A stretch of 64,000 bases of DNA from contig OZ244999.1 of NCBI GenBank assembly GCA_965223265.1, forward strand, positions 576,001 to 640,000, in the 5' to 3' direction. This DNA comes from Planctomycetota bacterium. Lineage in GTDB: Bacteria > Planctomycetota > UBA8108 > SXIK01. Shown here in pieces: positions 1 through 64,000 of this stretch (positions within the stretch are counted from its first letter, which is position 1; each line of letters begins with the position of its first letter). The position numbers were made by a program, and so were the translations under genes. The notes beneath the pieces are model-generated. The model was not told where the DNA came from and did no database searches. It saw only the letters and a list, made by a program, of their open reading frames with translations.

Positions 1-1398
1 GCGGCGAACAATGCCAGCAATGCGCGCATGAGCATTCAGTAGATAGGGGCCGGTATCGCCTTCGAACGAGATCGCCGTGTCCCAGTCGAAGTTGTAGTCT
101 TTGATCCGCTGTTTCGACAGGTCGGAGAAAAAGATTGCAGCGACACCAACAGCCTCGGCGACATCCTGCTCTTCGTCCTGCGACAGCTCCGGGCGCTTGC
201 CTATGTTCTCGTGCATGTACTTGAGGGCCCGATCCCTCGCTTCATTGAGGAACTCTTCCAAGTAGATCGCGTTGCCTTTGCGTGTCGACATGCCGTGGAC
301 AAGGCCGAAGTTTACGTGCACGCAGGTGCTGTACCAGTCGTGTCCCATGAGCTTGAGCACAGCGAAGAGCTGACGGAAGTGGAGCGACTGAGCGGTGCCA
401 ACGACGTAGATCATTTGGTCGCAATGATAGGTGTCGTGGCGGTACTTGGCCGCGGCGACGTCGCGTGTAAGGTAGAGGGTTGCGCCGTCCGCTTTCTTGA
501 GGAGCGCCGGAGTCTCTATGCCTTCGCCGTTGAGATCGATCACTAGCGCGCCGTCAGAAATTGACGTCAACCCTTTCGCCGCCGCTTCCTCGACGACAGC
601 TTCCATCTTGTCATTGAAAAACGATTCGCCAACGTACGAATCGAATTCGATGCCGAGCCGATCGTAAACCCTCTGCAAGTAACGTAGGCTCGTCTCCCGA
701 ATGGTGCGCCACAGCTCCAGTGCTTCTTCGTCACCCGCTTCCTGACGTCGAAACCATTCGCGTGCTTCTTCCGTCAGCTCCGGGGCGTTTTCTTCCTCCT
801 GGTGGTACTTGACGTAGAGCTGGTTGAGCGCGACGAGATCGTTGACGTCGTCGGGCTTGCCGAACCGTTTGAGCCCAACGATCTGTTTGCCGAACTGCGT
901 TCCCCAATCACCGAGGTGGTTGATTCCGACGACGTTGTAGCCGAGCGCCTTGAACACACGGTAGAGCGCGCTGCCGATGATCGTCGTGCGAAGGTGGCCG
1001 ACATGAAATGGTTTGGCGATATTGGGTGACGAGTAGTCGATGACGATGGTTTTGCCGGCGCCGACGTTGGAACGACCGTAATCTTCACACTCGTGTTGGG
1101 CGCTTTTGAGTACGGTCGCAGCAAAGAGATCGCGTTTGACCGCGAGATTCAGGTAGGGGCCAGTCGCCGTGGCGCGATGGAGAAGTTTGAGATCGTCGCT
1201 GACTCCAGCAGCGAGCTCCGCTGCGATCGCGGGTGGCGCTTTTTTGAGCTTCTTCGCGAGAACGAAGCAAGGGAATGCGAAATCGCCTAGCTCAGGCTTC
1301 GGCGGTGTCGTCAGTGAACGATCGACGACCTCGGGTTCGACGTCTCCGTGTTTGGCAATCACCGCGATGGCTTCGTCGCGGAAATCAGAAGTCTTCAC
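1..1398 (-). CDS. argS: Arginine--tRNA ligase (3' end runs off window)
   Basis: Manual translation from GTG at 1398: MKTSDFRDEAI...ELGDFAFPCF...IVIDYSSPNIAKPFHVGHLRTTIIG (HIGH)...NHLGDWGTQFG...GMSTRKG; GAGGAG upstream. Confidence 0.95.
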   Translation of the reverse strand, partial: MKTSDFRDEAIAVIAKHGDVEPEVVDRSLTTPPKPELGDFAFPCFVLAKKLKKAPPAIAAELAAGVSDDLKLLHRATATGPYLNLAVKRDLFAATVLKSAQHECEDYGRSNVGAGKTIVIDYSSPNIAKPFHVGHLRTTIIGSALYRVFKALGYNVVGINHLGDWGTQFGKQIVGLKRFGKPDDVNDLVALNQLYVKYHQEEENAPELTEEAREWFRRQEAGDEEALELWRTIRETSLRYLQRVYDRLGIEFDSYVGESFFNDKMEAVVEEAAAKGLTSISDGALVIDLNGEGIETPALLKKADGATLYLTRDVAAAKYRHDTYHCDQMIYVVGTAQSLHFRQLFAVLKLMGHDWYSTCVHVNFGLVHGMSTRKGNAIYLEEFLNEARDRALKYMHENIGKRPELSQDEEQDVAEAVGVAAIFFSDLSKQRIKDYNFDWDTAISFEGDTGPYLLNAHARIAGIVRR

Positions 1399-1532
1399 GG
1401 CTTCCTGGCTCCTCTGAGTAACGTCGGTTGCAGACGGTACTGCGGGTCGATCGCATCTTCGTCCGATTCGTGTCACGTAGGGCGCGGGCGTGCGACGCGG
1501 TGATCGCCAACCGCGCGCCGGGAACGGCTTCA

Positions 1533-2582
1533 CTACAGCGCGTCAACGACCATGTCACCAACCTCTATGGTCGAATATCCCATACGCCCTGCGCTCATGC
1601 TATCGAGTTTCTTGACGACTGTCATGATCGCGTTTTCGACGTCGTCGGCAGCTTTCTCTTGCTTCGCGGTGTATCGCAGTAGCATCGCCAATGCCCCAAT
1701 GGCAGCGAGAGGATTGATCACATGCTGGCCGGTGTACTTCGGCGCAGATCCTCCGATCGGCTCGTACATGCTGACGCCGCCGGGGTTGATGTTGCCGCCC
1801 GCAGCGATGCCCATGCCGCCCTGAATCATGGCGCCGAGGTCTGTGATGATGTCGCCGAACATGTTTGTAGTGACGATGACATCGTAGAACTCGGGGTTCT
1901 TGACCATCCACATGCAGCAGGCATCGACGTGGTTGTAGTCGATCGTGACGTCAGGGTATTCCTTGGCGACTTCGTTGAAGACGCGCCACCATAGATCGTG
2001 GGCGAACGTGAGCACGTTGGTCTTGGCGACCAGCGTCAGTTGTTTCTTGCGTCCACGTTTCTGCGTCAAGTCAAAGGCATAGCGACAGCAGCGTTCGACA
2101 CCCTGTCGTGTCGCGACCATGAGCTGTGTGGCGACTTCGTTGGCTGTATTCTTGTGTGTGAATCCACCGGATCCGACGTACAGGTCTTCTGTGTTCTCGC
2201 GTACGATCACGAAGTCGATGTCGTCGGGCCCTTTGTCCTTCAGGGGGCAGTCGACGCCTTCATACAGCTTGACGGGCCGCAAGTTGATGTATTGGTCAAG
2301 CTCAAAGCGCAGCTGGAGGAGGAGACCTTTTTCCAGAATGCCCGGCGCGACATCTGGGTGTCCAATGGCGCCGAGAAAAATGCCGTCAAACTTTCGCAGT
2401 TCATCGACGGCCCCGTCAGGCAGGACTTCTCCTGTTTTCAAGTAACGATCGCCGCCGAAGTCGAACTCCTTGGTGGAATACTCGAACGAGTGTTTCTTCG
2501 CGACGGCTTCAAGAACTTTGATGCCTTCGTCGACAACTTCGGGCCCCGTTCCGTCACCGGGGAGAATCGCTAGATTGAGCAC
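1533..2582 (-). CDS. leuB: 3-isopropylmalate dehydrogenase
   Basis: LPGDGTGPEV, NLRPVKL, NMFGDIITDLGA, MYEPIGGSAPK motifs. Confidence 0.9.
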   Translation of the reverse strand: MLNLAILPGDGTGPEVVDEGIKVLEAVAKKHSFEYSTKEFDFGGDRYLKTGEVLPDGAVDELRKFDGIFLGAIGHPDVAPGILEKGLLLQLRFELDQYINLRPVKLYEGVDCPLKDKGPDDIDFVIVRENTEDLYVGSGGFTHKNTANEVATQLMVATRQGVERCCRYAFDLTQKRGRKKQLTLVAKTNVLTFAHDLWWRVFNEVAKEYPDVTIDYNHVDACCMWMVKNPEFYDVIVTTNMFGDIITDLGAMIQGGMGIAAGGNINPGGVSMYEPIGGSAPKYTGQHVINPLAAIGALAMLLRYTAKQEKAADDVENAIMTVVKKLDSMSAGRMGYSTIEVGDMVVDAL

Positions 2583-2817
2583 GCACGGCTCCTTTCTCAG
2601 TTCGCATTCGGTCAGATGGTGGGCTCAGCCGTCGTCTGCGCGGCCGTCGCTATCCCAAGAGGCACGTCTTTGGTTCGCGTCCTCGTGCCCCGGACGACTT
2701 TCGGCTGCATGACCGCCGCTGCTCCGCTCGACGCGGAAGACACCGAGAATAGCAAACGCGTGAGGCGGCCGCAACGACCAAGACGCCGGTGTGCGCTTGA
2801 TCGGCCGCGTGCGGTAT

Positions 2818-3597
2818 CTACAGGACGCGCATGTGGAAGCCGCCGTCCAAATCGATGACCGCGCCGCAGGCGAAATCGAAGTCGCCGCTGGCGATCGCCC
2901 GCACGGCGCGCGCGATGTCGCTGGGTTCACCCCAGCGCCGCAGCGGCGTGAGGCCGTCCGCGATGAGTCGATCATACTTGCTTTCCACCGGCGCGGTCAT
3001 GTCGGTGCGAATGATGCCGGGGCGGATCTCGTTGACCGAGATGTTCTCCGTGGCCAGCCGCACAGCGAACAGACGGTTCATCATTCCCAGTCCCGCCTTG
3101 GCGACGCAGTAAGCTGCTCGCTGCACGGTGGGCGAGTATTCAGAGACGCTGGAGATGTTGATGATGCCAAGACGTCGATCAGGTGCTTGTTTCCGAATCT
3201 CGAGCATCCATTTGGCGATTGCCTGCGTGAGAAAGAAGGCGCCGCGAAGGTTCGTATCAAACGTGTCGTCAAATTCAGCTTCACTGAGCTCGAGAAGATC
3301 TTTGCGCACCTTGGGCGCGGCACCAGCATTGTTGACAAGTAAATCGACGCTGTCGAACTGCTGGCGCAGGTTGCGGGTCAACTCCTCGCGTTCAGATGCG
3401 TCTGCTAAGTCAGCTCGGAACACTGCGGCTCTCCGGCCGAGGGCCTCGATTTGGCCCGCAACCTCTTTCGCTGCAGCGACGTTGCCGCGGCAGTGAACCG
3501 CGACGTCATGACCTGCCCGCGCCAGCTCGAGGGCGATCGCGCGGCCGATGCCGCGAGACGAACCCGTAACGAGGGCGACGCTAGGACTGCCTGCCAT
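2818..3597 (-). CDS. Short-chain dehydrogenase (3-ketoacyl-ACP reductase-like)
   Basis: TGSSRGIG, NNAG, YCVAK (YxxxK), IRPGIIRTDMT. Confidence 0.9.
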   Translation of the reverse strand: MAGSPSVALVTGSSRGIGRAIALELARAGHDVAVHCRGNVAAAKEVAGQIEALGRRAAVFRADLADASEREELTRNLRQQFDSVDLLVNNAGAAPKVRKDLLELSEAEFDDTFDTNLRGAFFLTQAIAKWMLEIRKQAPDRRLGIINISSVSEYSPTVQRAAYCVAKAGLGMMNRLFAVRLATENISVNEIRPGIIRTDMTAPVESKYDRLIADGLTPLRRWGEPSDIARAVRAIASGDFDFACGAVIDLDGGFHMRVL

Positions 3598-3716
3598 TCT
3601 TTCAGTGTCCTTGTTGTGAACGTCTCTTCTTCTGAACGGCGAATCGATGGGCCAGCGGAAAAGCCCTCAGCGGCACGTGCCGAGAGCCGTTCAGAGGCGG
3701 ACATAGTATCGAAGCA

Positions 3717-6017
3717 CTACGAAAAATTGTAGGGTCGGCGCTGTCGCCGCAGCGCGTGTCCCCAGAGCCTCAGGACGAAGAGAAGAGCGAGAAACAACAG
3801 CAAGTCCGTTGGCGTACGGTTGCCACTGCCGACTATGGGGAGTGCGCCGCAGCTACTACCGCCACCGCTGGAGCGAAAGATGGTCAATTCGGCATCAGTG
3901 TCAACCGTGCCGCTTGTGTTGGTGAGCGACACCGTGTACGACCCCGTGGGCAAGCCGCCCGGCACCACCGCCACGACTTCGGTGAAGGAGGTTGCTACGA
4001 CCGTGAGGTCGAACGTGCCCATTTCTCCGGCGATGTGGACCGTCTGCGCGCCGGAGAGGTTTTCGCCTAGAAGCCGAATCTCCGCATCCCCGCGGTTGTC
4101 GACAGACGTGGGCTCGATCAGGCCGCTCAGAAGGGGTAAGAGTTCGCGGACCTCTATCTGAACAGGCGCTGCAGCGCTGTCGCCCGCCGTGTTGGAAGCG
4201 ACGACGTCGAAGACTCCGGGAAATGTACCGATAGGTAGCGCGGCTTCGACGATGAACTCGGTATCGCCGCCGGCGGTATTCTCTCTAATCGTGAGCTCGT
4301 CGAGACGAGCCAAGACGGTGCCGTCTTCGACGAGAAGGATCGCCTGCGTGCCGAGAAGATGCTCCCCAGCGACGGAGAGAGTGTGCTGCACGTTGTTCGT
4401 GAACAGAAGCGGTGTGACATCGAAAACAATCGGCGGAGGCTCGGTGATGAGAAACGTGATTGCGTCTTCGCTAAGTCCCCAACGATTCTTGGCGATGATT
4501 CGGTATTCCCCTGGAATATGAAGTCGCGAGACAATCCCCGTGATCGTCGTCAGGTCGACTCGCCGAGGGTCCTCGAGGACGAACGTCTCCGGTCCTTCGA
4601 GATCGAGCCGAGTCACCTCTTCGAAATTGAATCCTGAGATGACGATCCCCGTGTTTGTTGTGTAGAGACCGCGCGACGGCTCGACGTCCGTCAGGCGGGG
4701 AATCAGGCCGTTGAACAAGAAGTCGATGTCGGTGTGCTCTGCGCCTGTCGTGATCAGAATCGCTTCCGAATCGTCCCGGTCGTCTGGCGGTTCCTCCGTT
4801 GATTCCGAAGCGCCGTTCCAGAATTCCAGCAGCCCGACCCTATCGGTGACGTCGAGGTCCAATGGTGGGTCGAGCGGCCCGACGCTCGATCCGTTGTCGA
4901 AGTTAGAATCGACCTCTTCGATGTAGAGGATATACTCTGCGCCCGGCGTCAATCCTGACAGCTCGTAGAACCCTCTCAGATTCTCCGGCAAGAATCCATT
5001 GTCGGGGCTCGCAAGCTGTCCTGAGACGAACGACAGCGCGTCTTCGGTTGGATCGAGAACGTTGCGTGCGACGACGTTCACACCTTGAATTGGAGTGACG
5101 CCGTCGATGTCGAACACACGTCCGCTGATGCGTCCCATGGCGTTGAAGCTCGCGTGCGGGTAGAGCGACGAAACCGCGGCGGCGTCGTCGCGGTGTAGGC
5201 TCGCCATCGGATGAGGGACAACACTGCGACCAAGAAGCACGGGAAACATCGTCGTGATGCGACTCAAGGTACCTCGATTGGTGAAACCCGGCACGGGCGC
5301 GCCAAGATGGACTCCGTTGATCTGTGAATGGTCAAGATTCAAGAAGTGACCGAGCTCGTGCGTGAACGTCGCGCGCAAGACTTCGGCATCACCGGCATCG
5401 ATTCCGTCACCGTTGAATACAGCGTAGCCTTTCAGAATCGTATTCGTCGCCGGATTGATGAGACTTGGACCGGCGATGCCGAGAACGCCGCTATCGGGGC
5501 CGAAAATCGCATCGAAGATGGCGCCTGAGGAATCGAAGATGATCGGATTCGTGCCGTCGTTGGCAGTGATCAACTGATCGAACTGCAGCTCGGAGAGGTT
5601 CTCGATGTCACTTCCCAGCGGATCGGCGATCGAGAGGAGCAGTCTTGATGTTTCGACGGCATTCCACTGCCGGACGGCGTGGTCGAGAATGTCCGTGGGG
5701 TTCGCCAAGGTGCCCAGGCCGCCGCGATCGGGGTGTATTCTGAGCACAGCATCGGCGTTCCAGCGCAGCGGCGTGCCATCCGCTGCGACGAGGAGGGGTC
5801 CCCCTGCGTCGAGGCGAGCAGGGGCGGCCAACGCCGCAGCGACCGCTGCCACGAACGCTAACAGCACCATCCAGTGGTGGGAAAATCTGGCGACCAGGAA
5901 CGGCGCCTTGTCCTCCGAGCAAAGCGAGTCCTTGCCGTCCTCTTTCACCGAGAGTGAAGAGGGCATGTACCCGCCTTCCGTAGACACCAGAAGCGGAGGC
6001 ATTGATCGGCAGCTCAT
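3717..6017 (-). CDS. Secreted matrixin-like zinc metalloprotease with IPT/TIG domains and C-terminal membrane anchor (start uncertain)
   Basis: HELGHFLNLDHS plus Met-turn TTMFP; Ig-like repeats; C-terminal GGGSSCG, hydrophobic helix and Arg-rich tail. Confidence 0.8.
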   Translation of the reverse strand: MSCRSMPPLLVSTEGGYMPSSLSVKEDGKDSLCSEDKAPFLVARFSHHWMVLLAFVAAVAAALAAPARLDAGGPLLVAADGTPLRWNADAVLRIHPDRGGLGTLANPTDILDHAVRQWNAVETSRLLLSIADPLGSDIENLSELQFDQLITANDGTNPIIFDSSGAIFDAIFGPDSGVLGIAGPSLINPATNTILKGYAVFNGDGIDAGDAEVLRATFTHELGHFLNLDHSQINGVHLGAPVPGFTNRGTLSRITTMFPVLLGRSVVPHPMASLHRDDAAAVSSLYPHASFNAMGRISGRVFDIDGVTPIQGVNVVARNVLDPTEDALSFVSGQLASPDNGFLPENLRGFYELSGLTPGAEYILYIEEVDSNFDNGSSVGPLDPPLDLDVTDRVGLLEFWNGASESTEEPPDDRDDSEAILITTGAEHTDIDFLFNGLIPRLTDVEPSRGLYTTNTGIVISGFNFEEVTRLDLEGPETFVLEDPRRVDLTTITGIVSRLHIPGEYRIIAKNRWGLSEDAITFLITEPPPIVFDVTPLLFTNNVQHTLSVAGEHLLGTQAILLVEDGTVLARLDELTIRENTAGGDTEFIVEAALPIGTFPGVFDVVASNTAGDSAAAPVQIEVRELLPLLSGLIEPTSVDNRGDAEIRLLGENLSGAQTVHIAGEMGTFDLTVVATSFTEVVAVVPGGLPTGSYTVSLTNTSGTVDTDAELTIFRSSGGGSSCGALPIVGSGNRTPTDLLLFLALLFVLRLWGHALRRQRRPYNFS

Positions 6018-6724
6018 TCCTTCACCTCCCGGCAGAGTGTCAGGAAAGTCTTGAGCTCGATCGACTGCGACTCCGCAAGCGCCGCCGTCAGAGCTGTGCG
6101 GCCCCGAGCTGATAGCTTTTCCGGTGCGACGCGTTCGAACAACTTCGTGGCGTGCGGGTTGACGATTGTGGTGCCGTCCTTCTTGCGATCGACACGAAAA
6201 ACACCTTGCTTGAGCCCGACCGGAGCGCAGAGCTTGAGACTCGACTCGCGCGTCAGAAAAAGTACTAGCTCGTCACCGACCTTGTAACGTGGGAGGCCGA
6301 GTCGCAGCGGTGCGACCACCGTGCCATCCGGTCGCCGCCGACCTTGCGTCGTACCGACGTGTCGAAAGGTGACGCTCTTGAGCAGCTCGCCGCGTTCGTT
6401 TCGGCAACCTCGCGTGGCGTCGATGACATCGAATGTGTACTCAGTGAACGGTAAGCCCGAGTCAGGTGTGACTTCTCGACGCGCGGTGCAGCGGCCGTGC
6501 AGAATGGTCCCCGAGCTGCGCAAAAGGGTTAGGAAGTCGCACCGTCGGACGAGGTCCGCCAGGGCGTGGGATCTATCTGCCAACAAGAGTGTGATTGACA
6601 CGAAAACGATCAGTGTGGGCCGCGTTAACTTCGGACCTCGGCGCACGGCGGACTGTGGCGATGAGCGAAGACGAGAGTGAGGACGCGGCGGTGCGGCGAC
6701 TCCTCGCTGAGACACGAGAGGCAT
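6014..6724 (-). CDS. Hypothetical exported protein adjacent to the metalloprotease
   Basis: 236-aa ORF with hydrophobic N-region; stop overlaps the downstream ATG. Confidence 0.65.
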   Translation of the reverse strand: MPLVSQRGVAAPPRPHSRLRSSPQSAVRRGPKLTRPTLIVFVSITLLLADRSHALADLVRRCDFLTLLRSSGTILHGRCTARREVTPDSGLPFTEYTFDVIDATRGCRNERGELLKSVTFRHVGTTQGRRRPDGTVVAPLRLGLPRYKVGDELVLFLTRESSLKLCAPVGLKQGVFRVDRKKDGTTIVNPHATKLFERVAPEKLSARGRTALTAALAESQSIELKTFLTLCREVKE

Positions 6725-7063
6725 GACTTGTCTCTCCTGATTGTGCGGCGAAGGTTGGGAGTTTGTCCCGGGTTTCCTTGAGATGCGGCGGCTGGGCCCG
6801 GCGCGAGGCCGAACGCGTGCGCTGCGGGGCTTACAACCGCTGTGGGATCACCGGTTCTCGGGAGTTGGAGAAAGGAATTCCCTATTTTATCCCTAGTTGC
6901 GGTCCAAGTCTCCGCCGCTCTGTCGCGGATCAGCTCCGACAGGTTGGGATGCGGCAATGCTTTACGCTTGCGCGCCGCGAATCGGGTCGATAGGTTCGCT
7001 GGCTGCCCGGCCGGCGCGCGTCTGGCATGGACCGAAGTCAAGTAGAAGAGGAGGCTCAATAGA

Positions 7064-8572
7064 GTGGCCGAGAAGAGCGGTGAGATCGTCCGAGTGCGCT
7101 TCGCGCCATCGCCCACCGGCTACCTTCACATCGGTGGAGCGCGAACCGCACTCTTCAACTACCTGTTCGCTCGTCAGCATGGCGGTGTGTTCGTCCTGCG
7201 CATCGAAGATACCGATCGCGCCCGTTCGACGCCGGAGGCGATCCAAGCGATTTTCGATGGGCTCGAGTACCTCGGCCTCGATTTCGATGAGGGTCCCGGA
7301 AAGGATGGCGGTTACGGGCCGTACTTCCAAAGTGAACGCGCGGGCACCTATGCGCCGCTCGTCGAGCGTCTGCTCGCCGCCGGCAAGGTGTATCCTTGCT
7401 TCTGCACTCGCGAGCGCCTGGACGCGCTGCGGGAGAGCCAGCGCGCCGCCAAGGAGCGGATTCTGTACGACCGCGCCTGTCTCGAGCTTGACCGAGCGGT
7501 CGTAGCGGACCGCGTCGCCGCCGGTGATCCGTACGTGCTGCGCTTTCACGTCCCGGAGGGCGAAACGGTCGTCGACGACATGATCCGTGGCCGCGTCGTG
7601 ACTCACAACAGCGAGATCGAGGACTTCATCGTCTGCCGTTCCGACGGCTCCGTGGTCTACAACTTCGCGGTCGTTGGTGACGATCACGGCATGCGCATCA
7701 CACACGTCATCCGTGGTGAAGACCATCTCTCCAACACCGCGAAGCAGATCCTACTCTTCGAGGCCCTTGATCTCGAGCTGCCCCGCTTCGCCCACATCCC
7801 GCTGATTCTCGCGCCTGGTGGTGGCAAGCTCTCGAAACGCCATGGCGCGGTGTCGGTGACGGAGTATGCGCAGCTGGGGTATCTTCCCGCAGCGATGAAC
7901 AATTTTCTGGCGCGCATGGGTTGGTCGTTTGACGACAAGCAGGAAATCTTTTCCATGGGTGAGCTCGTCGAGAAGTTCTCGCTGCGGGGGGTGTCGAAGT
8001 CCGGAGCGATGTATGACCTCAAGAAGCTGCAGCACCTCGGCGGCCATCACCTTCGCGAGGCGTCGACTGATGACGTCGTCGCTCAGGCTCTGTCTTTTTT
8101 GACCTCCGCGGGGCTGCTCTCGCCGCAGGACGTTGAGCGCGATCGAGATCGACTGCGTGCGATGATCGAGCTTGAGCAACCTCGGATGGAGCATCTCAGC
8201 CAAATCGTCGACAAAGTGTCTTACTATTTTGCCCCGCAGGTCACGTTGGAAACTGGTGGCCGCAAGGTCCTGCGCAAAAAGAAAGACTCTGCCGATCTGG
8301 TCGCGCGCTACGCGGATGCACTCGAGTCAGACGTGCCTGCGGTGGAATGGAAGCTCGGCTCGGCAGAGCGTCTCGAGGCACACGCGCGGGAGTTCATTGA
8401 GGCTGAAGGTGTGGGGCTGGGGGATTTGGCGCAGCCGGTGCGGGCGCTCCTCACAGGGCGCAGCGCCACGCCGAGTCTCTTCGACGTCATGCTGATCCTC
8501 GGACCTGCGGCCTGCCTCGAGCGGCTCCGACGTGGCCCCGAGCTCTTTCGCGAGGCCGGCGAGTCGTCCTGA
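7064..8572 (+). CDS. gltX: Glutamate--tRNA ligase
   Basis: RFAPSPTGYLHIGGARTALFN, HVIRGEDH, KLSKR. Confidence 0.97.
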   Translation: MAEKSGEIVRVRFAPSPTGYLHIGGARTALFNYLFARQHGGVFVLRIEDTDRARSTPEAIQAIFDGLEYLGLDFDEGPGKDGGYGPYFQSERAGTYAPLVERLLAAGKVYPCFCTRERLDALRESQRAAKERILYDRACLELDRAVVADRVAAGDPYVLRFHVPEGETVVDDMIRGRVVTHNSEIEDFIVCRSDGSVVYNFAVVGDDHGMRITHVIRGEDHLSNTAKQILLFEALDLELPRFAHIPLILAPGGGKLSKRHGAVSVTEYAQLGYLPAAMNNFLARMGWSFDDKQEIFSMGELVEKFSLRGVSKSGAMYDLKKLQHLGGHHLREASTDDVVAQALSFLTSAGLLSPQDVERDRDRLRAMIELEQPRMEHLSQIVDKVSYYFAPQVTLETGGRKVLRKKKDSADLVARYADALESDVPAVEWKLGSAERLEAHAREFIEAEGVGLGDLAQPVRALLTGRSATPSLFDVMLILGPAACLERLRRGPELFREAGESS

Positions 8573-8607
8573 ACCGTGCCGGGTCGCGTCACTAAGATGC
8601 CGGTGAA

Positions 8608-9363
8608 TTGGAAGTGAAACTCACCTACTTGCAGCCGCTCTTTCCCGCGATCGTTTGCGCGCTTCTTTTCTTCTGCGCGCGTGAGTGGAAACGGCGTGAG
8701 CGCAAACCGCGGGCACTCACCGCCTTTGTCGTGCTCGTCTTCTTGGTCTCTTGGATGCCGTCTGCATTCCTGGCTTCGAAGTCGCTCGAGGTGTGGTATG
8801 AGCCGGTCCCGCCGCGCGCGCAAGACGCGCAAGGCGTCGGCGCTATCGTTGTGCTCTCGGGAAGCGTTCAACACGCGGTCGAGAGCCGGCCCTACTGGTC
8901 TCTTGGCTTTTCAACGGCCGTGCGATGCCGCTACGCGCTCTACCTTCACCGCAGATTTCCGGATCTGCCCATCCTCGCTTGCGGTGGGGTGTCGAACCCA
9001 CGGTCAAGCGCCAGCGTCATGCGCGACTATCTGATGAACGCCGGCGTCAGCTCCGGAGAGATCTGGCTTGAGGAGCGTTCCACGTCGACACACGAGAACG
9101 CGCTCGAAGCAGCGGGGATTCTTCGCCAGCGTGGTGTCGAGCGCATCTTCCTCGTCACGCAGGCGTATCACATGCTGCGCTCGGAGCTTTGCTTTCGTCG
9201 CCAGGGGATCGAGGTGGTGCCGGTTCCGTGCGACTTTCGTGCCGCGGGATTCGACTTTCGCATGGCGTCGTTTCTACCGCGTGCGCGGGCGATCGAGGAG
9301 CACGAGAACGCGCTGCACGAGTGGGTCGGGCTTCTTTGGTATTGGATCCGCGACCGCATTTGA
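8608..9363 (+). CDS. YdcF/ElyC (DUF218) family membrane protein
   Basis: IVVLSG, EERSTSTHENA, LVTQAYHMLRS, HEWVGLLWY. Confidence 0.9.
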   Translation: MEVKLTYLQPLFPAIVCALLFFCAREWKRRERKPRALTAFVVLVFLVSWMPSAFLASKSLEVWYEPVPPRAQDAQGVGAIVVLSGSVQHAVESRPYWSLGFSTAVRCRYALYLHRRFPDLPILACGGVSNPRSSASVMRDYLMNAGVSSGEIWLEERSTSTHENALEAAGILRQRGVERIFLVTQAYHMLRSELCFRRQGIEVVPVPCDFRAAGFDFRMASFLPRARAIEEHENALHEWVGLLWYWIRDRI

Positions 9364-9429
9364 CGGTCGGTTCTTGTTGGTCTGTCCTGACCGCCGCTCT
9401 GATGACCCGCTCCGAGCGCGCATAAAAAA

Positions 9430-9504
9430 TGGTTGCCGGACAGGGACTCGAACCCCGACAACCAGGACCAGAGCCTGGCGTCCTACCATTAGACGATCCG
9501 GCAA
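9430..9504 (-). tRNA. tRNA-Gln (CTG)
   Basis: Reverse complement TTGCCGGATCGTCTAATGGTAGGACGCCAGGCT-CTG-GTCCTGGTTGTCGGGGTTCGAGTCCCTGTCCGGCAACCA; cloverleaf with encoded CCA. Confidence 0.95.
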
Positions 9505-9787
9505 CCTTATCTTGACGACGTCCATCAGATCGGCTGATCTACCGTTCCCTCTCGAATCGGCTTGGTCGTCGCTTCACGGGTTCTTATAAAGTGCGGCCCC
9601 ACAACCATGCAATCGAAAAAGAGTCAGCTTCGCCGCTACGCCGCCACGCTGCATGACGGTGCACGGCGACAGCAGGACGGCGGCGGGTTGTTCATGCCGA
9701 CCGGCGAGCTGCGGCGACAGCGGGTTCGCCTTCGTCTGCCGGCTCGGTTAAAATGGTCACCGACCGAAAATCCATCGAAACGAGCTC

Positions 9788-10735
9788 ATGACTGAGACAC
9801 GCCGCCCCGCTGCCAGCAGCGGAGCTCCGCACCACTCCCCGACGATGAAACCGCTGCCCGTGCTGTCGCCGCAGCCGAGCACGCGCCGACACCCATCGTG
9901 GATCAAAACGCGCTTTGCGGCCAACGAGCGCTATGAGTTCTTGGCGCGTGTCTTGGGCGAACGAGGGCTCCATACCGTCTGCGAGGAAGCTCAGTGCCCG
10001 AACATCGGTGAGTGCTGGGCTCACGGCACGGCGACCTTCATGCTCATGGGCGACGTCTGCACACGTGGTTGCACCTTCTGCTCTGTCGGCAAGGGAAGGC
10101 CGAGTGAGCTGGATCGCGATGAGCCGGAGCACGTGGCGGAGGTGATCGAAGCGCTCGGGCTTGACTACGCTGTGTTGACGTCGGTCAATCGCGATGACTT
10201 GCCGGACGAGGGCGCTGGACATGTGGCGCGCACGATCGAGGCGATCGCCGCGCGTCTGCCGAGCTGCAAGACCGAAGCGTTGGTGCCAGATTTTCATGCT
10301 CGCGAAGAGCTTATTGGCCGCTTAGTCGATACACCGCTCTTTGTGTACGCGCACAACGTCGAAACCGTGCCACGACTTTACCGACGGGTGCGACCCGGTT
10401 CTGACTATCGACGTTCACTCCAGGTGTTGGCTCTTGCCAAGTCGCTGCGCGGTGACGTGCTGACAAAGTCGAGTCTGATGTTGGGTCTCGGTGAGACGCG
10501 TCAAGAGTTGCTCGACGTTTGCCGGGATCTTCGCAGCGAAGGCGTCGACGTTCTGACCCTTGGTCAGTACCTGCAGCCCACCGCATCGCAGCAGGATGTG
10601 TTTCGCTACGTCCCGCCCGAAGAGTTCGCGGAGCTGCGTGACTTGACTGCAGCCATGGGATTTCGCCACGTCATGAGCGGGCCGATGGTGAGGTCGAGCT
10701 ACCACGCGTGGGAGGTTGCGGACGCCGGGGAGTGA
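9788..10735 (+). CDS. lipA: Lipoyl synthase
   Basis: CEEAQCPNIGEC, CTRGCTFC, VRSSYHA. Confidence 0.97.
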   Translation: MTETRRPAASSGAPHHSPTMKPLPVLSPQPSTRRHPSWIKTRFAANERYEFLARVLGERGLHTVCEEAQCPNIGECWAHGTATFMLMGDVCTRGCTFCSVGKGRPSELDRDEPEHVAEVIEALGLDYAVLTSVNRDDLPDEGAGHVARTIEAIAARLPSCKTEALVPDFHAREELIGRLVDTPLFVYAHNVETVPRLYRRVRPGSDYRRSLQVLALAKSLRGDVLTKSSLMLGLGETRQELLDVCRDLRSEGVDVLTLGQYLQPTASQQDVFRYVPPEEFAELRDLTAAMGFRHVMSGPMVRSSYHAWEVADAGE

Positions 10736-10934
10736 TCTCTCTCGCCCAAGTGGACGTTCGACGCTCTCCACTTGCTGGCGGTTGCCTCCGTCGTGGTGGC
10801 GACAGTAGATTCCTCCTCGAAGGCTCCGACCGTTCTTGGAGCTCAGCCGAGAACCTGTTGTAAGTTATTATAGTGGTTATCTTTATGGTTTGTTTGTGCG
10901 GCCGTTCAGGCGCCGAGGAGGGTGATTTTTTTGC

Positions 10935-10960
10935 TGAAACTCAGGCGTTTCTCGGGCGAC
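10935..10960 (+). promoter_or_regulatory. Putative ECF sigma promoter TGAAAC-N16-CGAC
   Basis: AAC/CG-type -35/-10 with 16-bp spacer and upstream T-tract, ~70 bp before the FHA-kinase-ECF operon. Confidence 0.45.
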
Positions 10961-11026
10961 TGTAGATGTAGAGACGCCAAACCGGCCGCAGCTCGCTTCC
11001 CAATCGACCCGTAGGGGGACGGATCA

Positions 11027-12748
11027 ATGTTCGACTTCTCGCGCAAGGTAGAGATTCAGAAAGCCCGACATGCCCTGCGCGAGGGGCGGCTCGACGAGGC
11101 CTACGAGCTCGTCACGGCCGAGCACCTGCAGCAGCACCGCCAATGCCAGGTGCTGCGCGAACAACTCGTGGAGCCACTTCTTGAGCGCGCTCGCGATCAC
11201 TTTGAGCATGGCCGACTCGAGGCGGCGCAGGCCGACATCGAGCGCGCCCGGACCATCGGCGGGCGCCGCCGCGAAGTTGTTGCGCTGCACGAAGAGGTCT
11301 TTGCCGCGCGCGCGGACGCCAAGCGCGCACAGATCGATGAACGAGCCGCGATCGACTCGGCCAAGCGTCACGTCGTGGCGGGCGAACTGACGCGCGCCGG
11401 CGAGCGTCTCTTGGACGTCAAGGAAGAGAATCCGGCGCACGGTCGTCTCGAGCGACAGCTGCGGCTGAAACGAGAGGAAATTGATATGGCACTCGCCCGT
11501 GTTCGTCACCACCTGCAGAACGGCGAGATCGGAGCGGCTGCGGACGCCGCACGGCAGCTCCTTGAACCAGCCGGGCGCGATGCGGCGGCGCGTGAGCTCA
11601 TCGACGAGGTGAAGAAGGCGGCAGAGCGAACCGTGCGCGAGGCGTGGGAAGCAGGCCGCCTGGAGCGCGTGCGTGATTTAGCCGCGAGGCTCAACTCCCT
11701 CGCCGCCGGTGGTGCGTCGAGCGACGATTGGTCGACGGCGCTCGGCCTGGCGGACGAGGCGGCCGCTGCAGTCGCCGGTGGCGATTGGTCGGCGGCGAAG
11801 CTAGCGGTCGGTCGACTGAGAACGCTCCATTCGAAGGTCCCTTGGATCAAGGAAGCTGAGGCGCATCTGCGACAGCTCGAGGAGCGGTTGTACGCCCTCC
11901 GTTGTGGACCGCTCGGCGAGCCGCCAAAGGCAAAGTCAGACGCCATCGACGAGACCCAGCTCGTGGCGCCGCCCCTTGCCGGCGGGGCGCAGGCTGTGCC
12001 TGTCGGAGCACTCGGTGGTGCTTTCGGCGGTGATTTCGGCGGGGCTTTCGATGGCGGCGCCGGTGCGCCGGCGCGCTCGCCACTTGCGCCGCAGCAGCAG
12101 CCCAAGCCGCGCAGCCAAGACCGCGTGCTCATGCTCATCGACGGCATCGGCAGCTATCTTGTCCTCGCAGGCAGCCGCATTACGCTTGGGCGCGTCGGCT
12201 CGTCGGCGCGGCCGGACGTCGCACTCAACGCTGATCTCGAGGGTATCCATGCGGAGATCGTGCGTACGGACGGCGACTACTTCTTGCTCGCACGCGGCGC
12301 TGTGAACGTCGCCGGACGTCCAGTCGAGAAGCATCTGCTCGCCGACGGCGACGAGGTCGAGCTCGGTCGCAGGGCCAGTTTCAAGTTTCGCTTACCGACC
12401 AGCCTGAGTACGACTGCCGTTCTTGAGCTGGCAACGTCTCTGCGGCTGAGCGGGGACGTGCGTCGTGTCGTGCTCCTCGACCAACACCTTGTCGTCGGTA
12501 AGTCGGAAGACTGCCACATCACGGCACAGAGCGGTCCCGAGCGTCTTGTCCTGAGCAGGTCGGAGGCAGGGTTTCGAGTGAAATCGTCCGATCCACTTGT
12601 GATCGATCAGAAAGTCCTGGGCGAGCGCGCGGAGATCGGTCTCGATACCTGCGTGGAGACCGGCGGTCTCACCTTTACAATGACGGCAGCGTCGGCGGGC
12701 GAAGGGCCAGCGGACGGAACGCCAACAGGCGGAAGGGGACTGGCGTGA
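11027..12748 (+). CDS. Helical-repeat protein with C-terminal FHA-like domains
   Basis: Helical N-half; ITLGR...GIHAEIVRT...LADGDEVELG; overlaps kinase start. Confidence 0.75.
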   Translation: MFDFSRKVEIQKARHALREGRLDEAYELVTAEHLQQHRQCQVLREQLVEPLLERARDHFEHGRLEAAQADIERARTIGGRRREVVALHEEVFAARADAKRAQIDERAAIDSAKRHVVAGELTRAGERLLDVKEENPAHGRLERQLRLKREEIDMALARVRHHLQNGEIGAAADAARQLLEPAGRDAAARELIDEVKKAAERTVREAWEAGRLERVRDLAARLNSLAAGGASSDDWSTALGLADEAAAAVAGGDWSAAKLAVGRLRTLHSKVPWIKEAEAHLRQLEERLYALRCGPLGEPPKAKSDAIDETQLVAPPLAGGAQAVPVGALGGAFGGDFGGAFDGGAGAPARSPLAPQQQPKPRSQDRVLMLIDGIGSYLVLAGSRITLGRVGSSARPDVALNADLEGIHAEIVRTDGDYFLLARGAVNVAGRPVEKHLLADGDEVELGRRASFKFRLPTSLSTTAVLELATSLRLSGDVRRVVLLDQHLVVGKSEDCHITAQSGPERLVLSRSEAGFRVKSSDPLVIDQKVLGERAEIGLDTCVETGGLTFTMTAASAGEGPADGTPTGGRGLA

Positions 12749-15700
12749 GCTTTCGTTATCAACACGGCGACAGGCCGCTCCCAGGCTACACGATCCATCG
12801 CGGCGTTGGCCGCGGCGGCTTCGGGGAAGTCTACTACGCGCTCAGTGACGGCGGCCGTGAGGTAGCTCTGAAAGCGATCTTCTTCAACCAGGAGATCGAG
12901 CTGCGCGGTGTGCGGCAATGCATCAACCTCAAGAGCCCCCAACTCGTCTCCATCTTCGACGTCCGTCCCGGCGAAGATGGCACGCCGTTCGTCATCATGG
13001 AGTATGTTACGGGCCCGTCGCTGCGCGATCTGTTGCGTTCGCATCCGCAAGGGCTCGGCGCCCAGAAGACCGGTTTCCTGACACGTGAGATTGCCAAGGG
13101 ACTGGTGTATCTCCACGAGCGCGGAATCGTCCACCGCGACCTCAAGCCGGAGAACATTTTCTACGAGGACGGGTTCGTCAAGATCGGCGACTACGGCCTC
13201 TCGAAGTTCATCAACGCATCGCACCAAAGCGGGCAGACGATCAGTGTTGGCACCGTGCACTACATGGCGCCGGAGATCGGTTCGGGGAATTACCACAAGG
13301 GCATCGATATCTACGCTCTCGGTGTCATTCTTTACGAGCTACTGACCGGCGACGTCCCCTTCAAGGGCGATAGCTTCGGCGAAATCCTCATGCGTCACCT
13401 GACCACGGAGCCCGATCTCGCGAAGCTCGACGAGCCTTTTCGCGACGTGGTGGCGCGCGCCATGGCGAAGAAGCCAGAGGAGCGCTACCAGTCGGCAGAA
13501 GAGCTTGCCTCCGATCTCTTTCGCAGTGACGATCTGAGCTCAAGTGTGGCGGCCTTCAATCCAGCGACGTTGTCGCAGGCGGCGCGTCGTGCGGGCGAAG
13601 AACTTGGCGCCGCTCGGCCGGCTTCGCGAGCGCCGAACGCCGTCGTTGGACCTGCGGACGGCGCCAGATCACCTGCAACAGCCCAGCCCGCAGCCAACGC
13701 TGCGGCTGGTGGCGTCGCTGCGGACCCAGCGGCGGCGACCGTGAAAACGCCGCCGCCCGCTCCGGCAAGCGACGGAGCCACGCCGTACGCGGCGACGCCG
13801 AATACGCCAACGCCGCCGCCGAGTCCGCGGCCCGCCGAAGGTGTGCGACGGCCGCGCTTGGTTGCGGAGACTGCCGCGCGGCTTGATCCGATGACGAGCG
13901 CAGACCGGATGGGGCGTTTCTCGTTCTTCGTCGCTTGTGTGGGGATTTTCGCGGCGCTTTTCATGGGCATCGGCTACGCGGTCGGTATCTCATTGGCTGC
14001 CGCGGGTGCCGCATTCGCTGTGTTTCTGGCGCAGACGACTTTGGCAAAGCGCTTTCAGGTGACGAGCTGGTTCGGGCGCAACTTGATGGCGGGGGCCGTC
14101 GGCGCGTTGCCGGCGATCCTCGGAGCCGAGATGGCAGTGAGGGCGCGCTACGACGAAGAGAGTATGATGGCGGTACTCATCGGGATGTTCTTCGTCCATT
14201 GGCATGATCGCGTTGATCCCTTGCGCTTCTCTCGCGTGCAGGTTGGCAGTGCTATGACGGCTGCGTTTTGGGGCATAATCGTGGCCGCGATATGCGGTGC
14301 CGATGGCTTTTTCGTCGCCGGTGTGCTTGGGTTGACATCGCTTCTCGTCAACGACTTGGCGCCGTTTGCGCCGCACGAGCGGCGGCGGCATTTCGCGCGG
14401 GGCGACGCCTCGGCCTCGCCTTCCCCGACGACTGCGACGTCTCCCGCAGCGGCGTCTCCCACGGTGAAGTCTCCCACCGTGCCGACCGGCGGCACGGGGG
14501 AATCGGGTTGGTCGTGGGAAGAAGTCTCGGATAAGGTCACCGCCGCCGTCGATCACGCCCGGCAGCGCACGCAGCAAGCCTTCGGGCGCTCCGCTTCGGG
14601 TAGCGCGTCGGCACCCGAGGTGCCCGGACCGCGGCCGCTGGCGGAGTATCCACCGAGCACGCTCACACGCGTGTTTTGGGTGCTCGCCGGTGCCACCATG
14701 GCGGCCGCCGCCGTACCGCTGATCGTGGCCCACTTCTTTGTTCGGCTCCGGCCAGACGAGGCGCTCGCCTGCAGCGCCTTCGGGATGGCCTGCGTTGGTT
14801 TTTCTGGATTCAGTTTTTACCGCGGCATCTGGGCACGACTGCCGACTTTCTGGGGGCGCACTCTGCATCCATTCCTTCTCGTCACGACGGCGACGTCGGC
14901 GACGATCTGCGCCGCGCTGTTTGTCTTAGCGCCGAGTTTGGGTTTGATCGCGCCGCATCACCGCGAGGAGCACATCTTGATCCTGTGCGCCCTCCTCGGT
15001 TCGGTGTTTCTCTTCGGCTTGGTTCTCGTCGTCAACCATCTCTTCCCTCGTCAGACGCGAGCGCTCGATTGGCGCGACGTGCCGCGTCACTTGCGGCCGG
15101 TCCCACTCGTCTTTCGGGCCGCGAATCTCTTCCTCGGGGCCAGTGCCCTTGTCGGCGCGGTGGCGTCGTTTTCTGTCGGCCTCATGAGCAGTCACTCCCA
15201 TCGCGAGGAGAAGCTCGCGTTCCTCGGATTGAGCGTTGGTCTTCTCTTTGGCGCGGTGTTTTTCGTGCGCCAGGGATTACGAAGGCGCCGTGGCTTCATT
15301 TGGAACGGACGGCTGCGGCCCTTTCTGATCACGCTGGCTGGCGCTGCAGTCACTGTGTGCGCGCTGCCTCTCTTGCTCGACATTCGGCTTCATGGCGAGG
15401 AGCAAATGGTCCTGCTGACGATTGCCAGCATTGCGACCAGCTTTGGCGTTGCGGTCTTTTTTCTTCGCCCGCCGGGCCAAGTGGCTGAGTCGCCGCTGAC
15501 TGCGCCGCTCAACGAACTTGGGTTACCTGGGAGCGAAAAGCCGCTTTCGAGCTGGTCGAGCTGTGGACTCGTGTCCTGGATGTTGGCGCTGGCTGCCGGC
15601 ATCTCAGCGGTCGCTTATCGCTTGGGGCTTCTGACTGCAGGCCCTCTTGCCAGTCACGTCGGTGACGAGCTCCTGCTCTTCGCCCGCGGGCCGGCGCTTC

Positions 15701-16116
15701 TGTGTACCGTGCTCTTCGCTGCGGCGGGAGTTTTTTGCATTCTGATCGGCCGTCGCCATCTGGGCGGGGCACACCTCGTGCGGGCGGTGATCGGTCAGCT
15801 CTGTCTCGCCTTTGGCCTCTGGGCGTTTTTCGACATTGCGTTTCAGGCCAGTGTCGATGCCGGCGGCGCCCCACTCGTCGGCCGCGCGACCGAGGAGGTG
15901 TTCAGCTTTCTGGTCGCCAGTGTCTTTTCCGTCGCATGCGGCATCGTTCTCCTCATCTGGCCCGCCCGCGCGGCGCACGAGGCGCGGGAAGAAGCGCAGC
16001 CTGAATCGCCGCGGCGGCGACGACCGGGATCGGCTCCCGCCTCTGTCACATCGTTCTTCTTCGCAGGGAGTGTCGCGTTGGTGCTCCTGCTCTTGGCTCT
16101 ATCGCTATTGGCATGA
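12745..16116 (+). CDS. Ser/Thr protein kinase with multi-TM C-terminal region
   Basis: GRGGFGEV, VALK, HRDLKPEN, DYG, GTVHYMAPE; many hydrophobic helices follow. Confidence 0.9.
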   Translation: MSFRYQHGDRPLPGYTIHRGVGRGGFGEVYYALSDGGREVALKAIFFNQEIELRGVRQCINLKSPQLVSIFDVRPGEDGTPFVIMEYVTGPSLRDLLRSHPQGLGAQKTGFLTREIAKGLVYLHERGIVHRDLKPENIFYEDGFVKIGDYGLSKFINASHQSGQTISVGTVHYMAPEIGSGNYHKGIDIYALGVILYELLTGDVPFKGDSFGEILMRHLTTEPDLAKLDEPFRDVVARAMAKKPEERYQSAEELASDLFRSDDLSSSVAAFNPATLSQAARRAGEELGAARPASRAPNAVVGPADGARSPATAQPAANAAAGGVAADPAAATVKTPPPAPASDGATPYAATPNTPTPPPSPRPAEGVRRPRLVAETAARLDPMTSADRMGRFSFFVACVGIFAALFMGIGYAVGISLAAAGAAFAVFLAQTTLAKRFQVTSWFGRNLMAGAVGALPAILGAEMAVRARYDEESMMAVLIGMFFVHWHDRVDPLRFSRVQVGSAMTAAFWGIIVAAICGADGFFVAGVLGLTSLLVNDLAPFAPHERRRHFARGDASASPSPTTATSPAAASPTVKSPTVPTGGTGESGWSWEEVSDKVTAAVDHARQRTQQAFGRSASGSASAPEVPGPRPLAEYPPSTLTRVFWVLAGATMAAAAVPLIVAHFFVRLRPDEALACSAFGMACVGFSGFSFYRGIWARLPTFWGRTLHPFLLVTTATSATICAALFVLAPSLGLIAPHHREEHILILCALLGSVFLFGLVLVVNHLFPRQTRALDWRDVPRHLRPVPLVFRAANLFLGASALVGAVASFSVGLMSSHSHREEKLAFLGLSVGLLFGAVFFVRQGLRRRRGFIWNGRLRPFLITLAGAAVTVCALPLLLDIRLHGEEQMVLLTIASIATSFGVAVFFLRPPGQVAESPLTAPLNELGLPGSEKPLSSWSSCGLVSWMLALAAGISAVAYRLGLLTAGPLASHVGDELLLFARGPALLCTVLFAAAGVFCILIGRRHLGGAHLVRAVIGQLCLAFGLWAFFDIAFQASVDAGGAPLVGRATEEVFSFLVASVFSVACGIVLLIWPARAAHEAREEAQPESPRRRRPGSAPASVTSFFFAGSVALVLLLLALSLLA

Positions 16117-16125
16117 GGGGGACGG

Positions 16126-17427
16126 ATGGAAGTTGCCGCTGAAAGTAACCTCTCGTGGGCCTTTGTTCTTTTCAGCTGTTTCCTAGCGCTGCTCGTTGGC
16201 GCGGCGTTCGCTGCCGTGGCGCGGCGTCCATCACCGGCGACCTTCTGGCTGGCGAGTGGGTTCGCACTTGTGGCCATTCTTGTCGTGTTTTCCTATCGGT
16301 CCGTCGCGACGGGGTCTTTCGCGGCTCTCCACGCGCTGAGCACGTCTGCCCCCCGATGTGGCCGCCTTGGCGTCGGCATTCTCTTTGCACTCGGTGTGAT
16401 GATCGCGTTCGCGGTGCGTCGCGGTGTTGTCTCCAAGGGGAGCGGTGAGACTGCGCCTTCGACGCCGAGCGCGTCTTCCACGGCTGCCGTCACGCCAAAG
16501 CCGCCGGCGCCGCGGCCACGTCTGCCGCTGGTGGCACTCGCGGCGGCCGCCACGATTGCGCTGCTTCTGATGCTGTCGTACTCGACGGTGCGTCGACAGG
16601 AAATCGTTGAGTGGCAAGAGGCGGCGATGTCGCGCCGCGTCTCTGATCGCGCTGAAGCTGCTGTGCGCGCGAGAACCGGCGTCTCGGAGCGCGCAGGATC
16701 TGCTACGCCCGCGAGAATCCAGGGCGAGAGCGGACCTGGAACAGCAGCGCCTGGAACATTTGCGCGCGACGCCGGCGCGAAGCAGCCCTCCACGGCAAGG
16801 CGGGTTTGGGACGATGATGACGGCTTTGCCTGGGTCAGGCACGGTTCGCACGGGCGCAGCAGCGAGCGGCCTTCGTGGCTGGAGCACGGTTTGACCTGTA
16901 CGCGGGAAGTGCACGCCGAGAATTCCGATCCGTATGTTGTCGCCTATTCGCCGCTTGCCACGACAGAGGGAGAAGCGATCAGCATCGCGCAGAAAGAGGG
17001 ATTGGACCTCATCGCCCGGGAATCCGTGGATGAGTTCTCATCGCGTTTGCCTCAGGTCAGTCGCAAGGCGATTGAAGATGCCGCGATCGAGTTGATCGCT
17101 CTGCGTTATGGTTTGCGCGTTCGGACGTACGTCGAGTCGGCGGTCAAGGACGGAAACAGGGTTTACCGCGCCGCCGTCAAGATCTCTGCGTATGAATCGC
17201 TGAAACCATGGCTTGAGGGCCAACTGACGACACGTTTCTACGGCGGCGGCGAGTCGCTGCTTGCGGGTCTGATCTTTTTCACGCTCGCCTTTGCCATGTT
17301 TCTCGTCGTGGTGATCGTGCGCGCCAATCGCGCCGGTTCGTGGCAGCTACCGCTTCAGGGAGTGGCTGCCGGGCTGCTCATTGCACTCTTCGTCGTCGTC
17401 TCCTACGCTGTGCGGCAGTTCGTGTGA
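16126..17427 (+). CDS. Hypothetical membrane protein
   Basis: 433 aa, N- and C-terminal TM helices, GAGGGG RBS, in operon. Confidence 0.7.
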   Translation: MEVAAESNLSWAFVLFSCFLALLVGAAFAAVARRPSPATFWLASGFALVAILVVFSYRSVATGSFAALHALSTSAPRCGRLGVGILFALGVMIAFAVRRGVVSKGSGETAPSTPSASSTAAVTPKPPAPRPRLPLVALAAAATIALLLMLSYSTVRRQEIVEWQEAAMSRRVSDRAEAAVRARTGVSERAGSATPARIQGESGPGTAAPGTFARDAGAKQPSTARRVWDDDDGFAWVRHGSHGRSSERPSWLEHGLTCTREVHAENSDPYVVAYSPLATTEGEAISIAQKEGLDLIARESVDEFSSRLPQVSRKAIEDAAIELIALRYGLRVRTYVESAVKDGNRVYRAAVKISAYESLKPWLEGQLTTRFYGGGESLLAGLIFFTLAFAMFLVVVIVRANRAGSWQLPLQGVAAGLLIALFVVVSYAVRQFV

Positions 17428-17481
17428 GGTCTCTCTGGCCGCTGGATTTCTTCGCGCGCATCGTCGCCGGACTGGAAAACC

Positions 17482-18384
17482 ATGGAGCGGGATCAACTGC
17501 AGGGTGAGGGTGATCGCTTCCTGATCGAGGAGGTGCGCGCGGGGTCGGCCGATGGTTTTCGGCGCTTGGTTGATCGTTATGGCGGCCGTCTGAAGGCCTA
17601 CGCCTCGCGGAAGCTTTACGGCACAGGGCTCGATCCCGAAGACGCGGTGCAGGAGACGTTTTTGTCGCTCGTGAGGGCGCTCGATCAGCTCGAGGGTGTG
17701 CGGTCGCTGCAGGCCTACCTGTTCACGATCCTTCGCCGGCGGATTGCCGACATGGCGCGAGCCCGCGGACCGGGCGGCACGCCGGTATCCATCGACGTGA
17801 GCGAAAGTTCGCGAGCGCGCCCGGTACTCGCCGCCGACGAAAGCACACCGAGCACCTACGCGCGCCGTGCTGAGGCGGTCGACGTGCGGCGCCTCGTTCT
17901 AGCCGACGTGCTCGACACTCTTCTCGCTCGCCTCAAGGAAAAGAAGGAGTTTCGCCACCTGAAGATCCTCGAGCTCATCTTCGTACATCGGAAGAGCCAA
18001 CAAGACATCGCGGCGATCGTGAAGACAAGCGAGCCGACCGTCTCACGCACCCGCAAGTCGCTCGTCGAGGAACTCCGCAGGTTGGTCGCCCGCCACGCGC
18101 AGGCCGACGCGCTGCAAGATCTGACGGCGGAGCAGGAAGTCGATGGCCTCATCACGGAGGTATGGCACGAAAACCTGTTCACCTGCGTCAAGCGCAGCAC
18201 GCTCGGCTCCTACGCGCTCGACGTCTTGGAGGCCGATTGGGCCGACTACGTCCGTTTCCATCTCGAGACGCTCGGCTGCGAATTCTGCGCCGCGCACCTC
18301 GCCGACGTCGAACGAGGCGGAGAGCGGATCTCGGCCTCGACGCGCGATCGGATTTTTATGTCGAGTGTTGGTTTTTTGAAGTGA
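17482..18384 (+). CDS. ECF RNA polymerase sigma factor with C-terminal Cys/His extension
   Basis: EDAVQETF, YLFTILRRRIAD, region 4 HTH SQQDIA...SEPTVSR; tail TCVKRS...FHLETLGCEFC. Confidence 0.88.
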   Translation: MERDQLQGEGDRFLIEEVRAGSADGFRRLVDRYGGRLKAYASRKLYGTGLDPEDAVQETFLSLVRALDQLEGVRSLQAYLFTILRRRIADMARARGPGGTPVSIDVSESSRARPVLAADESTPSTYARRAEAVDVRRLVLADVLDTLLARLKEKKEFRHLKILELIFVHRKSQQDIAAIVKTSEPTVSRTRKSLVEELRRLVARHAQADALQDLTAEQEVDGLITEVWHENLFTCVKRSTLGSYALDVLEADWADYVRFHLETLGCEFCAAHLADVERGGERISASTRDRIFMSSVGFLK

Positions 18385-18399
18385 GCGGGGGGTGAAGTC

Positions 18400-18540
18400 C
18401 TCCTGCGCTAGAAACGATCGCCTCTGCTGGCGATCCGACACGAGACGGACGTTTTTCACCAGCGGAAAGCTGTCGCTCGCCTCACCGAGGGGCCGATTTC
18501 TCCGTCGGACTAAAAACGAACCTGGGACGGGATTCTCGGA
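18400..18540 (+). mobile_element. Right-end remnant of the Y1/HUH element, ending in the junction motif
   Basis: CTAGAAACGATCGCCTCTG...GGCGATCCG resembles 22239-22290; AAAAACGAACCTGGGACGGGATT begins at 18512. Confidence 0.7.
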
Positions 18541-18577
18541 TTCTCCGGAAACACGCGCCCCCTCGCGTGCCCGAGAT

Positions 18578-19180
18578 CTACTGCACCCACGACTTGGCGA
18601 AATCGGACGGCCAGTAGCGCTCGGGGAGTGGCATGGCAACGAACGGCGCTGTTGGTCTCACGACCACCGGTAAAAAAGAAGAGCAAAGACGTCGCCCGGG
18701 AAGATGCTTACGGACAAAGTACGTCGTCGAAACCTGACAGCGGTGGGCCGGACTGATCGAATGGGGAACGGGCAGGCCGTAAACGCGCGTCATTTCGTCG
18801 GTCAAGTAATCGGCGATCCCAAAGAGCTCCGGGTCGGTTGGCTCCGTGTTCTTGAGGCCATAGAGTTGGTGCGCCACGTCCTTGAGGTACTGCGGATCGG
18901 CGCGGTCGCCGGCGTCCAAGGAGTAGACCAGCTCGCCAGGGCAATCGTCGTTCCCGTCCTCGAACATCAGAGCGTTCGCTTGGATGACGTGCCCCCACAC
19001 AACGACGCCCTCAGAGAAGAGACTGCGCAGGTTCGCGAAGATAATCGTCAGTTTGTCGGTCGGACACTGGCGAAGCCACGACGGTGTCGGCACACGGAAA
19101 TAGGTCAACCGGTCCCAAAACGACAAGTCGCGAGGCGCGGGACCGAAGTTTGCGATGCATTCACGAATCATCTCTTGCAT
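18578..19180 (-). CDS. Orphan cassette gene, putative immunity protein
   Basis: 200-aa ORF bracketed by junction motifs (18512 and ~19210), same strand as the other immunity genes. Confidence 0.6.
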   Translation of the reverse strand: MQEMIRECIANFGPAPRDLSFWDRLTYFRVPTPSWLRQCPTDKLTIIFANLRSLFSEGVVVWGHVIQANALMFEDGNDDCPGELVYSLDAGDRADPQYLKDVAHQLYGLKNTEPTDPELFGIADYLTDEMTRVYGLPVPHSISPAHRCQVSTTYFVRKHLPGRRLCSSFLPVVVRPTAPFVAMPLPERYWPSDFAKSWVQ

Positions 19181-19245
19181 TAGACGCTCGAAGTCTCCTC
19201 TCGAATGGTTCGAGGTTCGTGTTGCCTACGAATCTACGAATCCGT

Positions 19246-20783
19246 CAGTAGTGTTCGGCACGCTTTGTGCTTCGTCCCCCGGCCGGCTGACACGAACAAG
19301 GCTGCGACTCTTCGCGAGGAATCACAAGGCTGTAAGTCATCGCAGTGATGAGACTTACGAAATCGCTAGAATTTTGAGGAGCTTTGTCGCATCCTATAGC
19401 GCGTTGCGAAACGGCTATGGGAAGCACAGAGATGGCCAGATCCGGTGTTCGTAAGCTCCGGGCAGAGGACATTCAGGGTCGCAAGTATCTGAAGGTCTTC
19501 AACGAGATGCTCGGCAAGTTGAGGCTGCATGCTGATCAGGATGGTGCAGCGGCGAAGAACCGAAAGCTCCATTTTGATCACTACGTCGGTCTCCTGCTTC
19601 TTTACTACTACACGCCCGTGCTGACGAGCTTGCGCTCCATACAGCGCGCCAGCGAGCTGAAGAATGTGCAACGGATGTTGGGCTGCTCACGCGCGGCGCT
19701 GGGCTCGCTGAGCGAAGCTTCTTCCGTCTTCGATCCCGCCGTTCTGCGAGAAGTCATCAGGAATCTGGCCTCGGAAGTAGAAGTTCAGGGTGACGTGTCG
19801 AACAAAGCCCTGGAAGGTCTCACCGCGGTTGACGGGACACTTCTGAAAGCCATCCCTAAGATGACCTGGGCACTGTGGCGTCGTGACGAAAAAAACCGTG
19901 CTGCGAAAGTGCACCTGGTTTTCGACATACTGCGCCAAGCTCCAGCAGACGCTACTCTGACGGATGCGAATGCCTCGGAGAAACAGCAGTTGCGTGGCAT
20001 GTTGGAGAAGGGACGTTTCTACGTTCTCGACGCAGGATATGCGCAGTACAAGCTATTCGCGGACATTATCGATGTAGGTAGCTCGTTCGTCTGTCGTATT
20101 CGTGACGACGCGGCCTGGAAACTGATCGAAACGCGAGAGATAAGCTCGGAAGCAGAGGCTGCGGGAGTTGAGCTGGACGTGGTTGTGCGGATTGGTTGTC
20201 CAAACACTCGAGCTAGAATCAAACGCCCCGTCCGAGTGATCAAGGTTCAGCCACCGTCAATTGACGGAGTGCAGCGTGACCCGATGTTTTTGGCAACCGA
20301 TAGGCTCGATCTTGACGCCGAACTGGTTGCGCTGGCGTATCGTCACCGCTGGTCAGTGGAGCTCTTCTTCAAATGGTTCAAGTGCATTCTGGGCTGTCGT
20401 CAACTCCTGAGTCACAGCGAAAGAGGCCTAACGATTCAGGTTTACATGGGAATCATCGCGAGCCTGCTAATCAGTGTCTGGATCAGGCGAAAGCCGACCA
20501 AAGCCACGCTGGAGATGCTTTGGTTCTACATGTCTGGAATGGCCGATGACGAGGAACTGATCGCGCACGTCGAGCGGTTGCAAAAGCACGCGAAAAGCTG
20601 ACGAAGGGTCCCCCGCAATCCTGTCGGTGACTCGGCGGTTCCCCATCCCTCGAATTGATCGAAACGACTTGATTCGGGCACGCGCATCCCACATCGCTTG
20701 AGCGCAACGGGCAGTCGGACGGAGAATCCTTATGTGTCCAGCCCGTGGCTCCGTAGCAGCAAAATGAGGGCCGAACACTACTG
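19246..20783 (+). mobile_element. IS4-family insertion sequence
   Basis: 14-bp terminal IRs CAGTAGTGTTCGGC / GCCGAACACTACTG; 9-bp TSD CGAATCCGT at 19237-19245 and 20784-20792. Confidence 0.93.
19432..20601 (+). CDS. IS4 family DDE transposase
   Basis: AVDGT, VLDAGY, YRHRWSVELFFKWFK (YREK signature). Confidence 0.93.
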   Translation: MARSGVRKLRAEDIQGRKYLKVFNEMLGKLRLHADQDGAAAKNRKLHFDHYVGLLLLYYYTPVLTSLRSIQRASELKNVQRMLGCSRAALGSLSEASSVFDPAVLREVIRNLASEVEVQGDVSNKALEGLTAVDGTLLKAIPKMTWALWRRDEKNRAAKVHLVFDILRQAPADATLTDANASEKQQLRGMLEKGRFYVLDAGYAQYKLFADIIDVGSSFVCRIRDDAAWKLIETREISSEAEAAGVELDVVVRIGCPNTRARIKRPVRVIKVQPPSIDGVQRDPMFLATDRLDLDAELVALAYRHRWSVELFFKWFKCILGCRQLLSHSERGLTIQVYMGIIASLLISVWIRRKPTKATLEMLWFYMSGMADDEELIAHVERLQKHAKS

Positions 20784-20789
20784 CGAATC

Positions 20790-21000
20790 CGTCCGAGGTT
20801 CATTTTCCCGTCTCGTCGCCGCTTGCTCGGTCACATAGAAAGCAAGATATCGTCACAAATCGACAAAAAAGGCACAGTTATCGCGAAAACGCGGCAGTTC
20901 AACGATACTGTCTGATCCCTGCCTGATCGATCCCTGCCTGATCCTGACCGAGGTTCGTTTGCGCATGCCTGATCTTGATCTGCCTGACCGAGGTTCGTTT
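20790..21000. repeat. Left-end motifs (G(T/A)CCGAGGTTC(G/A)TTT x3) with stutters and a duplicated left-end remnant
   Basis: Motifs near 20791, 20946 and 20986; GATCCCTGCCT duplicated; AGCAAGATATCGTCACAAATCG at 20841 and 21026. Confidence 0.8.
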
Positions 21001-21228
21001 TCTCCCGGTGTGAGGTCAAACAGACAGCAAGATATCGTCACAAATCGAAGAAAAAAGCGCCGATGTCAATTTTGACCGTCCGCATGCGAACAGTTGTAGC
21101 GAGTACGCAACAACTGGGTGATCCATCGAGAGTCGGCACTCTCGACGAGTCCGAGTCCTCACACCGACTTACGTCATATTTGCGTGTCCGTGTGGGAGTG
21201 GAACAGCGTTTGCGTATAGGTTGCGGCG

Positions 21229-22128
21229 ATGACAGCGCCACGACAAATCATCCCCGGCACGACGTAAATGATCACCAGACGCCGCGCGCAGCGTCAGTTC
21301 CTCCTTCGACCTTCGAAGGCGGTGAACCAGGTCGTTCTCTATCTGCTGGCGTACGCTGCAGAACGTTTTTCGATCGACGTTCATGCGTACGTTCTCAGTA
21401 ACCACTATCACCTCGTCGTGACCGATCGGCTTGGCAATCTTCCCGCTTTCATGCAGTTTTTGAACTGCCTAATCGCCCGAGCACTGAACGCCTACTACGG
21501 ACGCTGGGAGAACGTTTGGGCGCCTGGATCTTACAGTGCGGTGACGCTCGTCGGTGAGGAGGACGTCGTGGAGAAGATCGTCTACGTCCTCGCGAACCCA
21601 GTGGCTGCGGGACTAGTTTCGCGCGGCGAGGAGTGGCCGGGGCTGCGTTCGTCGCCGCGGGACTTTGGAACACGCGTTGAAGTCGAACGACCAGCGTTTT
21701 TCTTTCAAAAAGAGGGTGATGCGACGGAGAGCATCGCGCTGAGCATCTCTGCACCGCAGTTTGCTTCTGGACTCTCGGGCGAGGAGCTCGCGCCTCTCGT
21801 CGAAGAAAAACTTCAAACGCGGGAAGCTGAGATCCGCACCGAAACGGCGCGGCGCGGCAAAAAGTTCGCTGGCGTCAAGGCTGTCCGCCGCCAGGACCCG
21901 CTGGGACGCCCTGGCAACGCGGAGCCTCGGCGAAGGCTGAGTCCACGTTTTGCATGCCGCGACAAGCATCGGCGCATCGATACGCTCGTGAAGTACAAGA
22001 CGTTCCTCAGAGAGTATCGCGAGGCCCTGCGGGACTTCTGCGAGGGCCTGCGCGAAGCGCTCTTTCCCCACGGCACCTACTGGATGCGTGTTCACTTCGC
22101 GGCGCGCTGCGCGCCGATGCCGCCGTAG
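21229..22128 (+). pseudogene. HUH/Y1 transposase (IS200/RAYT-like), copy 1; TAA at codon 13, possible restart at ATG 21268
   Basis: NHYHLVV HUH motif, YVLANPVAAGLV with catalytic Tyr; TAC in copy 2 is TAA here. Confidence 0.85.
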
Positions 22129-22288
22129 GGCGGTTGGTTCTCGAGGTTGCCAGCGCGTATTCGCTTCATGCCGAGCCCGATCTGCGATCAGCTTGTGTCC
22201 GCCGATTGCCTGAGCTGCATGAGAATCTCCGTCTCCGCCTAGAAACGATTGCCTCTGACGGCGATCCGTCGCGAGGCAGGCGTTCTCG

Positions 22289-22774
22289 TCATTCAGGAGT
22301 GTGTGGTAATTCATCGAGCACCTCGCAAATATCTGAACTAATAGTCGAGATCTTTACGTACTCATCAGCCCGCGTGATTTGAACTCCACCCAGTTCGACA
22401 ATAAACCGTGGCCACGATGGCAGTATTCGTGGAGGAACATCTCGAAAGAGAATGAGCATGTCGTCTTCCGTTCGTGGAACGAGTGGTGACACATCCCCCA
22501 TACCGACATAGACGAAAGGTCGGGGACTTTGTGAGCCGTCAATACGTCGGGTCTCAAGAGATTGGACGTAAGGATCTGTAGTACGTGTCTCGTCTTCGAC
22601 GTAAGCCACGACGTACGGTCGATCTCGCCGTATCCGCCATAGGTTTGAAAGGATAACTGCGTCGATGAGCTGTTCATTTCTTACCGAGTCCGGGAGCAGC
22701 GGAAGCAGAAGGTAATGAATAACGGAATCGTCCTGCCAAGGCGGACAGGCATGTTTTAACAGTGATAGTGACAT
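22289..22774 (-). CDS. Putative immunity protein for the upstream orphan Rhs-CT
   Basis: 161 aa, lower GC, directly downstream of the toxin CT. Confidence 0.65.
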   Translation of the reverse strand: MSLSLLKHACPPWQDDSVIHYLLLPLLPDSVRNEQLIDAVILSNLWRIRRDRPYVVAYVEDETRTTDPYVQSLETRRIDGSQSPRPFVYVGMGDVSPLVPRTEDDMLILFRDVPPRILPSWPRFIVELGGVQITRADEYVKISTISSDICEVLDELPHTPE

Positions 22775-24653
22775 ATCTCAACCGTTATCGCAGACGGGTC
22801 TCTCGCGTTTCACTTCGCATTGAATTGCGTTCTTAAGAACCCGGAATCTTGTCTCCGGGAGAAAATCTTGCGTGACTGAACTGCGTGCCTGGGATGTCTA
22901 CATGGAAGTGAGGCCCCCTGTGAAACTCCGGCGCATTCGCATGATAGGGGTGTTGCTCAAATGTTATTCTCATCCGTCCTTGCGGAGTGGAAACATCCCA
23001 GTCAACTCTTCCGCGGCCTGGCAACGGTTGTCCGGTTTGAGGGTTCATGTCCGGCCGTCGTGTCCCCGGGAATCCCAAAAGCTCGTCGAACTCGTCAGCG
23101 CTGTTTGGAAATCGGAAATCACTCGCCCTCCTAGGGACAGTGTGAAGCACGCCATCCTGAAAATGTAACGCAGCTGGCCGTGATCGAGACAGACAATTTA
23201 GCTTGGCAGCTGCAAGCCTTGCGCCCGCCTTCATGGAGCCACCGGCCCCGGCCAAGTCGTAGGCGAGCTCGGCATAGTACTGACCGGTTTGATCCGCCCC
23301 CATGTCGAGTGCTACCTGCTTAGCCACCTGCCCTCCGATCGTTGGCCCCCCAAGAATTCCAGCTTGGAAAGAATCAGCGCCGTGCCCAATCAAGAACGTG
23401 CCCAAGGCCAGCACACCTAGCCCCGGAGCTGTCCCGACGCCTGTCGTACTCGCTGCCGCTCCGATTCCAAGCAGCGCGCCGCCTAAAGCGACCTCTGCCG
23501 CGCCGCCGACGGCTTGCAAGGCGCGCCCCGCAGCGTTCCACACGTCAAACAACCCCATCGGATCCAGCCCATTGACCGGATTCCCCCCAACATAAGCATA
23601 GGCATTCCCAGCATTGCCGGGATCGCCCCACACGCCTATGGGATCGCGGCTGACGAAGCGGCCGAGTGTGGGGTGGTACTGGCGTAGTCGGAAGTGGTAG
23701 AGCTGGGTCTCGAGGTCGAGGCGGCGGTCGGCGAAGAGGATGTCGTTTTCGTGGCTTGACGCCCCTGAGGGGTTCTGAAACGACGCGTCGAGGAAGGTCA
23801 CTTTGCCGTAGGCGTCGTAGTCGTAGCGCTCGAGCACGGCTCCGCTAGCGTCGAGGAGCGCGGTGACGTTCATGTTGGCGTCTTGCGTGTAGTACTCTGG
23901 GTCGTCGAGCTCGTCGATGTCGCCGTCGGCGTCGGTGTCGCGCACGCGCAGAGCGATCGCGTCGATGTAGACTGGGTGGTAGAGGTACTCTTCCTTCAGC
24001 GTTGTCGACAGCACCGGGTCGGTCGTCGGGTTCGAGCCGCGATCGACGGTGTCTTTGCGCACCTGCACGACTTGCCAGCCGGCGCCGTAGTAGTACTCCC
24101 ACACATCCCAGTTCGTCGTCGCGGACTGTTTGGCGAACTTGCGAGTGCGCCTGCCGAGTCCATCGTAGCGGTACTCCGCGATGACCTCGCCGGCCTGCTT
24201 GACTGCCACCATGCGGTCGAAGGCGTCGAAGACGTACTCGTGCTCGGCGAGAGCCTCACTGCCCGGGATCGGCGCCTTGGTCGCGCTACCGTTGGCATCG
24301 AACTCCGGGTCCTTCCAATTCGAGATCGCCGTCGCACTCGGCGGATCGGAGTGGTCGTTGTCGTCGTCAACCTCGTTGGCGTCGTTGTGCTGGCGCGTCT
24401 GCGTCGTCCAGCTGCTGAGTCCCACAAACTCTGGCTCGTGAGCAGCGACGAGTCTCAGATTCACTGACCCGGAAACGCCCCGGCATACCCCGCCGAACCG
24501 ACCGTCCGATCATACCCCGCCTACCCCGCGCCCCCCGTTCGACGCTGCGCCCTGGACCTTCGCTCGACTCCTCGCCTCACCTCGAGTAAAGAGGGGAGCG
24601 GAGAGACCGGTGTTGGTGCACTTCTCTCCGCAAGTCCCCGTACGGAGAGAGCG

Positions 24654-25322
24654 ATGCTACCCCATTTGGTCAACGCGATACAGAGCTATGGCGAAGCTGT
24701 TCGCCGCCGTGAGATCCAGCCGACCTGTAACCGCTGCCCGAATTGCAGCGGGGAGCCAGATCGGTTCCGCTACCGCGGTCACCGAGAGCGCGTGTTCCTC
24801 GTTATCGTCAGGCGTCTGGTCGAACCTGTCCTGTCGCTTCTGAGTCGCTGGAAGTGTCCTCTGTGTAAGCGCTCCTTCACGCTCTACCCGCCCTTCGCGC
24901 TGCCGGGGAAACGCTACGTTCGCGACTGCGTTTTCGATCACGCTCGGCGCTACCTCCAGATCGACGAGCTTTCGTATCGCGAAGCCGTCAAGGTCGAACA
25001 CATGCCCGTCTTCCACGAGGGTGACGACAGGGGAGCGATCGACGAGCGCAGCCTCGCGCACTCAACACTTCATCGTTGGCTTTCGTTCTTTCGCTCTCTC
25101 AACGCCACGCTCCTGGAGGCTCTCCGCCTCATCCGAGAGCGCTCGGCGAGGTCCGACATCTTCCGCAAGGTCTTCGCCGTCCGTCCAGCCAAGTACCGAA
25201 GCGAATCACGGCGGGACACTCTCGTCGCGGCACTTCGAGCTCTCTCGATCGACCAGGTGTTCCGTTCCCTCTTCGGCCGATCGATCTTCCCCGACTTGGC
25301 AACCTCCGCAGCCTGGGCGTGA
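24654..25322 (+). CDS. Zn-ribbon transposon accessory protein (DUF6431-like)
   Basis: CPNC...CPLC, LYPPFALPGKRY, HSTLHRW. Confidence 0.7.
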   Translation: MLPHLVNAIQSYGEAVRRREIQPTCNRCPNCSGEPDRFRYRGHRERVFLVIVRRLVEPVLSLLSRWKCPLCKRSFTLYPPFALPGKRYVRDCVFDHARRYLQIDELSYREAVKVEHMPVFHEGDDRGAIDERSLAHSTLHRWLSFFRSLNATLLEALRLIRERSARSDIFRKVFAVRPAKYRSESRRDTLVAALRALSIDQVFRSLFGRSIFPDLATSAAWA

Positions 25323-25362
25323 GCGAGAATCACGCCTCGCTCGCCCCATGCGAGGTGTGATC

Positions 25363-26925
25363 ATGAAAGCGAAAGATCTCGATTGGGCTATCTTCTGGGC
25401 GGCTCTTCTCCAGCCCGTCGTCATCGGCGAGGTGCCGGAGGAGGAAGCCGCGCGATTTCTCCGCGAGCTCGCCAAAGAAGAGCGCATCTTTCCCGACGGA
25501 TCGCGACGCAAGCCGGCTCTTTCGACCCTGAGGCGGAAGCTTCGCATCTATCGCGAGGAGGGCTTCGAGGGTCTTGCCCGCAGGCCGCGAAGCGATCGCG
25601 GGAAACCGCGTGCCCACGGCAAAGAGCTCGTCGAGAAAGCCGTCGAGCTGAAGCGTGATCAGCCACTGCGCTCCCACTTCGCCATCAACAAGTTCCTCCA
25701 GGCTCAGCACGGAAAGACCATTCCGCGTTCGACCCTCTTCCGCTACCTCAAGATCGCCGGCGCGACGCGGCTGAAGCTCGGTGTCGAGAGGAGGAAAGTC
25801 CGGAAACGCTGGACTCGTGACTCCACCCATGCCCTCTGGGTCGGCGACTTCGCCGATGGACCCTACGTGCTGCACGACGGCGAAGTCGTCCCCACCTTCC
25901 TCTGTGTTCTCATCGACTGCTACAGCCGCTCGCTCGTCGAGGGGCGCTACTACCTTCGGCAAAATCTCGAGGTCTTGATCGACTGCTTGCTGCGGGCGTG
26001 GGCCAAGCACGGTGCTTCGGACGAGCTCTATGTCGATCAGGCGAAGGTCTATATCTCCAAAGCGCTCAAGGCGGCATGCCTTGCCGTTGTCACCCGGCTC
26101 ATCCATCGCGGCAAGGGCGATCCGCCACCGGGTGGTCTCGTCGAACGACTCATCGAGACGATACAGGGCCAGTTCGAGGCCGAGGTCAGAGCCGGCGAGA
26201 TCCTCACTCTCGACTCGCTCAACGGAAGCTTCGATTCCTGGAAGACCGTGGCCTACCACCGCCAGGTCAACACCGAGACCGGCGAAACACCCGAGGCACG
26301 AGCCGAGGCCGGCCTCAAACGGCCTATCCGACACGTCGACATTCAGCGCGTCACCGAGTTCTTCATGTGCCGCGAGACGCGGCGCGTTCACCCGGACTTC
26401 TCCGACGTCCAGCTCGATCGCCGCTTCTATCGCGTCGACAAGAGTCTGCGCGGTGACAAGGTCGAAGTCCGCTACGATCCCTTCTCCGCGCCCGACACGG
26501 TTCTCATCTACTCCAGCAACGAAGAGTACCTCGGAAAGGGCGTCCTTCACGAGCGCGAAGAGGGCGAGGACGCCGGTGCTCCCGCCCCTCCCGCCAAAGC
26601 GAAGCACAACTATCTGGAGCTTCTTCGCCGTGAGCACGACGAGGAGCTCAAGAAGCGCGCCCAGGGGATCGACTACCGTCGTGTCATCGCCTCTCGCCAG
26701 TGGCCCTTCACCGACTTCGCATGCCTTCTCGGCCGGCTCATGGGGCGCAAGGGCGCCCTCTCGAGCTTCACCGCCGAGGAGCTCGAGGAACTCAAGAAGT
26801 TCTACAACCGTACTCCCAGCCTCACCGAAGTCCTCTTGCTGAGGGCCTTCGAGAAGGCTCCGGAGAAATCCATTCCCTACATCGCCTACGAGCTTCAACG
26901 ACTCGCAGGCAGAAAGGAGGACTGA
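25363..26925 (+). CDS. DDE integrase/transposase with Mu-like C-terminal domain
   Basis: HTH; LWVGDF, IDCYSR, YVDQA, GLVER; VEVRYDPF; GAGGTG RBS. Confidence 0.88.
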   Translation: MKAKDLDWAIFWAALLQPVVIGEVPEEEAARFLRELAKEERIFPDGSRRKPALSTLRRKLRIYREEGFEGLARRPRSDRGKPRAHGKELVEKAVELKRDQPLRSHFAINKFLQAQHGKTIPRSTLFRYLKIAGATRLKLGVERRKVRKRWTRDSTHALWVGDFADGPYVLHDGEVVPTFLCVLIDCYSRSLVEGRYYLRQNLEVLIDCLLRAWAKHGASDELYVDQAKVYISKALKAACLAVVTRLIHRGKGDPPPGGLVERLIETIQGQFEAEVRAGEILTLDSLNGSFDSWKTVAYHRQVNTETGETPEARAEAGLKRPIRHVDIQRVTEFFMCRETRRVHPDFSDVQLDRRFYRVDKSLRGDKVEVRYDPFSAPDTVLIYSSNEEYLGKGVLHEREEGEDAGAPAPPAKAKHNYLELLRREHDEELKKRAQGIDYRRVIASRQWPFTDFACLLGRLMGRKGALSSFTAEELEELKKFYNRTPSLTEVLLLRAFEKAPEKSIPYIAYELQRLAGRKED

Positions 26926-27716
26926 TGTTCACCACCCATTTCAAGATGACGACGCAGCCCTTTCTCGAGCGCGCGCCCGTCGAGCAGATTCTTTCCGACG
27001 AGCGCATCACCCAGGGACTCGCTCGACTGGAGTACCTCGCCAAGTCGGGCTCGATCGGCCTGGTGACCGGACTCACCGGGGTGGGGAAGTCGTCTCTGGT
27101 GAAGCTCTTCGTGCGCTCGCTGAGCCGCAACCTCTACGACCCGATCTATCTCTCGCTGACCTACGTCGGGGCAAACGGCATTCTGAAGCTCCTGGTTTCC
27201 AGCCTCGGCGAGCAGCCCCGCCGTGGCAAGGAGCGGCTCTTCCTCCAGATCCTGGATCGCGTCGGGGCGAACGAGCACACGACAATCCTCGTCATCGATG
27301 AAGCGCACCTGCTTCCTTCGGAGTCGCTCACCGATCTGAGACTTCTGGTCAGCTCCGGACTCGAGGACGGCCCGCCATTGAAGATCCTCCTCAGCGGACA
27401 AGAGACCCTGAGAAAGGAGCTTACCCGAGCGCGCCACGCCGATCTCACGCATCGGCTCAGCGTGCGCTACCACGTGCCGCCGCTCAGCAAGGAGCAGACG
27501 GTCGAGTACATCGACTTTCAGATGCGCGCAGCCGGCGCCTCGCAGAAAGTCTTCGAGCCTGAAGCGAAGTCGCTCATCCACGACTACTCAAGCGGCGTGC
27601 CGCGGCGCATCAACAACATCGCCACCGCCTGCCTCATTCAGGCCGCGAGCAAGAACGTCCAGAAGATCTCCGAGGCGCTCGTCAACGACACCGCCCCCGA
27701 GTTCCATCTGCCCTGA
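26925..27716 (+). CDS. ExeA-like AAA ATPase (transposition helper)
   Basis: GLTGVGKS Walker A, LVIDEAH Walker B, GVPRRINN. Confidence 0.9.
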   Translation: MFTTHFKMTTQPFLERAPVEQILSDERITQGLARLEYLAKSGSIGLVTGLTGVGKSSLVKLFVRSLSRNLYDPIYLSLTYVGANGILKLLVSSLGEQPRRGKERLFLQILDRVGANEHTTILVIDEAHLLPSESLTDLRLLVSSGLEDGPPLKILLSGQETLRKELTRARHADLTHRLSVRYHVPPLSKEQTVEYIDFQMRAAGASQKVFEPEAKSLIHDYSSGVPRRINNIATACLIQAASKNVQKISEALVNDTAPEFHLP

Positions 27717-27735
27717 GAACGGAGACTGACGCGCC

Positions 27736-28029
27736 ATGTTCCACAAGACCCTGATGCCTCGAGTCAACGACTTCGCCGAGTATCCTGAGCTCGCCGTTTT
27801 GATGACCCTCGCGACGAACCTCGAGATCGCCCTGTTCGCTCTGAACGCCGCGTACCCCGATCTCGACTTCGACTACACGCAACGCTCCTCCTACACCGAG
27901 CAAGACGCCTATCTCGCCGCCTTGGGCGCTCAGCTGCGAGCGCTCCAGATCGTCCTCGAAGAGTATCTCGAGAGCCTGCAACGAATCCGATATTTGAAGG
28001 CGCCGAGCGGTGGAGGTGGCGTCGCATGA
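27736..28029 (+). CDS. Small transposon hypothetical protein
   Basis: 97 aa, GGAG RBS, overlaps next gene. Confidence 0.65.
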   Translation: MFHKTLMPRVNDFAEYPELAVLMTLATNLEIALFALNAAYPDLDFDYTQRSSYTEQDAYLAALGAQLRALQIVLEEYLESLQRIRYLKAPSGGGGVA

Positions 28030-28343
28030 CAGGACGATTCTCCGGCAAGCTCCTGCGGTCGTTGAGAAACGATATACCGATCGCGTGGCTCCTCGATCTG
28101 CTCGGCGTCCCCGCGAAAATCTCCGAGGGCTACGTGCGCTTCCTCTGTCCGCGGTGTCGCGAATTCAACACCGCGACGAAGGCGTCCACCAACCTCGCGC
28201 GTTGCTTTCGCTGCGAGACGAACTTCAACCCGATCGACCTGGTCATGATCGTCAAGCGGCTGAATTTCGTCGACGCCGTCGAGTTCCTCGCCGAGCTCCG
28301 CGATCGTCGCGGTGACGCTCGCGCCACGCCTCGCCCTTCGTGA
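28026..28343 (+). CDS. CHC2-type (primase-like) zinc-finger protein
   Basis: FLCPRC...ARCFRCETNFNPIDLVM...FVDAVEFL. Confidence 0.8.
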   Translation: MTGRFSGKLLRSLRNDIPIAWLLDLLGVPAKISEGYVRFLCPRCREFNTATKASTNLARCFRCETNFNPIDLVMIVKRLNFVDAVEFLAELRDRRGDARATPRPS

Positions 28344-28670
28344 TTCCCCGGGTCGTCGTGCCGTCCGGGACACGACGACCCGCGCCTTCTCGCCTCGCAA
28401 ATCGCATCTCGCACCCGCGAATCAGCACCATGCCATTTAATCTGGGATTTCCGCGCCAGATACTGTGGGACTTAGCATCCAGCTTTGGCCGTTGTTGGTC
28501 GAGGTCTTGAACTCGGTCCAGTTGCCGAGCTCATCGAACGTCCACTCGGCCTTGTAGGTGGCGTTGGTGATCGACGGCCCGCCGCCGGTCAACTTGCCGC
28601 GGTCGAATTCGGTGAGGCGATAAAGACCGTCGTAGGCATACTCCTGGTCGCGGTCGAGGTTCGCCGTGCC

Positions 28671-28790
28671 GGGATCAAAAACGACCCTGGGACGGGGTTT
28701 TCGTCCGCGAAAATGACCCTGGGACGGGGTTTCCGGGTTACCGGGACGGGTTTTCCGAGGTTTTAAAAACGACCCTGGGACGGGATTTCC
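28671..28790 (+). repeat. Junction motif mini-array AAAACGACCCTGGGACGGG (3 copies plus 1 partial)
   Basis: Cores at 28682, 28714, 28741 (partial) and 28770. Confidence 0.9.
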
Positions 28791-28854
28791 TCGTCGTGCT
28801 GCGATCGAAAGACTTCAACTTGAACACGCGCGCTATCAAAGATGGGACGGGACT

Positions 28855-29331
28855 TCACGTTCCCTCCCGAAACGAAAGCGTACTGATCAACGAGTCCAAG
28901 TAGTTTCCCTCCCAGCTTCCCGACGCTTTCAGGCGACGAAGTTCGGAAACGACAGCGGGGCGTGGCTTCCAGTCCCGGAGGCACGAAACGTGTAGGTGAG
29001 TGAACGAATATGGGTACAGCGGGTCCGAGAGTTCTGACGTGAGGTGGTGGATCAGGAGGTAGTCATCAGGGTGAAGTACCTCTCTATCGCAGACCACGCA
29101 AATTCGATTGCCGGGACCAGTTTGTTTCGACCAACTTGCGAAGCGCTCTTTCACGACGTTCCGTAGAGGATGTTGTTCGAAGCAAACCTTGTGAAACGCG
29201 GTGTCACTGAAGAAGAACAATTCGTCTTTCTCGTTCACGACGAACGCGGGAAAAGCAATCGTTTTCCCCAGTTCCGAAATCGGTTTGCTACAAATCCGAC
29301 AGGTTGTTTGCCCCTCGATTATCAACGCCAT
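28855..29331 (-). CDS. Putative Cys/His zinc-binding immunity protein
   Basis: CRIC...HKVC...CVVC...HVSC; follows the JAB fragment; GGAGGTAGGTG upstream. Confidence 0.7.
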   Translation of the reverse strand: MALIIEGQTTCRICSKPISELGKTIAFPAFVVNEKDELFFFSDTAFHKVCFEQHPLRNVVKERFASWSKQTGPGNRICVVCDREVLHPDDYLLIHHLTSELSDPLYPYSFTHLHVSCLRDWKPRPAVVSELRRLKASGSWEGNYLDSLISTLSFREGT

Positions 29332-29338
29332 CGTTCAC

Positions 29339-29512
29339 CTACCTCCTACGGCGCACGACCGTAACTTGACCTCCGTGGAACACGTACTGTTTGCTCTGAC
29401 TCAGGCCTAGAAAGCGCCTCGACATCGGCTGCGCTGGGTAGAGAACTGTCCGGGTGAGTGTGTCCAAAGATACGCGTAATCTCGCCTCCCTTGAAGTGGG
29501 CAATCCATCCCG
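29339..29512 (-). pseudogene. 3' fragment of a JAB/MPN-domain toxin
   Basis: GHTHPDSSLPSAAD (HxH...SxxD); begins at the junction motif; apparent frameshift near 29405. Confidence 0.65.
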
Positions 29513-29766
29513 AGCCCGGGTTCGTTTCTCGTCCTGTCTCGTCCGTCGCAGAGTCACCTAGACAGCAAAATATAGGCACAAATCGGAGAAAAAATCGCCG
29601 ATGTCAATTTTGAACGTCCGTATGCGAACAGTTGTAGCGAGTACGCAACAACTGCGTGATCCACCGGGAGTCGGCAGTTTCGACGAGTCTGAGTTCCTGC
29701 GCAGACTTACGTCATATTTGTGTGACCTCGCGGCCGTGGAACAGCGTTTGCCTGTAGGTCGCGGCG

Positions 29767-30667
29767 ATGACGGCGCCGCGACAAATCATCCCTGGGACGA
29801 CGTACTTGATCACCAGACGCTGTGCGCAGCGTCAGTTCCTGCTGCGACCTTCGAAAGCAGTGAATGAGGTCGTTCTCTATCTTGGCGTGCGCCGCGGAGC
29901 GCTTTTCGATCGACGTCCACGCTTACTGTGCAATGAGCAATCACTACCACTTAGTCGTCACGGACAGGTTCGGGGTCCTGCCGGCGTTCATGCAGCTTCT
30001 GAACTGCCTGATCGCCCGTGCCCTCAATGCCCACTATGGTCGCTGGGAAAACGTGTGGGCGCCTGGTTCTTACAACGCCGTGACGCTGGTCGACGAGGAC
30101 GACGCGGTCGAGAAGATCGTCTACGTTCTCGCCAACCCGGTGGCAGCGGGTTTGGTCTCGCGCGGTGAAGAGTGGCCCGGACTGCGCTCGTCGCCGCGGG
30201 ACTTCGGCACGTGTCTTGAGGTCGAACGGCCAGCGTTTTTCTTTCAAGAAGATGGCTAGACGCCCGAGAGCGTCGCCTTGAGCATCTCGGCGCCGCAGTT
30301 CGCCTCTGGGCTCCCCGGGGAGGAGCTTGCACCTCTCGTCGAGGAGAAACTTCAAGCGCGGGAGGCCGACATACGCGCCGACATGGCTCGGCGCGGCAAG
30401 AGGTTCGCGGGCGTCAAGGCCGTCCGTCGCCAGAGCCCGTTGGCGCGTCCTGGCGATCCGGAACCGCGGCGAATGCTCATCCCTCGCTTCGCCTGCCGCG
30501 ACAAGCAGAGGCGCATCGACGCGCTCATGAAATACAAAGAGTTCCTCAGAGAATACCGTGAGGCCCTACGGGACTTCTGCGAAGGCATCCGTGAAGCGCT
30601 GTTTCCCTACGGCACGTACTGGATGCGTGTTCACTTCGCGGCGCGCTGCGCGCCGAGGCCGCCGTAG
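29767..30667 (+). pseudogene. HUH/Y1 transposase copy 2 (frameshift ~29880, TAG at 30257)
   Basis: MTAPRQIIPGTTYLITRRC, MSNHYHLVV, YVLANPV; colinear with copy 1. Confidence 0.88.
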
Positions 30668-30899
30668 GGCGAACGGCCGCACGCGGTCACGTTGATTCGA
30701 GCATGGCGTTTCAGCTCCGCGTCAGGAGCCGTGGTCAACCTACGTCCCTTAGTTGCCACAACTGCATGAGAATTCCCCTCGCAGTATCAAAACGAGAGCG
30801 CTCGACAGCGGTGCAGCCCCGAAACACGCCGCTTCGACGTCCGAGGGCCTAAACACGCCGTGAAAATCGGTCGTTTTCGAAACGACGAACTCGCGCTCC

Positions 30900-31060
30900 A
30901 AAAACGAACCTGGGACCCCTTCCTCCGAAAACGAACCTGGGACGGGTTTTCCACCAAAAACGAACCTGGGATAGGTTATCCCAAAAACGAACCTGGGACG
31001 GGTTATCTGGTTATCTGCAAAAACGAACCTGGGACGGGTTATCTGACGGGTTATCTGTTA
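30900..31060 (+). repeat. Junction motif mini-array AAAACGAACCTGGGA x5
   Basis: Cores at 30905, 30932, 30961, 30988, 31024; GGTTATCT stutters. Confidence 0.92.
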
Positions 31061-31072
31061 CGCGGTGTGTCG

Positions 31073-31438
31073 TCAAAGTTCTACGTTGGCCAGGTCAAGG
31101 GTCTCCTTCCGTAGCTCCCACCTGTTGGACTCCATCCACTGCTCTAACTCTTCGGGAATTCGAACATTGTATTTTGAAACGTAGTAAAGCAGGTCTCTTG
31201 GCCACGCCCACTCTCCATCTGTCAAGATGTCTGGGGGACCGATCACAGGCTTGTCAGGGTCGAGAACGTCGTGAACGATGCCAGGGCACGCTATGAGCAC
31301 TTCTCCTTGGCTCAGGTAGGAGGCGATCTCAGTGGCATGGCTCAGAGGTTCGTCAGACACCAGAGACCGCAGGCTCTCCCCTCCGGGATCACCGTGTCCC
31401 AATTCACGGAAGAATCCAAATCGGCGTAACTTTTTCAT
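31073..31438 (-). CDS. Putative immunity protein for the caspase-fold CT
   Basis: MKKLRRFGFFREL...LTDGEWAWPRDLLYYV; ATGA overlap with the toxin stop. Confidence 0.75.
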   Translation of the reverse strand: MKKLRRFGFFRELGHGDPGGESLRSLVSDEPLSHATEIASYLSQGEVLIACPGIVHDVLDPDKPVIGPPDILTDGEWAWPRDLLYYVSKYNVRIPEELEQWMESNRWELRKETLDLANVEL

Positions 31439-33336
31439 TTTCCTGGCGTAAATGTATTCCACACGCCCGTGTTGGACGTTGGAGAGTTTCCTATTGTCAG
31501 GTTCCCGTTCCGATGAATCCACAGGGTGTCGCTGGGTGCAGTGACTTCGGCTCCTATCTTATTCGACAGATTCTGGGCAACACCAGTAGGACAGCTCCCC
31601 GTTCCGCATGATAGTAGACGAACTGGTCCTCCAGAGTACCCTTGCTTTTTCATGAACGTCGCAAGTGAACGATGGTTCATTTTCACCCACTTCCCGTTGT
31701 GCAAAACGTGAAACGCATCGGAGCTGCCGTGGACCACGACATCGAAGACGCCTTTCTGAGGCTTCACCCAGCTTGCGGCCTCGGCTAGGTCGTCGCCGAG
31801 CCTGGCGGACGCCGCTACACAACTCTTCTTCCTCCGGTGCTTCTTTAGGGCGTCCCGGTACTCTCGATACTTCCTGAGGTTCTCTCTCGCGTGAGCAAGA
31901 TCCTCTGCGGTCTCAGCAGCCTTTGCGGCAGCTCTCCAGCGCTTTACTTGTCGATGAGCGAACTTGAGCGCGGGACCACTGCCCGCGCTGACGGCATGAA
32001 GGGCGAGAGTTTCGCCGGCTTCCTTGGCCACGTCCGCGGCAAGGTCGCGCAACCCTTCGCGGACTCCTGCGAGCCGTTCTCCGATTCCGCTCCCGTTGTT
32101 CATTCCCGCGCGTGCAGTTGGAGTCAGCCAATCGACGTTGTCCGAATTTGTGCGACTCCACATGTCCATGTCCGCCAACCCCATCGGATCCAGCCCATTG
32201 ACCGGATTCCCGCCAACATAAGCATAGGCATTCCCAGCATTGCCGGGATCGCCCCACACGCCAATGGGATCGCGGCTGACGAAGCGGCCGAGTGTGGGGT
32301 GGTACTGGCGCAGGCGGAAGTGGTAGAGCTGGGTCTCGAGGTCGAGGCGGCGGCCGGCGAAGAGGATGTCGTTGTCGTGGCTTGACGTGCCCGAGGGATT
32401 CTGAAACGACGCATCGAGGAAGGTCACTTTGCCGTAGGCGTCGTAGTCGTAGCGCTCGAGCACGGCTCCGCTCGCGTCGAGGAGCGCGGTGACGTTCATG
32501 TTGGCGTCTTGCGTGTAGTACTCCGGGTCGTCGAGTTCGTCGATGTCGCCGTCGGAGTCGGTGTCGCGCACGCGCAGAGCGATCGCGTCGATGTAGACTG
32601 GGTGGTAGAGGTACTCTTCCTTCAGCGTTGTCGACAGCACCGGGTCGGTCGTCGGGTTCGAGCCGCGATCGACGGTGTCTTTGCGCACCTGCACGACTTG
32701 CCAGCCGGCGCCGTAGTAGTACTCCCACACGTCCCAGTTCGTCGTCGCGGACTGTTTGGCGAACTTGCGAGTGCGCCTTCCGAGTCCGTCGTAGCGATAC
32801 TCCGCTATGACCTCGCCGGCCTGCTTGACTGCCACCATGCGGTCGAAGGCGTCGAAGACGTACTCGTGCTCGGCGACAGCCTCACTGCCCGGGATCGGCG
32901 CCTTGGTCGCGCTACCGTTGGCATCGAATTCCGGGTCCTTCCAGTTCGAGATCGCCGTCGCACTCGGCGGATCGGAGTGGTCGTTGTCGTCGTCAACCTC
33001 GTTGGCGTCGTTGTGCTGGCGCGTCTGCGTCGTCCAGCTCTGGCCGTTGTTGGTGGAGGTCTTGAACTCGGTCCAGTTGCCGAGCTCGTCGAACGTCCAC
33101 TCGGCCTTGTAGGTGGCGTTGGTGATCGAAGGCCCGCCACCGGTCAACTTGCCGCGGTCGAACTACGTGAGGCGGTAAAGACCGTCGTAGGTGTACTCCT
33201 GGTCGCGGTCGAGGTTGGACTGACCCGTCAGAGCAATGTCACGGTAGAGGCGATTGCCTGCGTCGTCGTGATTGTAGAGAAAACGATCCGCATCAGCGGT
33301 GCCGCTGCTACCGTCGCAGTAGTGACCCTTGATGCG
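31435..33336 (-). pseudogene. Orphan Rhs core fragment plus caspase/C80-like cysteine peptidase CT
   Basis: Homology to main Rhs from 33336 to DPMGL at 32176; in-frame TAG at 33163-33165; CT VVVHGS...VRLLSCGTG...VAQNLSNKIG. Confidence 0.85.
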
Positions 33337-33740
33337 TATAACCGTATATAACCGTATAACCTGTCCGAGGTTCGTTCTTTCGTTCTTTCTCCCGCTGCTT
33401 TCAGCTTCCCGGGTCATGTAGACAGCAAGGAATCGTCACAAATCGAACAAAAGAACATCGAGGTCAATTCGAGACGTGGCGCGAACAACGACCCTGGGAC
33501 GGGTTTCCGGGTTGCGGAAAACGACCCTGGGACGGGATTGTTTAAAACGACCCAGGGGCGGGCTTTCCGCCCGGGGATCAAAAACGACCCTGGGACGGGT
33601 TCGTGGGAACCTGGGAGAACTTTGACCTCGGTCGTTCATCCACTAACGACCCTGGGACGGGTTTTCTTTTCTGCCGGGATGAAAAACGACCCTGGGACGG
33701 GATTTCCAAAAAAAAAGGATTTCCAAAAGGATTTCCATCC
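33335..33740. repeat. Internally deleted Y1 element: stutter, left end, then right-end array of ~6-7 CGACCCTGGGACGGG copies
   Basis: CGTATAAC x3; GTCCGAGGTTCGTT at 33363; leader remnant to ~33485; cores at 33489, 33522, 33548, 33585, 33647, 33687; GGATTTCCA x3. Confidence 0.88.
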
Positions 33741-33753
33741 CGGTGTGTCCAAA

Positions 33754-34080
33754 CTATCCAGCGTTGATCGATGTAATCCTCCCGACCCCGATCACCCGGT
33801 ACGAATCCAGCAACTCGACAAGCTCGTCCTCGACAAGGTGCCTACGGGTCTTTTCCTCTCCCTCGAACGCTGGATTAGCAAGGCGAAGCTCCACGGTGCT
33901 GGATCCAGTGGACTCATCGAAATCGAGATTGATAATCTCAACATCTCGTCCCCCGGAAAGCCAATCGCCAACCGCTCTCTGAAACCGAATTGTTGGACGA
34001 AGCCCCACAACGGGATCGTGTTGCCGACCTCCGACTTCCGGCTTCAACCATTGAACGGTCACTGTGAATGTGAGGCTCAT
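33754..34080 (-). CDS. Cognate Rhs immunity protein, EF-Tu domain III-like
   Basis: FTVTVQWLKPEVGGRQHDPVVGLRPTIRF...ELLDSYRVIGVGRITSI resembles the EF-Tu C-terminal barrel; starts 3 bp after the toxin stop. Confidence 0.7.
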   Translation of the reverse strand: MSLTFTVTVQWLKPEVGGRQHDPVVGLRPTIRFQRAVGDWLSGGRDVEIINLDFDESTGSSTVELRLANPAFEGEEKTRRHLVEDELVELLDSYRVIGVGRITSINAG

Positions 34081-34083
34081 GGA

Positions 34084-37000
34084 TTAGTTGCCCACGACGG
34101 GCTTGATTCTGGGTTGGTCGGCAGGAGGGACGGAAAATCCGCCGAACCCGTCGATATCAGGGTCTTTGTGTGCCCGGTCGTATACATCCTTTGGTACCTC
34201 ACCCTCGACGATGTTCTTGTTGTCTGGAAAGTTCTTTCTGTGCTGTTCGGCACCAGCCTTGGTATCGGCGAACCACTTATCTTCCATTGACTTGCCCTCC
34301 GGGTGAGGTCGGAATCCGTGTTCCTTAATGTCTTTCAGTTCAGCGTCCGACACTGCCCGATATCCCTTCTTTCGAGCTCGTCGTAGCTCACATACCTTTT
34401 TCCTCAAATCCTTGACCGCGTCAATGAGCTTCGCGCCAATTTTTGTCAGCGGGACCTTTTTCAAAGCAGCGAGAACCGAAGCCGTTCCGAGCGCCCATGC
34501 GGCTTTCTCCTTAGCGGCAGCTTCAATCTCTCTGAGGTCATCGATCAATCCATGGTATTCCGAATGCAACAACCGTATAGCTCCAGCATTCGGACCCGCG
34601 AAGACGGCTAGGTCTAGCGCCTTATCCACCCACGGGCTCCACGCTTCCAAACGATCCGCTGCCGCACTGGCATAATTCTGGATCCTCTCGAAGGCATCCG
34701 GCTCGGGCGGCCCGCCACCCCCGCCTACCATCACGTCGTGGCGGAAAGTCGCCCGCAACCCCATCGGATCCAGCCCATTGACCGGATTCCCCCCAACATA
34801 AGCATAGGCATTCCCAGCATTGCCGGGATCTCCCCACACGCCAATGGGATCGCGGCTGACGAAGCGGCCGAGTGTGGGGTGGTACTGGCGTAGGCGGAAG
34901 TGGTAGAGCTGGGTCTCGAGGTCGAGGCGGCGGCCGGCGAAGAGGATGTCGTTGTCGTGACTTGAGGTTCCTGAGGGGTTCTGAAACGACGCGTCGAGGA
35001 ATGTTACTTTGCCGTAGGCGTCGTAGTCGTAGCGCTCGAGCACCGCGCCGCTGGCGTCGAGGAGCGCGGTGACGTTCATGTTGGAGTCTTGCGTGTAGTA
35101 CTCGGGGTCGTCGAGCTCGTCGATGTCGCCGTCGGAGTCGGTGTCGCGCACGCGAAGCGCGATCGCGTCGATGTAGACTGGGTGGTAGAGGTATTCCTCT
35201 TTCAGTGTCGTCGACAGCACCGGGTCGGTCGTTGGATTCGAGCCACGGTCGACCGTGTCCTTGCGCACCTGCACGACCTGCCAGCCAGCGCCGTAGTAGT
35301 ATTCCCACACGTCCCAGTTCGTCGTTCCGGACTGTTTGGCGAACTTGCGGATGCGCCTTCCGAGTCCGTCGTAGCGGTACTCGGCGATGACGTCCCCGGC
35401 CTGCTTCACCTCCACCATGCGGTCGAAGGCGTCGAAGACGTACTCGTGCTCGGCGAGAGCCTCACTGCCCGGGATCGGCGCCTTGGTCGCGCTGCCGTTG
35501 GCATCGAACTCCGGGTCCTTCCAGTTCGAGATCGCCGTCGCACTCGGCGGATCGGAGTGGTCGTTGTCGTCGTCAACCTCGTTGGCGTCGTTGTGCTGGC
35601 GCGTCTGCGTCGTCCAGCTCTGGCCGTTGTCGGTCGAGGTCTTGAACTCGGTCCAGTTGCCGAGCTCGTCGAACGTCCACTCGGCCTTGTAGGTGGCGTT
35701 GGTGATCGATGGCCCGCCGCCGGTCAACTTGCCGCGGTCGAATTCGGTGAGGCGGTAAAGACCGTCGTAGGCGTACTCCTGGTCTCGGTCGAGGTTCGCC
35801 GTGCCGGTGAGCGCGATGTCGCGATAAAGGCGGTTTCCGGCATCGTCGTGGTTGTAGAGAAAGCGGTCGGCATCAGCTGTGCCGCTGCTGCCGTCCCAGT
35901 AGTGATCCTTGATGCGCCCAAAGCGATCGAGGCCGTCGTATTTGCTGCCAATCTCATAGCTCAGAGCAATGTTTGCCGCTGGATAGGCAGCACTTGCCAG
36001 CTGTCCACCGGCGGTGCGCGCGTATCTCGTCACGACTGCTCCCGCGCTGCCGGCGCCGTTATCGCGCGCCACCTCATGCAGGCGATGGAGCTTGTCGGTG
36101 ATGCTTCCCGCTGTGCCGTAGAGGAGATGTGCCCTCTTCGGTTCGGCTGCGGTGTCGCCAGGGTAGCGGAGCTGCTGGAGGCGACGGCCGTTGAGGAAAA
36201 CGCCGCCGCTGCCAGAGTTCGACAGATCGTAGGCGTAGCCGACGGCGAGTGTGTTCGCATCCACACCGCCGAAGTGCTCCTCCCACACCGTGGTCAGCGC
36301 CGAGGCGTCGTCGTAGTCGTAGTTCACCTCACTGTCGACGGGGTTGTTTGGCGTCTCCGAGCCGCCGGCAACCAGATAGCTCGTGATGCTCTCCAAGCGA
36401 ACCAGGCCATCGTAGGTGCGCTCGATCGACCTGATACGGTTGTCGACGTTCGCACCGAGCGTTGTCACATCGACGCGTTTGAAAAGGCGTCGATCGTTCG
36501 TGTAGGTGTAGTCAAGGACGGTGCCGTTTTGGTCGGTGCGCCGCGTCAGCGCGCCGTCGTCGGCGTATTCGAAGAGCACCTCGTTCGCACCCGCAGGCAG
36601 GTTGTCGGCGTAGGTGATCTTGGTTGCGAGCAGGGCGTAGACCGAGTGCGCGTAGGTGTACGACGTCACCTGATCCGTCCCTGAAGTCACCGCCGTGCGC
36701 GAGGTCACGCTCAGATCGTCGTAGGCGATCTGTGAGATGCGGCCGATACCGCCAGCGCCGGCGTCGGCAGTCACCTGCGTTGTGCGGCCGAAGTCGTCGT
36801 ACTGAAACGTGGATTCCTTGCCTGCGACGTCGATCACTTTCGAAATCCGAGCCGCAGCGTCATACTCGTAGCGACTGACGAGCATGCTCGCGTCGCTTGC
36901 CGTCGGTTCGCTCGACGGCCGTGCCGGAAGCGGCGCGTGAGTCCAGTCATCACCGCTGTCGCCCGACCCGAAGTAGGCGATCGTGCTCAGGAGCTCGGCG

Positions 37001-40000
37001 GTCTGGTCGGTCGTCGACTGGTCGGTCGGGTAGTGCCAGAAGTAGGTCGTCTCGAAGACGAAGTTGTCTGCGGTGACGTCGATTCCACTTTCTCCATCGT
37101 AGGCATCCAGTGAATGAACAGAGGTCACTGTGCCATCGCCGGCGTGCACAACGTGCGAGATCGTCAGCGCGTTTTTGACTGTTCCCGCGGTCCACGTGCT
37201 CGGGTCCGGATTGACGTTCGGCTCGGGGTCGACGTACTGAAAGGCGCCGTTGCCGTCGTACTTCGTCGTTTGTAGCGCCGTGACGAGTCGGCTTTGATAG
37301 AGCCGCCGAGCGCCATCGTACGCCACTTCGGCGGCGGCGCCGTTGGTGCTCTCGCTTGCAACGAGAAAATCATTTCGGTTGTAGTAGCGCAGGCTTTCGG
37401 AATAGTTGCCCGCGCCGCCACTTGAGCCGACGACGTAGGCCCGCGTACGAAAGATGCGTCCGCGCTCATCGCGCTCGAACGTCGCGAGGCTCCGCCGGCC
37501 TGAAACCGCGTTCAGATTCTCGACGACGTCGTCATAGTTCGTCTGCCACGTCGGCTCGGTTTCATAGACAGCGCTCGCGGTCACTCTTCCCATCCAAGAG
37601 ACGTCGCGCATGACGTACGGCCCGATATCGTCCTCGGTGCCGCCGCCATCGTGAATCGGCTCGACGCCCCGCAGATGCCCCAAGTAGGTCAGGTGAAACT
37701 GAGTGCCAGTGTAGTTCGTGGCGTCGCTGAATGACTTGACTTTCGTCAGGCGATCGTCCTTTTCGTACGGCGAGCTGATGCTGCCGCCGTACTCATACTC
37801 GGTCGTCTTGGTCAGCGCCAGAGTCGCATAGTTCGCACTTGCGTTGTGAGAGCTGTCGCTGACTGCCGTGTGCACCTCGGTCAGGTTGTCGCGCGCGTCG
37901 TAGACGTATTTGGTGACCTGTTCGACGCCAAGACCCTCGTCGCGGGTCGAACTGATCACGTACTCCGTCCTACCGATCTCGTCGTAGAAAAACATCGTAC
38001 GACTGTAGTTCGCGGCGGTGCCGAGTGACCGCGTCGTCCCCGCCGGGATGTCGTAGTAGGAGTCCACCGACTCCAGCTCACCTCCCACGGCGTCGTAGTT
38101 GAAATGAGTCCATGTGAGATAGTCGTTTTGGTTCTCGAGGTTCGTGACGTCGATCGGCAATGCACCACTGAGCTTTATCGACGTCGTCGTCGCCATCGTG
38201 AACGAGTCTACAGGTCTCCCAGCACTGTCGGTTTTCGCCACGATGATCGGGCGCCGCGGTGTGTTGTCGTCGTCATCCCAGTGAGTGAAGTGCATCGTCG
38301 TGTTCTTTTTATAGCCGACGAAGTGCTGACGCCCCCCAGCGTCGACCGACTCGCGCAGTCTGCCCATGAAGTCGTAGAAGTACTTCGTCTTCGCCTCGAC
38401 TGCGGCAGGTAGGTGCGTTGAGCGTTCGAACCCCGCTGGCACCGATCCCGACCAGCCGACTTGGTGGCTGTTGTCCGTCGTGATCTCCAGGTCGCTGGCG
38501 ACGGTCGTGGTGTCGACGTCGGTGACGACGAGCGCCGAGCCGCCCATCTCGGGATGATAGGAGTAGTAGTTCACAGAACCTTCGCCGTCCTTCGTCCAGC
38601 GCAGCCGCCCGAGCTCGTCGTAGTAGACGAGCGTCTCTGTGCGCTGACCCGAGCCGTTCTTGGTCGTCGACACCGCAGGCAAGATCGTCTTGACGGTTTT
38701 GACAGCGCGATCTGCCGTATCCCAGAAGGTGTATTCGTAGTCCGTCTTGAGGGCTCCTACCCCCCTGGCGGTGACCGGCGTCGGGTAAGCGAACCTCGCG
38801 GTGATGACGTTCTTTTCTGTATGGTCTTCCCCGACGGTATCGCCGTCGCCGTCGCCGTAGTCGGCGGAGCTCAAGTAGAACTCGTCGCCGCCAGTGCCGG
38901 CTTTAATCAAAACGTCAGTTGGCCAGCCCTTGGAGTTGTACTTGAACGTGTAGAAGAGGCCGCTCGTTGAGTGGAGCGTGCTCGTGTCGAGAGGATCGCT
39001 CAGAAATGTCTTCAGCTCGGCGTCCGTCGCGACGTCATGAGCTGAGGCGAAACGTTCCTCTACGACTCGGTTGTAAGAGAAGTTCGACGATGTGCCGGTT
39101 CCGAGCTCGATCGAGTAGCACCACACATTCGGTGGCGAGACGGTCGGGTCCTTGATGAAAGCTTCTCTCAGGAACCGATCATCCTTGTTCAAGCTCTTGA
39201 TGTAGCGCCGCTTGCCAACGTGATTCGCTGGCAGCGGATCAGTCACGTCCACGGTGTCGGCGACGATCAAGCGCGTCGCCTTGTTGAGATCGTTCTGCCC
39301 AGGCGGTGGGTTATGCGTCACGCTCATGTAGTAGTACTGATACTCGGCGCGGCCGGCGTCCGTTCCTCCGCAGCTCGAGCAGCTTCCCTGTTTGAACGTT
39401 TTGAGCATTCCTGTTTCGTTGAAGGGAGCGCCGCCGTACTTGGTCTCAAGGTTCTCACTGCCCCAAACAGTGCTGGTTCCCGAATAGGTGCTCTCGTTCG
39501 AGGTGTAGTAGGTGTAGCTCTCTTCAGCAAAAGCTTCGATTGTGAGACCACCTTGCTGCGTCGTCTCGTCGAGAAGAAGGACGTCTTCTGGGGTGGTGAC
39601 GCCTGTGAAGCCATGGGCGAGGATCCTTGCGATGGCGTTATCTGAATAGCGCGTCTTGATTTGGTGGTCGCCACCGTCGCTGCTGCCATCGCGGTAGTAG
39701 CGGTACTGCGTGACGTATTCGATCAAGGTCGAGTTGTTACTCTCCTTGACGACCTTCTTGACCTGAACGAGATCGCCAATGCGGCCAAGGTAGCTGATCT
39801 CAGAGTCGAGATTGCCTTGGTCGAGCAGGTCGCCGTAGTAGGTGTACTCGACGTAGCGAATCGGATTCGTCGTCTCCGAGTCGTCGAAAATCTCGATCTT
39901 GCTGACGCGCCCTGCAGCCGTCCCGCTCGTGTTGTACGTGTAACGGCGGGTCTGCAGGATCGTCTCGCTGGCCGTCCCCGGTCCACGTACGAGCTCAACC

Positions 40001-41196
40001 GTCTCGACTTTTTCACGCAGATGAACGCTCGCCGTGATGGGATGGTAATCGTAGCGAAACCTCACGCGCTGCGCCGGGTCCGAGTGACTCTCGCTGTAGT
40101 CCGTGCTCGCATAAGCGACCTTGTGCTGTGCAGCGGCCTCCGCCTGATCGCCGTAAAAGCCAACGACCGAAGTCGAATCGAGCTGGCGCAGAACATAGGT
40201 TTGGCTCGCACCGCTGCCCTCGCTACTGAACACAGCCTGCGTGTCATGATTCTTGGCGCGATACGTCGAGCCTCCCGCAGGGCTGAACGAGACGCGCGAG
40301 CCGTGCAGCACCAGGTCCGCCCCTTCGAACGAAATGGAGGTGGTCTCGAGACCAGAGCGAGAACCTTCCCCCATGATCTCTTTCTCGTCACACTTGGGTT
40401 CTGTTTCGTTGCCCGAGTCGTGAGAGCGGGCTACCGAGGTGGCACTATTAATGATCACCGGTGCGGTAGCGGAGAGATCGACGCCGGCGTTCAACATGGC
40501 GCCCGACGTCGACAGGGGCGGTGCGGGAGGCCGAGGCGGTTCGACCCGCCAGCGCTCCGCGTGGTCGGGAAGCTGGACGTCGCTGTTGCCGCTCCCGCCG
40601 GCACCTCCTGGTCCGCCCTTGCTTCCTGGTGTCAACCCTGCAATCGGTGGGACCGGATCGCCCGGCTTGATGTGGTGTTCGACAAACGGCATCTCGACAA
40701 CGAGACCTGGACTGCGCACCCCCTGGCTCGCACCAAACCCCTCCGAGCGACCAGACGCCGGACTGCCCAGATCATCCTGGGCTAGCTCCTTCGGCAACAC
40801 CGGAGAACCTGCTCCAGGAACACCCCAGCCGGTGAACCCCGGTCCGCTCGGAGGAGCCGGCATCGGACCGTATGCTGAGTGCGCTGAGTCGGGCGGCGTA
40901 AACGTTGAAATGAGACGATTTTCACCACTCAGATCCGTTCCACCGCTCAGATCTGCGCCGCCGGCCAAATCGAGTACGTCCCCGACGGTCAGATCGCCCG
41001 CATCACCGCTGAGCATCGTACCGAAGGCGTCTGACGGCGTTGACACCTCCGATTTCTCATCACATGGGTGCTTCGCGCGCTCCGCGGAATTGTCACACTC
41101 GCACGGCGGAGGATCGGTCGAAAACGCAGTGGAAGGCAGCAACAAAGCTCCGGCGGTGAGAATCGTCAGCCAGAAAATCGACTTAGCGGGGTACAT
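34084..41196 (-). CDS. Full-length Rhs/YD-repeat polymorphic toxin with signal peptide and ART-like CT
   Basis: MYPAKSIFWLTILTAGALLLPSTAFS signal; YD repeats; RQYHPTLGRFVSRDPIG...NPVNGLDPMGL; CT GYRAVS...SMEDKWFA. Confidence 0.92.
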   Translation of the reverse strand: MYPAKSIFWLTILTAGALLLPSTAFSTDPPPCECDNSAERAKHPCDEKSEVSTPSDAFGTMLSGDAGDLTVGDVLDLAGGADLSGGTDLSGENRLISTFTPPDSAHSAYGPMPAPPSGPGFTGWGVPGAGSPVLPKELAQDDLGSPASGRSEGFGASQGVRSPGLVVEMPFVEHHIKPGDPVPPIAGLTPGSKGGPGGAGGSGNSDVQLPDHAERWRVEPPRPPAPPLSTSGAMLNAGVDLSATAPVIINSATSVARSHDSGNETEPKCDEKEIMGEGSRSGLETTSISFEGADLVLHGSRVSFSPAGGSTYRAKNHDTQAVFSSEGSGASQTYVLRQLDSTSVVGFYGDQAEAAAQHKVAYASTDYSESHSDPAQRVRFRYDYHPITASVHLREKVETVELVRGPGTASETILQTRRYTYNTSGTAAGRVSKIEIFDDSETTNPIRYVEYTYYGDLLDQGNLDSEISYLGRIGDLVQVKKVVKESNNSTLIEYVTQYRYYRDGSSDGGDHQIKTRYSDNAIARILAHGFTGVTTPEDVLLLDETTQQGGLTIEAFAEESYTYYTSNESTYSGTSTVWGSENLETKYGGAPFNETGMLKTFKQGSCSSCGGTDAGRAEYQYYYMSVTHNPPPGQNDLNKATRLIVADTVDVTDPLPANHVGKRRYIKSLNKDDRFLREAFIKDPTVSPPNVWCYSIELGTGTSSNFSYNRVVEERFASAHDVATDAELKTFLSDPLDTSTLHSTSGLFYTFKYNSKGWPTDVLIKAGTGGDEFYLSSADYGDGDGDTVGEDHTEKNVITARFAYPTPVTARGVGALKTDYEYTFWDTADRAVKTVKTILPAVSTTKNGSGQRTETLVYYDELGRLRWTKDGEGSVNYYSYHPEMGGSALVVTDVDTTTVASDLEITTDNSHQVGWSGSVPAGFERSTHLPAAVEAKTKYFYDFMGRLRESVDAGGRQHFVGYKKNTTMHFTHWDDDDNTPRRPIIVAKTDSAGRPVDSFTMATTTSIKLSGALPIDVTNLENQNDYLTWTHFNYDAVGGELESVDSYYDIPAGTTRSLGTAANYSRTMFFYDEIGRTEYVISSTRDEGLGVEQVTKYVYDARDNLTEVHTAVSDSSHNASANYATLALTKTTEYEYGGSISSPYEKDDRLTKVKSFSDATNYTGTQFHLTYLGHLRGVEPIHDGGGTEDDIGPYVMRDVSWMGRVTASAVYETEPTWQTNYDDVVENLNAVSGRRSLATFERDERGRIFRTRAYVVGSSGGAGNYSESLRYYNRNDFLVASESTNGAAAEVAYDGARRLYQSRLVTALQTTKYDGNGAFQYVDPEPNVNPDPSTWTAGTVKNALTISHVVHAGDGTVTSVHSLDAYDGESGIDVTADNFVFETTYFWHYPTDQSTTDQTAELLSTIAYFGSGDSGDDWTHAPLPARPSSEPTASDASMLVSRYEYDAAARISKVIDVAGKESTFQYDDFGRTTQVTADAGAGGIGRISQIAYDDLSVTSRTAVTSGTDQVTSYTYAHSVYALLATKITYADNLPAGANEVLFEYADDGALTRRTDQNGTVLDYTYTNDRRLFKRVDVTTLGANVDNRIRSIERTYDGLVRLESITSYLVAGGSETPNNPVDSEVNYDYDDASALTTVWEEHFGGVDANTLAVGYAYDLSNSGSGGVFLNGRRLQQLRYPGDTAAEPKRAHLLYGTAGSITDKLHRLHEVARDNGAGSAGAVVTRYARTAGGQLASAAYPAANIALSYEIGSKYDGLDRFGRIKDHYWDGSSGTADADRFLYNHDDAGNRLYRDIALTGTANLDRDQEYAYDGLYRLTEFDRGKLTGGGPSITNATYKAEWTFDELGNWTEFKTSTDNGQSWTTQTRQHNDANEVDDDNDHSDPPSATAISNWKDPEFDANGSATKAPIPGSEALAEHEYVFDAFDRMVEVKQAGDVIAEYRYDGLGRRIRKFAKQSGTTNWDVWEYYYGAGWQVVQVRKDTVDRGSNPTTDPVLSTTLKEEYLYHPVYIDAIALRVRDTDSDGDIDELDDPEYYTQDSNMNVTALLDASGAVLERYDYDAYGKVTFLDASFQNPSGTSSHDNDILFAGRRLDLETQLYHFRLRQYHPTLGRFVSRDPIGVWGDPGNAGNAYAYVGGNPVNGLDPMGLRATFRHDVMVGGGGGPPEPDAFERIQNYASAAADRLEAWSPWVDKALDLAVFAGPNAGAIRLLHSEYHGLIDDLREIEAAAKEKAAWALGTASVLAALKKVPLTKIGAKLIDAVKDLRKKVCELRRARKKGYRAVSDAELKDIKEHGFRPHPEGKSMEDKWFADTKAGAEQHRKNFPDNKNIVEGEVPKDVYDRAHKDPDIDGFGGFSVPPADQPRIKPVVGN

Positions 41197-41304
41197 GCGC
41201 TTATCCTTGAAAACGGGTTCGTTTGGGTTGGATTCACGTTCGGTCGTACGAGGGTGCTGGGCCTCGGCTCTTTCTCGGGCGCTCAAGGCCCGCATCTCTT
41301 CGCC

Positions 41305-42927
41305 TCAGGGTTCAGCCGCGTAGACCTGCCGCTTGGCCAGCGGCAAGTCGTAGCGATAGAACTTGACCTCGCCAGGCGGCGCCGCGGCCAGCCGCGTCAG
41401 TGCCGCATCGACTTGCGCTGCAGGGCGTCCCTGTTCCATCCAGATTGCCGCGAGCTGCGAGCTCGCCGCGCGGTCCCATACCGCCGAGGTCTTTTCAGTC
41501 AGCAGCCGCTGGAACGTGGCCTCAGCAGCTCCCGAATCACCCTCCAGGTGCTCAATCACGCCGAGAGCGAAGAGCGAGTTGTTGCTAGCGCCGTCGCTTG
41601 CGTCGTAATCCGCGACGACGAGATCGGCGAACGCTCGAGCTTCATCGAGTCGCAGCTGACGAAAGAAACCGCCCATGTGGAGGTCGAGGATCGAGCGGCG
41701 GCGCGCTGGTGTGATCGTTGCAACAATCGCCGCGTCGTCGACAAAGCCGCTGTCGACCAGAAAACCTGTGACCCAGAGCGTGCGCCCGTGAATCCGGCCT
41801 GGACCGCCGCGCACCGCGTAGACGAGTCGCATGAGCTTCTTCGCGACGTAGTAGGGACGGTCGCGATTCAGCCGCCAAAAGTCGCTCATGGCTGCGACTG
41901 CGGCGCTCTCGTCAACGCCCTCGAACACTTTGGCCGCGGCGAGATAGTAGGGGATGTTTCGCTTCTCGTTGTAGGCAAAGGCGTCGGTCAGACTGGCGTA
42001 CTTCGGATAGGTGTTCTCCTGCCGCCGGTCGGAGTTGTAGCCGTCGTCTGCGGCGTACACGTTCAAATGGTAGCCGTCGTATGTCGGCGAGGTGTCAGCG
42101 AGCGTGGGGTCTTCCAGCGCAGCGTCCACCGCCGAGAGACGCTCCACCGCGTCGCTGTATTTCCCCGCCGCCAAGTAGCACAGTGCCTCACCGATCTGGC
42201 GGTGATGCGGCAGCCCAGGCGCCTCGGCGAGTTGAGGAACGATCTTCAGGGGCAGTACTTCGCCGCGGCGACGCTTCGGCCACAGACCGTCCAGACGTAA
42301 GATCCGGATGTAGTCCCCCGCGCCAGCGTAGACTCTGCCACTCGCATCGGAGACAGCGCGGTTGAAAAGCTCCGCTGAGAGGCGCTCTGGTTCATTCTCA
42401 CGCAGCGACTCGAAGTAGGCGTCCCAGGGATCGCGCCGATTGTCTGCGGTCCAGCCCTTCTCCGCGCCGTCGCGAAAGAGGGCCTCCGCCTCAGCTGCGC
42501 GGCCGAGTCGGTGCAGCAGCTTGGCGCGAATGTAGAAGGCGTCTTGGTGCGCGGCGCTCCCTTCGCTCTGCGAGGCGAGATAGCTCTCGACGGTTGCCAG
42601 TGCGACGGCGTCGCGCTCGGATTGAACGATGCCTTCGGGAGCTTCCCCAAGAAGATCGCGGCACGCCCGAACAGCGACGTCGTATGCGGGAGAGTCGTTC
42701 AGCACGCGCACGGCGAGGTCGAAGCGCTCGGCATACGGAACCGAGCTGGCCACCGCTGCATATTCAGCAGCCGTAGCTGGCGTCGGCGCACCGGCTTCAG
42801 CAGGCGCGGGATCCTCGGGATTCTCCTGCGAGGAGACCTCCGGCAACGCCTGCCAGACCACGAGGACCGTCACCGCCACGGCGACGACGAAGACCGCTAC
42901 AAAGCCCAAAAGCCGCGAAATAGGCAT
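41305..42927 (-). CDS. Membrane-anchored or exported TPR-like protein upstream of rhs
   Basis: N-terminal TM helix; AFYIRAKLLHRLGRAAEAEALF and SLFALGVIEHLEGDSGAAEATFQRL. Confidence 0.75.
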   Translation of the reverse strand: MPISRLLGFVAVFVVAVAVTVLVVWQALPEVSSQENPEDPAPAEAGAPTPATAAEYAAVASSVPYAERFDLAVRVLNDSPAYDVAVRACRDLLGEAPEGIVQSERDAVALATVESYLASQSEGSAAHQDAFYIRAKLLHRLGRAAEAEALFRDGAEKGWTADNRRDPWDAYFESLRENEPERLSAELFNRAVSDASGRVYAGAGDYIRILRLDGLWPKRRRGEVLPLKIVPQLAEAPGLPHHRQIGEALCYLAAGKYSDAVERLSAVDAALEDPTLADTSPTYDGYHLNVYAADDGYNSDRRQENTYPKYASLTDAFAYNEKRNIPYYLAAAKVFEGVDESAAVAAMSDFWRLNRDRPYYVAKKLMRLVYAVRGGPGRIHGRTLWVTGFLVDSGFVDDAAIVATITPARRRSILDLHMGGFFRQLRLDEARAFADLVVADYDASDGASNNSLFALGVIEHLEGDSGAAEATFQRLLTEKTSAVWDRAASSQLAAIWMEQGRPAAQVDAALTRLAAAPPGEVKFYRYDLPLAKRQVYAAEP

Positions 42928-43295
42928 AGAATCCTCCCGCACCTCCGAAGAGGCTCTTTTTTTGAAGCTCCGCGCGGGTGCTTCCTGCGCGGGCCTGAAT
43001 GACTGCCGTGTTTTTTCGCTTTGGCGCAGCCGCTTGTGACTGCTTGTGGCCGCTCATGCGCCTAGCGAGTTACCGCTCGACGAGCGAGCTACGACGTGTT
43101 GTCAGCTACTTTCGAACCGGGCATGTGATCGCCTTTCCCTCTCCCGCCGATGGTTTGGTTTTCCGTGGGTTCCTTGAGACGTCGTTGACGCATGAGTTTC
43201 GGATCGATGCAGATTCTCTTACAGGCGTGAAGTTCCCTGGCATCTCCACCGCGCTCTCGCGCAGAGTCGCTGTTAGCCTGTCAACATCACGCGTC

Positions 43296-43600
43296 TACCT
43301 TACTAAGGTACGTTTTTTTGAATGTGCTAGAAGGTTTTTGTTCTTTTTCGCAGAATTCCAAAGATGGGATAGAGTCCTCCTCGAGTTCTGACATTGAGGC
43401 CTCGATGCGCTCTCAGAAACTTCGAGTCCCTACCTTACTAAGGTACGTTTTTTCGAATGTGCTAGAGGGTTTTCGAACTTTTTTTGAGAACCCCCACGAC
43501 GAAGCTTCAAGCTTCCACTCTCGCCGTCGGTGGAGTCTTCCTTTCCGACCTCGCTTACCTCTAGAAGGTAAGGTTTTTCCGATGTGCTAGAAGGTTTTTC
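43296..43600 (-). promoter_or_regulatory. Three ~45-bp direct repeats with a palindromic TACCT-N5-AGGTA core upstream of the rhs operon
   Basis: TACCTTACTAAGGTACGTTTTTT.GAATGTGCTAGA.GGTTTT at 43296 and 43431; variant at 43556. Confidence 0.6.
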
Positions 43601-43848
43601 GCACTTTTGTCCGGCTGCGTTGCGAATGTGTGGCCCACGGAGTTCCGCCGGCTCTTGCGTCAGCGGAGCGAATGGCGAAACTTGGCAGCGCGATTGAGCG
43701 AGGTGGCTCGAGTGCACTTCGAGCACATCGACACGGGCGCTGAGCGTGTCGCTGGCGAGGGCGACACGCCACGACTGCAAGGAACTGGCCCGAGAGAGAT
43801 CCGAGCTTCCTCGACGACACCGAGAACGGAGAGCTCCGAACCGAGACT

Positions 43849-44574
43849 CTACGCCCCAGCGCTGATCGGCGCTCCTTGGGTCTCGACTTCCTTGACGCCT
43901 GGGACGTCAGCGAGTGGGCGCAAGATCGCACGGTGCTCACGATGTTTGACGCAAATGCGCACGCTCACCTGTTTGAGCCCGGCGGCGCTGTCATCGAGGT
44001 CCTCGACGAAATGGTCTGGGATGCGGAAGCTGTCGAGGAGGTCCTGCAGGTAGATGCGCGTCTTGCCGCCGCCTGCCTCGTAGCGAATGACCAGGCGCTG
44101 ATAGCCGCACGAGCCGATGGCGATCCAATCGAGCTTGTCGACGACCGTGAGCGTCAAGTAGATCACCAGCGTCAGCGCGACTCCGGCCACCACCAGACCA
44201 CCGCCGATCATCATGCCGACCGCGGCGACAGCCCAGATCGTTGCGCCTGTCGTCAGACCGATGACACTGCCGCGGCCGCGAATGATGGCTCCGGCACCGA
44301 GGAAACCGATTCCTGGGATGATCTGTGCCGCGATGCGCGCCGGGTCCGAAATCGGTTTGTTCGCCATGAAGATCGAGGTCATGGTGAAGATCGTCGAGCC
44401 GACGCAGATGAGGATCAGCGTGCGCAGACCGGCCGGTTTTTCACGGCGTTCCCGGTCGAGACCGACAACTGCGCCGCAGAGCACCGAGGCGGCGACGCAG
44501 ACGAAACCCATGATGGGAAGTGATACGTTCGGCAGCTCGTAGAGGTTCCCCAGCCATGGGAATCGATCGAGCAT
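43849..44574 (-). CDS. MgtC/SapB family membrane protein
   Basis: GLDRERREKPAGLRT, DPARIAAQIIPGIGFLGAG, GLTTGATIW. Confidence 0.92.
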   Translation of the reverse strand: MLDRFPWLGNLYELPNVSLPIMGFVCVAASVLCGAVVGLDRERREKPAGLRTLILICVGSTIFTMTSIFMANKPISDPARIAAQIIPGIGFLGAGAIIRGRGSVIGLTTGATIWAVAAVGMMIGGGLVVAGVALTLVIYLTLTVVDKLDWIAIGSCGYQRLVIRYEAGGGKTRIYLQDLLDSFRIPDHFVEDLDDSAAGLKQVSVRICVKHREHRAILRPLADVPGVKEVETQGAPISAGA

Positions 44575-44664
44575 GTGGGCCGGCTCCTGTCGTCTGGGTG
44601 ATGGATCGAGCGTTTGTTGTGCTGATGCTCTTTCTCTATTGTTCGTCTTCGATGGCCACGGTCT

Positions 44665-45276
44665 TCACTCTCGGTCTCGCTGAGCGGACCCTTGCCTGCG
44701 ATCGGCGGAGATCGTGTTCGTGCGGTCGTCCGTCCACTGTTCCATGGCGTCAAGGAGCTCGGCCGACCCAGGCGCATCTAGAATCAGCCGGCGATTCTCG
44801 GTGGTCACGAATCCCTCTTCGCAAGCATGTTCCAGAAATGTCAGCAGCGGGTCGTAGTAACCATCGATGTTGAGAAGTCCCACCGGCTGACGATGGATCC
44901 CAAGCTGCAGCCAGGTGATCACCTCGAAGAACTCGTCGAGCGTGCCGAAGCCGCCAGGCATGACGACGAAACCATCCGACATCTCAAACATGCGGTGCTT
45001 GCGCTCGTGCATGGTCGCGACGATGTGCACTTTCGTCAGGCGGCGGTGTCCGACCTCGTGTTCCCAAAGCTCCTGTGTGATCACACCGGTGACGCTGCCG
45101 CCGAGCTCGAGGACGGTGTCGGCAAGAACGCCCATGAGACCGATGCTGCCGCCGCCATAGATGAGCGCCGAGCCGCGGTGTCGAATTTCCTTGCCCAGCT
45201 CCGCCGCGGCTTGTGCATAGTTGGGATTCTCGCCGCGGCTGGAGCCGCAGTAGACGCAGATGTTCGTGAGTGGCAT
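44665..45276 (-). CDS. LOG family phosphoribohydrolase (TIGR00730-like)
   Basis: ICVYCGSS, YGGGSIGLMG, MHERK, PGGFGTLDE. Confidence 0.92.
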   Translation of the reverse strand: MPLTNICVYCGSSRGENPNYAQAAAELGKEIRHRGSALIYGGGSIGLMGVLADTVLELGGSVTGVITQELWEHEVGHRRLTKVHIVATMHERKHRMFEMSDGFVVMPGGFGTLDEFFEVITWLQLGIHRQPVGLLNIDGYYDPLLTFLEHACEEGFVTTENRRLILDAPGSAELLDAMEQWTDDRTNTISADRRQGSAQRDRE

Positions 45277-45396
45277 GCTGTGTAGATAGAGTTTCGACGA
45301 GGTGGTCAATGTCGCTGCGTTAGCCCTGTCGACGAATTGTCCCAGGCTGCCTGAACGCAAAGGGAATCATGATAACGAACCAGTTCTGCGTCGGCC

Positions 45397-46434
45397 ATGT
45401 ATGAATCATTCGACGCCATCATCGCCGCTCCGCCGCTGGCTCGGCAAGAGGGCAACGCGATCGGCGCGTCACGTGAAGGGCGAGCCGTGCGCGCCTTCGT
45501 CTTTGGCAGCGGGCCTCTACGCGTCAGTTTGATCGGCGGCTGCCACGCCGACGAGCCGACAGGGCCGCGTTTCCTTCGTCACCTCGCGTCTTTTCTTAGT
45601 CGCGGCGGCGACGCTGCACCCCTTCTCGAACGCTGTCAGTGGTGGATTGTGCCACATGCCAACCCCGACGGCGACGAGATCAACCGCGCTTGGTATCGCG
45701 ACGACGACGTTGAGTACGACCTCGTCAGCTATCTCCGCAGCGTCGTTCGGGAGCTGCCCGGCGATGACGTCGAGTTCGGTTTTCCACGCGACGCCAGCGA
45801 CACCGACGCGCGACCCGAAAATCGAGCCATCGCAGCGTGGTGGCGCGGGGGTGCTCCGTTTCATCTGCATGCGTCGCTGCACGGCATGGCGTTCGCAGCC
45901 GGTCCGTGGTTCTTGGTCGAGGCAAAGTGGCGCGGTCGACTCAATGCATTTCAAGCGACCTGCAGTGCCGAGACCGCCGTACTCGGCTATGAGCTCCACG
46001 ACGTTGAGCGTCACGGTGAGAAAGGCTTTCATCGCATCGCGAAGGGTTTCTGCACGCGCCCCGATTCGCGCTCGATGCGTGAACATTTCCTGCAGCTCGG
46101 CGACGAGGAGACCGCGGCTCTCTTTCGACCGAGCTCAATGGAGACCATGCGCGCCCTCGGCGGCGATCCGCTGACGCTCGTCTCCGAGATGCCTCTCTTC
46201 ATCACACCCGGGGTAGGTGTCGAGCTTGGCCCCCCGGATCCGGTCGCCGCGGAATGGAAGAAGAAGCTCGAGGCGTGGCGCGCACAGCTCGCGCGCGAGC
46301 GGCCCGCCGAGCGGATCCGCGCCTGCGCCGCGTCGGGATGCCTGCGAGCCATGCCCGTACGCGATCAGATGCAGCTGCAGTGGCGGATGATCACTGCCGG
46401 AATTGAGACGCTTCTATCGTCGGCGGGAGCGTGA
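45397..46434 (+). CDS. M14-family zinc carboxypeptidase-like protein
   Basis: GGCHADEP, VPHANPDG, HASLHG. Confidence 0.8.
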   Translation: MYESFDAIIAAPPLARQEGNAIGASREGRAVRAFVFGSGPLRVSLIGGCHADEPTGPRFLRHLASFLSRGGDAAPLLERCQWWIVPHANPDGDEINRAWYRDDDVEYDLVSYLRSVVRELPGDDVEFGFPRDASDTDARPENRAIAAWWRGGAPFHLHASLHGMAFAAGPWFLVEAKWRGRLNAFQATCSAETAVLGYELHDVERHGEKGFHRIAKGFCTRPDSRSMREHFLQLGDEETAALFRPSSMETMRALGGDPLTLVSEMPLFITPGVGVELGPPDPVAAEWKKKLEAWRAQLARERPAERIRACAASGCLRAMPVRDQMQLQWRMITAGIETLLSSAGA

Positions 46435-46441
46435 GTCAGCG

Positions 46442-49189
46442 TCACTCCATTCGGAGCTGCGATAGAATCGTCGGATCCTTGATGCGCGCGTCGCCCGCGA
46501 GCAGAAGCGCCTTACTCAGGATCTCCGCCAGCTTGCGGTCGCCCTCGAACGGTAGGAAGATCTCTCCCGTCGACGTCCCGCTTTTCGGCGCGCTCATCTT
46601 TGGGATGATGCAAAGGTACTGGTCGTTCGGCTCCATGAGGATGTTCCCTGAGCCGAGGTGGATCTTGTAAGTGCGCACGTCTCCCTTGATCACCAGAAAC
46701 TTCTCCGCGAGCGACGCGCGGTCGGCGATCTTCAGTCGTGGAAGAAGTTTCTCCAAGACTTCGCGCCGCGTTTTGGCTGACGCGCTCAGATCGCCAAACG
46801 AATAGGACATCCAATACTCTTGGTAACGCCCCTCGGTGCCGCCGTCGTACCAGTTTGGGTCGTTGCCAACGCTCGCAACGCCGACGAAGAGATCGACGTC
46901 GCGCATGATCTCAGAGAAGACCAGCGCGGGAACGTCTTCGAGTCGGAGAGGCTCTTCGTCGTCCTCTTCGCTCGCGGGGGTGTAGCCACCGCCGAAGCCA
47001 TGGATTGAACGCTGCTCAGCCGAGGCGGCGTAGAACCTCACCTGATCTGTGGTGAGAAAGAGGTAGGCGCCAGATTCGCTCGTGTCCTCGCCGTAGTTCT
47101 CGCCGATGACCTCGGTCCAGAACTCCGCACGCAATCCCCACTTCTCGAGCGTGCGACGGGTGGGCGGAAACTCGGCGTCGACCATGAGGCGCAGGGAGTC
47201 GCGCCAACCGCGAGCCGCACACAAGGAGTGAAACTGGTACTGCTTGATGACGTGGGCGGCGAAACGGTTCGAATAGATCGCAGTGGCGCGCTCGGCGTCG
47301 GTGAGCACGTAGATCTCGCGATGCGCCTGCTTGAACGGTTGCGTGATCTGATGGCGCTCGAGCCAGTCACGCCACGCGATGACATCCTCGACGCCGGCAG
47401 TGATCGGATGCCACAGCTCGACTTCGACTCGGTTGTCGTGGTCCTTCTGCACGGCACTTTCGCTGACATCGATTCCATCGATTTCTCGATCTGCCGAGTC
47501 GACGACGCGCGTGCCTGAGTCAATCCCGACAAGTTCATGATCCGCCGCGTCGACGAAACAGCCGTTGAGAAAGGCTCCTACGACTGGACGTTCGTCGCGC
47601 CAGAAGCGCCATATGAGCCGCCGCGCTAGCGTGCCGACGACGGGATGGTCGAGGTAACGCTCACGCCATGCCGCTAGAGGCCAGCGCCGCTCATCGAGGA
47701 ACAGCTGCTCCATGCGACCCTGCTGGGCGCTGAGCATACTTCGTAGGTCTTTCGTGGTCGCCCGCAGTTCCTTGAGCTCGTCTGCGAACTCTTCCCGCAC
47801 ACGTTTCGGTACAGACTTCTGCCGTTTCGGCTCGCCGTCCTTACTCTCCGTCAGCCACGTCAGCTGCGTCGTGCTGCTACCTGTGACCGCGAGCTCGGCG
47901 GTGAACGCACCGAGCACCTGGGTCAAGCGGCCGACCTGCTGCAGACCATACGTTGGCACCGCGATTTCTTCGATCTCGTCGGGAGGAATTCCGGTGCGTT
48001 CTGCGGCGGCATCGAGTGACTTCGAGATTCCCTTCTGTGCCGTGCCAAACTTCACCTTGACGCGTAGGCGCGCCAGCTGCGCTACCGCATCCATGCTATT
48101 GATCTGCCCGAGGGCGTAGACGCATGCGTTTCCGAGTTTGACGCAGCGCGGACCGATGCCGGGGATCTTTTTGTAGGCGCTGATTGCGGCGTCTGAGATG
48201 CCGCGCACGACTTCCACACGAGTTTCCGGTGCTACACCGGCGCACCAAACCAGCCCTTTGAGAACATCGACGTTCGGCGAGAGCATGAACTCCGCGGCGG
48301 TCGTTGGCGCTGCGCCGCGCTTCGCGTCGATTTGAGTCAACCACTGCCCGACCTGTGTCGAAAAGTGTTCGATACCGACGGCGACGACAGCTTTGATCGC
48401 AGTTTCTCGCCACTTCTTCGTCGGCTTGCCTCCCGCAGCGGCGCCAGCATGAACCAGAAGAGCCGACCAGTTTGCACGCTCACTGTCGCTGAGTCCGGCG
48501 ACAAGCTCAAGTGCGGCGTCAGCCCAAGGATCTCCAGCGACGAGCGGTAGTCGCACCCCGTGGCCGAGAAGCGTGTCGATTCGTTTGCACAGTTTTCGCA
48601 CTTCCGCGCGCGGCTCAAGTCGTCGAAGTCTCTTGAGGTGGCGATCGAGCAAACGGCGGTGCTTCGGCGTCAGCTCAGAATCCTTGGCGTACTTCTCGCA
48701 CAGCTTCACAATGCTGCTCGGTGGCGTTCCGAGTAGGCAGTACTCTGAGTCGCTCTGCCAGCGCAGGAGGGCCTCGAGGTCCTTGGCTGTCACTTCAAGC
48801 GTTCGCCGCATGACTTCGCGAAAAGCCGCTTCGACTGCGGTGATCAAGCGCCAGTCGGAGAATTCGTACGCTGCGGTTTGTATGCTGCTACCTTCGTCCG
48901 CGTCGGCGAGCATCGCGGATTCCAAATGCAGAAGCCGTCTTGTGAGCGCGATCGCGACGCGCACACGTTCGGCGTCGCGCGTGGCGAGTAGCTTTTTGCC
49001 AGCGCGTGTCGCCCGGACGTTCAGATCCTGATAAGGGGGCGCACTCACCGCCTCTTCGAGGAACTCGCTGATGACGGTATGCTCAGCGACGAACGCATCG
49101 TCCTTTTCGAGTGGAAACTCGTCCGGTCCCACCTTGACGATCTTAGCGCGTTTGAGCTCGCGGCGAAGTTTGTCGACGAAATCGTCCAT
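46442..49189 (-). CDS. DUF4132 domain protein
   Basis: HPVVGTLARRLIW, QPFKQAHREIY, FSEIMRDVDLFVGVAS, YKIHLGSGN. Confidence 0.85.
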   Translation of the reverse strand: MDDFVDKLRRELKRAKIVKVGPDEFPLEKDDAFVAEHTVISEFLEEAVSAPPYQDLNVRATRAGKKLLATRDAERVRVAIALTRRLLHLESAMLADADEGSSIQTAAYEFSDWRLITAVEAAFREVMRRTLEVTAKDLEALLRWQSDSEYCLLGTPPSSIVKLCEKYAKDSELTPKHRRLLDRHLKRLRRLEPRAEVRKLCKRIDTLLGHGVRLPLVAGDPWADAALELVAGLSDSERANWSALLVHAGAAAGGKPTKKWRETAIKAVVAVGIEHFSTQVGQWLTQIDAKRGAAPTTAAEFMLSPNVDVLKGLVWCAGVAPETRVEVVRGISDAAISAYKKIPGIGPRCVKLGNACVYALGQINSMDAVAQLARLRVKVKFGTAQKGISKSLDAAAERTGIPPDEIEEIAVPTYGLQQVGRLTQVLGAFTAELAVTGSSTTQLTWLTESKDGEPKRQKSVPKRVREEFADELKELRATTKDLRSMLSAQQGRMEQLFLDERRWPLAAWRERYLDHPVVGTLARRLIWRFWRDERPVVGAFLNGCFVDAADHELVGIDSGTRVVDSADREIDGIDVSESAVQKDHDNRVEVELWHPITAGVEDVIAWRDWLERHQITQPFKQAHREIYVLTDAERATAIYSNRFAAHVIKQYQFHSLCAARGWRDSLRLMVDAEFPPTRRTLEKWGLRAEFWTEVIGENYGEDTSESGAYLFLTTDQVRFYAASAEQRSIHGFGGGYTPASEEDDEEPLRLEDVPALVFSEIMRDVDLFVGVASVGNDPNWYDGGTEGRYQEYWMSYSFGDLSASAKTRREVLEKLLPRLKIADRASLAEKFLVIKGDVRTYKIHLGSGNILMEPNDQYLCIIPKMSAPKSGTSTGEIFLPFEGDRKLAEILSKALLLAGDARIKDPTILSQLRME

Positions 49190-49219
49190 GAATCGTTCCG
49201 CCCTCGCTCACCAATTGCT

Positions 49220-49615
49220 TTAGCCGCCAACGAGTGGCACCAGACGCAGAAAGGTCACTTCGGTCTGTGGCGTGACGACGAACTCCTCGTCGAGCGACTC
49301 GGCCTGTCGATCCCCGACGAGCACGATCACTCCATTCCCCTCGAACGCCGCGAGTGCCTTCTCGAACTGTTTCTCCCAGTCGAGTTGTCGCGGTTTCTTG
49401 AGACGGTAGCCGTTGAGTTCCTTCTCTGCACCTTCCGGCTGCACGAGGCCGCGAAAGGTGTGCGAGCGTTTCGCGTTGTAGTCCTTCACTTCCTGGTAGA
49501 CACGCGAGCGGATCAGTTCGCGCACTGTGACCTCTTCGGTCAGCAGCTCGAGCATCCACTCCCCAAGACTCTGACCGCTGGTGGTCTCGTCTTTGATGGT
49601 GATCTTGACTGCCAT
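49220..49615 (-). CDS. Small protein with ubiquitin/MoaD-like C-terminal VGG
   Basis: 131 aa ending EVTFLRLVPLVGG; directly upstream of DUF4132. Confidence 0.8.
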   Translation of the reverse strand: MAVKITIKDETTSGQSLGEWMLELLTEEVTVRELIRSRVYQEVKDYNAKRSHTFRGLVQPEGAEKELNGYRLKKPRQLDWEKQFEKALAAFEGNGVIVLVGDRQAESLDEEFVVTPQTEVTFLRLVPLVGG

Positions 49616-49911
49616 GCCATGCATCTCCTCTTGTCCATCCGGTGCCGTGGTCGGTGGTCGCCGAGCTTGACGTTGATCGCGTTCCGCCGTGACGTCTATA
49701 TCGTCAATGCGGTCTCCAGCGCCCCACATTTCTTCACTTCTTAGGGCTCGCTCGTCACGTGTCATCGTACTGTGCGGCTCAGTGGCCAGCAACGACAATG
49801 TGAACGTCTCGACGCGTTCCGGTCCTGACCGCGCTTGCGAATCGTTCGCTCCCGTGCGAGGCTCTTCTGTCGACGGCAGTCAGCCTCGCAGGCATGCGCG
49901 GGAGTTCGAAG

Positions 49912-50535
49912 ATGGACGAGCCTCAAGTCAGACAGCCGACCTACTGGCAACGCACGGATCACATCGTCGGTCCCGCCCATGCGGCGGAGTTCGATCGCAT
50001 CGGACAGCAGGCGACGCGTGCCGCATTCGAGGATTTTATTCTCGAAGCATCTCAGTGCGAAACCGCCCTTCTTGACGCGGGATGCAATACGGGCGTGGAA
50101 GGTTTTCGGCTCTTTCAACGCGGTTTTGTCGGCAGGTACATCGGTGTCGACAGCAACCGCAAGGCGCTCGAGATCGCGCGAACGAACCTAGCCGGCGAGC
50201 GCGCCCAGTTTCTTCTGAGCGACTTGGCGCGACTTGCGCTCGCGCCGCGAGCGTTCGACGTCGTCCTCGTCAAGGACGTGATCGAGCACACCCTCGACTA
50301 CGCCGCGATCCTGACCGAGCTCGCACGCGTCAGCCGCCGCTGGGTTGTTCTGTCGATGTTCATTCGTCCGCGCGCCCGTCGCACCGCCATCAAGCGACAC
50401 CGCGACGGCTACTACTTGAATCGTTACCGCCGCAGCGATCTGCTGGAGGTCATGGACGCGGCCGGATTTCCGGTTTCGCGCTCGCTGTTCGTTCGCAAGG
50501 ACGACGAAGTCTTCGTATTTGAGAGGAATGACTGA
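49912..50535 (+). CDS. Class I SAM-dependent methyltransferase
   Basis: LLDAGCNTG, YIGVD, FDVVLVKDVIEH. Confidence 0.85.
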   Translation: MDEPQVRQPTYWQRTDHIVGPAHAAEFDRIGQQATRAAFEDFILEASQCETALLDAGCNTGVEGFRLFQRGFVGRYIGVDSNRKALEIARTNLAGERAQFLLSDLARLALAPRAFDVVLVKDVIEHTLDYAAILTELARVSRRWVVLSMFIRPRARRTAIKRHRDGYYLNRYRRSDLLEVMDAAGFPVSRSLFVRKDDEVFVFERND

Positions 50536-53500
50536 GATGTTGATCCTGCGCCTGAGACGATGCGCACAGACAGTTGGCGTCGTGTCGAAGCTGCTGCACG
50601 GCCACTTCTGTGCGGTTGTGGCGGCGATGGTCTCTTCTTGGTCGATCGTCGGCGCCAACGCCGCAGACGCCGAAAGAGGGTTTACGATGGCGTCGGGATT
50701 TCAGATCGAGCAGATCGCCACGACCGATCTGGCATTCGACATTCAAGCCTTGACGCTCGACGCAGAGGGACGTGTCGTCGTTTCTGGGCCCGGTTACATC
50801 CGAGTCCTTATGGACCGCGACGACGACGGACTCTTGGATCACGCGCGCGAGATCTACAGCGGCCCGGCGCGCGGAGCGATGGGACTGCTTGCGGACGGTC
50901 GCGGCATCTACTTCGTCGGTGGCGAAGGACTCCATCGCTTGGACGATCACGACGGGGATGGTTTTGCCGACGGCGAACCGACGCTGCTTCTGCCGATCAG
51001 CGCGACCGGAGAGCACGATGCTCATGGCGTCAGGCGCGGCGCGGACGGATTTCTTTATCTGATCGTTGGCAACAGCATTTCAGGGCATGCGGCGCGTGTT
51101 CAAGGTGCCGTGTCGCCGGTTTTGGATCCCTATGCTGGAACGTTGTTGCGGCTGGGGCCAGGCGGGAGCTCCTTCGAGGTTCTCGCGCATGGCCTCCGCA
51201 ACACCTACGACTTCGATTTCGATGCGTTCGGCGAGGTCATTGCGTGGGACTCGGACGGCGAACGCGATGAAGGCTTGCCCTGGTATCGCGGCGCACGTTT
51301 CTATCATCTCACTGCTGGTGCCGACGCGGGCTGGCGGTCTTCGGGATCCGGAAAGCTGCCGCCGCACGCCTGGGACACCGCGGCTCCGGCCGGCGACGTG
51401 GGGCGCGCATCGCCGACAGGTGTCGTCGTCTATCGACACGATCGGTTTCCGCCGCGTTATCGCGGTGGCGTCTTCGCCCTCGACTGGACGTTCGGCCGCG
51501 TGCTGTTTGCGCCACTCAAGGCGCGAGACGGAACGTACGACACGCCGTGGGAGGGCTTCGTGCAGGGCGATGGCGACGTACCCTTCGCGCCGACCGATAT
51601 CGATGTCTCTCCGGACGGGGCATTGATCGTTGCCAGCGGTGGGCGCGGGCTCCCTGGAGGTGTCTTTCGCATCGCTGCGACGAGTTCGCCGCGTGTGGAT
51701 CAGCGTCCGGACGGTCGCCACGCAGCGGCAGGTGCCGCGGAAGATCGCGACGCCGCGCTCGCCCGGGTTCTGCGCGCACCGATGCCGCTCAGCGCATGGT
51801 CGCGCGCGCGGTGGGTGTCGGCCGCCAAAGTGCTGCGGAGCCAGATGTTTCTTAGTGCTCTCGCGTCTCCGCAGTGGACGCCCGCCGAGCGCGTCCGAGC
51901 GCTTGACGCGATCGTCGAGATCGCACCGGGCTCGGCGCCGCAAGCCTTGGCGCGCGTGGTCTCCCTCGGCGACAAGGCCCCGCCGCGACTTGCTGCGCGG
52001 GCCGCGTGGTGGGCCGGTCGGCTCTCCGACACGTCGACGATCCTCGCGTTTCTCGGGCGCGACGATCCGTGGATTGCGCGCACGAGCGTTGAAGCTGCGA
52101 TCTCGGCGCTGGCCACGAACGAGCGTGCTGCATTGGTCCGCAGTGTTTTCCGTCACGCGAGCGCATCCTCGCGTCGCGTGCGTCAGGGCGTGGCGGCGTT
52201 TTTGGCCCATCTGCGGAGCGAGGAGGTGCCGCCTGCGGTCACGACGCGCGAGCGACTGGTGCGCGGGCTCGCCTCGGTGCTTCGCAGCCCGTGGGGAAAG
52301 CTTTCTGCGGCGGCCGTTCATGACGCCCACGCCGTACTCATTTCCAGTGACCTGTCGTCGCTTGCGGTCGAGCCGCGAGGAAGAGTCATGGGGCGCGCTG
52401 CAGCCGATCGTGAGGCGCGACTCGACGCTCTTCGTCTCATCGAGATGGCTTTCGAGCGACTGCAGCCGAAGCGCGACGCCCGCGCTGCTTTTTACGAAGC
52501 TTGGGATGCCGTCCAGCTTGGGCCCTATGCAGACGTCATCAACAGTCTCGACGCGGAGCGCATCGTTCGGCTCGTTAGCTCAAAAGACGCCGCGCTGTCG
52601 CGTCAGGCAGCACGGCTCGTCGCGCTTCTCGGTCTTGGCGGCGAGGATGGTTTCGCAGCGGTGATGGATCGCCTCGGGCTCTCGACACCACCGGGCGAGG
52701 ACATTCTGACGCTATCGTATCTCGCGTGGTCTCCGGAGCTCACGGACGCCGCCGCGGTCGAGCGTCTGACCGACGCTTTTCTTGGCCTCTCATGGAAGGT
52801 GCAGTCGGGGCGCGTCGCTCGCGACCAGCGTTGGCATCGCTTCCTACAGATTGTCGCGACGCGCCTCTTCTCTCGCCGCCCACAAGTTGCGACAGCGCTC
52901 GTCGCAGACGGGCGGTTCGGTTCTCCGGATGACATCTCACTGACGCTGGCGATGGACGAAGCCGGACAGCAGCAAGCGTTGGCGAAGATCTTGGCACGAC
53001 CGTTCCCGACGGCGGCGGACGATCGTCGCCGCGTCGTCATGCTGCTCGCGCGGTTTCCGACTCTTTCGCGCGACGCGCTTCACGCGCTAGTCGACGACGA
53101 GGCCCTCATAACGACCGTTCTGGATGCCTTGGCGAGCGCACCGACCGTGCGCGAGGCGGACGTCTTCCGCCGTGTGCTCGAGGAAGGAGACCGCAACGTC
53201 GTCGGGGCGGCGGCGCGCGGACTGGCGCAGCTGGCGGTACCGGCCCCCGCGAGCGAGGCGTTCGAGGTCGAGTTGTTGGCGCTCCTGCGTTGGGCGTACG
53301 TGCTCGACGCGGACACGACGCAGATTGGAGCGCGCGATGCCGTCGCTGTCCGCATCCAACAACTCGCCTCTGTGCTGAGCACCCAGAGCCCTGAAGTAAC
53401 TGTGGGGGCGCAGTATGAGCCTGAAGCTAAGACGACGCAGCGGGCTGCGATCGACGCTTGGCGGCAGCTCTTCGAGCTCGCCATCCCTGAGCTCAAAGCT

Positions 53501-54028
53501 GAGCTTGAGGCCATCGTCGCCGAGCTGAAGTCGGATGAGGAGCGTGTACGCCGGATCGTCCAGGAGGCGCAGTGGGAGTCCGGCGACGCGGCGCGCGGTG
53601 CGGCGGTGTTCGAGCGTCTCAGCTGCCACAGTTGCCACCACGTCGGTGGCCGCGGCGTCAAGGTGGGCCCGGACCTCGCCGGCATCGGGTCTCGTTTTGG
53701 CCCCGGGGAGATCGTTCTCGCGATCGGCCTTCCGAACCGTGACGTGCCCGATCGTTACCGCGCCGAAACGATCGTTTTGCGCAGCGGCGAGACACTCGCA
53801 GGTCTTGCCGTCTACGATTCACGGCAGGCGGTTCTTCTGCGTACAAGAAGCGGCGACTTTCGTCGCGTTGCTACTGAGGACATGGCACTCCGCGTACGAT
53901 CCGACGCGTCGATCATGCCAACGGGGCTCCTCGAGCGTATGAACTTGGCAGAGATTGTCGACTTGGTGGCGTATTTGCGTGCGGGTTCGTCGCCTCGCGA
54001 CCCCGCCACGGCTGGGTTCGGGCGTTGA
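50528..54028 (+). CDS. PVC-type membrane dehydrogenase-like protein with C-terminal heme c domain
   Basis: Beta-propeller HDAHG/HGLRN/ASPTG; HEAT-like middle; GDAARGAAVF...SCHSCH...GPDL...SIMP. Confidence 0.85.
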   Translation: MTEMLILRLRRCAQTVGVVSKLLHGHFCAVVAAMVSSWSIVGANAADAERGFTMASGFQIEQIATTDLAFDIQALTLDAEGRVVVSGPGYIRVLMDRDDDGLLDHAREIYSGPARGAMGLLADGRGIYFVGGEGLHRLDDHDGDGFADGEPTLLLPISATGEHDAHGVRRGADGFLYLIVGNSISGHAARVQGAVSPVLDPYAGTLLRLGPGGSSFEVLAHGLRNTYDFDFDAFGEVIAWDSDGERDEGLPWYRGARFYHLTAGADAGWRSSGSGKLPPHAWDTAAPAGDVGRASPTGVVVYRHDRFPPRYRGGVFALDWTFGRVLFAPLKARDGTYDTPWEGFVQGDGDVPFAPTDIDVSPDGALIVASGGRGLPGGVFRIAATSSPRVDQRPDGRHAAAGAAEDRDAALARVLRAPMPLSAWSRARWVSAAKVLRSQMFLSALASPQWTPAERVRALDAIVEIAPGSAPQALARVVSLGDKAPPRLAARAAWWAGRLSDTSTILAFLGRDDPWIARTSVEAAISALATNERAALVRSVFRHASASSRRVRQGVAAFLAHLRSEEVPPAVTTRERLVRGLASVLRSPWGKLSAAAVHDAHAVLISSDLSSLAVEPRGRVMGRAAADREARLDALRLIEMAFERLQPKRDARAAFYEAWDAVQLGPYADVINSLDAERIVRLVSSKDAALSRQAARLVALLGLGGEDGFAAVMDRLGLSTPPGEDILTLSYLAWSPELTDAAAVERLTDAFLGLSWKVQSGRVARDQRWHRFLQIVATRLFSRRPQVATALVADGRFGSPDDISLTLAMDEAGQQQALAKILARPFPTAADDRRRVVMLLARFPTLSRDALHALVDDEALITTVLDALASAPTVREADVFRRVLEEGDRNVVGAAARGLAQLAVPAPASEAFEVELLALLRWAYVLDADTTQIGARDAVAVRIQQLASVLSTQSPEVTVGAQYEPEAKTTQRAAIDAWRQLFELAIPELKAELEAIVAELKSDEERVRRIVQEAQWESGDAARGAAVFERLSCHSCHHVGGRGVKVGPDLAGIGSRFGPGEIVLAIGLPNRDVPDRYRAETIVLRSGETLAGLAVYDSRQAVLLRTRSGDFRRVATEDMALRVRSDASIMPTGLLERMNLAEIVDLVAYLRAGSSPRDPATAGFGR

Positions 54029-54594
54029 CGGGAGTTACTGTGGACCTGACACAGATTCTAGCCTCTGCCCAATCGGGCGACTCAGCGGCGCGCGCCGAGG
54101 TTGTCAGGGCCGCCTACGAAGACCTGCGGAAGCTTGCTGCAGCGAGGATGTGGGACGAACGACAGAATCACACCCTGACCGCCACGGCGCTCGTCCACGA
54201 AGTCTCCATCAAGCTTCTCAATGAGACCCAGCTCCCAGTGGCGGGGCGCGCACAGTTCATGGCGTACGTGTCGAAGGCGATGCGTCACCTGCTCATCGAT
54301 CACGCCCGCGGTCGCGGCCGGCAGAAGCGTGGTGGCGACCGAAAAAAGCTCGTCTTTGAAGACGCTCTTGTCGCCAGTGAAGAGCAGAGCGAGGAATTGA
54401 TCGAACTGCATCATGCGCTCGAGCGATTGACTGAGGTCGACCGCCGCAAAGCCGACGTCGTCGAGATGCGATACTTCGGAGGGCTGTCGATCGAGCAGAC
54501 CGCTGCAGCTCTCGAGGTGTCAACCGCGACCGTGAAGCGGGATTGGGAGCTGGCCAAGGCATGGCTTCGACGCGAACTAACGGATAAGTCGTGA
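54025..54594 (+). CDS. ECF sigma factor (TIGR02999-like)
   Basis: YEDLRKLAA, HTLTATALVHE, VVEMRYFGGLS, TVKRDWELAKAWL. Confidence 0.92.
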   Translation: MTGVTVDLTQILASAQSGDSAARAEVVRAAYEDLRKLAAARMWDERQNHTLTATALVHEVSIKLLNETQLPVAGRAQFMAYVSKAMRHLLIDHARGRGRQKRGGDRKKLVFEDALVASEEQSEELIELHHALERLTEVDRRKADVVEMRYFGGLSIEQTAAALEVSTATVKRDWELAKAWLRRELTDKS

Positions 54595-54609
54595 GCGTTG
54601 ACCGGTGTG

Positions 54610-56988
54610 CTACCGGACGCGGTAGAGGTGCCCAGGCTCCGCGTCAACCTCGCGGTCGGCCAAGTCGATCAACTGCAGCCCCGAGCCGGCCACGAGATCC
54701 TTGACGATCCGGGTGACGACGACCTCGCCGGCCTGGCTCGCGGCAACGACATTCGCTGCGACGTCGACCGCGGGTCCTTCGATCGCATCGTCGCTCAGCG
54801 TGATCTCGCCTGTATGAACGCAGAGTCGCGCGCCAGAGACCGACGCGGCAATCGCCTTGGCGCATCGTATCGCCCTTACGGGCCCCTCAAACGTTGAGAC
54901 GTAGACGCCGTGCCTCGAGGTGACTTCGGCGCCGCGATGAGACTTGACTTGATCGCGCACACGATGGAGCGTCGAGTCGCTGGCGGAGGCGTCCGTCCGA
55001 ATTGCGAGCACCGTGGCGAGCACGCGTTCGCGCGTGTCGTGATCCGGGAGAAGCTGCAGAAACTCGCGGATGGCTTGCAGCTCGCCGTCTACGGGATCGC
55101 CGACGAACGGGATGTGGTCCACATAGTCTGACTTGTAGCGAACCGCACCGGGTATGTTCTCCGCTAAGAAACGACTCGCGTCGGGATCGATTAAACAGTC
55201 ACGTGTGCGATTGATCACGAGGGTCGGCGCCTGGATCGATGGCAAGACGCGGGTGATGTCGATCTGGCTGTTCATACGCATCACACTGATGGCGGCACCA
55301 GGATTGGCGCCGAGACGTTCGAACTTTCCCCACCACTCCTGAAATTCAGCGTCGCCTGCCATCGACGGCGCGAACGCGGGCAGACTCGCGCCGGAACCCC
55401 AAGCGCTGCGAATGTAGTCGAAAAGCTGCTCGAGCGCCTCCGGCGTTTCAAACCACGAGGTGAAGCGTGCAAACGAGCCGTGAAGGATGAGCGCATCGCA
55501 TCGCTGTGGATACGTCGCAGCGAAGACGCAGGCGAGCGAGCCGCCTTCGGAGATTCCCAACACCGCGGCTGTCTCGAAGCCGGCAGCGTCCATTACCGCG
55601 CAGACGTCCTCAATGCGCTCTTCCATGTTGGGAAGGTCGGTGACTCGATCCGAAAGGCCGGTTCCTCTCTTGTCGAACATGCCAACGCGCGCGAAACTTC
55701 CGAGCCGCTTCAGCCACGAGGCACACTGCGGGCTGGCCCAGTAGTTGTCGATGTTCGAGATGAACCCTGGCGCGAGAAGTAGATTGATGGGCCCGTCACC
55801 GAACACTTGGTAAGCGATATGGATGTCACCACATCTCGCGTACTGAGTCTTTGGAATGGATTCAGCTGTGGTGGGCGGTGGGCTCAGTGTCGAAGAAGTG
55901 CGCGTCGCTGTGGAATCTTCGATGTCGAGGCTGCCGCGAATGGTCTTCAGTTCCGTCGCCGCCTCCTTTGCTGACGGTCGCTCCGACGCCTCAGCCCGGA
56001 GCATCTTTGCGACGAGCGTTTCGAGTCGGGTGGGGATGCCAGTTGTCTGCTGCGAGACCGGCGGTGGGGACGCAGCCACGACGTTACGCAGAGTCTCGAC
56101 CGACGAAGCTCCCAGAAAGGGGTTCTTTCCGGCGAGCATCTCGTAGAGCATCGTCCCCATGGAGAAGATATCGGTTGAGCACTGGAGTGCTTCCCCAGCG
56201 GACTGTTCGGGTGACATGTATGGAATGGTTCCCGGCACCATCGACGTCCGCGTCAGACTTTGATCCGCCGCGGGCTGCTGCGGTCGCGCCAGCCCGAAGT
56301 CGAGGATCTTTACGTGTCCGTCTGACGACACCATGATGTTCTCGGGTTTGATGTCGCGATGCAGCAACTCTCGTTCGTGAGCTGCGGCAAGCCCGGCAGC
56401 GATTCCGGTCGCGATCTCGACGGACTCTTTGATCGACAAACGATCGTCGATCAGCTTACGTAGCGACCTGCCCTCGATGTACTCCATGACCGCGAGTTGA
56501 AAGTCGTCATGGCTGCCGACGTCGTAGATCTCCATCACGTTTGGATGCGAGAACGCAGCCGCTGAGCGCATCTCGCGATCGAAGCGCTCGCGCATCTCGG
56601 GGTTGCCAGCGTTGGCACGACTCAGAACCTTGATCGCGACATCGCGCCCGAGACGAGAATCGGTGGCGCGGTAGACGCGGCCCATGCCGCCGGCTCCCAC
56701 CGCCTCATGAATCGTGTAACGTTCCATGAGCACGTCGCCGCGCTGGAGGAGACCGCGCTGTAGTGACGCGCCCGATAGGAGCTCGCTTGGCGTCTCGAGG
56801 TCTGATCCTTGACCGCCCGGGAGAAACTCGTCCGACTCGCGTGTCGCGGCGAGGAGCGAAACGACGTCGGAGCGTAGCGCGTCGTCCCCGCCGCAGGCGT
56901 CGTCGAGAAAACGCGCAACTTGATCCTGCGGGAGTGAGATGGCCAGCTCAAGAAGCTCGAGGGCACGCCGAGCGCGATCCGTGCTCAT
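54610..56988 (-). CDS. Ser/Thr kinase - alpha/beta hydrolase - degenerate class III cyclase fusion
   Basis: GAGGMG, HRDIKPEN, DFG; DKRGTGLSDR, GISEGG; RLCVHTGEI...IEGPAV. Confidence 0.88.
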   Translation of the reverse strand: MSTDRARRALELLELAISLPQDQVARFLDDACGGDDALRSDVVSLLAATRESDEFLPGGQGSDLETPSELLSGASLQRGLLQRGDVLMERYTIHEAVGAGGMGRVYRATDSRLGRDVAIKVLSRANAGNPEMRERFDREMRSAAAFSHPNVMEIYDVGSHDDFQLAVMEYIEGRSLRKLIDDRLSIKESVEIATGIAAGLAAAHERELLHRDIKPENIMVSSDGHVKILDFGLARPQQPAADQSLTRTSMVPGTIPYMSPEQSAGEALQCSTDIFSMGTMLYEMLAGKNPFLGASSVETLRNVVAASPPPVSQQTTGIPTRLETLVAKMLRAEASERPSAKEAATELKTIRGSLDIEDSTATRTSSTLSPPPTTAESIPKTQYARCGDIHIAYQVFGDGPINLLLAPGFISNIDNYWASPQCASWLKRLGSFARVGMFDKRGTGLSDRVTDLPNMEERIEDVCAVMDAAGFETAAVLGISEGGSLACVFAATYPQRCDALILHGSFARFTSWFETPEALEQLFDYIRSAWGSGASLPAFAPSMAGDAEFQEWWGKFERLGANPGAAISVMRMNSQIDITRVLPSIQAPTLVINRTRDCLIDPDASRFLAENIPGAVRYKSDYVDHIPFVGDPVDGELQAIREFLQLLPDHDTRERVLATVLAIRTDASASDSTLHRVRDQVKSHRGAEVTSRHGVYVSTFEGPVRAIRCAKAIAASVSGARLCVHTGEITLSDDAIEGPAVDVAANVVAASQAGEVVVTRIVKDLVAGSGLQLIDLADREVDAEPGHLYRVR

Positions 56989-57131
56989 GTTGTCCCAGAA
57001 GGAGTTGTCGAAGTTTTAAAAGACTCAGCTTACAAGACTCTGAAGAGCGGTGCAATCGGTGCACCGCTTGCAAGTCGCGCCTCCTGCTTGAGACGTAATG
57101 GTGACTTCGTTCGAGTGAGAGCGGAGCAACG

Positions 57132-57165
57132 AAAAAGGCCACCCGGCGCGTGACCGGGCGGCCTT
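57132..57165 (-). terminator. Rho-independent terminator
   Basis: GGCCACCCGG/CCGGGCGGCC hairpin with T5 tail on the minus strand. Confidence 0.7.
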
Positions 57166-57189
57166 CGTGAGGTGTGTACGCGCCAGCCG

Positions 57190-58815
57190 TTAGCCGCGGC
57201 AGCCGTCGATCTCGGAGCAACCGACGATCGACACGCACGCCGTCGTGGTGCCCAAGGGATGTCCGCTGTCGCCAAGAAAGAGGTGCAGGAGGCTGGCGAC
57301 TGCGTCTGAAAGATCGATTTGAGCGTCACCATTCCAGTCGAGCAGCGCTACGTCTCCAGCGCCTGGAGTCGCACTCTGGCTGCAAGGGAAGGTCGACGGC
57401 GAACCAAGAAACAGCGTGCCAAGCAGACTGAGTGAGTCGGAGAGATCCACACTGCCGTCTTGGTTGGCATCGCCGGGGAACTGGAAGCCGCCTTCGTCTT
57501 CGGTCGGCTCACCGACGACGACAACGATCTCGGCGCTGGCGCTTTGGCCCATCGAGTCGGTGACGGTGAGCCGGACGACGTGCGTACCTAGTGAGGCGTT
57601 TCGCATCTCGACGATCGGCCCGCTGCCCAGTTCGCCTTCGCGATCTGAGGTCCAGACATACGCGCTTGGCGGGAAGTCATCGTCTTCGCGATCCGAGGCT
57701 GAGCCACTCAGGCGGATCAGGTCGCCTGCGGCAACCTCGAGCTCGCCGCCTTGAAGGATCCAAGCGGACGGCGGCATATCGGCAATCGCAAACGCAGACG
57801 TGGCGACAGCCGTCGTCCGCAGGCCGTCAGAGACCGCGACGCGGAAGCGGCCATCATCCGTGCCGCGCAGCGACTTGACTGGGGCGTCGAGACGGGTTCC
57901 CTCGAGATCCTTCCCGAGGTTCTCCCAGGTGCGACCGCCATCGGCGCTGAACTGAACCCACGCCCGCGTCGGGTCGCGGTCGGCGTCGACGGCGTTCCAC
58001 TCAAGCGTGATCGTTCCGTCCGGCTCATGGGTCTCTCCATCTGCCGAAGTGAGGATCACGACTTCGGGCGGCGACAGGCTGACGTTGCGCCCACCGAGTA
58101 CGCGAATCTCAATCGCGTCGTAGATCTCGATCCTTGCTGCGTTCTTGGGAAAGATAACGAAGGTGTCGATGATTTGTAGCCCGTCGTTTGAAGTTGGATT
58201 TGGCTCCGGTGTGAATCCGCGCCGGGCAAGAAGCGTGCCGCTGGCGTCACGGGCGCGAACCTCAAGCTGGCCGTTCTCCGGTCGCGGCAGAATCATGGTC
58301 GGAATGTCGTGCACCCAGATCGTCTGCAGCTGAAGACCGCCAGAGCCGATCAGGCCGCGGACGAATGCGACGCGGGTCGTACCGTCGGTCTGATCCGGCG
58401 GAGCTCGATCCGCGGCCGAGCGTGGGATCGCCCGCGAGAAACCGCCCTCAAAAAGGTGTCTCCACGTGTAGTCGGAGATCCACGGACGCGTGCCGTACGA
58501 CATGACGTCGTGCGCGAAGGTTTTGTCGATTGCGTCCCAGAGGGGAATCGCTTCTCGAGTGAATGCGTTGAAGCCGGTCGCGCCCAGACGGCCACTCGTG
58601 TACGGGTAGTTCGGATCGGGGTCCGTTGCAGCTGGGCCGGGAGTGTGCTTGCGACCGAGTGCATGCCCGAGCTCGTGCGCTACCTTCACTGGATCAAAGT
58701 TCGACGCCGTGGCGGGAATGCCGACGTCGGCGATCCCCTTGGGCCGCTCGCCGCGATAGGCTTGTAGCCGCGCAAGGAATTCTGAAGAAACGACACGGTC
58801 CTCGTGCGTGCGAGA
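57190..58815 (-). pseudogene. 5'-truncated zinc metalloprotease with Ig/PKD-like and dockerin domains
   Basis: HELGHALGRKH...HDVMSY; GDANQDGSVDLSD dockerin; frame extends ~42 codons upstream of the called GTG with no start or signal peptide. Confidence 0.65.
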
Positions 58816-59009
58816 TCAGCTCGACGAGAGGCTGCGATCGCGCAGGCATAACTCAATCGTTGGAATTGAGTTAGGAGGAAGGGGGGCGGCACTGCACCGG
58901 GTGGCGCGTCAGCGTCCGACCGGAAGCCATGAGTCAGAGCAAGACGGTCGTGAGGGGCGCGACGCCGTGCGGGAATGTTTCCGGCGCACTCCGTTGTCAA
59001 CTCCGAACG

Positions 59010-59370
59010 ACGGCACGCCCTCGCGCACGCCCTCGCGCACGCTTTCGCACACGCTTTCGCACACGCGCACGCCCTCGCTTTCGCACACGCACACGCACAC
59101 GCTTTCGCACACGCACACGCACACGCTTTCGCACACGCACACGCACACGCACACGCCCCGCACTCGGACCGGGAACGGGAACGGCCGATGCCGACAGGGC
59201 CTCACGGCACACAGAGAGGCTGTGAGTCTTTGAGAACGAGCGGTGGCGTCATGGTCGACGGTCACGTGCAGAACGGCACACAGGCGTGTGCCTGCTACGT
59301 TGAAGAGGCGCCCACGTCCACGGTCACGGTCACGGTCACGCCCACGCACGCACGCACGCACGCATACGCC
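59010..59370. repeat. Hexamer-based simple repeats (CGCACA/CGCTTT, GGGAAC, CACGGT, CACG)
   Basis: Visible tandem units at 59010-59160, 59171-59184 and 59319-59368. Confidence 0.85.
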
Positions 59371-59630
59371 TGACGTGCGAACACGATTGTTAGCGAATTC
59401 TTCGCCGTAGCTTAACCAACTTTCGAAAGCACTCGCTCTCTGGCCGGACTGGTGACCGCGTTTCGGTAACGAGGAACTGATTGACGTCGCCGCGGACCGT
59501 AGGATAATTCAGCGGCACGGTTGCCTGGAGTTCGAGAACCTCACGACACCTCAAGGCGTCGTGAGCGGTTGTCTACGATCGCGAGATCGTTTCGGGTAAC
59601 CGGTGTGCGGTGTCAACTTCGAGAGTCACT

Positions 59631-62600
59631 ATGAGTCACAAGATACCTACCACGCACGACAGCCAGAAGGCGTCGGCTTCCATTCGCGCCTTGGCCACCG
59701 ACTGTCTCTGTGTTTTGACGTTCCTTTTGATGTTCAACGCTACAGCGCCGGCCGTCGCCGGCACGTGCAAGGATGGCGACTGCTCGTACTCGTCGTCCGC
59801 TGGTACGATTTCGATCGGCACCCAGGGATCAAAGCTTGACGACATCAACTTGCTCTTCTTCGACGAAGACGGGAACCCACAGCAGGAGCTCGACATAAAG
59901 AACAAGACCGCGGCCAGCTGCACATTCAAGAGCGGCCCCTATTGCGATGGCTCTCCTGGCTCTTGGTTCGGCTCGTGCCTCAACGGCGGCTGCGACACGA
60001 CCGGCGGCGGTAACAGGACTTATACCTTTCGTTCGACACTGGTTGCGACCGACGTGATTCGCGTCACTACAGACTCGCTGCTTGCCTACGCACGGGGAGA
60101 TGATTCAACTGATCTGTCTGTCGGTTGGGATGGGGGCGAAAGAGGGTTCGTCTCCGATGGCGGATTCCAGCCGAGGAGCCAGTCCGACTTCTTCGTCGAG
60201 CAGATCCTCGACGGAACAGACCTTGGAATGGAGCGCCACATCTTTCCCCTGAGCGGTGAGTACAAAGTCGAGCGCTGTTTCACGACGGGAAACTGCGACT
60301 GCAGCAACCAGTGCACCAGCGCCACCCTCCTGGTCTCGTGGCCGACGCCTGGCGGCACGATCGGCTGGGCCGACGGCGCTTCCGACTCTCGTACAGCGTG
60401 CGGCCCGACGGGCGTTGACTCCGTCCTGAGCAGCGAATCTCCGTTCGTGCTGAACTCGTCAGTCGTTGAAGTTTCTTGGGAGTCGTACCGCGACACCTCC
60501 GCCATTGTAGCTGTCGGCGACAACGACGTGGGCAAGTGGTTCGCGATAGCCGGAGCGAGCGAGCTGACTCTCTCGGTAAGCGCCCTCCAGGGCCGGCTCG
60601 CAGAATTCATCGACTCACCGAGCGCTGGAAAAACGGTTCAATTTAGACGGGTTTTCCATGACAGGCTACGCGACGAAACCACGTATTCGAACACCGTGTC
60701 GGTCCAGCTCACCGGAAACGACGACGAGATGCCGACGATTCAGAACAAGAGTCAAGCGGTGTGCTCCTTAGTTGATCTTCAGCTTATGCAGATTGACCTG
60801 CCCGCGCGCTGTACGGGCGGCGCCGGCTCGACCACGTATCAATGGATGAGATTTACCCCACTCGACCCCGTGCCGGAGATCATCAGCGGGGCGGTCTCAA
60901 GCACCTACAAACCGAACAGCCTGCCCGAAGGACTGCCGGTGTTCTTTAACTGCGTCGTTTCCTGCACGATCGGCGGATCGACGTGCGATTTTCTTTCTGA
61001 GACTGCGATGCTCTTCTTCCAACCAGGCGCAGGGCTCGTCTACTATCCCGATTTTGACTTTGATGGCTTCCCAGATCTGAACGGCGAGCCGATCGAGTCA
61101 TGTCTTGGCACTCCGGAGGGCTACGCCCACGAGAGCCTTGAAGCGGACTGCTTCCCCGCTTTGTCGCGCAACTTTCCAGGTCAACGCTGGTACATCGATT
61201 TCGATTTCGACGGGGCTCCCGACGAGGAGAGCGAGATCGTCTCCTGCACGACACCGCCCGATCATCCGTCGGGAAGAGACTATAAACCGCTCGCGGAGTT
61301 CGCGATTCAGGAGTTTGACTGCAACGACCAGGACCCGGCTGTGACTCCGGCGCAGATCTGGTACTTGGACGCCGACGAAGACGGTTATCCAGAAGGCACA
61401 ACGCTCGAGAGGTGTGAGCGCACGGGTGGATACCGACTCGCGAGCGAGCTCGCCAGTACCATTGAGATCGATTGTGACGACGCCGATCCAGAGATCAACC
61501 CGGAAACGGTTTGGGTAGCCGATGCAGACATGGACGGCTACGGCAATGACGCAGCGCCGCTCTCGACCGGATGCGAGCGGCCCCAGAGTGGTTTCTTGTT
61601 GAGCGAACTCCTCGGGTCTGATTGCGACGACACGACCGAAGCCATCACCGCAGCGCAGCCTTGGTACCGCGATCTCGATCTCGATGGATACCCGGCTGCA
61701 GAAGTCGAGGGGGGAGACGTGCCTTGGACCAGCGTTCAGTGCGGTCCGGGCGGCGGTTTTGACTTTCAGCCGGCAGATCTCGTTACGATCGACGAAGTCG
61801 ACTGCGACGACAACATTCGCAGGAGGCGGCCCGATCAGCGCTGGTATCCTGATGCCGATGGTGATGGCCGTGGCGACTCCATGTCAACGGGCTACGTCGC
61901 CTGTCTACCCGTGAACGAGAGCGATGTGGTGAACCATCTCGACTGCGACGACTCAAACAGCGACCCCGAGGCGTGCGCCCCGTTCACAGACCCGGGTAAC
62001 GCGCTCGCTTTTGGTGACAACACCGCGGCGTTGAAAGTGAGAGATTCGTCGCGATTCTTGGTCGTCGCGGACCGAGATTTTTCGATTTCGCTTTGGCTTT
62101 CTGTGCTCCCAGATTCGTTTGAGCAGTTCGTCATGTCGAAAGGTCATCCTTGTCGCGGCGCGGACGTGAACCAGTTCTGGGCACTCACGGTGACGCCATC
62201 AGGAGACGTGCGTTTTCAAATCCAGACTCTCAGCACGAACCACGTCGAAATTCTGAGTCAGACTCCGATCAACGACGGCGGTTGGCATCATGTCGTCGTA
62301 CGCCGGGAAGGTGACGAGTTGACGATATGGCTCGATGGGCAACTCGACGCAGTCGTGATCTCCTCGCTGGTTCACAGCGTAGAGGTGACCGAGCCGGTTC
62401 GCTTTGGTGCGCCCGCACTGGACGCAGGCGACGCCCCATCAGATTCCTGTGGCTCTGGGTTCTCCGGCAGTCTCGACGAGGTCAGCTTTTGGGGAATCGC
62501 GCTACGTGAAATCTCGATTCAGCTTGAAGATTTTCACACGCTGCGCACCGGCGAGCCGGGCGCGGTTGCCTACTGGCAATTCAATGAGAGTCCTCAAGAG

Positions 62601-63422
62601 CCTGACACGGCGTTCGATCTCATCGGCGGCGGCCATGCCACGGCGCTAGGCAGCGTCGAGCGCGTCACCTCCGGCGCCCCAATCGGTCTGGGAATCACAC
62701 AGCGGCGCATCGTTGACCTGCGGTTTTCGTGGCCACGCATCGACTTCGTTCCCATCATCGGCGTCGACATCGTCTCACCGCAGCTCTCCGGCGAGCTGGG
62801 AACCGTTCTCGAAGTCACGCGGCTCGACGCAATGCCGGTCGGAACGCTGCCGCCAGTCGCGGCAGGAGACTTGTTCCCGAGTTACTGGATCGTCGAGGAC
62901 CGTGGTCCAGATCAACTCACGATGGGGTCACTATCGGTCGAGCTCGGAGACGGATTGATCACGCCCGAACTCGTCGAGAACCCCAGCGCCATGCGACTCT
63001 TTGGCCGGACCTCGCGTACAAACGGACCGTGGACCCTACGAAGCGTCGGCACGCAAGCGGTCACTCAAGGCGAGGTCACCTTCGGTCCTGGCGATGTCAC
63101 CGGACAGCTGGCGGTTGTCATCGGCGATCCTAGCGACGTGTTCGGCCTTCTGCGTGGTGACTGTAATGGCGACGGGGGAGTGGACATCTCCGACGGTATC
63201 TTCCACCTCAATTCCCTCTTTGTCCTCGGCTCGGAGCAAACCGATTGCCTCGAAGCGTGCAACTCAAACGACGACGACGCCAGCGACATCTCCGACGCAA
63301 TCTTCACGTTCAACTTCCTTTTCGTTGCCGGCAGCGAGACGATTCCTTCCCCTTATCCGGTGTGCGGGCCCGATCCAGCGATCGCTATGAGCTTGGGCTG
63401 CGAACGTTTCGGTTGCGAGTAG
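59631..63422 (+). CDS. Large secreted protein with DxDxDG...DCDD metal-binding repeats, LamG domain and dockerin
   Basis: Signal-like N-terminus; W/YYxDxDxDG...DCxD repeats; INDGGWHHVV...WLDGQLD; RGDCNGDGGVDISD. Confidence 0.85.
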   Translation: MSHKIPTTHDSQKASASIRALATDCLCVLTFLLMFNATAPAVAGTCKDGDCSYSSSAGTISIGTQGSKLDDINLLFFDEDGNPQQELDIKNKTAASCTFKSGPYCDGSPGSWFGSCLNGGCDTTGGGNRTYTFRSTLVATDVIRVTTDSLLAYARGDDSTDLSVGWDGGERGFVSDGGFQPRSQSDFFVEQILDGTDLGMERHIFPLSGEYKVERCFTTGNCDCSNQCTSATLLVSWPTPGGTIGWADGASDSRTACGPTGVDSVLSSESPFVLNSSVVEVSWESYRDTSAIVAVGDNDVGKWFAIAGASELTLSVSALQGRLAEFIDSPSAGKTVQFRRVFHDRLRDETTYSNTVSVQLTGNDDEMPTIQNKSQAVCSLVDLQLMQIDLPARCTGGAGSTTYQWMRFTPLDPVPEIISGAVSSTYKPNSLPEGLPVFFNCVVSCTIGGSTCDFLSETAMLFFQPGAGLVYYPDFDFDGFPDLNGEPIESCLGTPEGYAHESLEADCFPALSRNFPGQRWYIDFDFDGAPDEESEIVSCTTPPDHPSGRDYKPLAEFAIQEFDCNDQDPAVTPAQIWYLDADEDGYPEGTTLERCERTGGYRLASELASTIEIDCDDADPEINPETVWVADADMDGYGNDAAPLSTGCERPQSGFLLSELLGSDCDDTTEAITAAQPWYRDLDLDGYPAAEVEGGDVPWTSVQCGPGGGFDFQPADLVTIDEVDCDDNIRRRRPDQRWYPDADGDGRGDSMSTGYVACLPVNESDVVNHLDCDDSNSDPEACAPFTDPGNALAFGDNTAALKVRDSSRFLVVADRDFSISLWLSVLPDSFEQFVMSKGHPCRGADVNQFWALTVTPSGDVRFQIQTLSTNHVEILSQTPINDGGWHHVVVRREGDELTIWLDGQLDAVVISSLVHSVEVTEPVRFGAPALDAGDAPSDSCGSGFSGSLDEVSFWGIALREISIQLEDFHTLRTGEPGAVAYWQFNESPQEPDTAFDLIGGGHATALGSVERVTSGAPIGLGITQRRIVDLRFSWPRIDFVPIIGVDIVSPQLSGELGTVLEVTRLDAMPVGTLPPVAAGDLFPSYWIVEDRGPDQLTMGSLSVELGDGLITPELVENPSAMRLFGRTSRTNGPWTLRSVGTQAVTQGEVTFGPGDVTGQLAVVIGDPSDVFGLLRGDCNGDGGVDISDGIFHLNSLFVLGSEQTDCLEACNSNDDDASDISDAIFTFNFLFVAGSETIPSPYPVCGPDPAIAMSLGCERFGCE

Positions 63423-63542
63423 ACTGGAGCGCTGCAAATGGTTGCTGTCTGCCTGCTACTTTGAAGATCGAGTTGGCGGCGGTGCGTCTGGCGCGGCAGC
63501 CGAAAAACGGCACGCACCGCATGTGTCCCCGAACGCCTCAAG

Positions 63543-63575
63543 AAAAAAACCCCAAGCTCGTAGGAGCTTGAGGTT
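63543..63575 (-). terminator. Terminator downstream of tRNA-Glu
   Basis: AACCCCAAGCTC-GTAG-GAGCTTGAGGTT hairpin with T-run on the minus strand. Confidence 0.7.
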
Positions 63576-63581
63576 GCGTGC

Positions 63582-63659
63582 TGGTGACCCCATGGGGATT
63601 TGAACCCCAGTTACAAGGATGAGAACCTTGTGTCCTAGGCCAGGCTAGACGATGGGGCC
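63582..63659 (-). tRNA. tRNA-Glu (CTC)
   Basis: Reverse complement GGCCCCATCGTCTAGCCTGGCCTAGGACACAAGGTT-CTC-ATCCTTGTAACTGGGGTTCAAATCCCCATGGGGTCACCA. Confidence 0.95.
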
Positions 63660-63733
63660 TCATTCTTCGTCGTAGCGAGCCGCGTTAGGACGCTCGCTAC
63701 GAAGGCGCTATGATAGGAGTTGCCGCGAGGCGG

Positions 63734-64000
63734 TCAAGGGGGAAGTTGGGCTCCGTCCTTGGTCTTCGTCCCTGGGACAATCTGAAGTGGCGGCCGGTCG
63801 AAACGGGCGCGCACCCGGTTGACGGTCCGCAGAACACGCGGTCGACCGACAAGAGCTCTCTCGAGCCGGAATTTGCCCGGAAACTCGATGAGAATCAGCC
63901 CCATGAACATCGTCAGGATGCCTTGCCCCGGGAGGACGAGCATGGCGGTGCCGGAGACCAGGAAGATCGCTCCGAGGGCGTTCTTTGCCAGCCTCCAGAG
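63734..64000 (-). CDS. PGPGW-like small membrane protein (5' end outside window)
   Basis: KNALGAIFLVSGTAMLVLPGQGILTMFMGLILIEFPGK. Confidence 0.75.
   Translation of the reverse strand, partial: LWRLAKNALGAIFLVSGTAMLVLPGQGILTMFMGLILIEFPGKFRLERALVGRPRVLRTVNRVRARFDRPPLQIVPGTKTKDGAQLPP

What the first reader, a model, noticed from the sequence alone, without database searches (positions are those of the whole stretch)
18400..33740. Integron-like Rhs toxin/immunity cassette array punctuated by the ends of an HUH (Y1) transposase element
Seen: downstream of the full rhs/immunity pair lie four minus-strand cassettes (31073-33336, 28855-29512, 22289-28670, 18578-19208). Seven of the eight cassette borders abut one motif, AAAACGA(A/C)CCT(G/C)GGAC(G/A)GG(T/A)TT; the exception is 22289, where the element's right end is cut off. 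The motif is forward at 18512, 28677-28790, 30900-31060 and 33487-33740, and inverted at ~19210, 20791, 20946, 20986, 29514 and 33363. It forms the inverted ends of a Y1 transposase element found as two copies plus remnants, always antisense to the cassettes. Toxin fragments start mid-gene at different points, each next to a motif (33336, 28670, 29512). Known: orphan Rhs CT/immunity arrays are usually attributed to homologous recombination; RAYT/IS200 HUH enzymes cut ssDNA at short motifs; integrons build arrays with tyrosine recombinases. Inference: an HUH transposase captures or rearranges toxin/immunity DNA at these motifs, forming an acquired interbacterial defence array.
Basis: partly seen in the sequence, partly recalled or inferred. 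Interest (0 to 1): 0.92.

Follow-up and report, generated by a model that had tools for sequence, protein, structure and literature searches.

The report
Rhs toxin array interleaved with Y1 elements
A planctomycete Rhs toxin/immunity gene array has a copy or remnant of one small HUH-transposase element between every two modules, a pairing that recurs in other genomes, but nothing shows that the enzyme itself captures the cassettes.

Summary
The motif gives 17 matches in the window against 0.01 expected. It forms the ends of a ~1.6-kb unit that encodes a 300-aa Y1 HUH protein, with inverted copies on the left and a direct array on the right. Copies or remnants of this unit, all antisense to rhs, separate one full rhs/immunity pair, two orphans that keep rhs core, one toxin-tail/immunity pair and one lone ORF.

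The unit is of a known kind: a TIRtron/TIRYT-like relative of RAYTs. It is not toxin-specific, since it lies at 10 places in the genome, mostly beside ordinary genes. Both window copies of the Y1 gene are broken, and the motif is not a stable hairpin.

Y1 genes of this family nevertheless lie just downstream of, and convergent with, rhs/immunity pairs far more often than chance allows:
- 2 rhs loci here;
- 3 of 3 in a sister genus;
- 1 of 9 in a third genus;
- 3 metagenome contigs.
This holds in at least 5-6 separate Y1 lineages.

Best reading: an ordinary Rhs displacement array whose module borders were shaped by this element through insertion, adjacent deletion and recombination. Integron-like capture by the enzyme is possible but unshown.

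The parts
18408..18534 (+). Right-end remnant of the Y1 element: tail sequence plus one forward motif (18513-18534), directly after the sigma-70 gene 17482-18384
   Evidence: tail matches 22239-22284 and two other genome places
18578..19180 (-). ORF D, 200 aa, no family match. A lone cassette between a right-end remnant and a left-end motif pair, with no toxin fragment upstream
19204..19245 (+). Degenerate inverted motif (ggttcgaggttcgtg) and the first half of a left-end motif pair, ending in the 9-bp target duplication CGAATCCGT
   Evidence: Read
19246..20783 (+). IS4-family insertion sequence (transposase 19384-20601, 405 aa), single copy in the genome, flanked by the 9-bp duplication CGAATCCGT (19237-19245 and 20784-20792)
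20784..20880 (+). Second half of the split left end: inverted motif 20785-20806 plus a truncated leader (…atcgtcacaaatcgacaaaaaagg)
20940..22285 (+). Y1 element copy 1: two inverted motifs (20940-21001), leader, Y1 gene 21229-22128 with TAA at codon 13, and a tail cut at 22285 with no right-end array
22289..22774 (-). Presumed immunity gene of orphan B (161 aa, no family match)
22833..24413 (-). Orphan B, lower part: rhs core residues 1893-2180 (94.4% nt identity to the main gene) ending in DPMGL, then a unique C-terminal domain
24414..28478 (+). 4,065-bp transposon (634-aa rve/Mu-transposase-C protein, 338-aa AAA_22 ATPase) inserted in orphan B. The flanking core pieces overlap by 7 nt. It has 10 copies in the genome at 99.98-100% identity
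28479..28670 (-). Orphan B, upper part: rhs core residues 1831-1894 (96.4% nt identity), cut at 28670
28678..28854 (+). Solo right-end array (3 full motif copies and partial copies, the last ending at the stop codon of the next gene), with no left end or Y1 gene
28855..29512 (-). Module C: presumed immunity gene 28855-29331 (158 aa) and a 57-codon tail of a presumed toxin gene (29339-29512), cut by the element's left end
29514..31056 (+). Y1 element copy 2: degenerate inverted motif, leader, Y1 pseudogene 29767-30667 (frameshift and TAG), tail, and a right-end array of 5 forward motifs (30900-31041) plus a partial copy
31073..33336 (-). Orphan A: presumed immunity gene 31073-31522 (149 aa), a unique C-terminal domain, and rhs core residues 1794-2180 (93.0% nt identity) with an in-frame stop near 33150. 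It is cut at 33336
33337..33750 (+). Miniature element with no Y1 gene: short GTATAACC-type repeats, inverted motif 33357-33378, leader, then 6 forward motifs (33485-33704) and partial repeats
33754..34080 (-). Presumed immunity gene of the main rhs (108 aa). Its stop lies about 4 nt beyond the shared ...cggtgtgtc that follows the right-end array
34084..41295 (-). Full-length rhs gene (2,403 aa): RHS repeats, Rhs-associated core ending in DPMGL at residue ~2180, and a unique C-terminal domain

Best explanation
What it is (shown). This is the 3' tail of an Rhs polymorphic-toxin locus. It holds one full rhs gene with its immunity gene and two displaced orphan modules that keep 350-390 codons of rhs core. 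It also holds one module worn down to a toxin tail plus an immunity gene, and one lone ORF. Between every two modules lies a copy or remnant of one element of the TIRtron/TIRYT kind. That element encodes a 300-aa class-2 Y1 HUH protein (NHYH ... YVLANP). It has 1-5 inverted copies of a 17-22-nt motif on its left and 2-24 direct copies on its right. All copies point the same way, antisense to rhs.

How it most likely arose (inferred). The modules were stacked by recombination in the shared rhs core, as in other Rhs loci. The element habitually sits hard against the 3' end of a convergent gene, and rhs/immunity pairs are a favoured neighbour. Each module therefore carries an element copy behind its immunity gene. 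The element ends then shaped the borders in three ways:
- insertion next to motif-like sites inside the rhs core;
- deletions running outward from the element ends, which eat into the dispensable orphan toxin gene but stop at the immunity gene;
- recombination between the directly repeated element copies.

The Y1 enzyme may have made some of these joints. A dedicated cassette-capture role is not shown.
For: - Rhs anatomy. RHS repeats and the Rhs-associated core were found at three places in the window. DPMGL is followed by three unrelated C-terminal domains.
- The orphans share 93.0%, 94.4% and 96.4% nt identity with the main core, without gaps.
- Element anatomy and its 10 genomic places.
- Y1 identity: REP-associated tyrosine transposase model at 43 bits over residues 3-124; invariant H60, H62 and Y120; best fold matches 4er8 (E. 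coli RAYT), then IS608 and ISDra2 TnpA.
- Copies inside one genome are old paralogs. G001 copies are 66-80% nt identical, limited to the coding region. G000 copies are 67-83% aa identical. This is the pattern described for RAYT/TIRYT genes (PMC6006769 and PMC3733652, passages read).
- The association recurs. Y1 lies within 5 kb downstream of an rhs core end at 2 G000 loci (0.049 expected), 3 of 3 in G001 (0.027 expected) and 1 of 9 in G025.
- In 80 metagenome Y1 loci there are 3 Rhs core ends in 112 kb of downstream flank and 0 in 98 kb of upstream flank.
- Y1 is antisense to rhs at 9 of 9 loci.
- The rhs-linked Y1 genes are scattered over the family tree: 6 label changes for 8 rows.
- Tight abutment is general. 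In 6 of 7 G001 copies with a convergent neighbour, the neighbour's stop lies 222-381 nt after the Y1 stop, about the length of the element's own tail.
- Graded wear at the left ends: residue 1794, residue 1831, a 57-codon tail, then nothing. All immunity genes are whole.
- The rhs core has motif-like 9-mers 9 and 17 nt before the two orphan cut points. There are 6 such clusters in 7.2 kb.
- In metagenome locus L123 the right end abuts an rhs repeat fragment.
Against: - No step of the proposed history is seen directly. There is no empty site, no strain lacking an element copy and no intermediate.
- No simple insertion of this element into an rhs core, with both core halves preserved, was found in any genome examined.
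- Recombination between element copies should mostly delete modules, so it does not by itself explain how modules accumulate.
- The exact meeting of an orphan's start with the element's outermost left end (33336/33337) looks more like a transposase-made joint than a deletion end point.
- A 409-nt right-end block is 99.3% identical between two G001 rhs loci whose rhs proteins are only 26% identical. So right-end pieces moved recently between rhs loci without a whole Y1 gene, which the passive reading does not predict.
- The motif-like sites near the junctions were noticed after the fact.
- The convergent-neighbour bias does not hold in the metagenome sample: 19 of 39, with a crude gene caller.
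Confidence: 0.5

Rival explanations
1. Active capture or mobilisation. The Y1 HUH enzyme, acting in trans from the intact paralogs, cuts at the end motifs and at look-alike sites in the rhs core. It moves or joins DNA segments made of element plus immunity gene plus toxin tip. This could happen by composite or one-ended transposition, in the manner of ISCR/IS91 read-through. Toxin/immunity modules would then travel with the element and be laid down one after another behind the rhs gene.
For: - Seven of eight module borders are element ends, all in one orientation.
- Orphan A starts exactly at the outermost left end.
- Orphan B is joined to the first motif of a right-end array 9 nt after a motif-like 9-mer in the core.
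- Three intact Y1 paralogs exist, two of them with near-identical motifs.
- A miniature element and solo ends, which could be moved in trans, are present.
- In G001, cassettes lie between Y1 3' fragments, and a 409-nt right-end block is 99.3% identical at two unrelated rhs loci.
- The association recurs in 5-6 Y1 lineages.
Against: - No cassette occurs twice in the genome, so no moved module is seen.
- Most family members sit beside ordinary genes.
- Within-genome copies are old and divergent, unlike an active transposon.
- Both local Y1 genes are broken.
- The motif is not a stable single-strand hairpin of the kind known Y1 enzymes bind: z-scores from -0.66 to +0.62 in 8 folds.
- The look-alike core sites have the left-end orientation, which does not fit simple read-through past the right end.
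Confidence: 0.3
2. Safe-haven accumulation. The orphan tail of an rhs locus is dispensable DNA where any mobile element can persist. The Y1 copies, the IS4 and the 4-kb transposon simply piled up there. The match between element ends and module borders reflects only what selection lets survive.
For: Three unrelated mobile elements lie within 16 kb. One of them, the 4-kb transposon, is clearly a recent random insertion with 10 near-identical copies genome-wide. The orphan toxins are inactive fragments.
Against: - The excess of this Y1 family just downstream of rhs in three genera and in metagenome contigs, always antisense, is hard to get by chance. P is about 1e-3 for G000, 3e-6 for G001 (or 3.5e-4 if the two paralogous G001 rhs loci count once), and 9 of 9 for orientation.
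- All element copies in the window share one orientation and sit at module borders. The IS4 and the 4-kb transposon do not.
Confidence: 0.12
3. Assembly artefact. The order and number of modules and element copies were mis-assembled across repeats in a metagenome-derived genome.
For: Short-read unitigs from four public runs stop at every repeat and do not bridge any element or core repeat.
Against: - Each unique piece, with its junction into the adjoining repeat, is reproduced without differences in all four runs (table 8).
- The element copies differ from each other (82% identity between copies 1 and 2), as do the core fragments (93-96%), so they are not collapsed or duplicated reads.
- The same layout is seen in independent assemblies of other genera.
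Confidence: 0.05

Closest known systems
TIRtrons / TIRYT genes (Di Nocera et al. 2013, PMC3733652) = TnpA-Y1 subclass 2.1 (Quentin et al. 2018, PMC6006769) = RAYT group 1
   Same: A class-2 Y1 HUH protein with NH[YF]H and Y...NP motifs and a long C-terminal extension. The gene is flanked by inverted repeats rather than REP hairpins. There are few copies per genome, with low identity between them. The flanking repeats are sometimes in clusters. The motif here contains TGGGACAG/TGGGACGG, close to the published GGGGWSAS. The papers report many such genes in a planctomycete (passages read).
   Different: The ends here are multi-copy arrays, up to 24 direct copies. The repeats do not spread beyond the Y1 loci. 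The protein is longer (300 aa against a median of 238), and its C-terminal part matched no helix-turn-helix family here. No link to Rhs or toxin cassettes is mentioned in the passages read or found by searches. Placement in subclass 2.1 rests on motifs only, not on the authors' models.
REPtrons: RAYT genes with flanking REP/REPIN sequences
   Same: The Y1 gene is flanked by short repeats in inverted orientation. The best structural match is the E. coli RAYT bound to a REP hairpin (4er8). The repeats lie just downstream of genes, between convergent ORFs (abstract of PMC3733652).
   Different: There is no stable palindromic hairpin and no GTAG/CGTC tag. There is no genome-wide repeat population: all 51 core matches lie at the Y1 loci.
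Rhs orphan toxin/immunity arrays (displacement model; Zhang et al. 2012, PMC3482391; Salmonella and E. coli work recalled)
   Same: A full rhs gene is followed by 5'-truncated modules that keep part of the core, each with its own C-terminal domain and a small downstream gene. The core identity is high enough for homologous recombination.
   Different: Here every module border is an end of one Y1 element. In the passages read from that review, 'transposase' occurs once, in another context, and transposon, mobile element and integron do not occur.
H-rpt (ISAs1-family) elements inside E. coli Rhs elements
   Same: An insertion-sequence-like unit habitually found in the 3' part of Rhs loci. This is recalled from memory. 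Only a search listing that pairs 'Rhs' with 'H-rpt' was seen.
   Different: H-rpt encodes a DDE-type transposase, not an HUH enzyme. It is not known to sit between every two modules or in one fixed orientation.
Integrons, and ISCR/IS91 gene capture
   Same: An array of promoter-less cassettes in one orientation, each followed closely by a repeated site. An HUH enzyme is thought to pick up adjacent genes (ISCR). These properties are recalled from memory.
   Different: Here there is no IntI-type tyrosine recombinase and no attI or attC. ISCR/IS91 enzymes are two-tyrosine rolling-circle HUH proteins with distinct ori and ter ends, whereas this is a single-tyrosine IS200/RAYT-type fold.

Membership tests
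TnpA-Y1 class 2 (RAYT/TIRYT) proteins | HUH motif and a single catalytic Tyr in a Y...NP motif on the IS200-type fold | tested here: met
   SNHYHL and YVLANPV are present. H60, H62, Y120 and N124 are invariant in 11 family members. Fold matches are 4er8, 2vjv and 2xo6. The NCBIfam REP_Tyr_transpos model scores 43 bits, below its 80-bit cut-off. Pfam Y1_Tnp is not reached at E 0.01.
TIRtron / TIRYT (subclass 2.1) | Gene flanked by terminal inverted repeats, not REP hairpins, with a conserved C-terminal extension | tested here: met
   There are inverted motif copies on the left and direct copies on the right in 5 full-length units. The motif folds no better than shuffles. Residues 150-300 are conserved across the family.
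TIRtron / TIRYT (subclass 2.1) | Low copy number and low identity between copies in one genome | tested here: met
   G000: 3 intact and 2 broken copies at 67-83% aa identity. G001: 11 copies at 66-80% nt identity.
TIRtron / TIRYT (subclass 2.1) | Assignment by the authors' own clustering or HMMs, and a helix-turn-helix C-terminal domain | not tested
   The authors' models and supplementary alignments were not examined. Pfam gave no HTH match for the protein.
IS200/IS605 insertion sequences | Sub-terminal hairpins at both ends on one strand, no inverted repeats, and near-identical copies in a genome | tested here: not met
   The ends are inverted repeats of a weakly folding motif, and the copies are divergent.
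REPtron (RAYT + REP/REPIN) | Palindromic REPs with a GTAG-type tag, dispersed in tens to hundreds of copies | tested here: not met
   There are 51 core matches, all at Y1 loci. Fold z-scores run from -0.66 to +0.62.
Integron | IntI tyrosine recombinase gene with attI next to the array | tested here: not met
   None of the 39 window ORFs scanned against Pfam matches a tyrosine recombinase or integrase. The five ORFs rescanned at a looser threshold are among these 39.
Integron | Each cassette ends in an attC site that folds as single-stranded DNA | tested here: not met
   The site after each cassette is a direct array of a 22-nt motif with no significant fold.
Rhs polymorphic toxin locus with orphan modules | RHS/YD repeats, an Rhs-associated core ending in PxxxxDPxGL, and variable C-terminal domains each followed by a small gene | tested here: met
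   PF05593 and TIGR03696 hits at 34084-41295, 31435-33336 and 22833-24413. DPMGL is followed by three unrelated tails and small ORFs.
Rhs polymorphic toxin locus with orphan modules | The C-terminal domains are toxic and the downstream genes protect | not testable with these tools
   No toxin or immunity family matched. The roles are inferred from position.
ISCR / IS91 (gene-capturing HUH elements) | Two-tyrosine rolling-circle Rep-type transposase of about 400-500 aa with oriIS and terIS ends | tested here: not met
   The protein is 300 aa with one conserved catalytic Tyr on an IS200/RAYT fold.

The most novel reading that the evidence does not exclude
TIRYT-type Y1 HUH proteins have no known function. 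In some lineages they may be the recombinases that move Rhs toxin-tip/immunity cassettes. They would cut at their multi-copy end motifs and at look-alike sites conserved in the rhs core, so that a cassette with its trailing right-end array behaves like an integron cassette with its attC. This would be a third, HUH-based way of building gene-cassette arrays, beside integrons and ISCR elements. It would also give these 'domesticated' transposases a role.
Probability: 0.15. Interest if true: 0.9.

Novelty: new variant of a known kind. Interest (0 to 1): 0.55.

Why it matters
Two known things, Rhs orphan arrays and RAYT/TIRYT-type Y1 genes, are shown here to go together repeatedly and in a fixed orientation. 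Searches of the paper library found no such link in print.

It matters in two ways. It offers a lead on how toxin-tip/immunity modules are bounded, moved or trimmed in phyla where Rhs biology is unstudied. It also offers a concrete genomic context in which to test what the widespread but function-less TIRYT/RAYT-group-1 proteins do.

If the enzyme turns out to make the joints, this would be a new cassette-array mechanism. If not, it is still a clear case of a mobile element shaping the borders of a toxin arsenal.

Tried and rejected
- Public reads. Four runs of one study hold the stretch, but only as short-read unitigs. These break at every repeat. All listed joints have 31 letters or fewer on the shorter side (13 of 14 have 26 or fewer), which the tool itself warns against. 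So they show nothing about circles, empty sites or alternative orders.
- Replication-strand bias as the cause of the antisense layout. GC skew puts the origin near 7.95 Mb and the terminus near 3.52 Mb. Among the 9 oriented element copies, 3 lie on the leading strand and 6 on the lagging strand, so there is no strict bias.
- Position-weight scan of the rhs gene with the motif. The matrix was diluted by loose instances, and the site near junction B ranked only 7th of about 14,400 positions. It was replaced by the 9-mer count.
- Hairpin reading of the motif: a 4-5-bp stem, no better than shuffles.
- Paralogous cassettes that would show co-movement with an element end: none, since all nine cassette proteins or segments are unique in the genome.
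- Toxin and immunity family assignment: nothing significant.
- Ankyrin-gene cassettes beside element ends at two other G000 places (L003, L006) look like the same layout. Their partners are not recognisable toxins, so they were not counted.
- Six genome-collection loci with distant Y1 relatives (about 40% identity) showed no Rhs.
- In eight fragmented relatives' assemblies, no Y1 gene and Rhs core lie on one contig. Repeats break those assemblies, so this is uninformative.
- The careful tree search did not finish, so the quick tree was used.
- Earlier notes of this scan: nothing on this genome region, family or topic.

Full report
THE OBSERVATION

The 100 shuffles gave a mean of 0.01. The matches lie at the stated places. 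A further inverted copy at 20983-20999 matches the 17-nt core. The copies at ~19210 and 29514 are degenerate and visible only by eye.

Genome-wide, the 17-nt core with up to 1 mismatch occurs 51 times, against 1 for the reversed control. All matches lie in a handful of places. So the motif is real, rare and local. It is not a dispersed REP-like repeat.

The window lies in a 9.18-Mb single-contig genome with 60.8% G+C. Pfam hits typical of planctomycetes (PSD1, PSCyt1/2, DUF1501) place the organism.

THE RHS LOCUS

ORF 34084-41295 (minus strand, 2,403 aa) is a full Rhs protein. Its core ends in DPMGL near residue 2180, followed by a unique tail and a 108-aa downstream ORF.

- Orphan A (31435-33336) keeps core residues 1794-2180 at 93.0% nucleotide identity. 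It has its own tail and a 149-aa downstream ORF.
- Orphan B keeps residues 1831-2180 at 94-96% identity, with another tail and a 161-aa ORF.
- Orphan B is interrupted by a 4,065-bp transposon at 24414-28478. This encodes an rve/Mu-type transposase and an AAA_22 ATPase. The flanking core pieces overlap by 7 nt. The transposon has 10 copies in the genome at 99.98-100% identity.
- Module C is a 57-codon gene tail plus a 158-aa ORF.
- ORF D (200 aa) stands alone.

None of the tails or small ORFs matches a known toxin or immunity family, so those roles are inferred from position. All are unique in the genome.

THE ELEMENT

Alignment of copies across the genome gives one plan, read in this order:
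- one to five inverted motif copies, with an outer GTCCGAGGTTCGTT type and an inner CCCAGGGTCATC type;
- a conserved leader (…agacagcaagatatcgtCACAAATCGAacaaaaa…);
- a 300-codon gene;
- a tail of about 250 nt;
- 2 to 24 direct motif copies.

The protein has SNHYHL and YVLANPV. H60, H62 and Y120 are invariant in the family. It scores 43 bits on the REP-associated tyrosine transposase model, below the 80-bit cut-off. A model of moderate confidence (pLDDT 75) matches the E. coli RAYT (4er8) best, then the IS608 and ISDra2 transposases. The motif itself folds into only a 4-5-bp stem, no better than shuffles.

The genome holds three intact copies and two broken ones, plus remnants, at 10 places in all. 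The broken ones are both window copies: TAA at codon 13 in one, a frameshift and a TAG in the other.

The full-length copies are 67-83% identical in protein. In the sister genus G001, eleven full-length copies are only 66-80% identical in DNA, and the likeness stops about 50-100 nt outside the gene. This contrasts with the 4-kb transposon and is not the picture of a young insertion sequence.

It is the picture drawn for class-2 Y1 proteins. Quentin et al. 2018 (PMC6006769, passages read) describe a 'Y…NP' class, with subclass 2.1 carrying NH[YF]H and a C-terminal extension and lacking REPs. They equate this subclass with the TIRYT genes and 'TIRtrons' of Di Nocera et al. 2013 (PMC3733652, passages read). 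Those genes are flanked by inverted repeats that share GGGGWSAS, and the authors report many of them in a planctomycete. The motif here contains TGGGACAG/TGGGACGG. The homolog search found 2,433 relatives, many named RayT by their sources.

HOW ELEMENT AND MODULES INTERLEAVE

Going up the + strand, the order is:
- a right-end remnant (18408-18534);
- ORF D;
- a left-end motif pair split by an IS4 element with a 9-bp duplication;
- a second left end with a truncated leader;
- element copy 1, whose right end is missing;
- orphan B;
- a solo right-end array;
- module C;
- element copy 2;
- orphan A;
- a miniature element without a gene;
- the main immunity gene and rhs.

Every element part is on the + strand and every module on the minus strand. 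Right-end arrays finish 0-45 nt from the stop codon of the neighbouring small ORF. Left ends abut the truncated 5' ends of toxin genes.

IS THE LINK TO RHS MORE THAN LOCAL CHANCE?

Elsewhere in this genome the element lies beside DUF1501 genes (three times), an asparagine synthase, methyltransferases and ankyrin-repeat genes. Once it lies 4.3 kb downstream of another rhs gene, again antisense.

I compared Rhs-associated-core hits (TIGR03696) with Y1 hits.
- G000: 2 rhs loci have a Y1 within 5 kb downstream, against 0.049 expected (P about 1e-3).
- G001 (another genus, 4 contigs): 3 of 3, against 0.027 expected (P about 3e-6). Two of these rhs genes are 94% identical paralogs. Counting them once gives 2 loci and P about 3.5e-4. 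The third rhs is only 26% identical.
- G025 (another family): 1 of 9. The other regions hold no remnant.
- Eight fragmented assemblies give no case, but repeats break them.

In 80 metagenome loci with Y1 relatives of about 50% identity, a home-built Rhs-core HMM finds three core ends. All three are downstream and on the opposite strand, in 112 kb of downstream flank. There are none in 98 kb of upstream flank. Two of the three carry the same Tse2-like toxin domain and have close Y1 genes, so they may be one event.

Orientation is antisense at 9 of 9 loci. On a quick tree, the eight rhs-linked Y1 genes need six label changes, so the link is spread over separate lineages.

G001 also repeats the punctuated layout. 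Cassette ORFs lie between Y1 3' fragments. A right end finishes 6 nt from an immunity gene's stop. A 409-nt right-end block is 99.3% identical at two unrelated rhs loci.

WHAT SPEAKS AGAINST A DEDICATED CAPTURE SYSTEM

- Most family members sit beside ordinary genes.
- Tight abutment of the right end on a convergent gene's stop codon is general. In 6 of 7 such G001 copies the gap from Y1 stop to neighbour stop is 222-381 nt, about the element's own tail. This agrees with the published placement of REP/TIR repeats downstream of convergent ORFs (abstract seen).
- There is no tyrosine recombinase, attI or attC.
- The orphans have the core homology that the usual model needs.
- Strand bias relative to replication does not explain the orientation.

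WHAT KEEPS AN ACTIVE ROLE ALIVE

- Orphan A begins exactly at the outermost left end.
- Orphan B is joined to the first motif of a right-end array.
- In the main rhs gene, the equivalent cut points are preceded, by 9 and 17 nt, by 9-mers identical to parts of the motif (CGAACCTCG and CTGGGACGG). Both are in the left-end orientation. Only six such clusters exist in the 7.2-kb gene. The chance of both is about 4e-4 to 2e-3, but they were noticed after the fact.
- In metagenome locus L123 a right end abuts an rhs repeat fragment.

So element ends do get joined to rhs core DNA.

VERDICT

The element is a member of a described but functionally unexplained kind (TIRtron/TIRYT), and the array is an Rhs orphan array.

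What is new is their regular, oriented and recurrent pairing. Searches of the paper library did not find it in print, and earlier notes of this scan hold nothing on it.

I hold the passive reading at about 0.5. In that reading, modules are stacked by core recombination, and the element habitually lies behind the immunity gene and shapes the borders by insertion, adjacent deletion and copy-to-copy recombination. I hold active mobilisation by the Y1 enzyme at about 0.3, chance accumulation at about 0.12 and mis-assembly at about 0.05.

The public reads available here could not decide.

Noticed in passing
window 24414-28478; also G000 at 1112753, 2784391, 4184338, 4763453, 5140254, 5517823, 6679956, 7162457, 8374027: A 4,065-bp transposon is present in 10 copies at 99.98-100% identity, so it was recently active. 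It encodes a 634-aa rve + Mu-transposase-C protein, a 338-aa AAA_22 ATPase and a small CHC2 zinc-finger ORF. Here it splits orphan B, and the flanking core pieces overlap by 7 nt. One other copy lies about 1 kb from the divergent Y1 copy at 5.52 Mb.
   Followed up: partly
window 19246-20783: A single-copy IS4-family element with a 9-bp target duplication (CGAATCCGT) is inserted exactly into a left-end motif pair of the Y1 element.
   Followed up: partly
L007 6513-7585 (G000 2,502,513-2,503,585): An array of 24 motif copies with a 365-bp higher-order tandem duplication lies on the left-end side of an intact Y1 gene and is followed by an IS66-family element. It is much larger than any other end array.
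   Followed up: no
L001 7083-9099; L010 8971-10756; L011 7369-9200: Three element remnants abut DUF1501 genes in three different configurations. One gene lies between a Y1 remnant and right-end motifs. Whether this reflects a target preference, gene movement or chance in a large gene family was not examined.
   Followed up: no
L003 9569-11487 and L006 2186-6454 (G000 2.43 and 2.48 Mb): Ankyrin-repeat genes, each with an unknown upstream ORF, lie antisense between element ends in the same layout as the window's cassettes, 20 kb or more from the nearest rhs gene. They could be toxin-less immunity cassettes.
   Followed up: partly
window 35790-35798 and 35891-35899 (main rhs core): Motif-like 9-mers in left-end orientation lie 9 and 17 nt before the positions where orphans B and A are cut.
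   Followed up: partly
G000, e.g. 404659, 496335, 8303381, 8370896, 8820345, 8978611, 9141737: An unrelated repeat family of at least 200 nt surfaced as near-identical copies in a loose pattern search. It begins …gtgaaacgccgccgcgtcgggcg… and contains …atgggctttctcgctttggatcac…. It looks like a multi-copy small gene.
   Followed up: no
L115 2260-3744 and L123 7636-9237 (metagenome contigs): The Rhs proteins convergent with Y1 genes carry a Tse2-like ADP-ribosyltransferase toxin domain. This is the only recognisable toxin domain met in the study. In L123 an rhs repeat fragment lies between the immunity gene and the Y1 right end.
   Followed up: partly
window 17482-18384; L041 1291-3243: A sigma-70/ECF-type gene borders the Y1/cassette cluster both here and in G025. 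This is probably chance, given how many such genes planctomycetes have.
   Followed up: no
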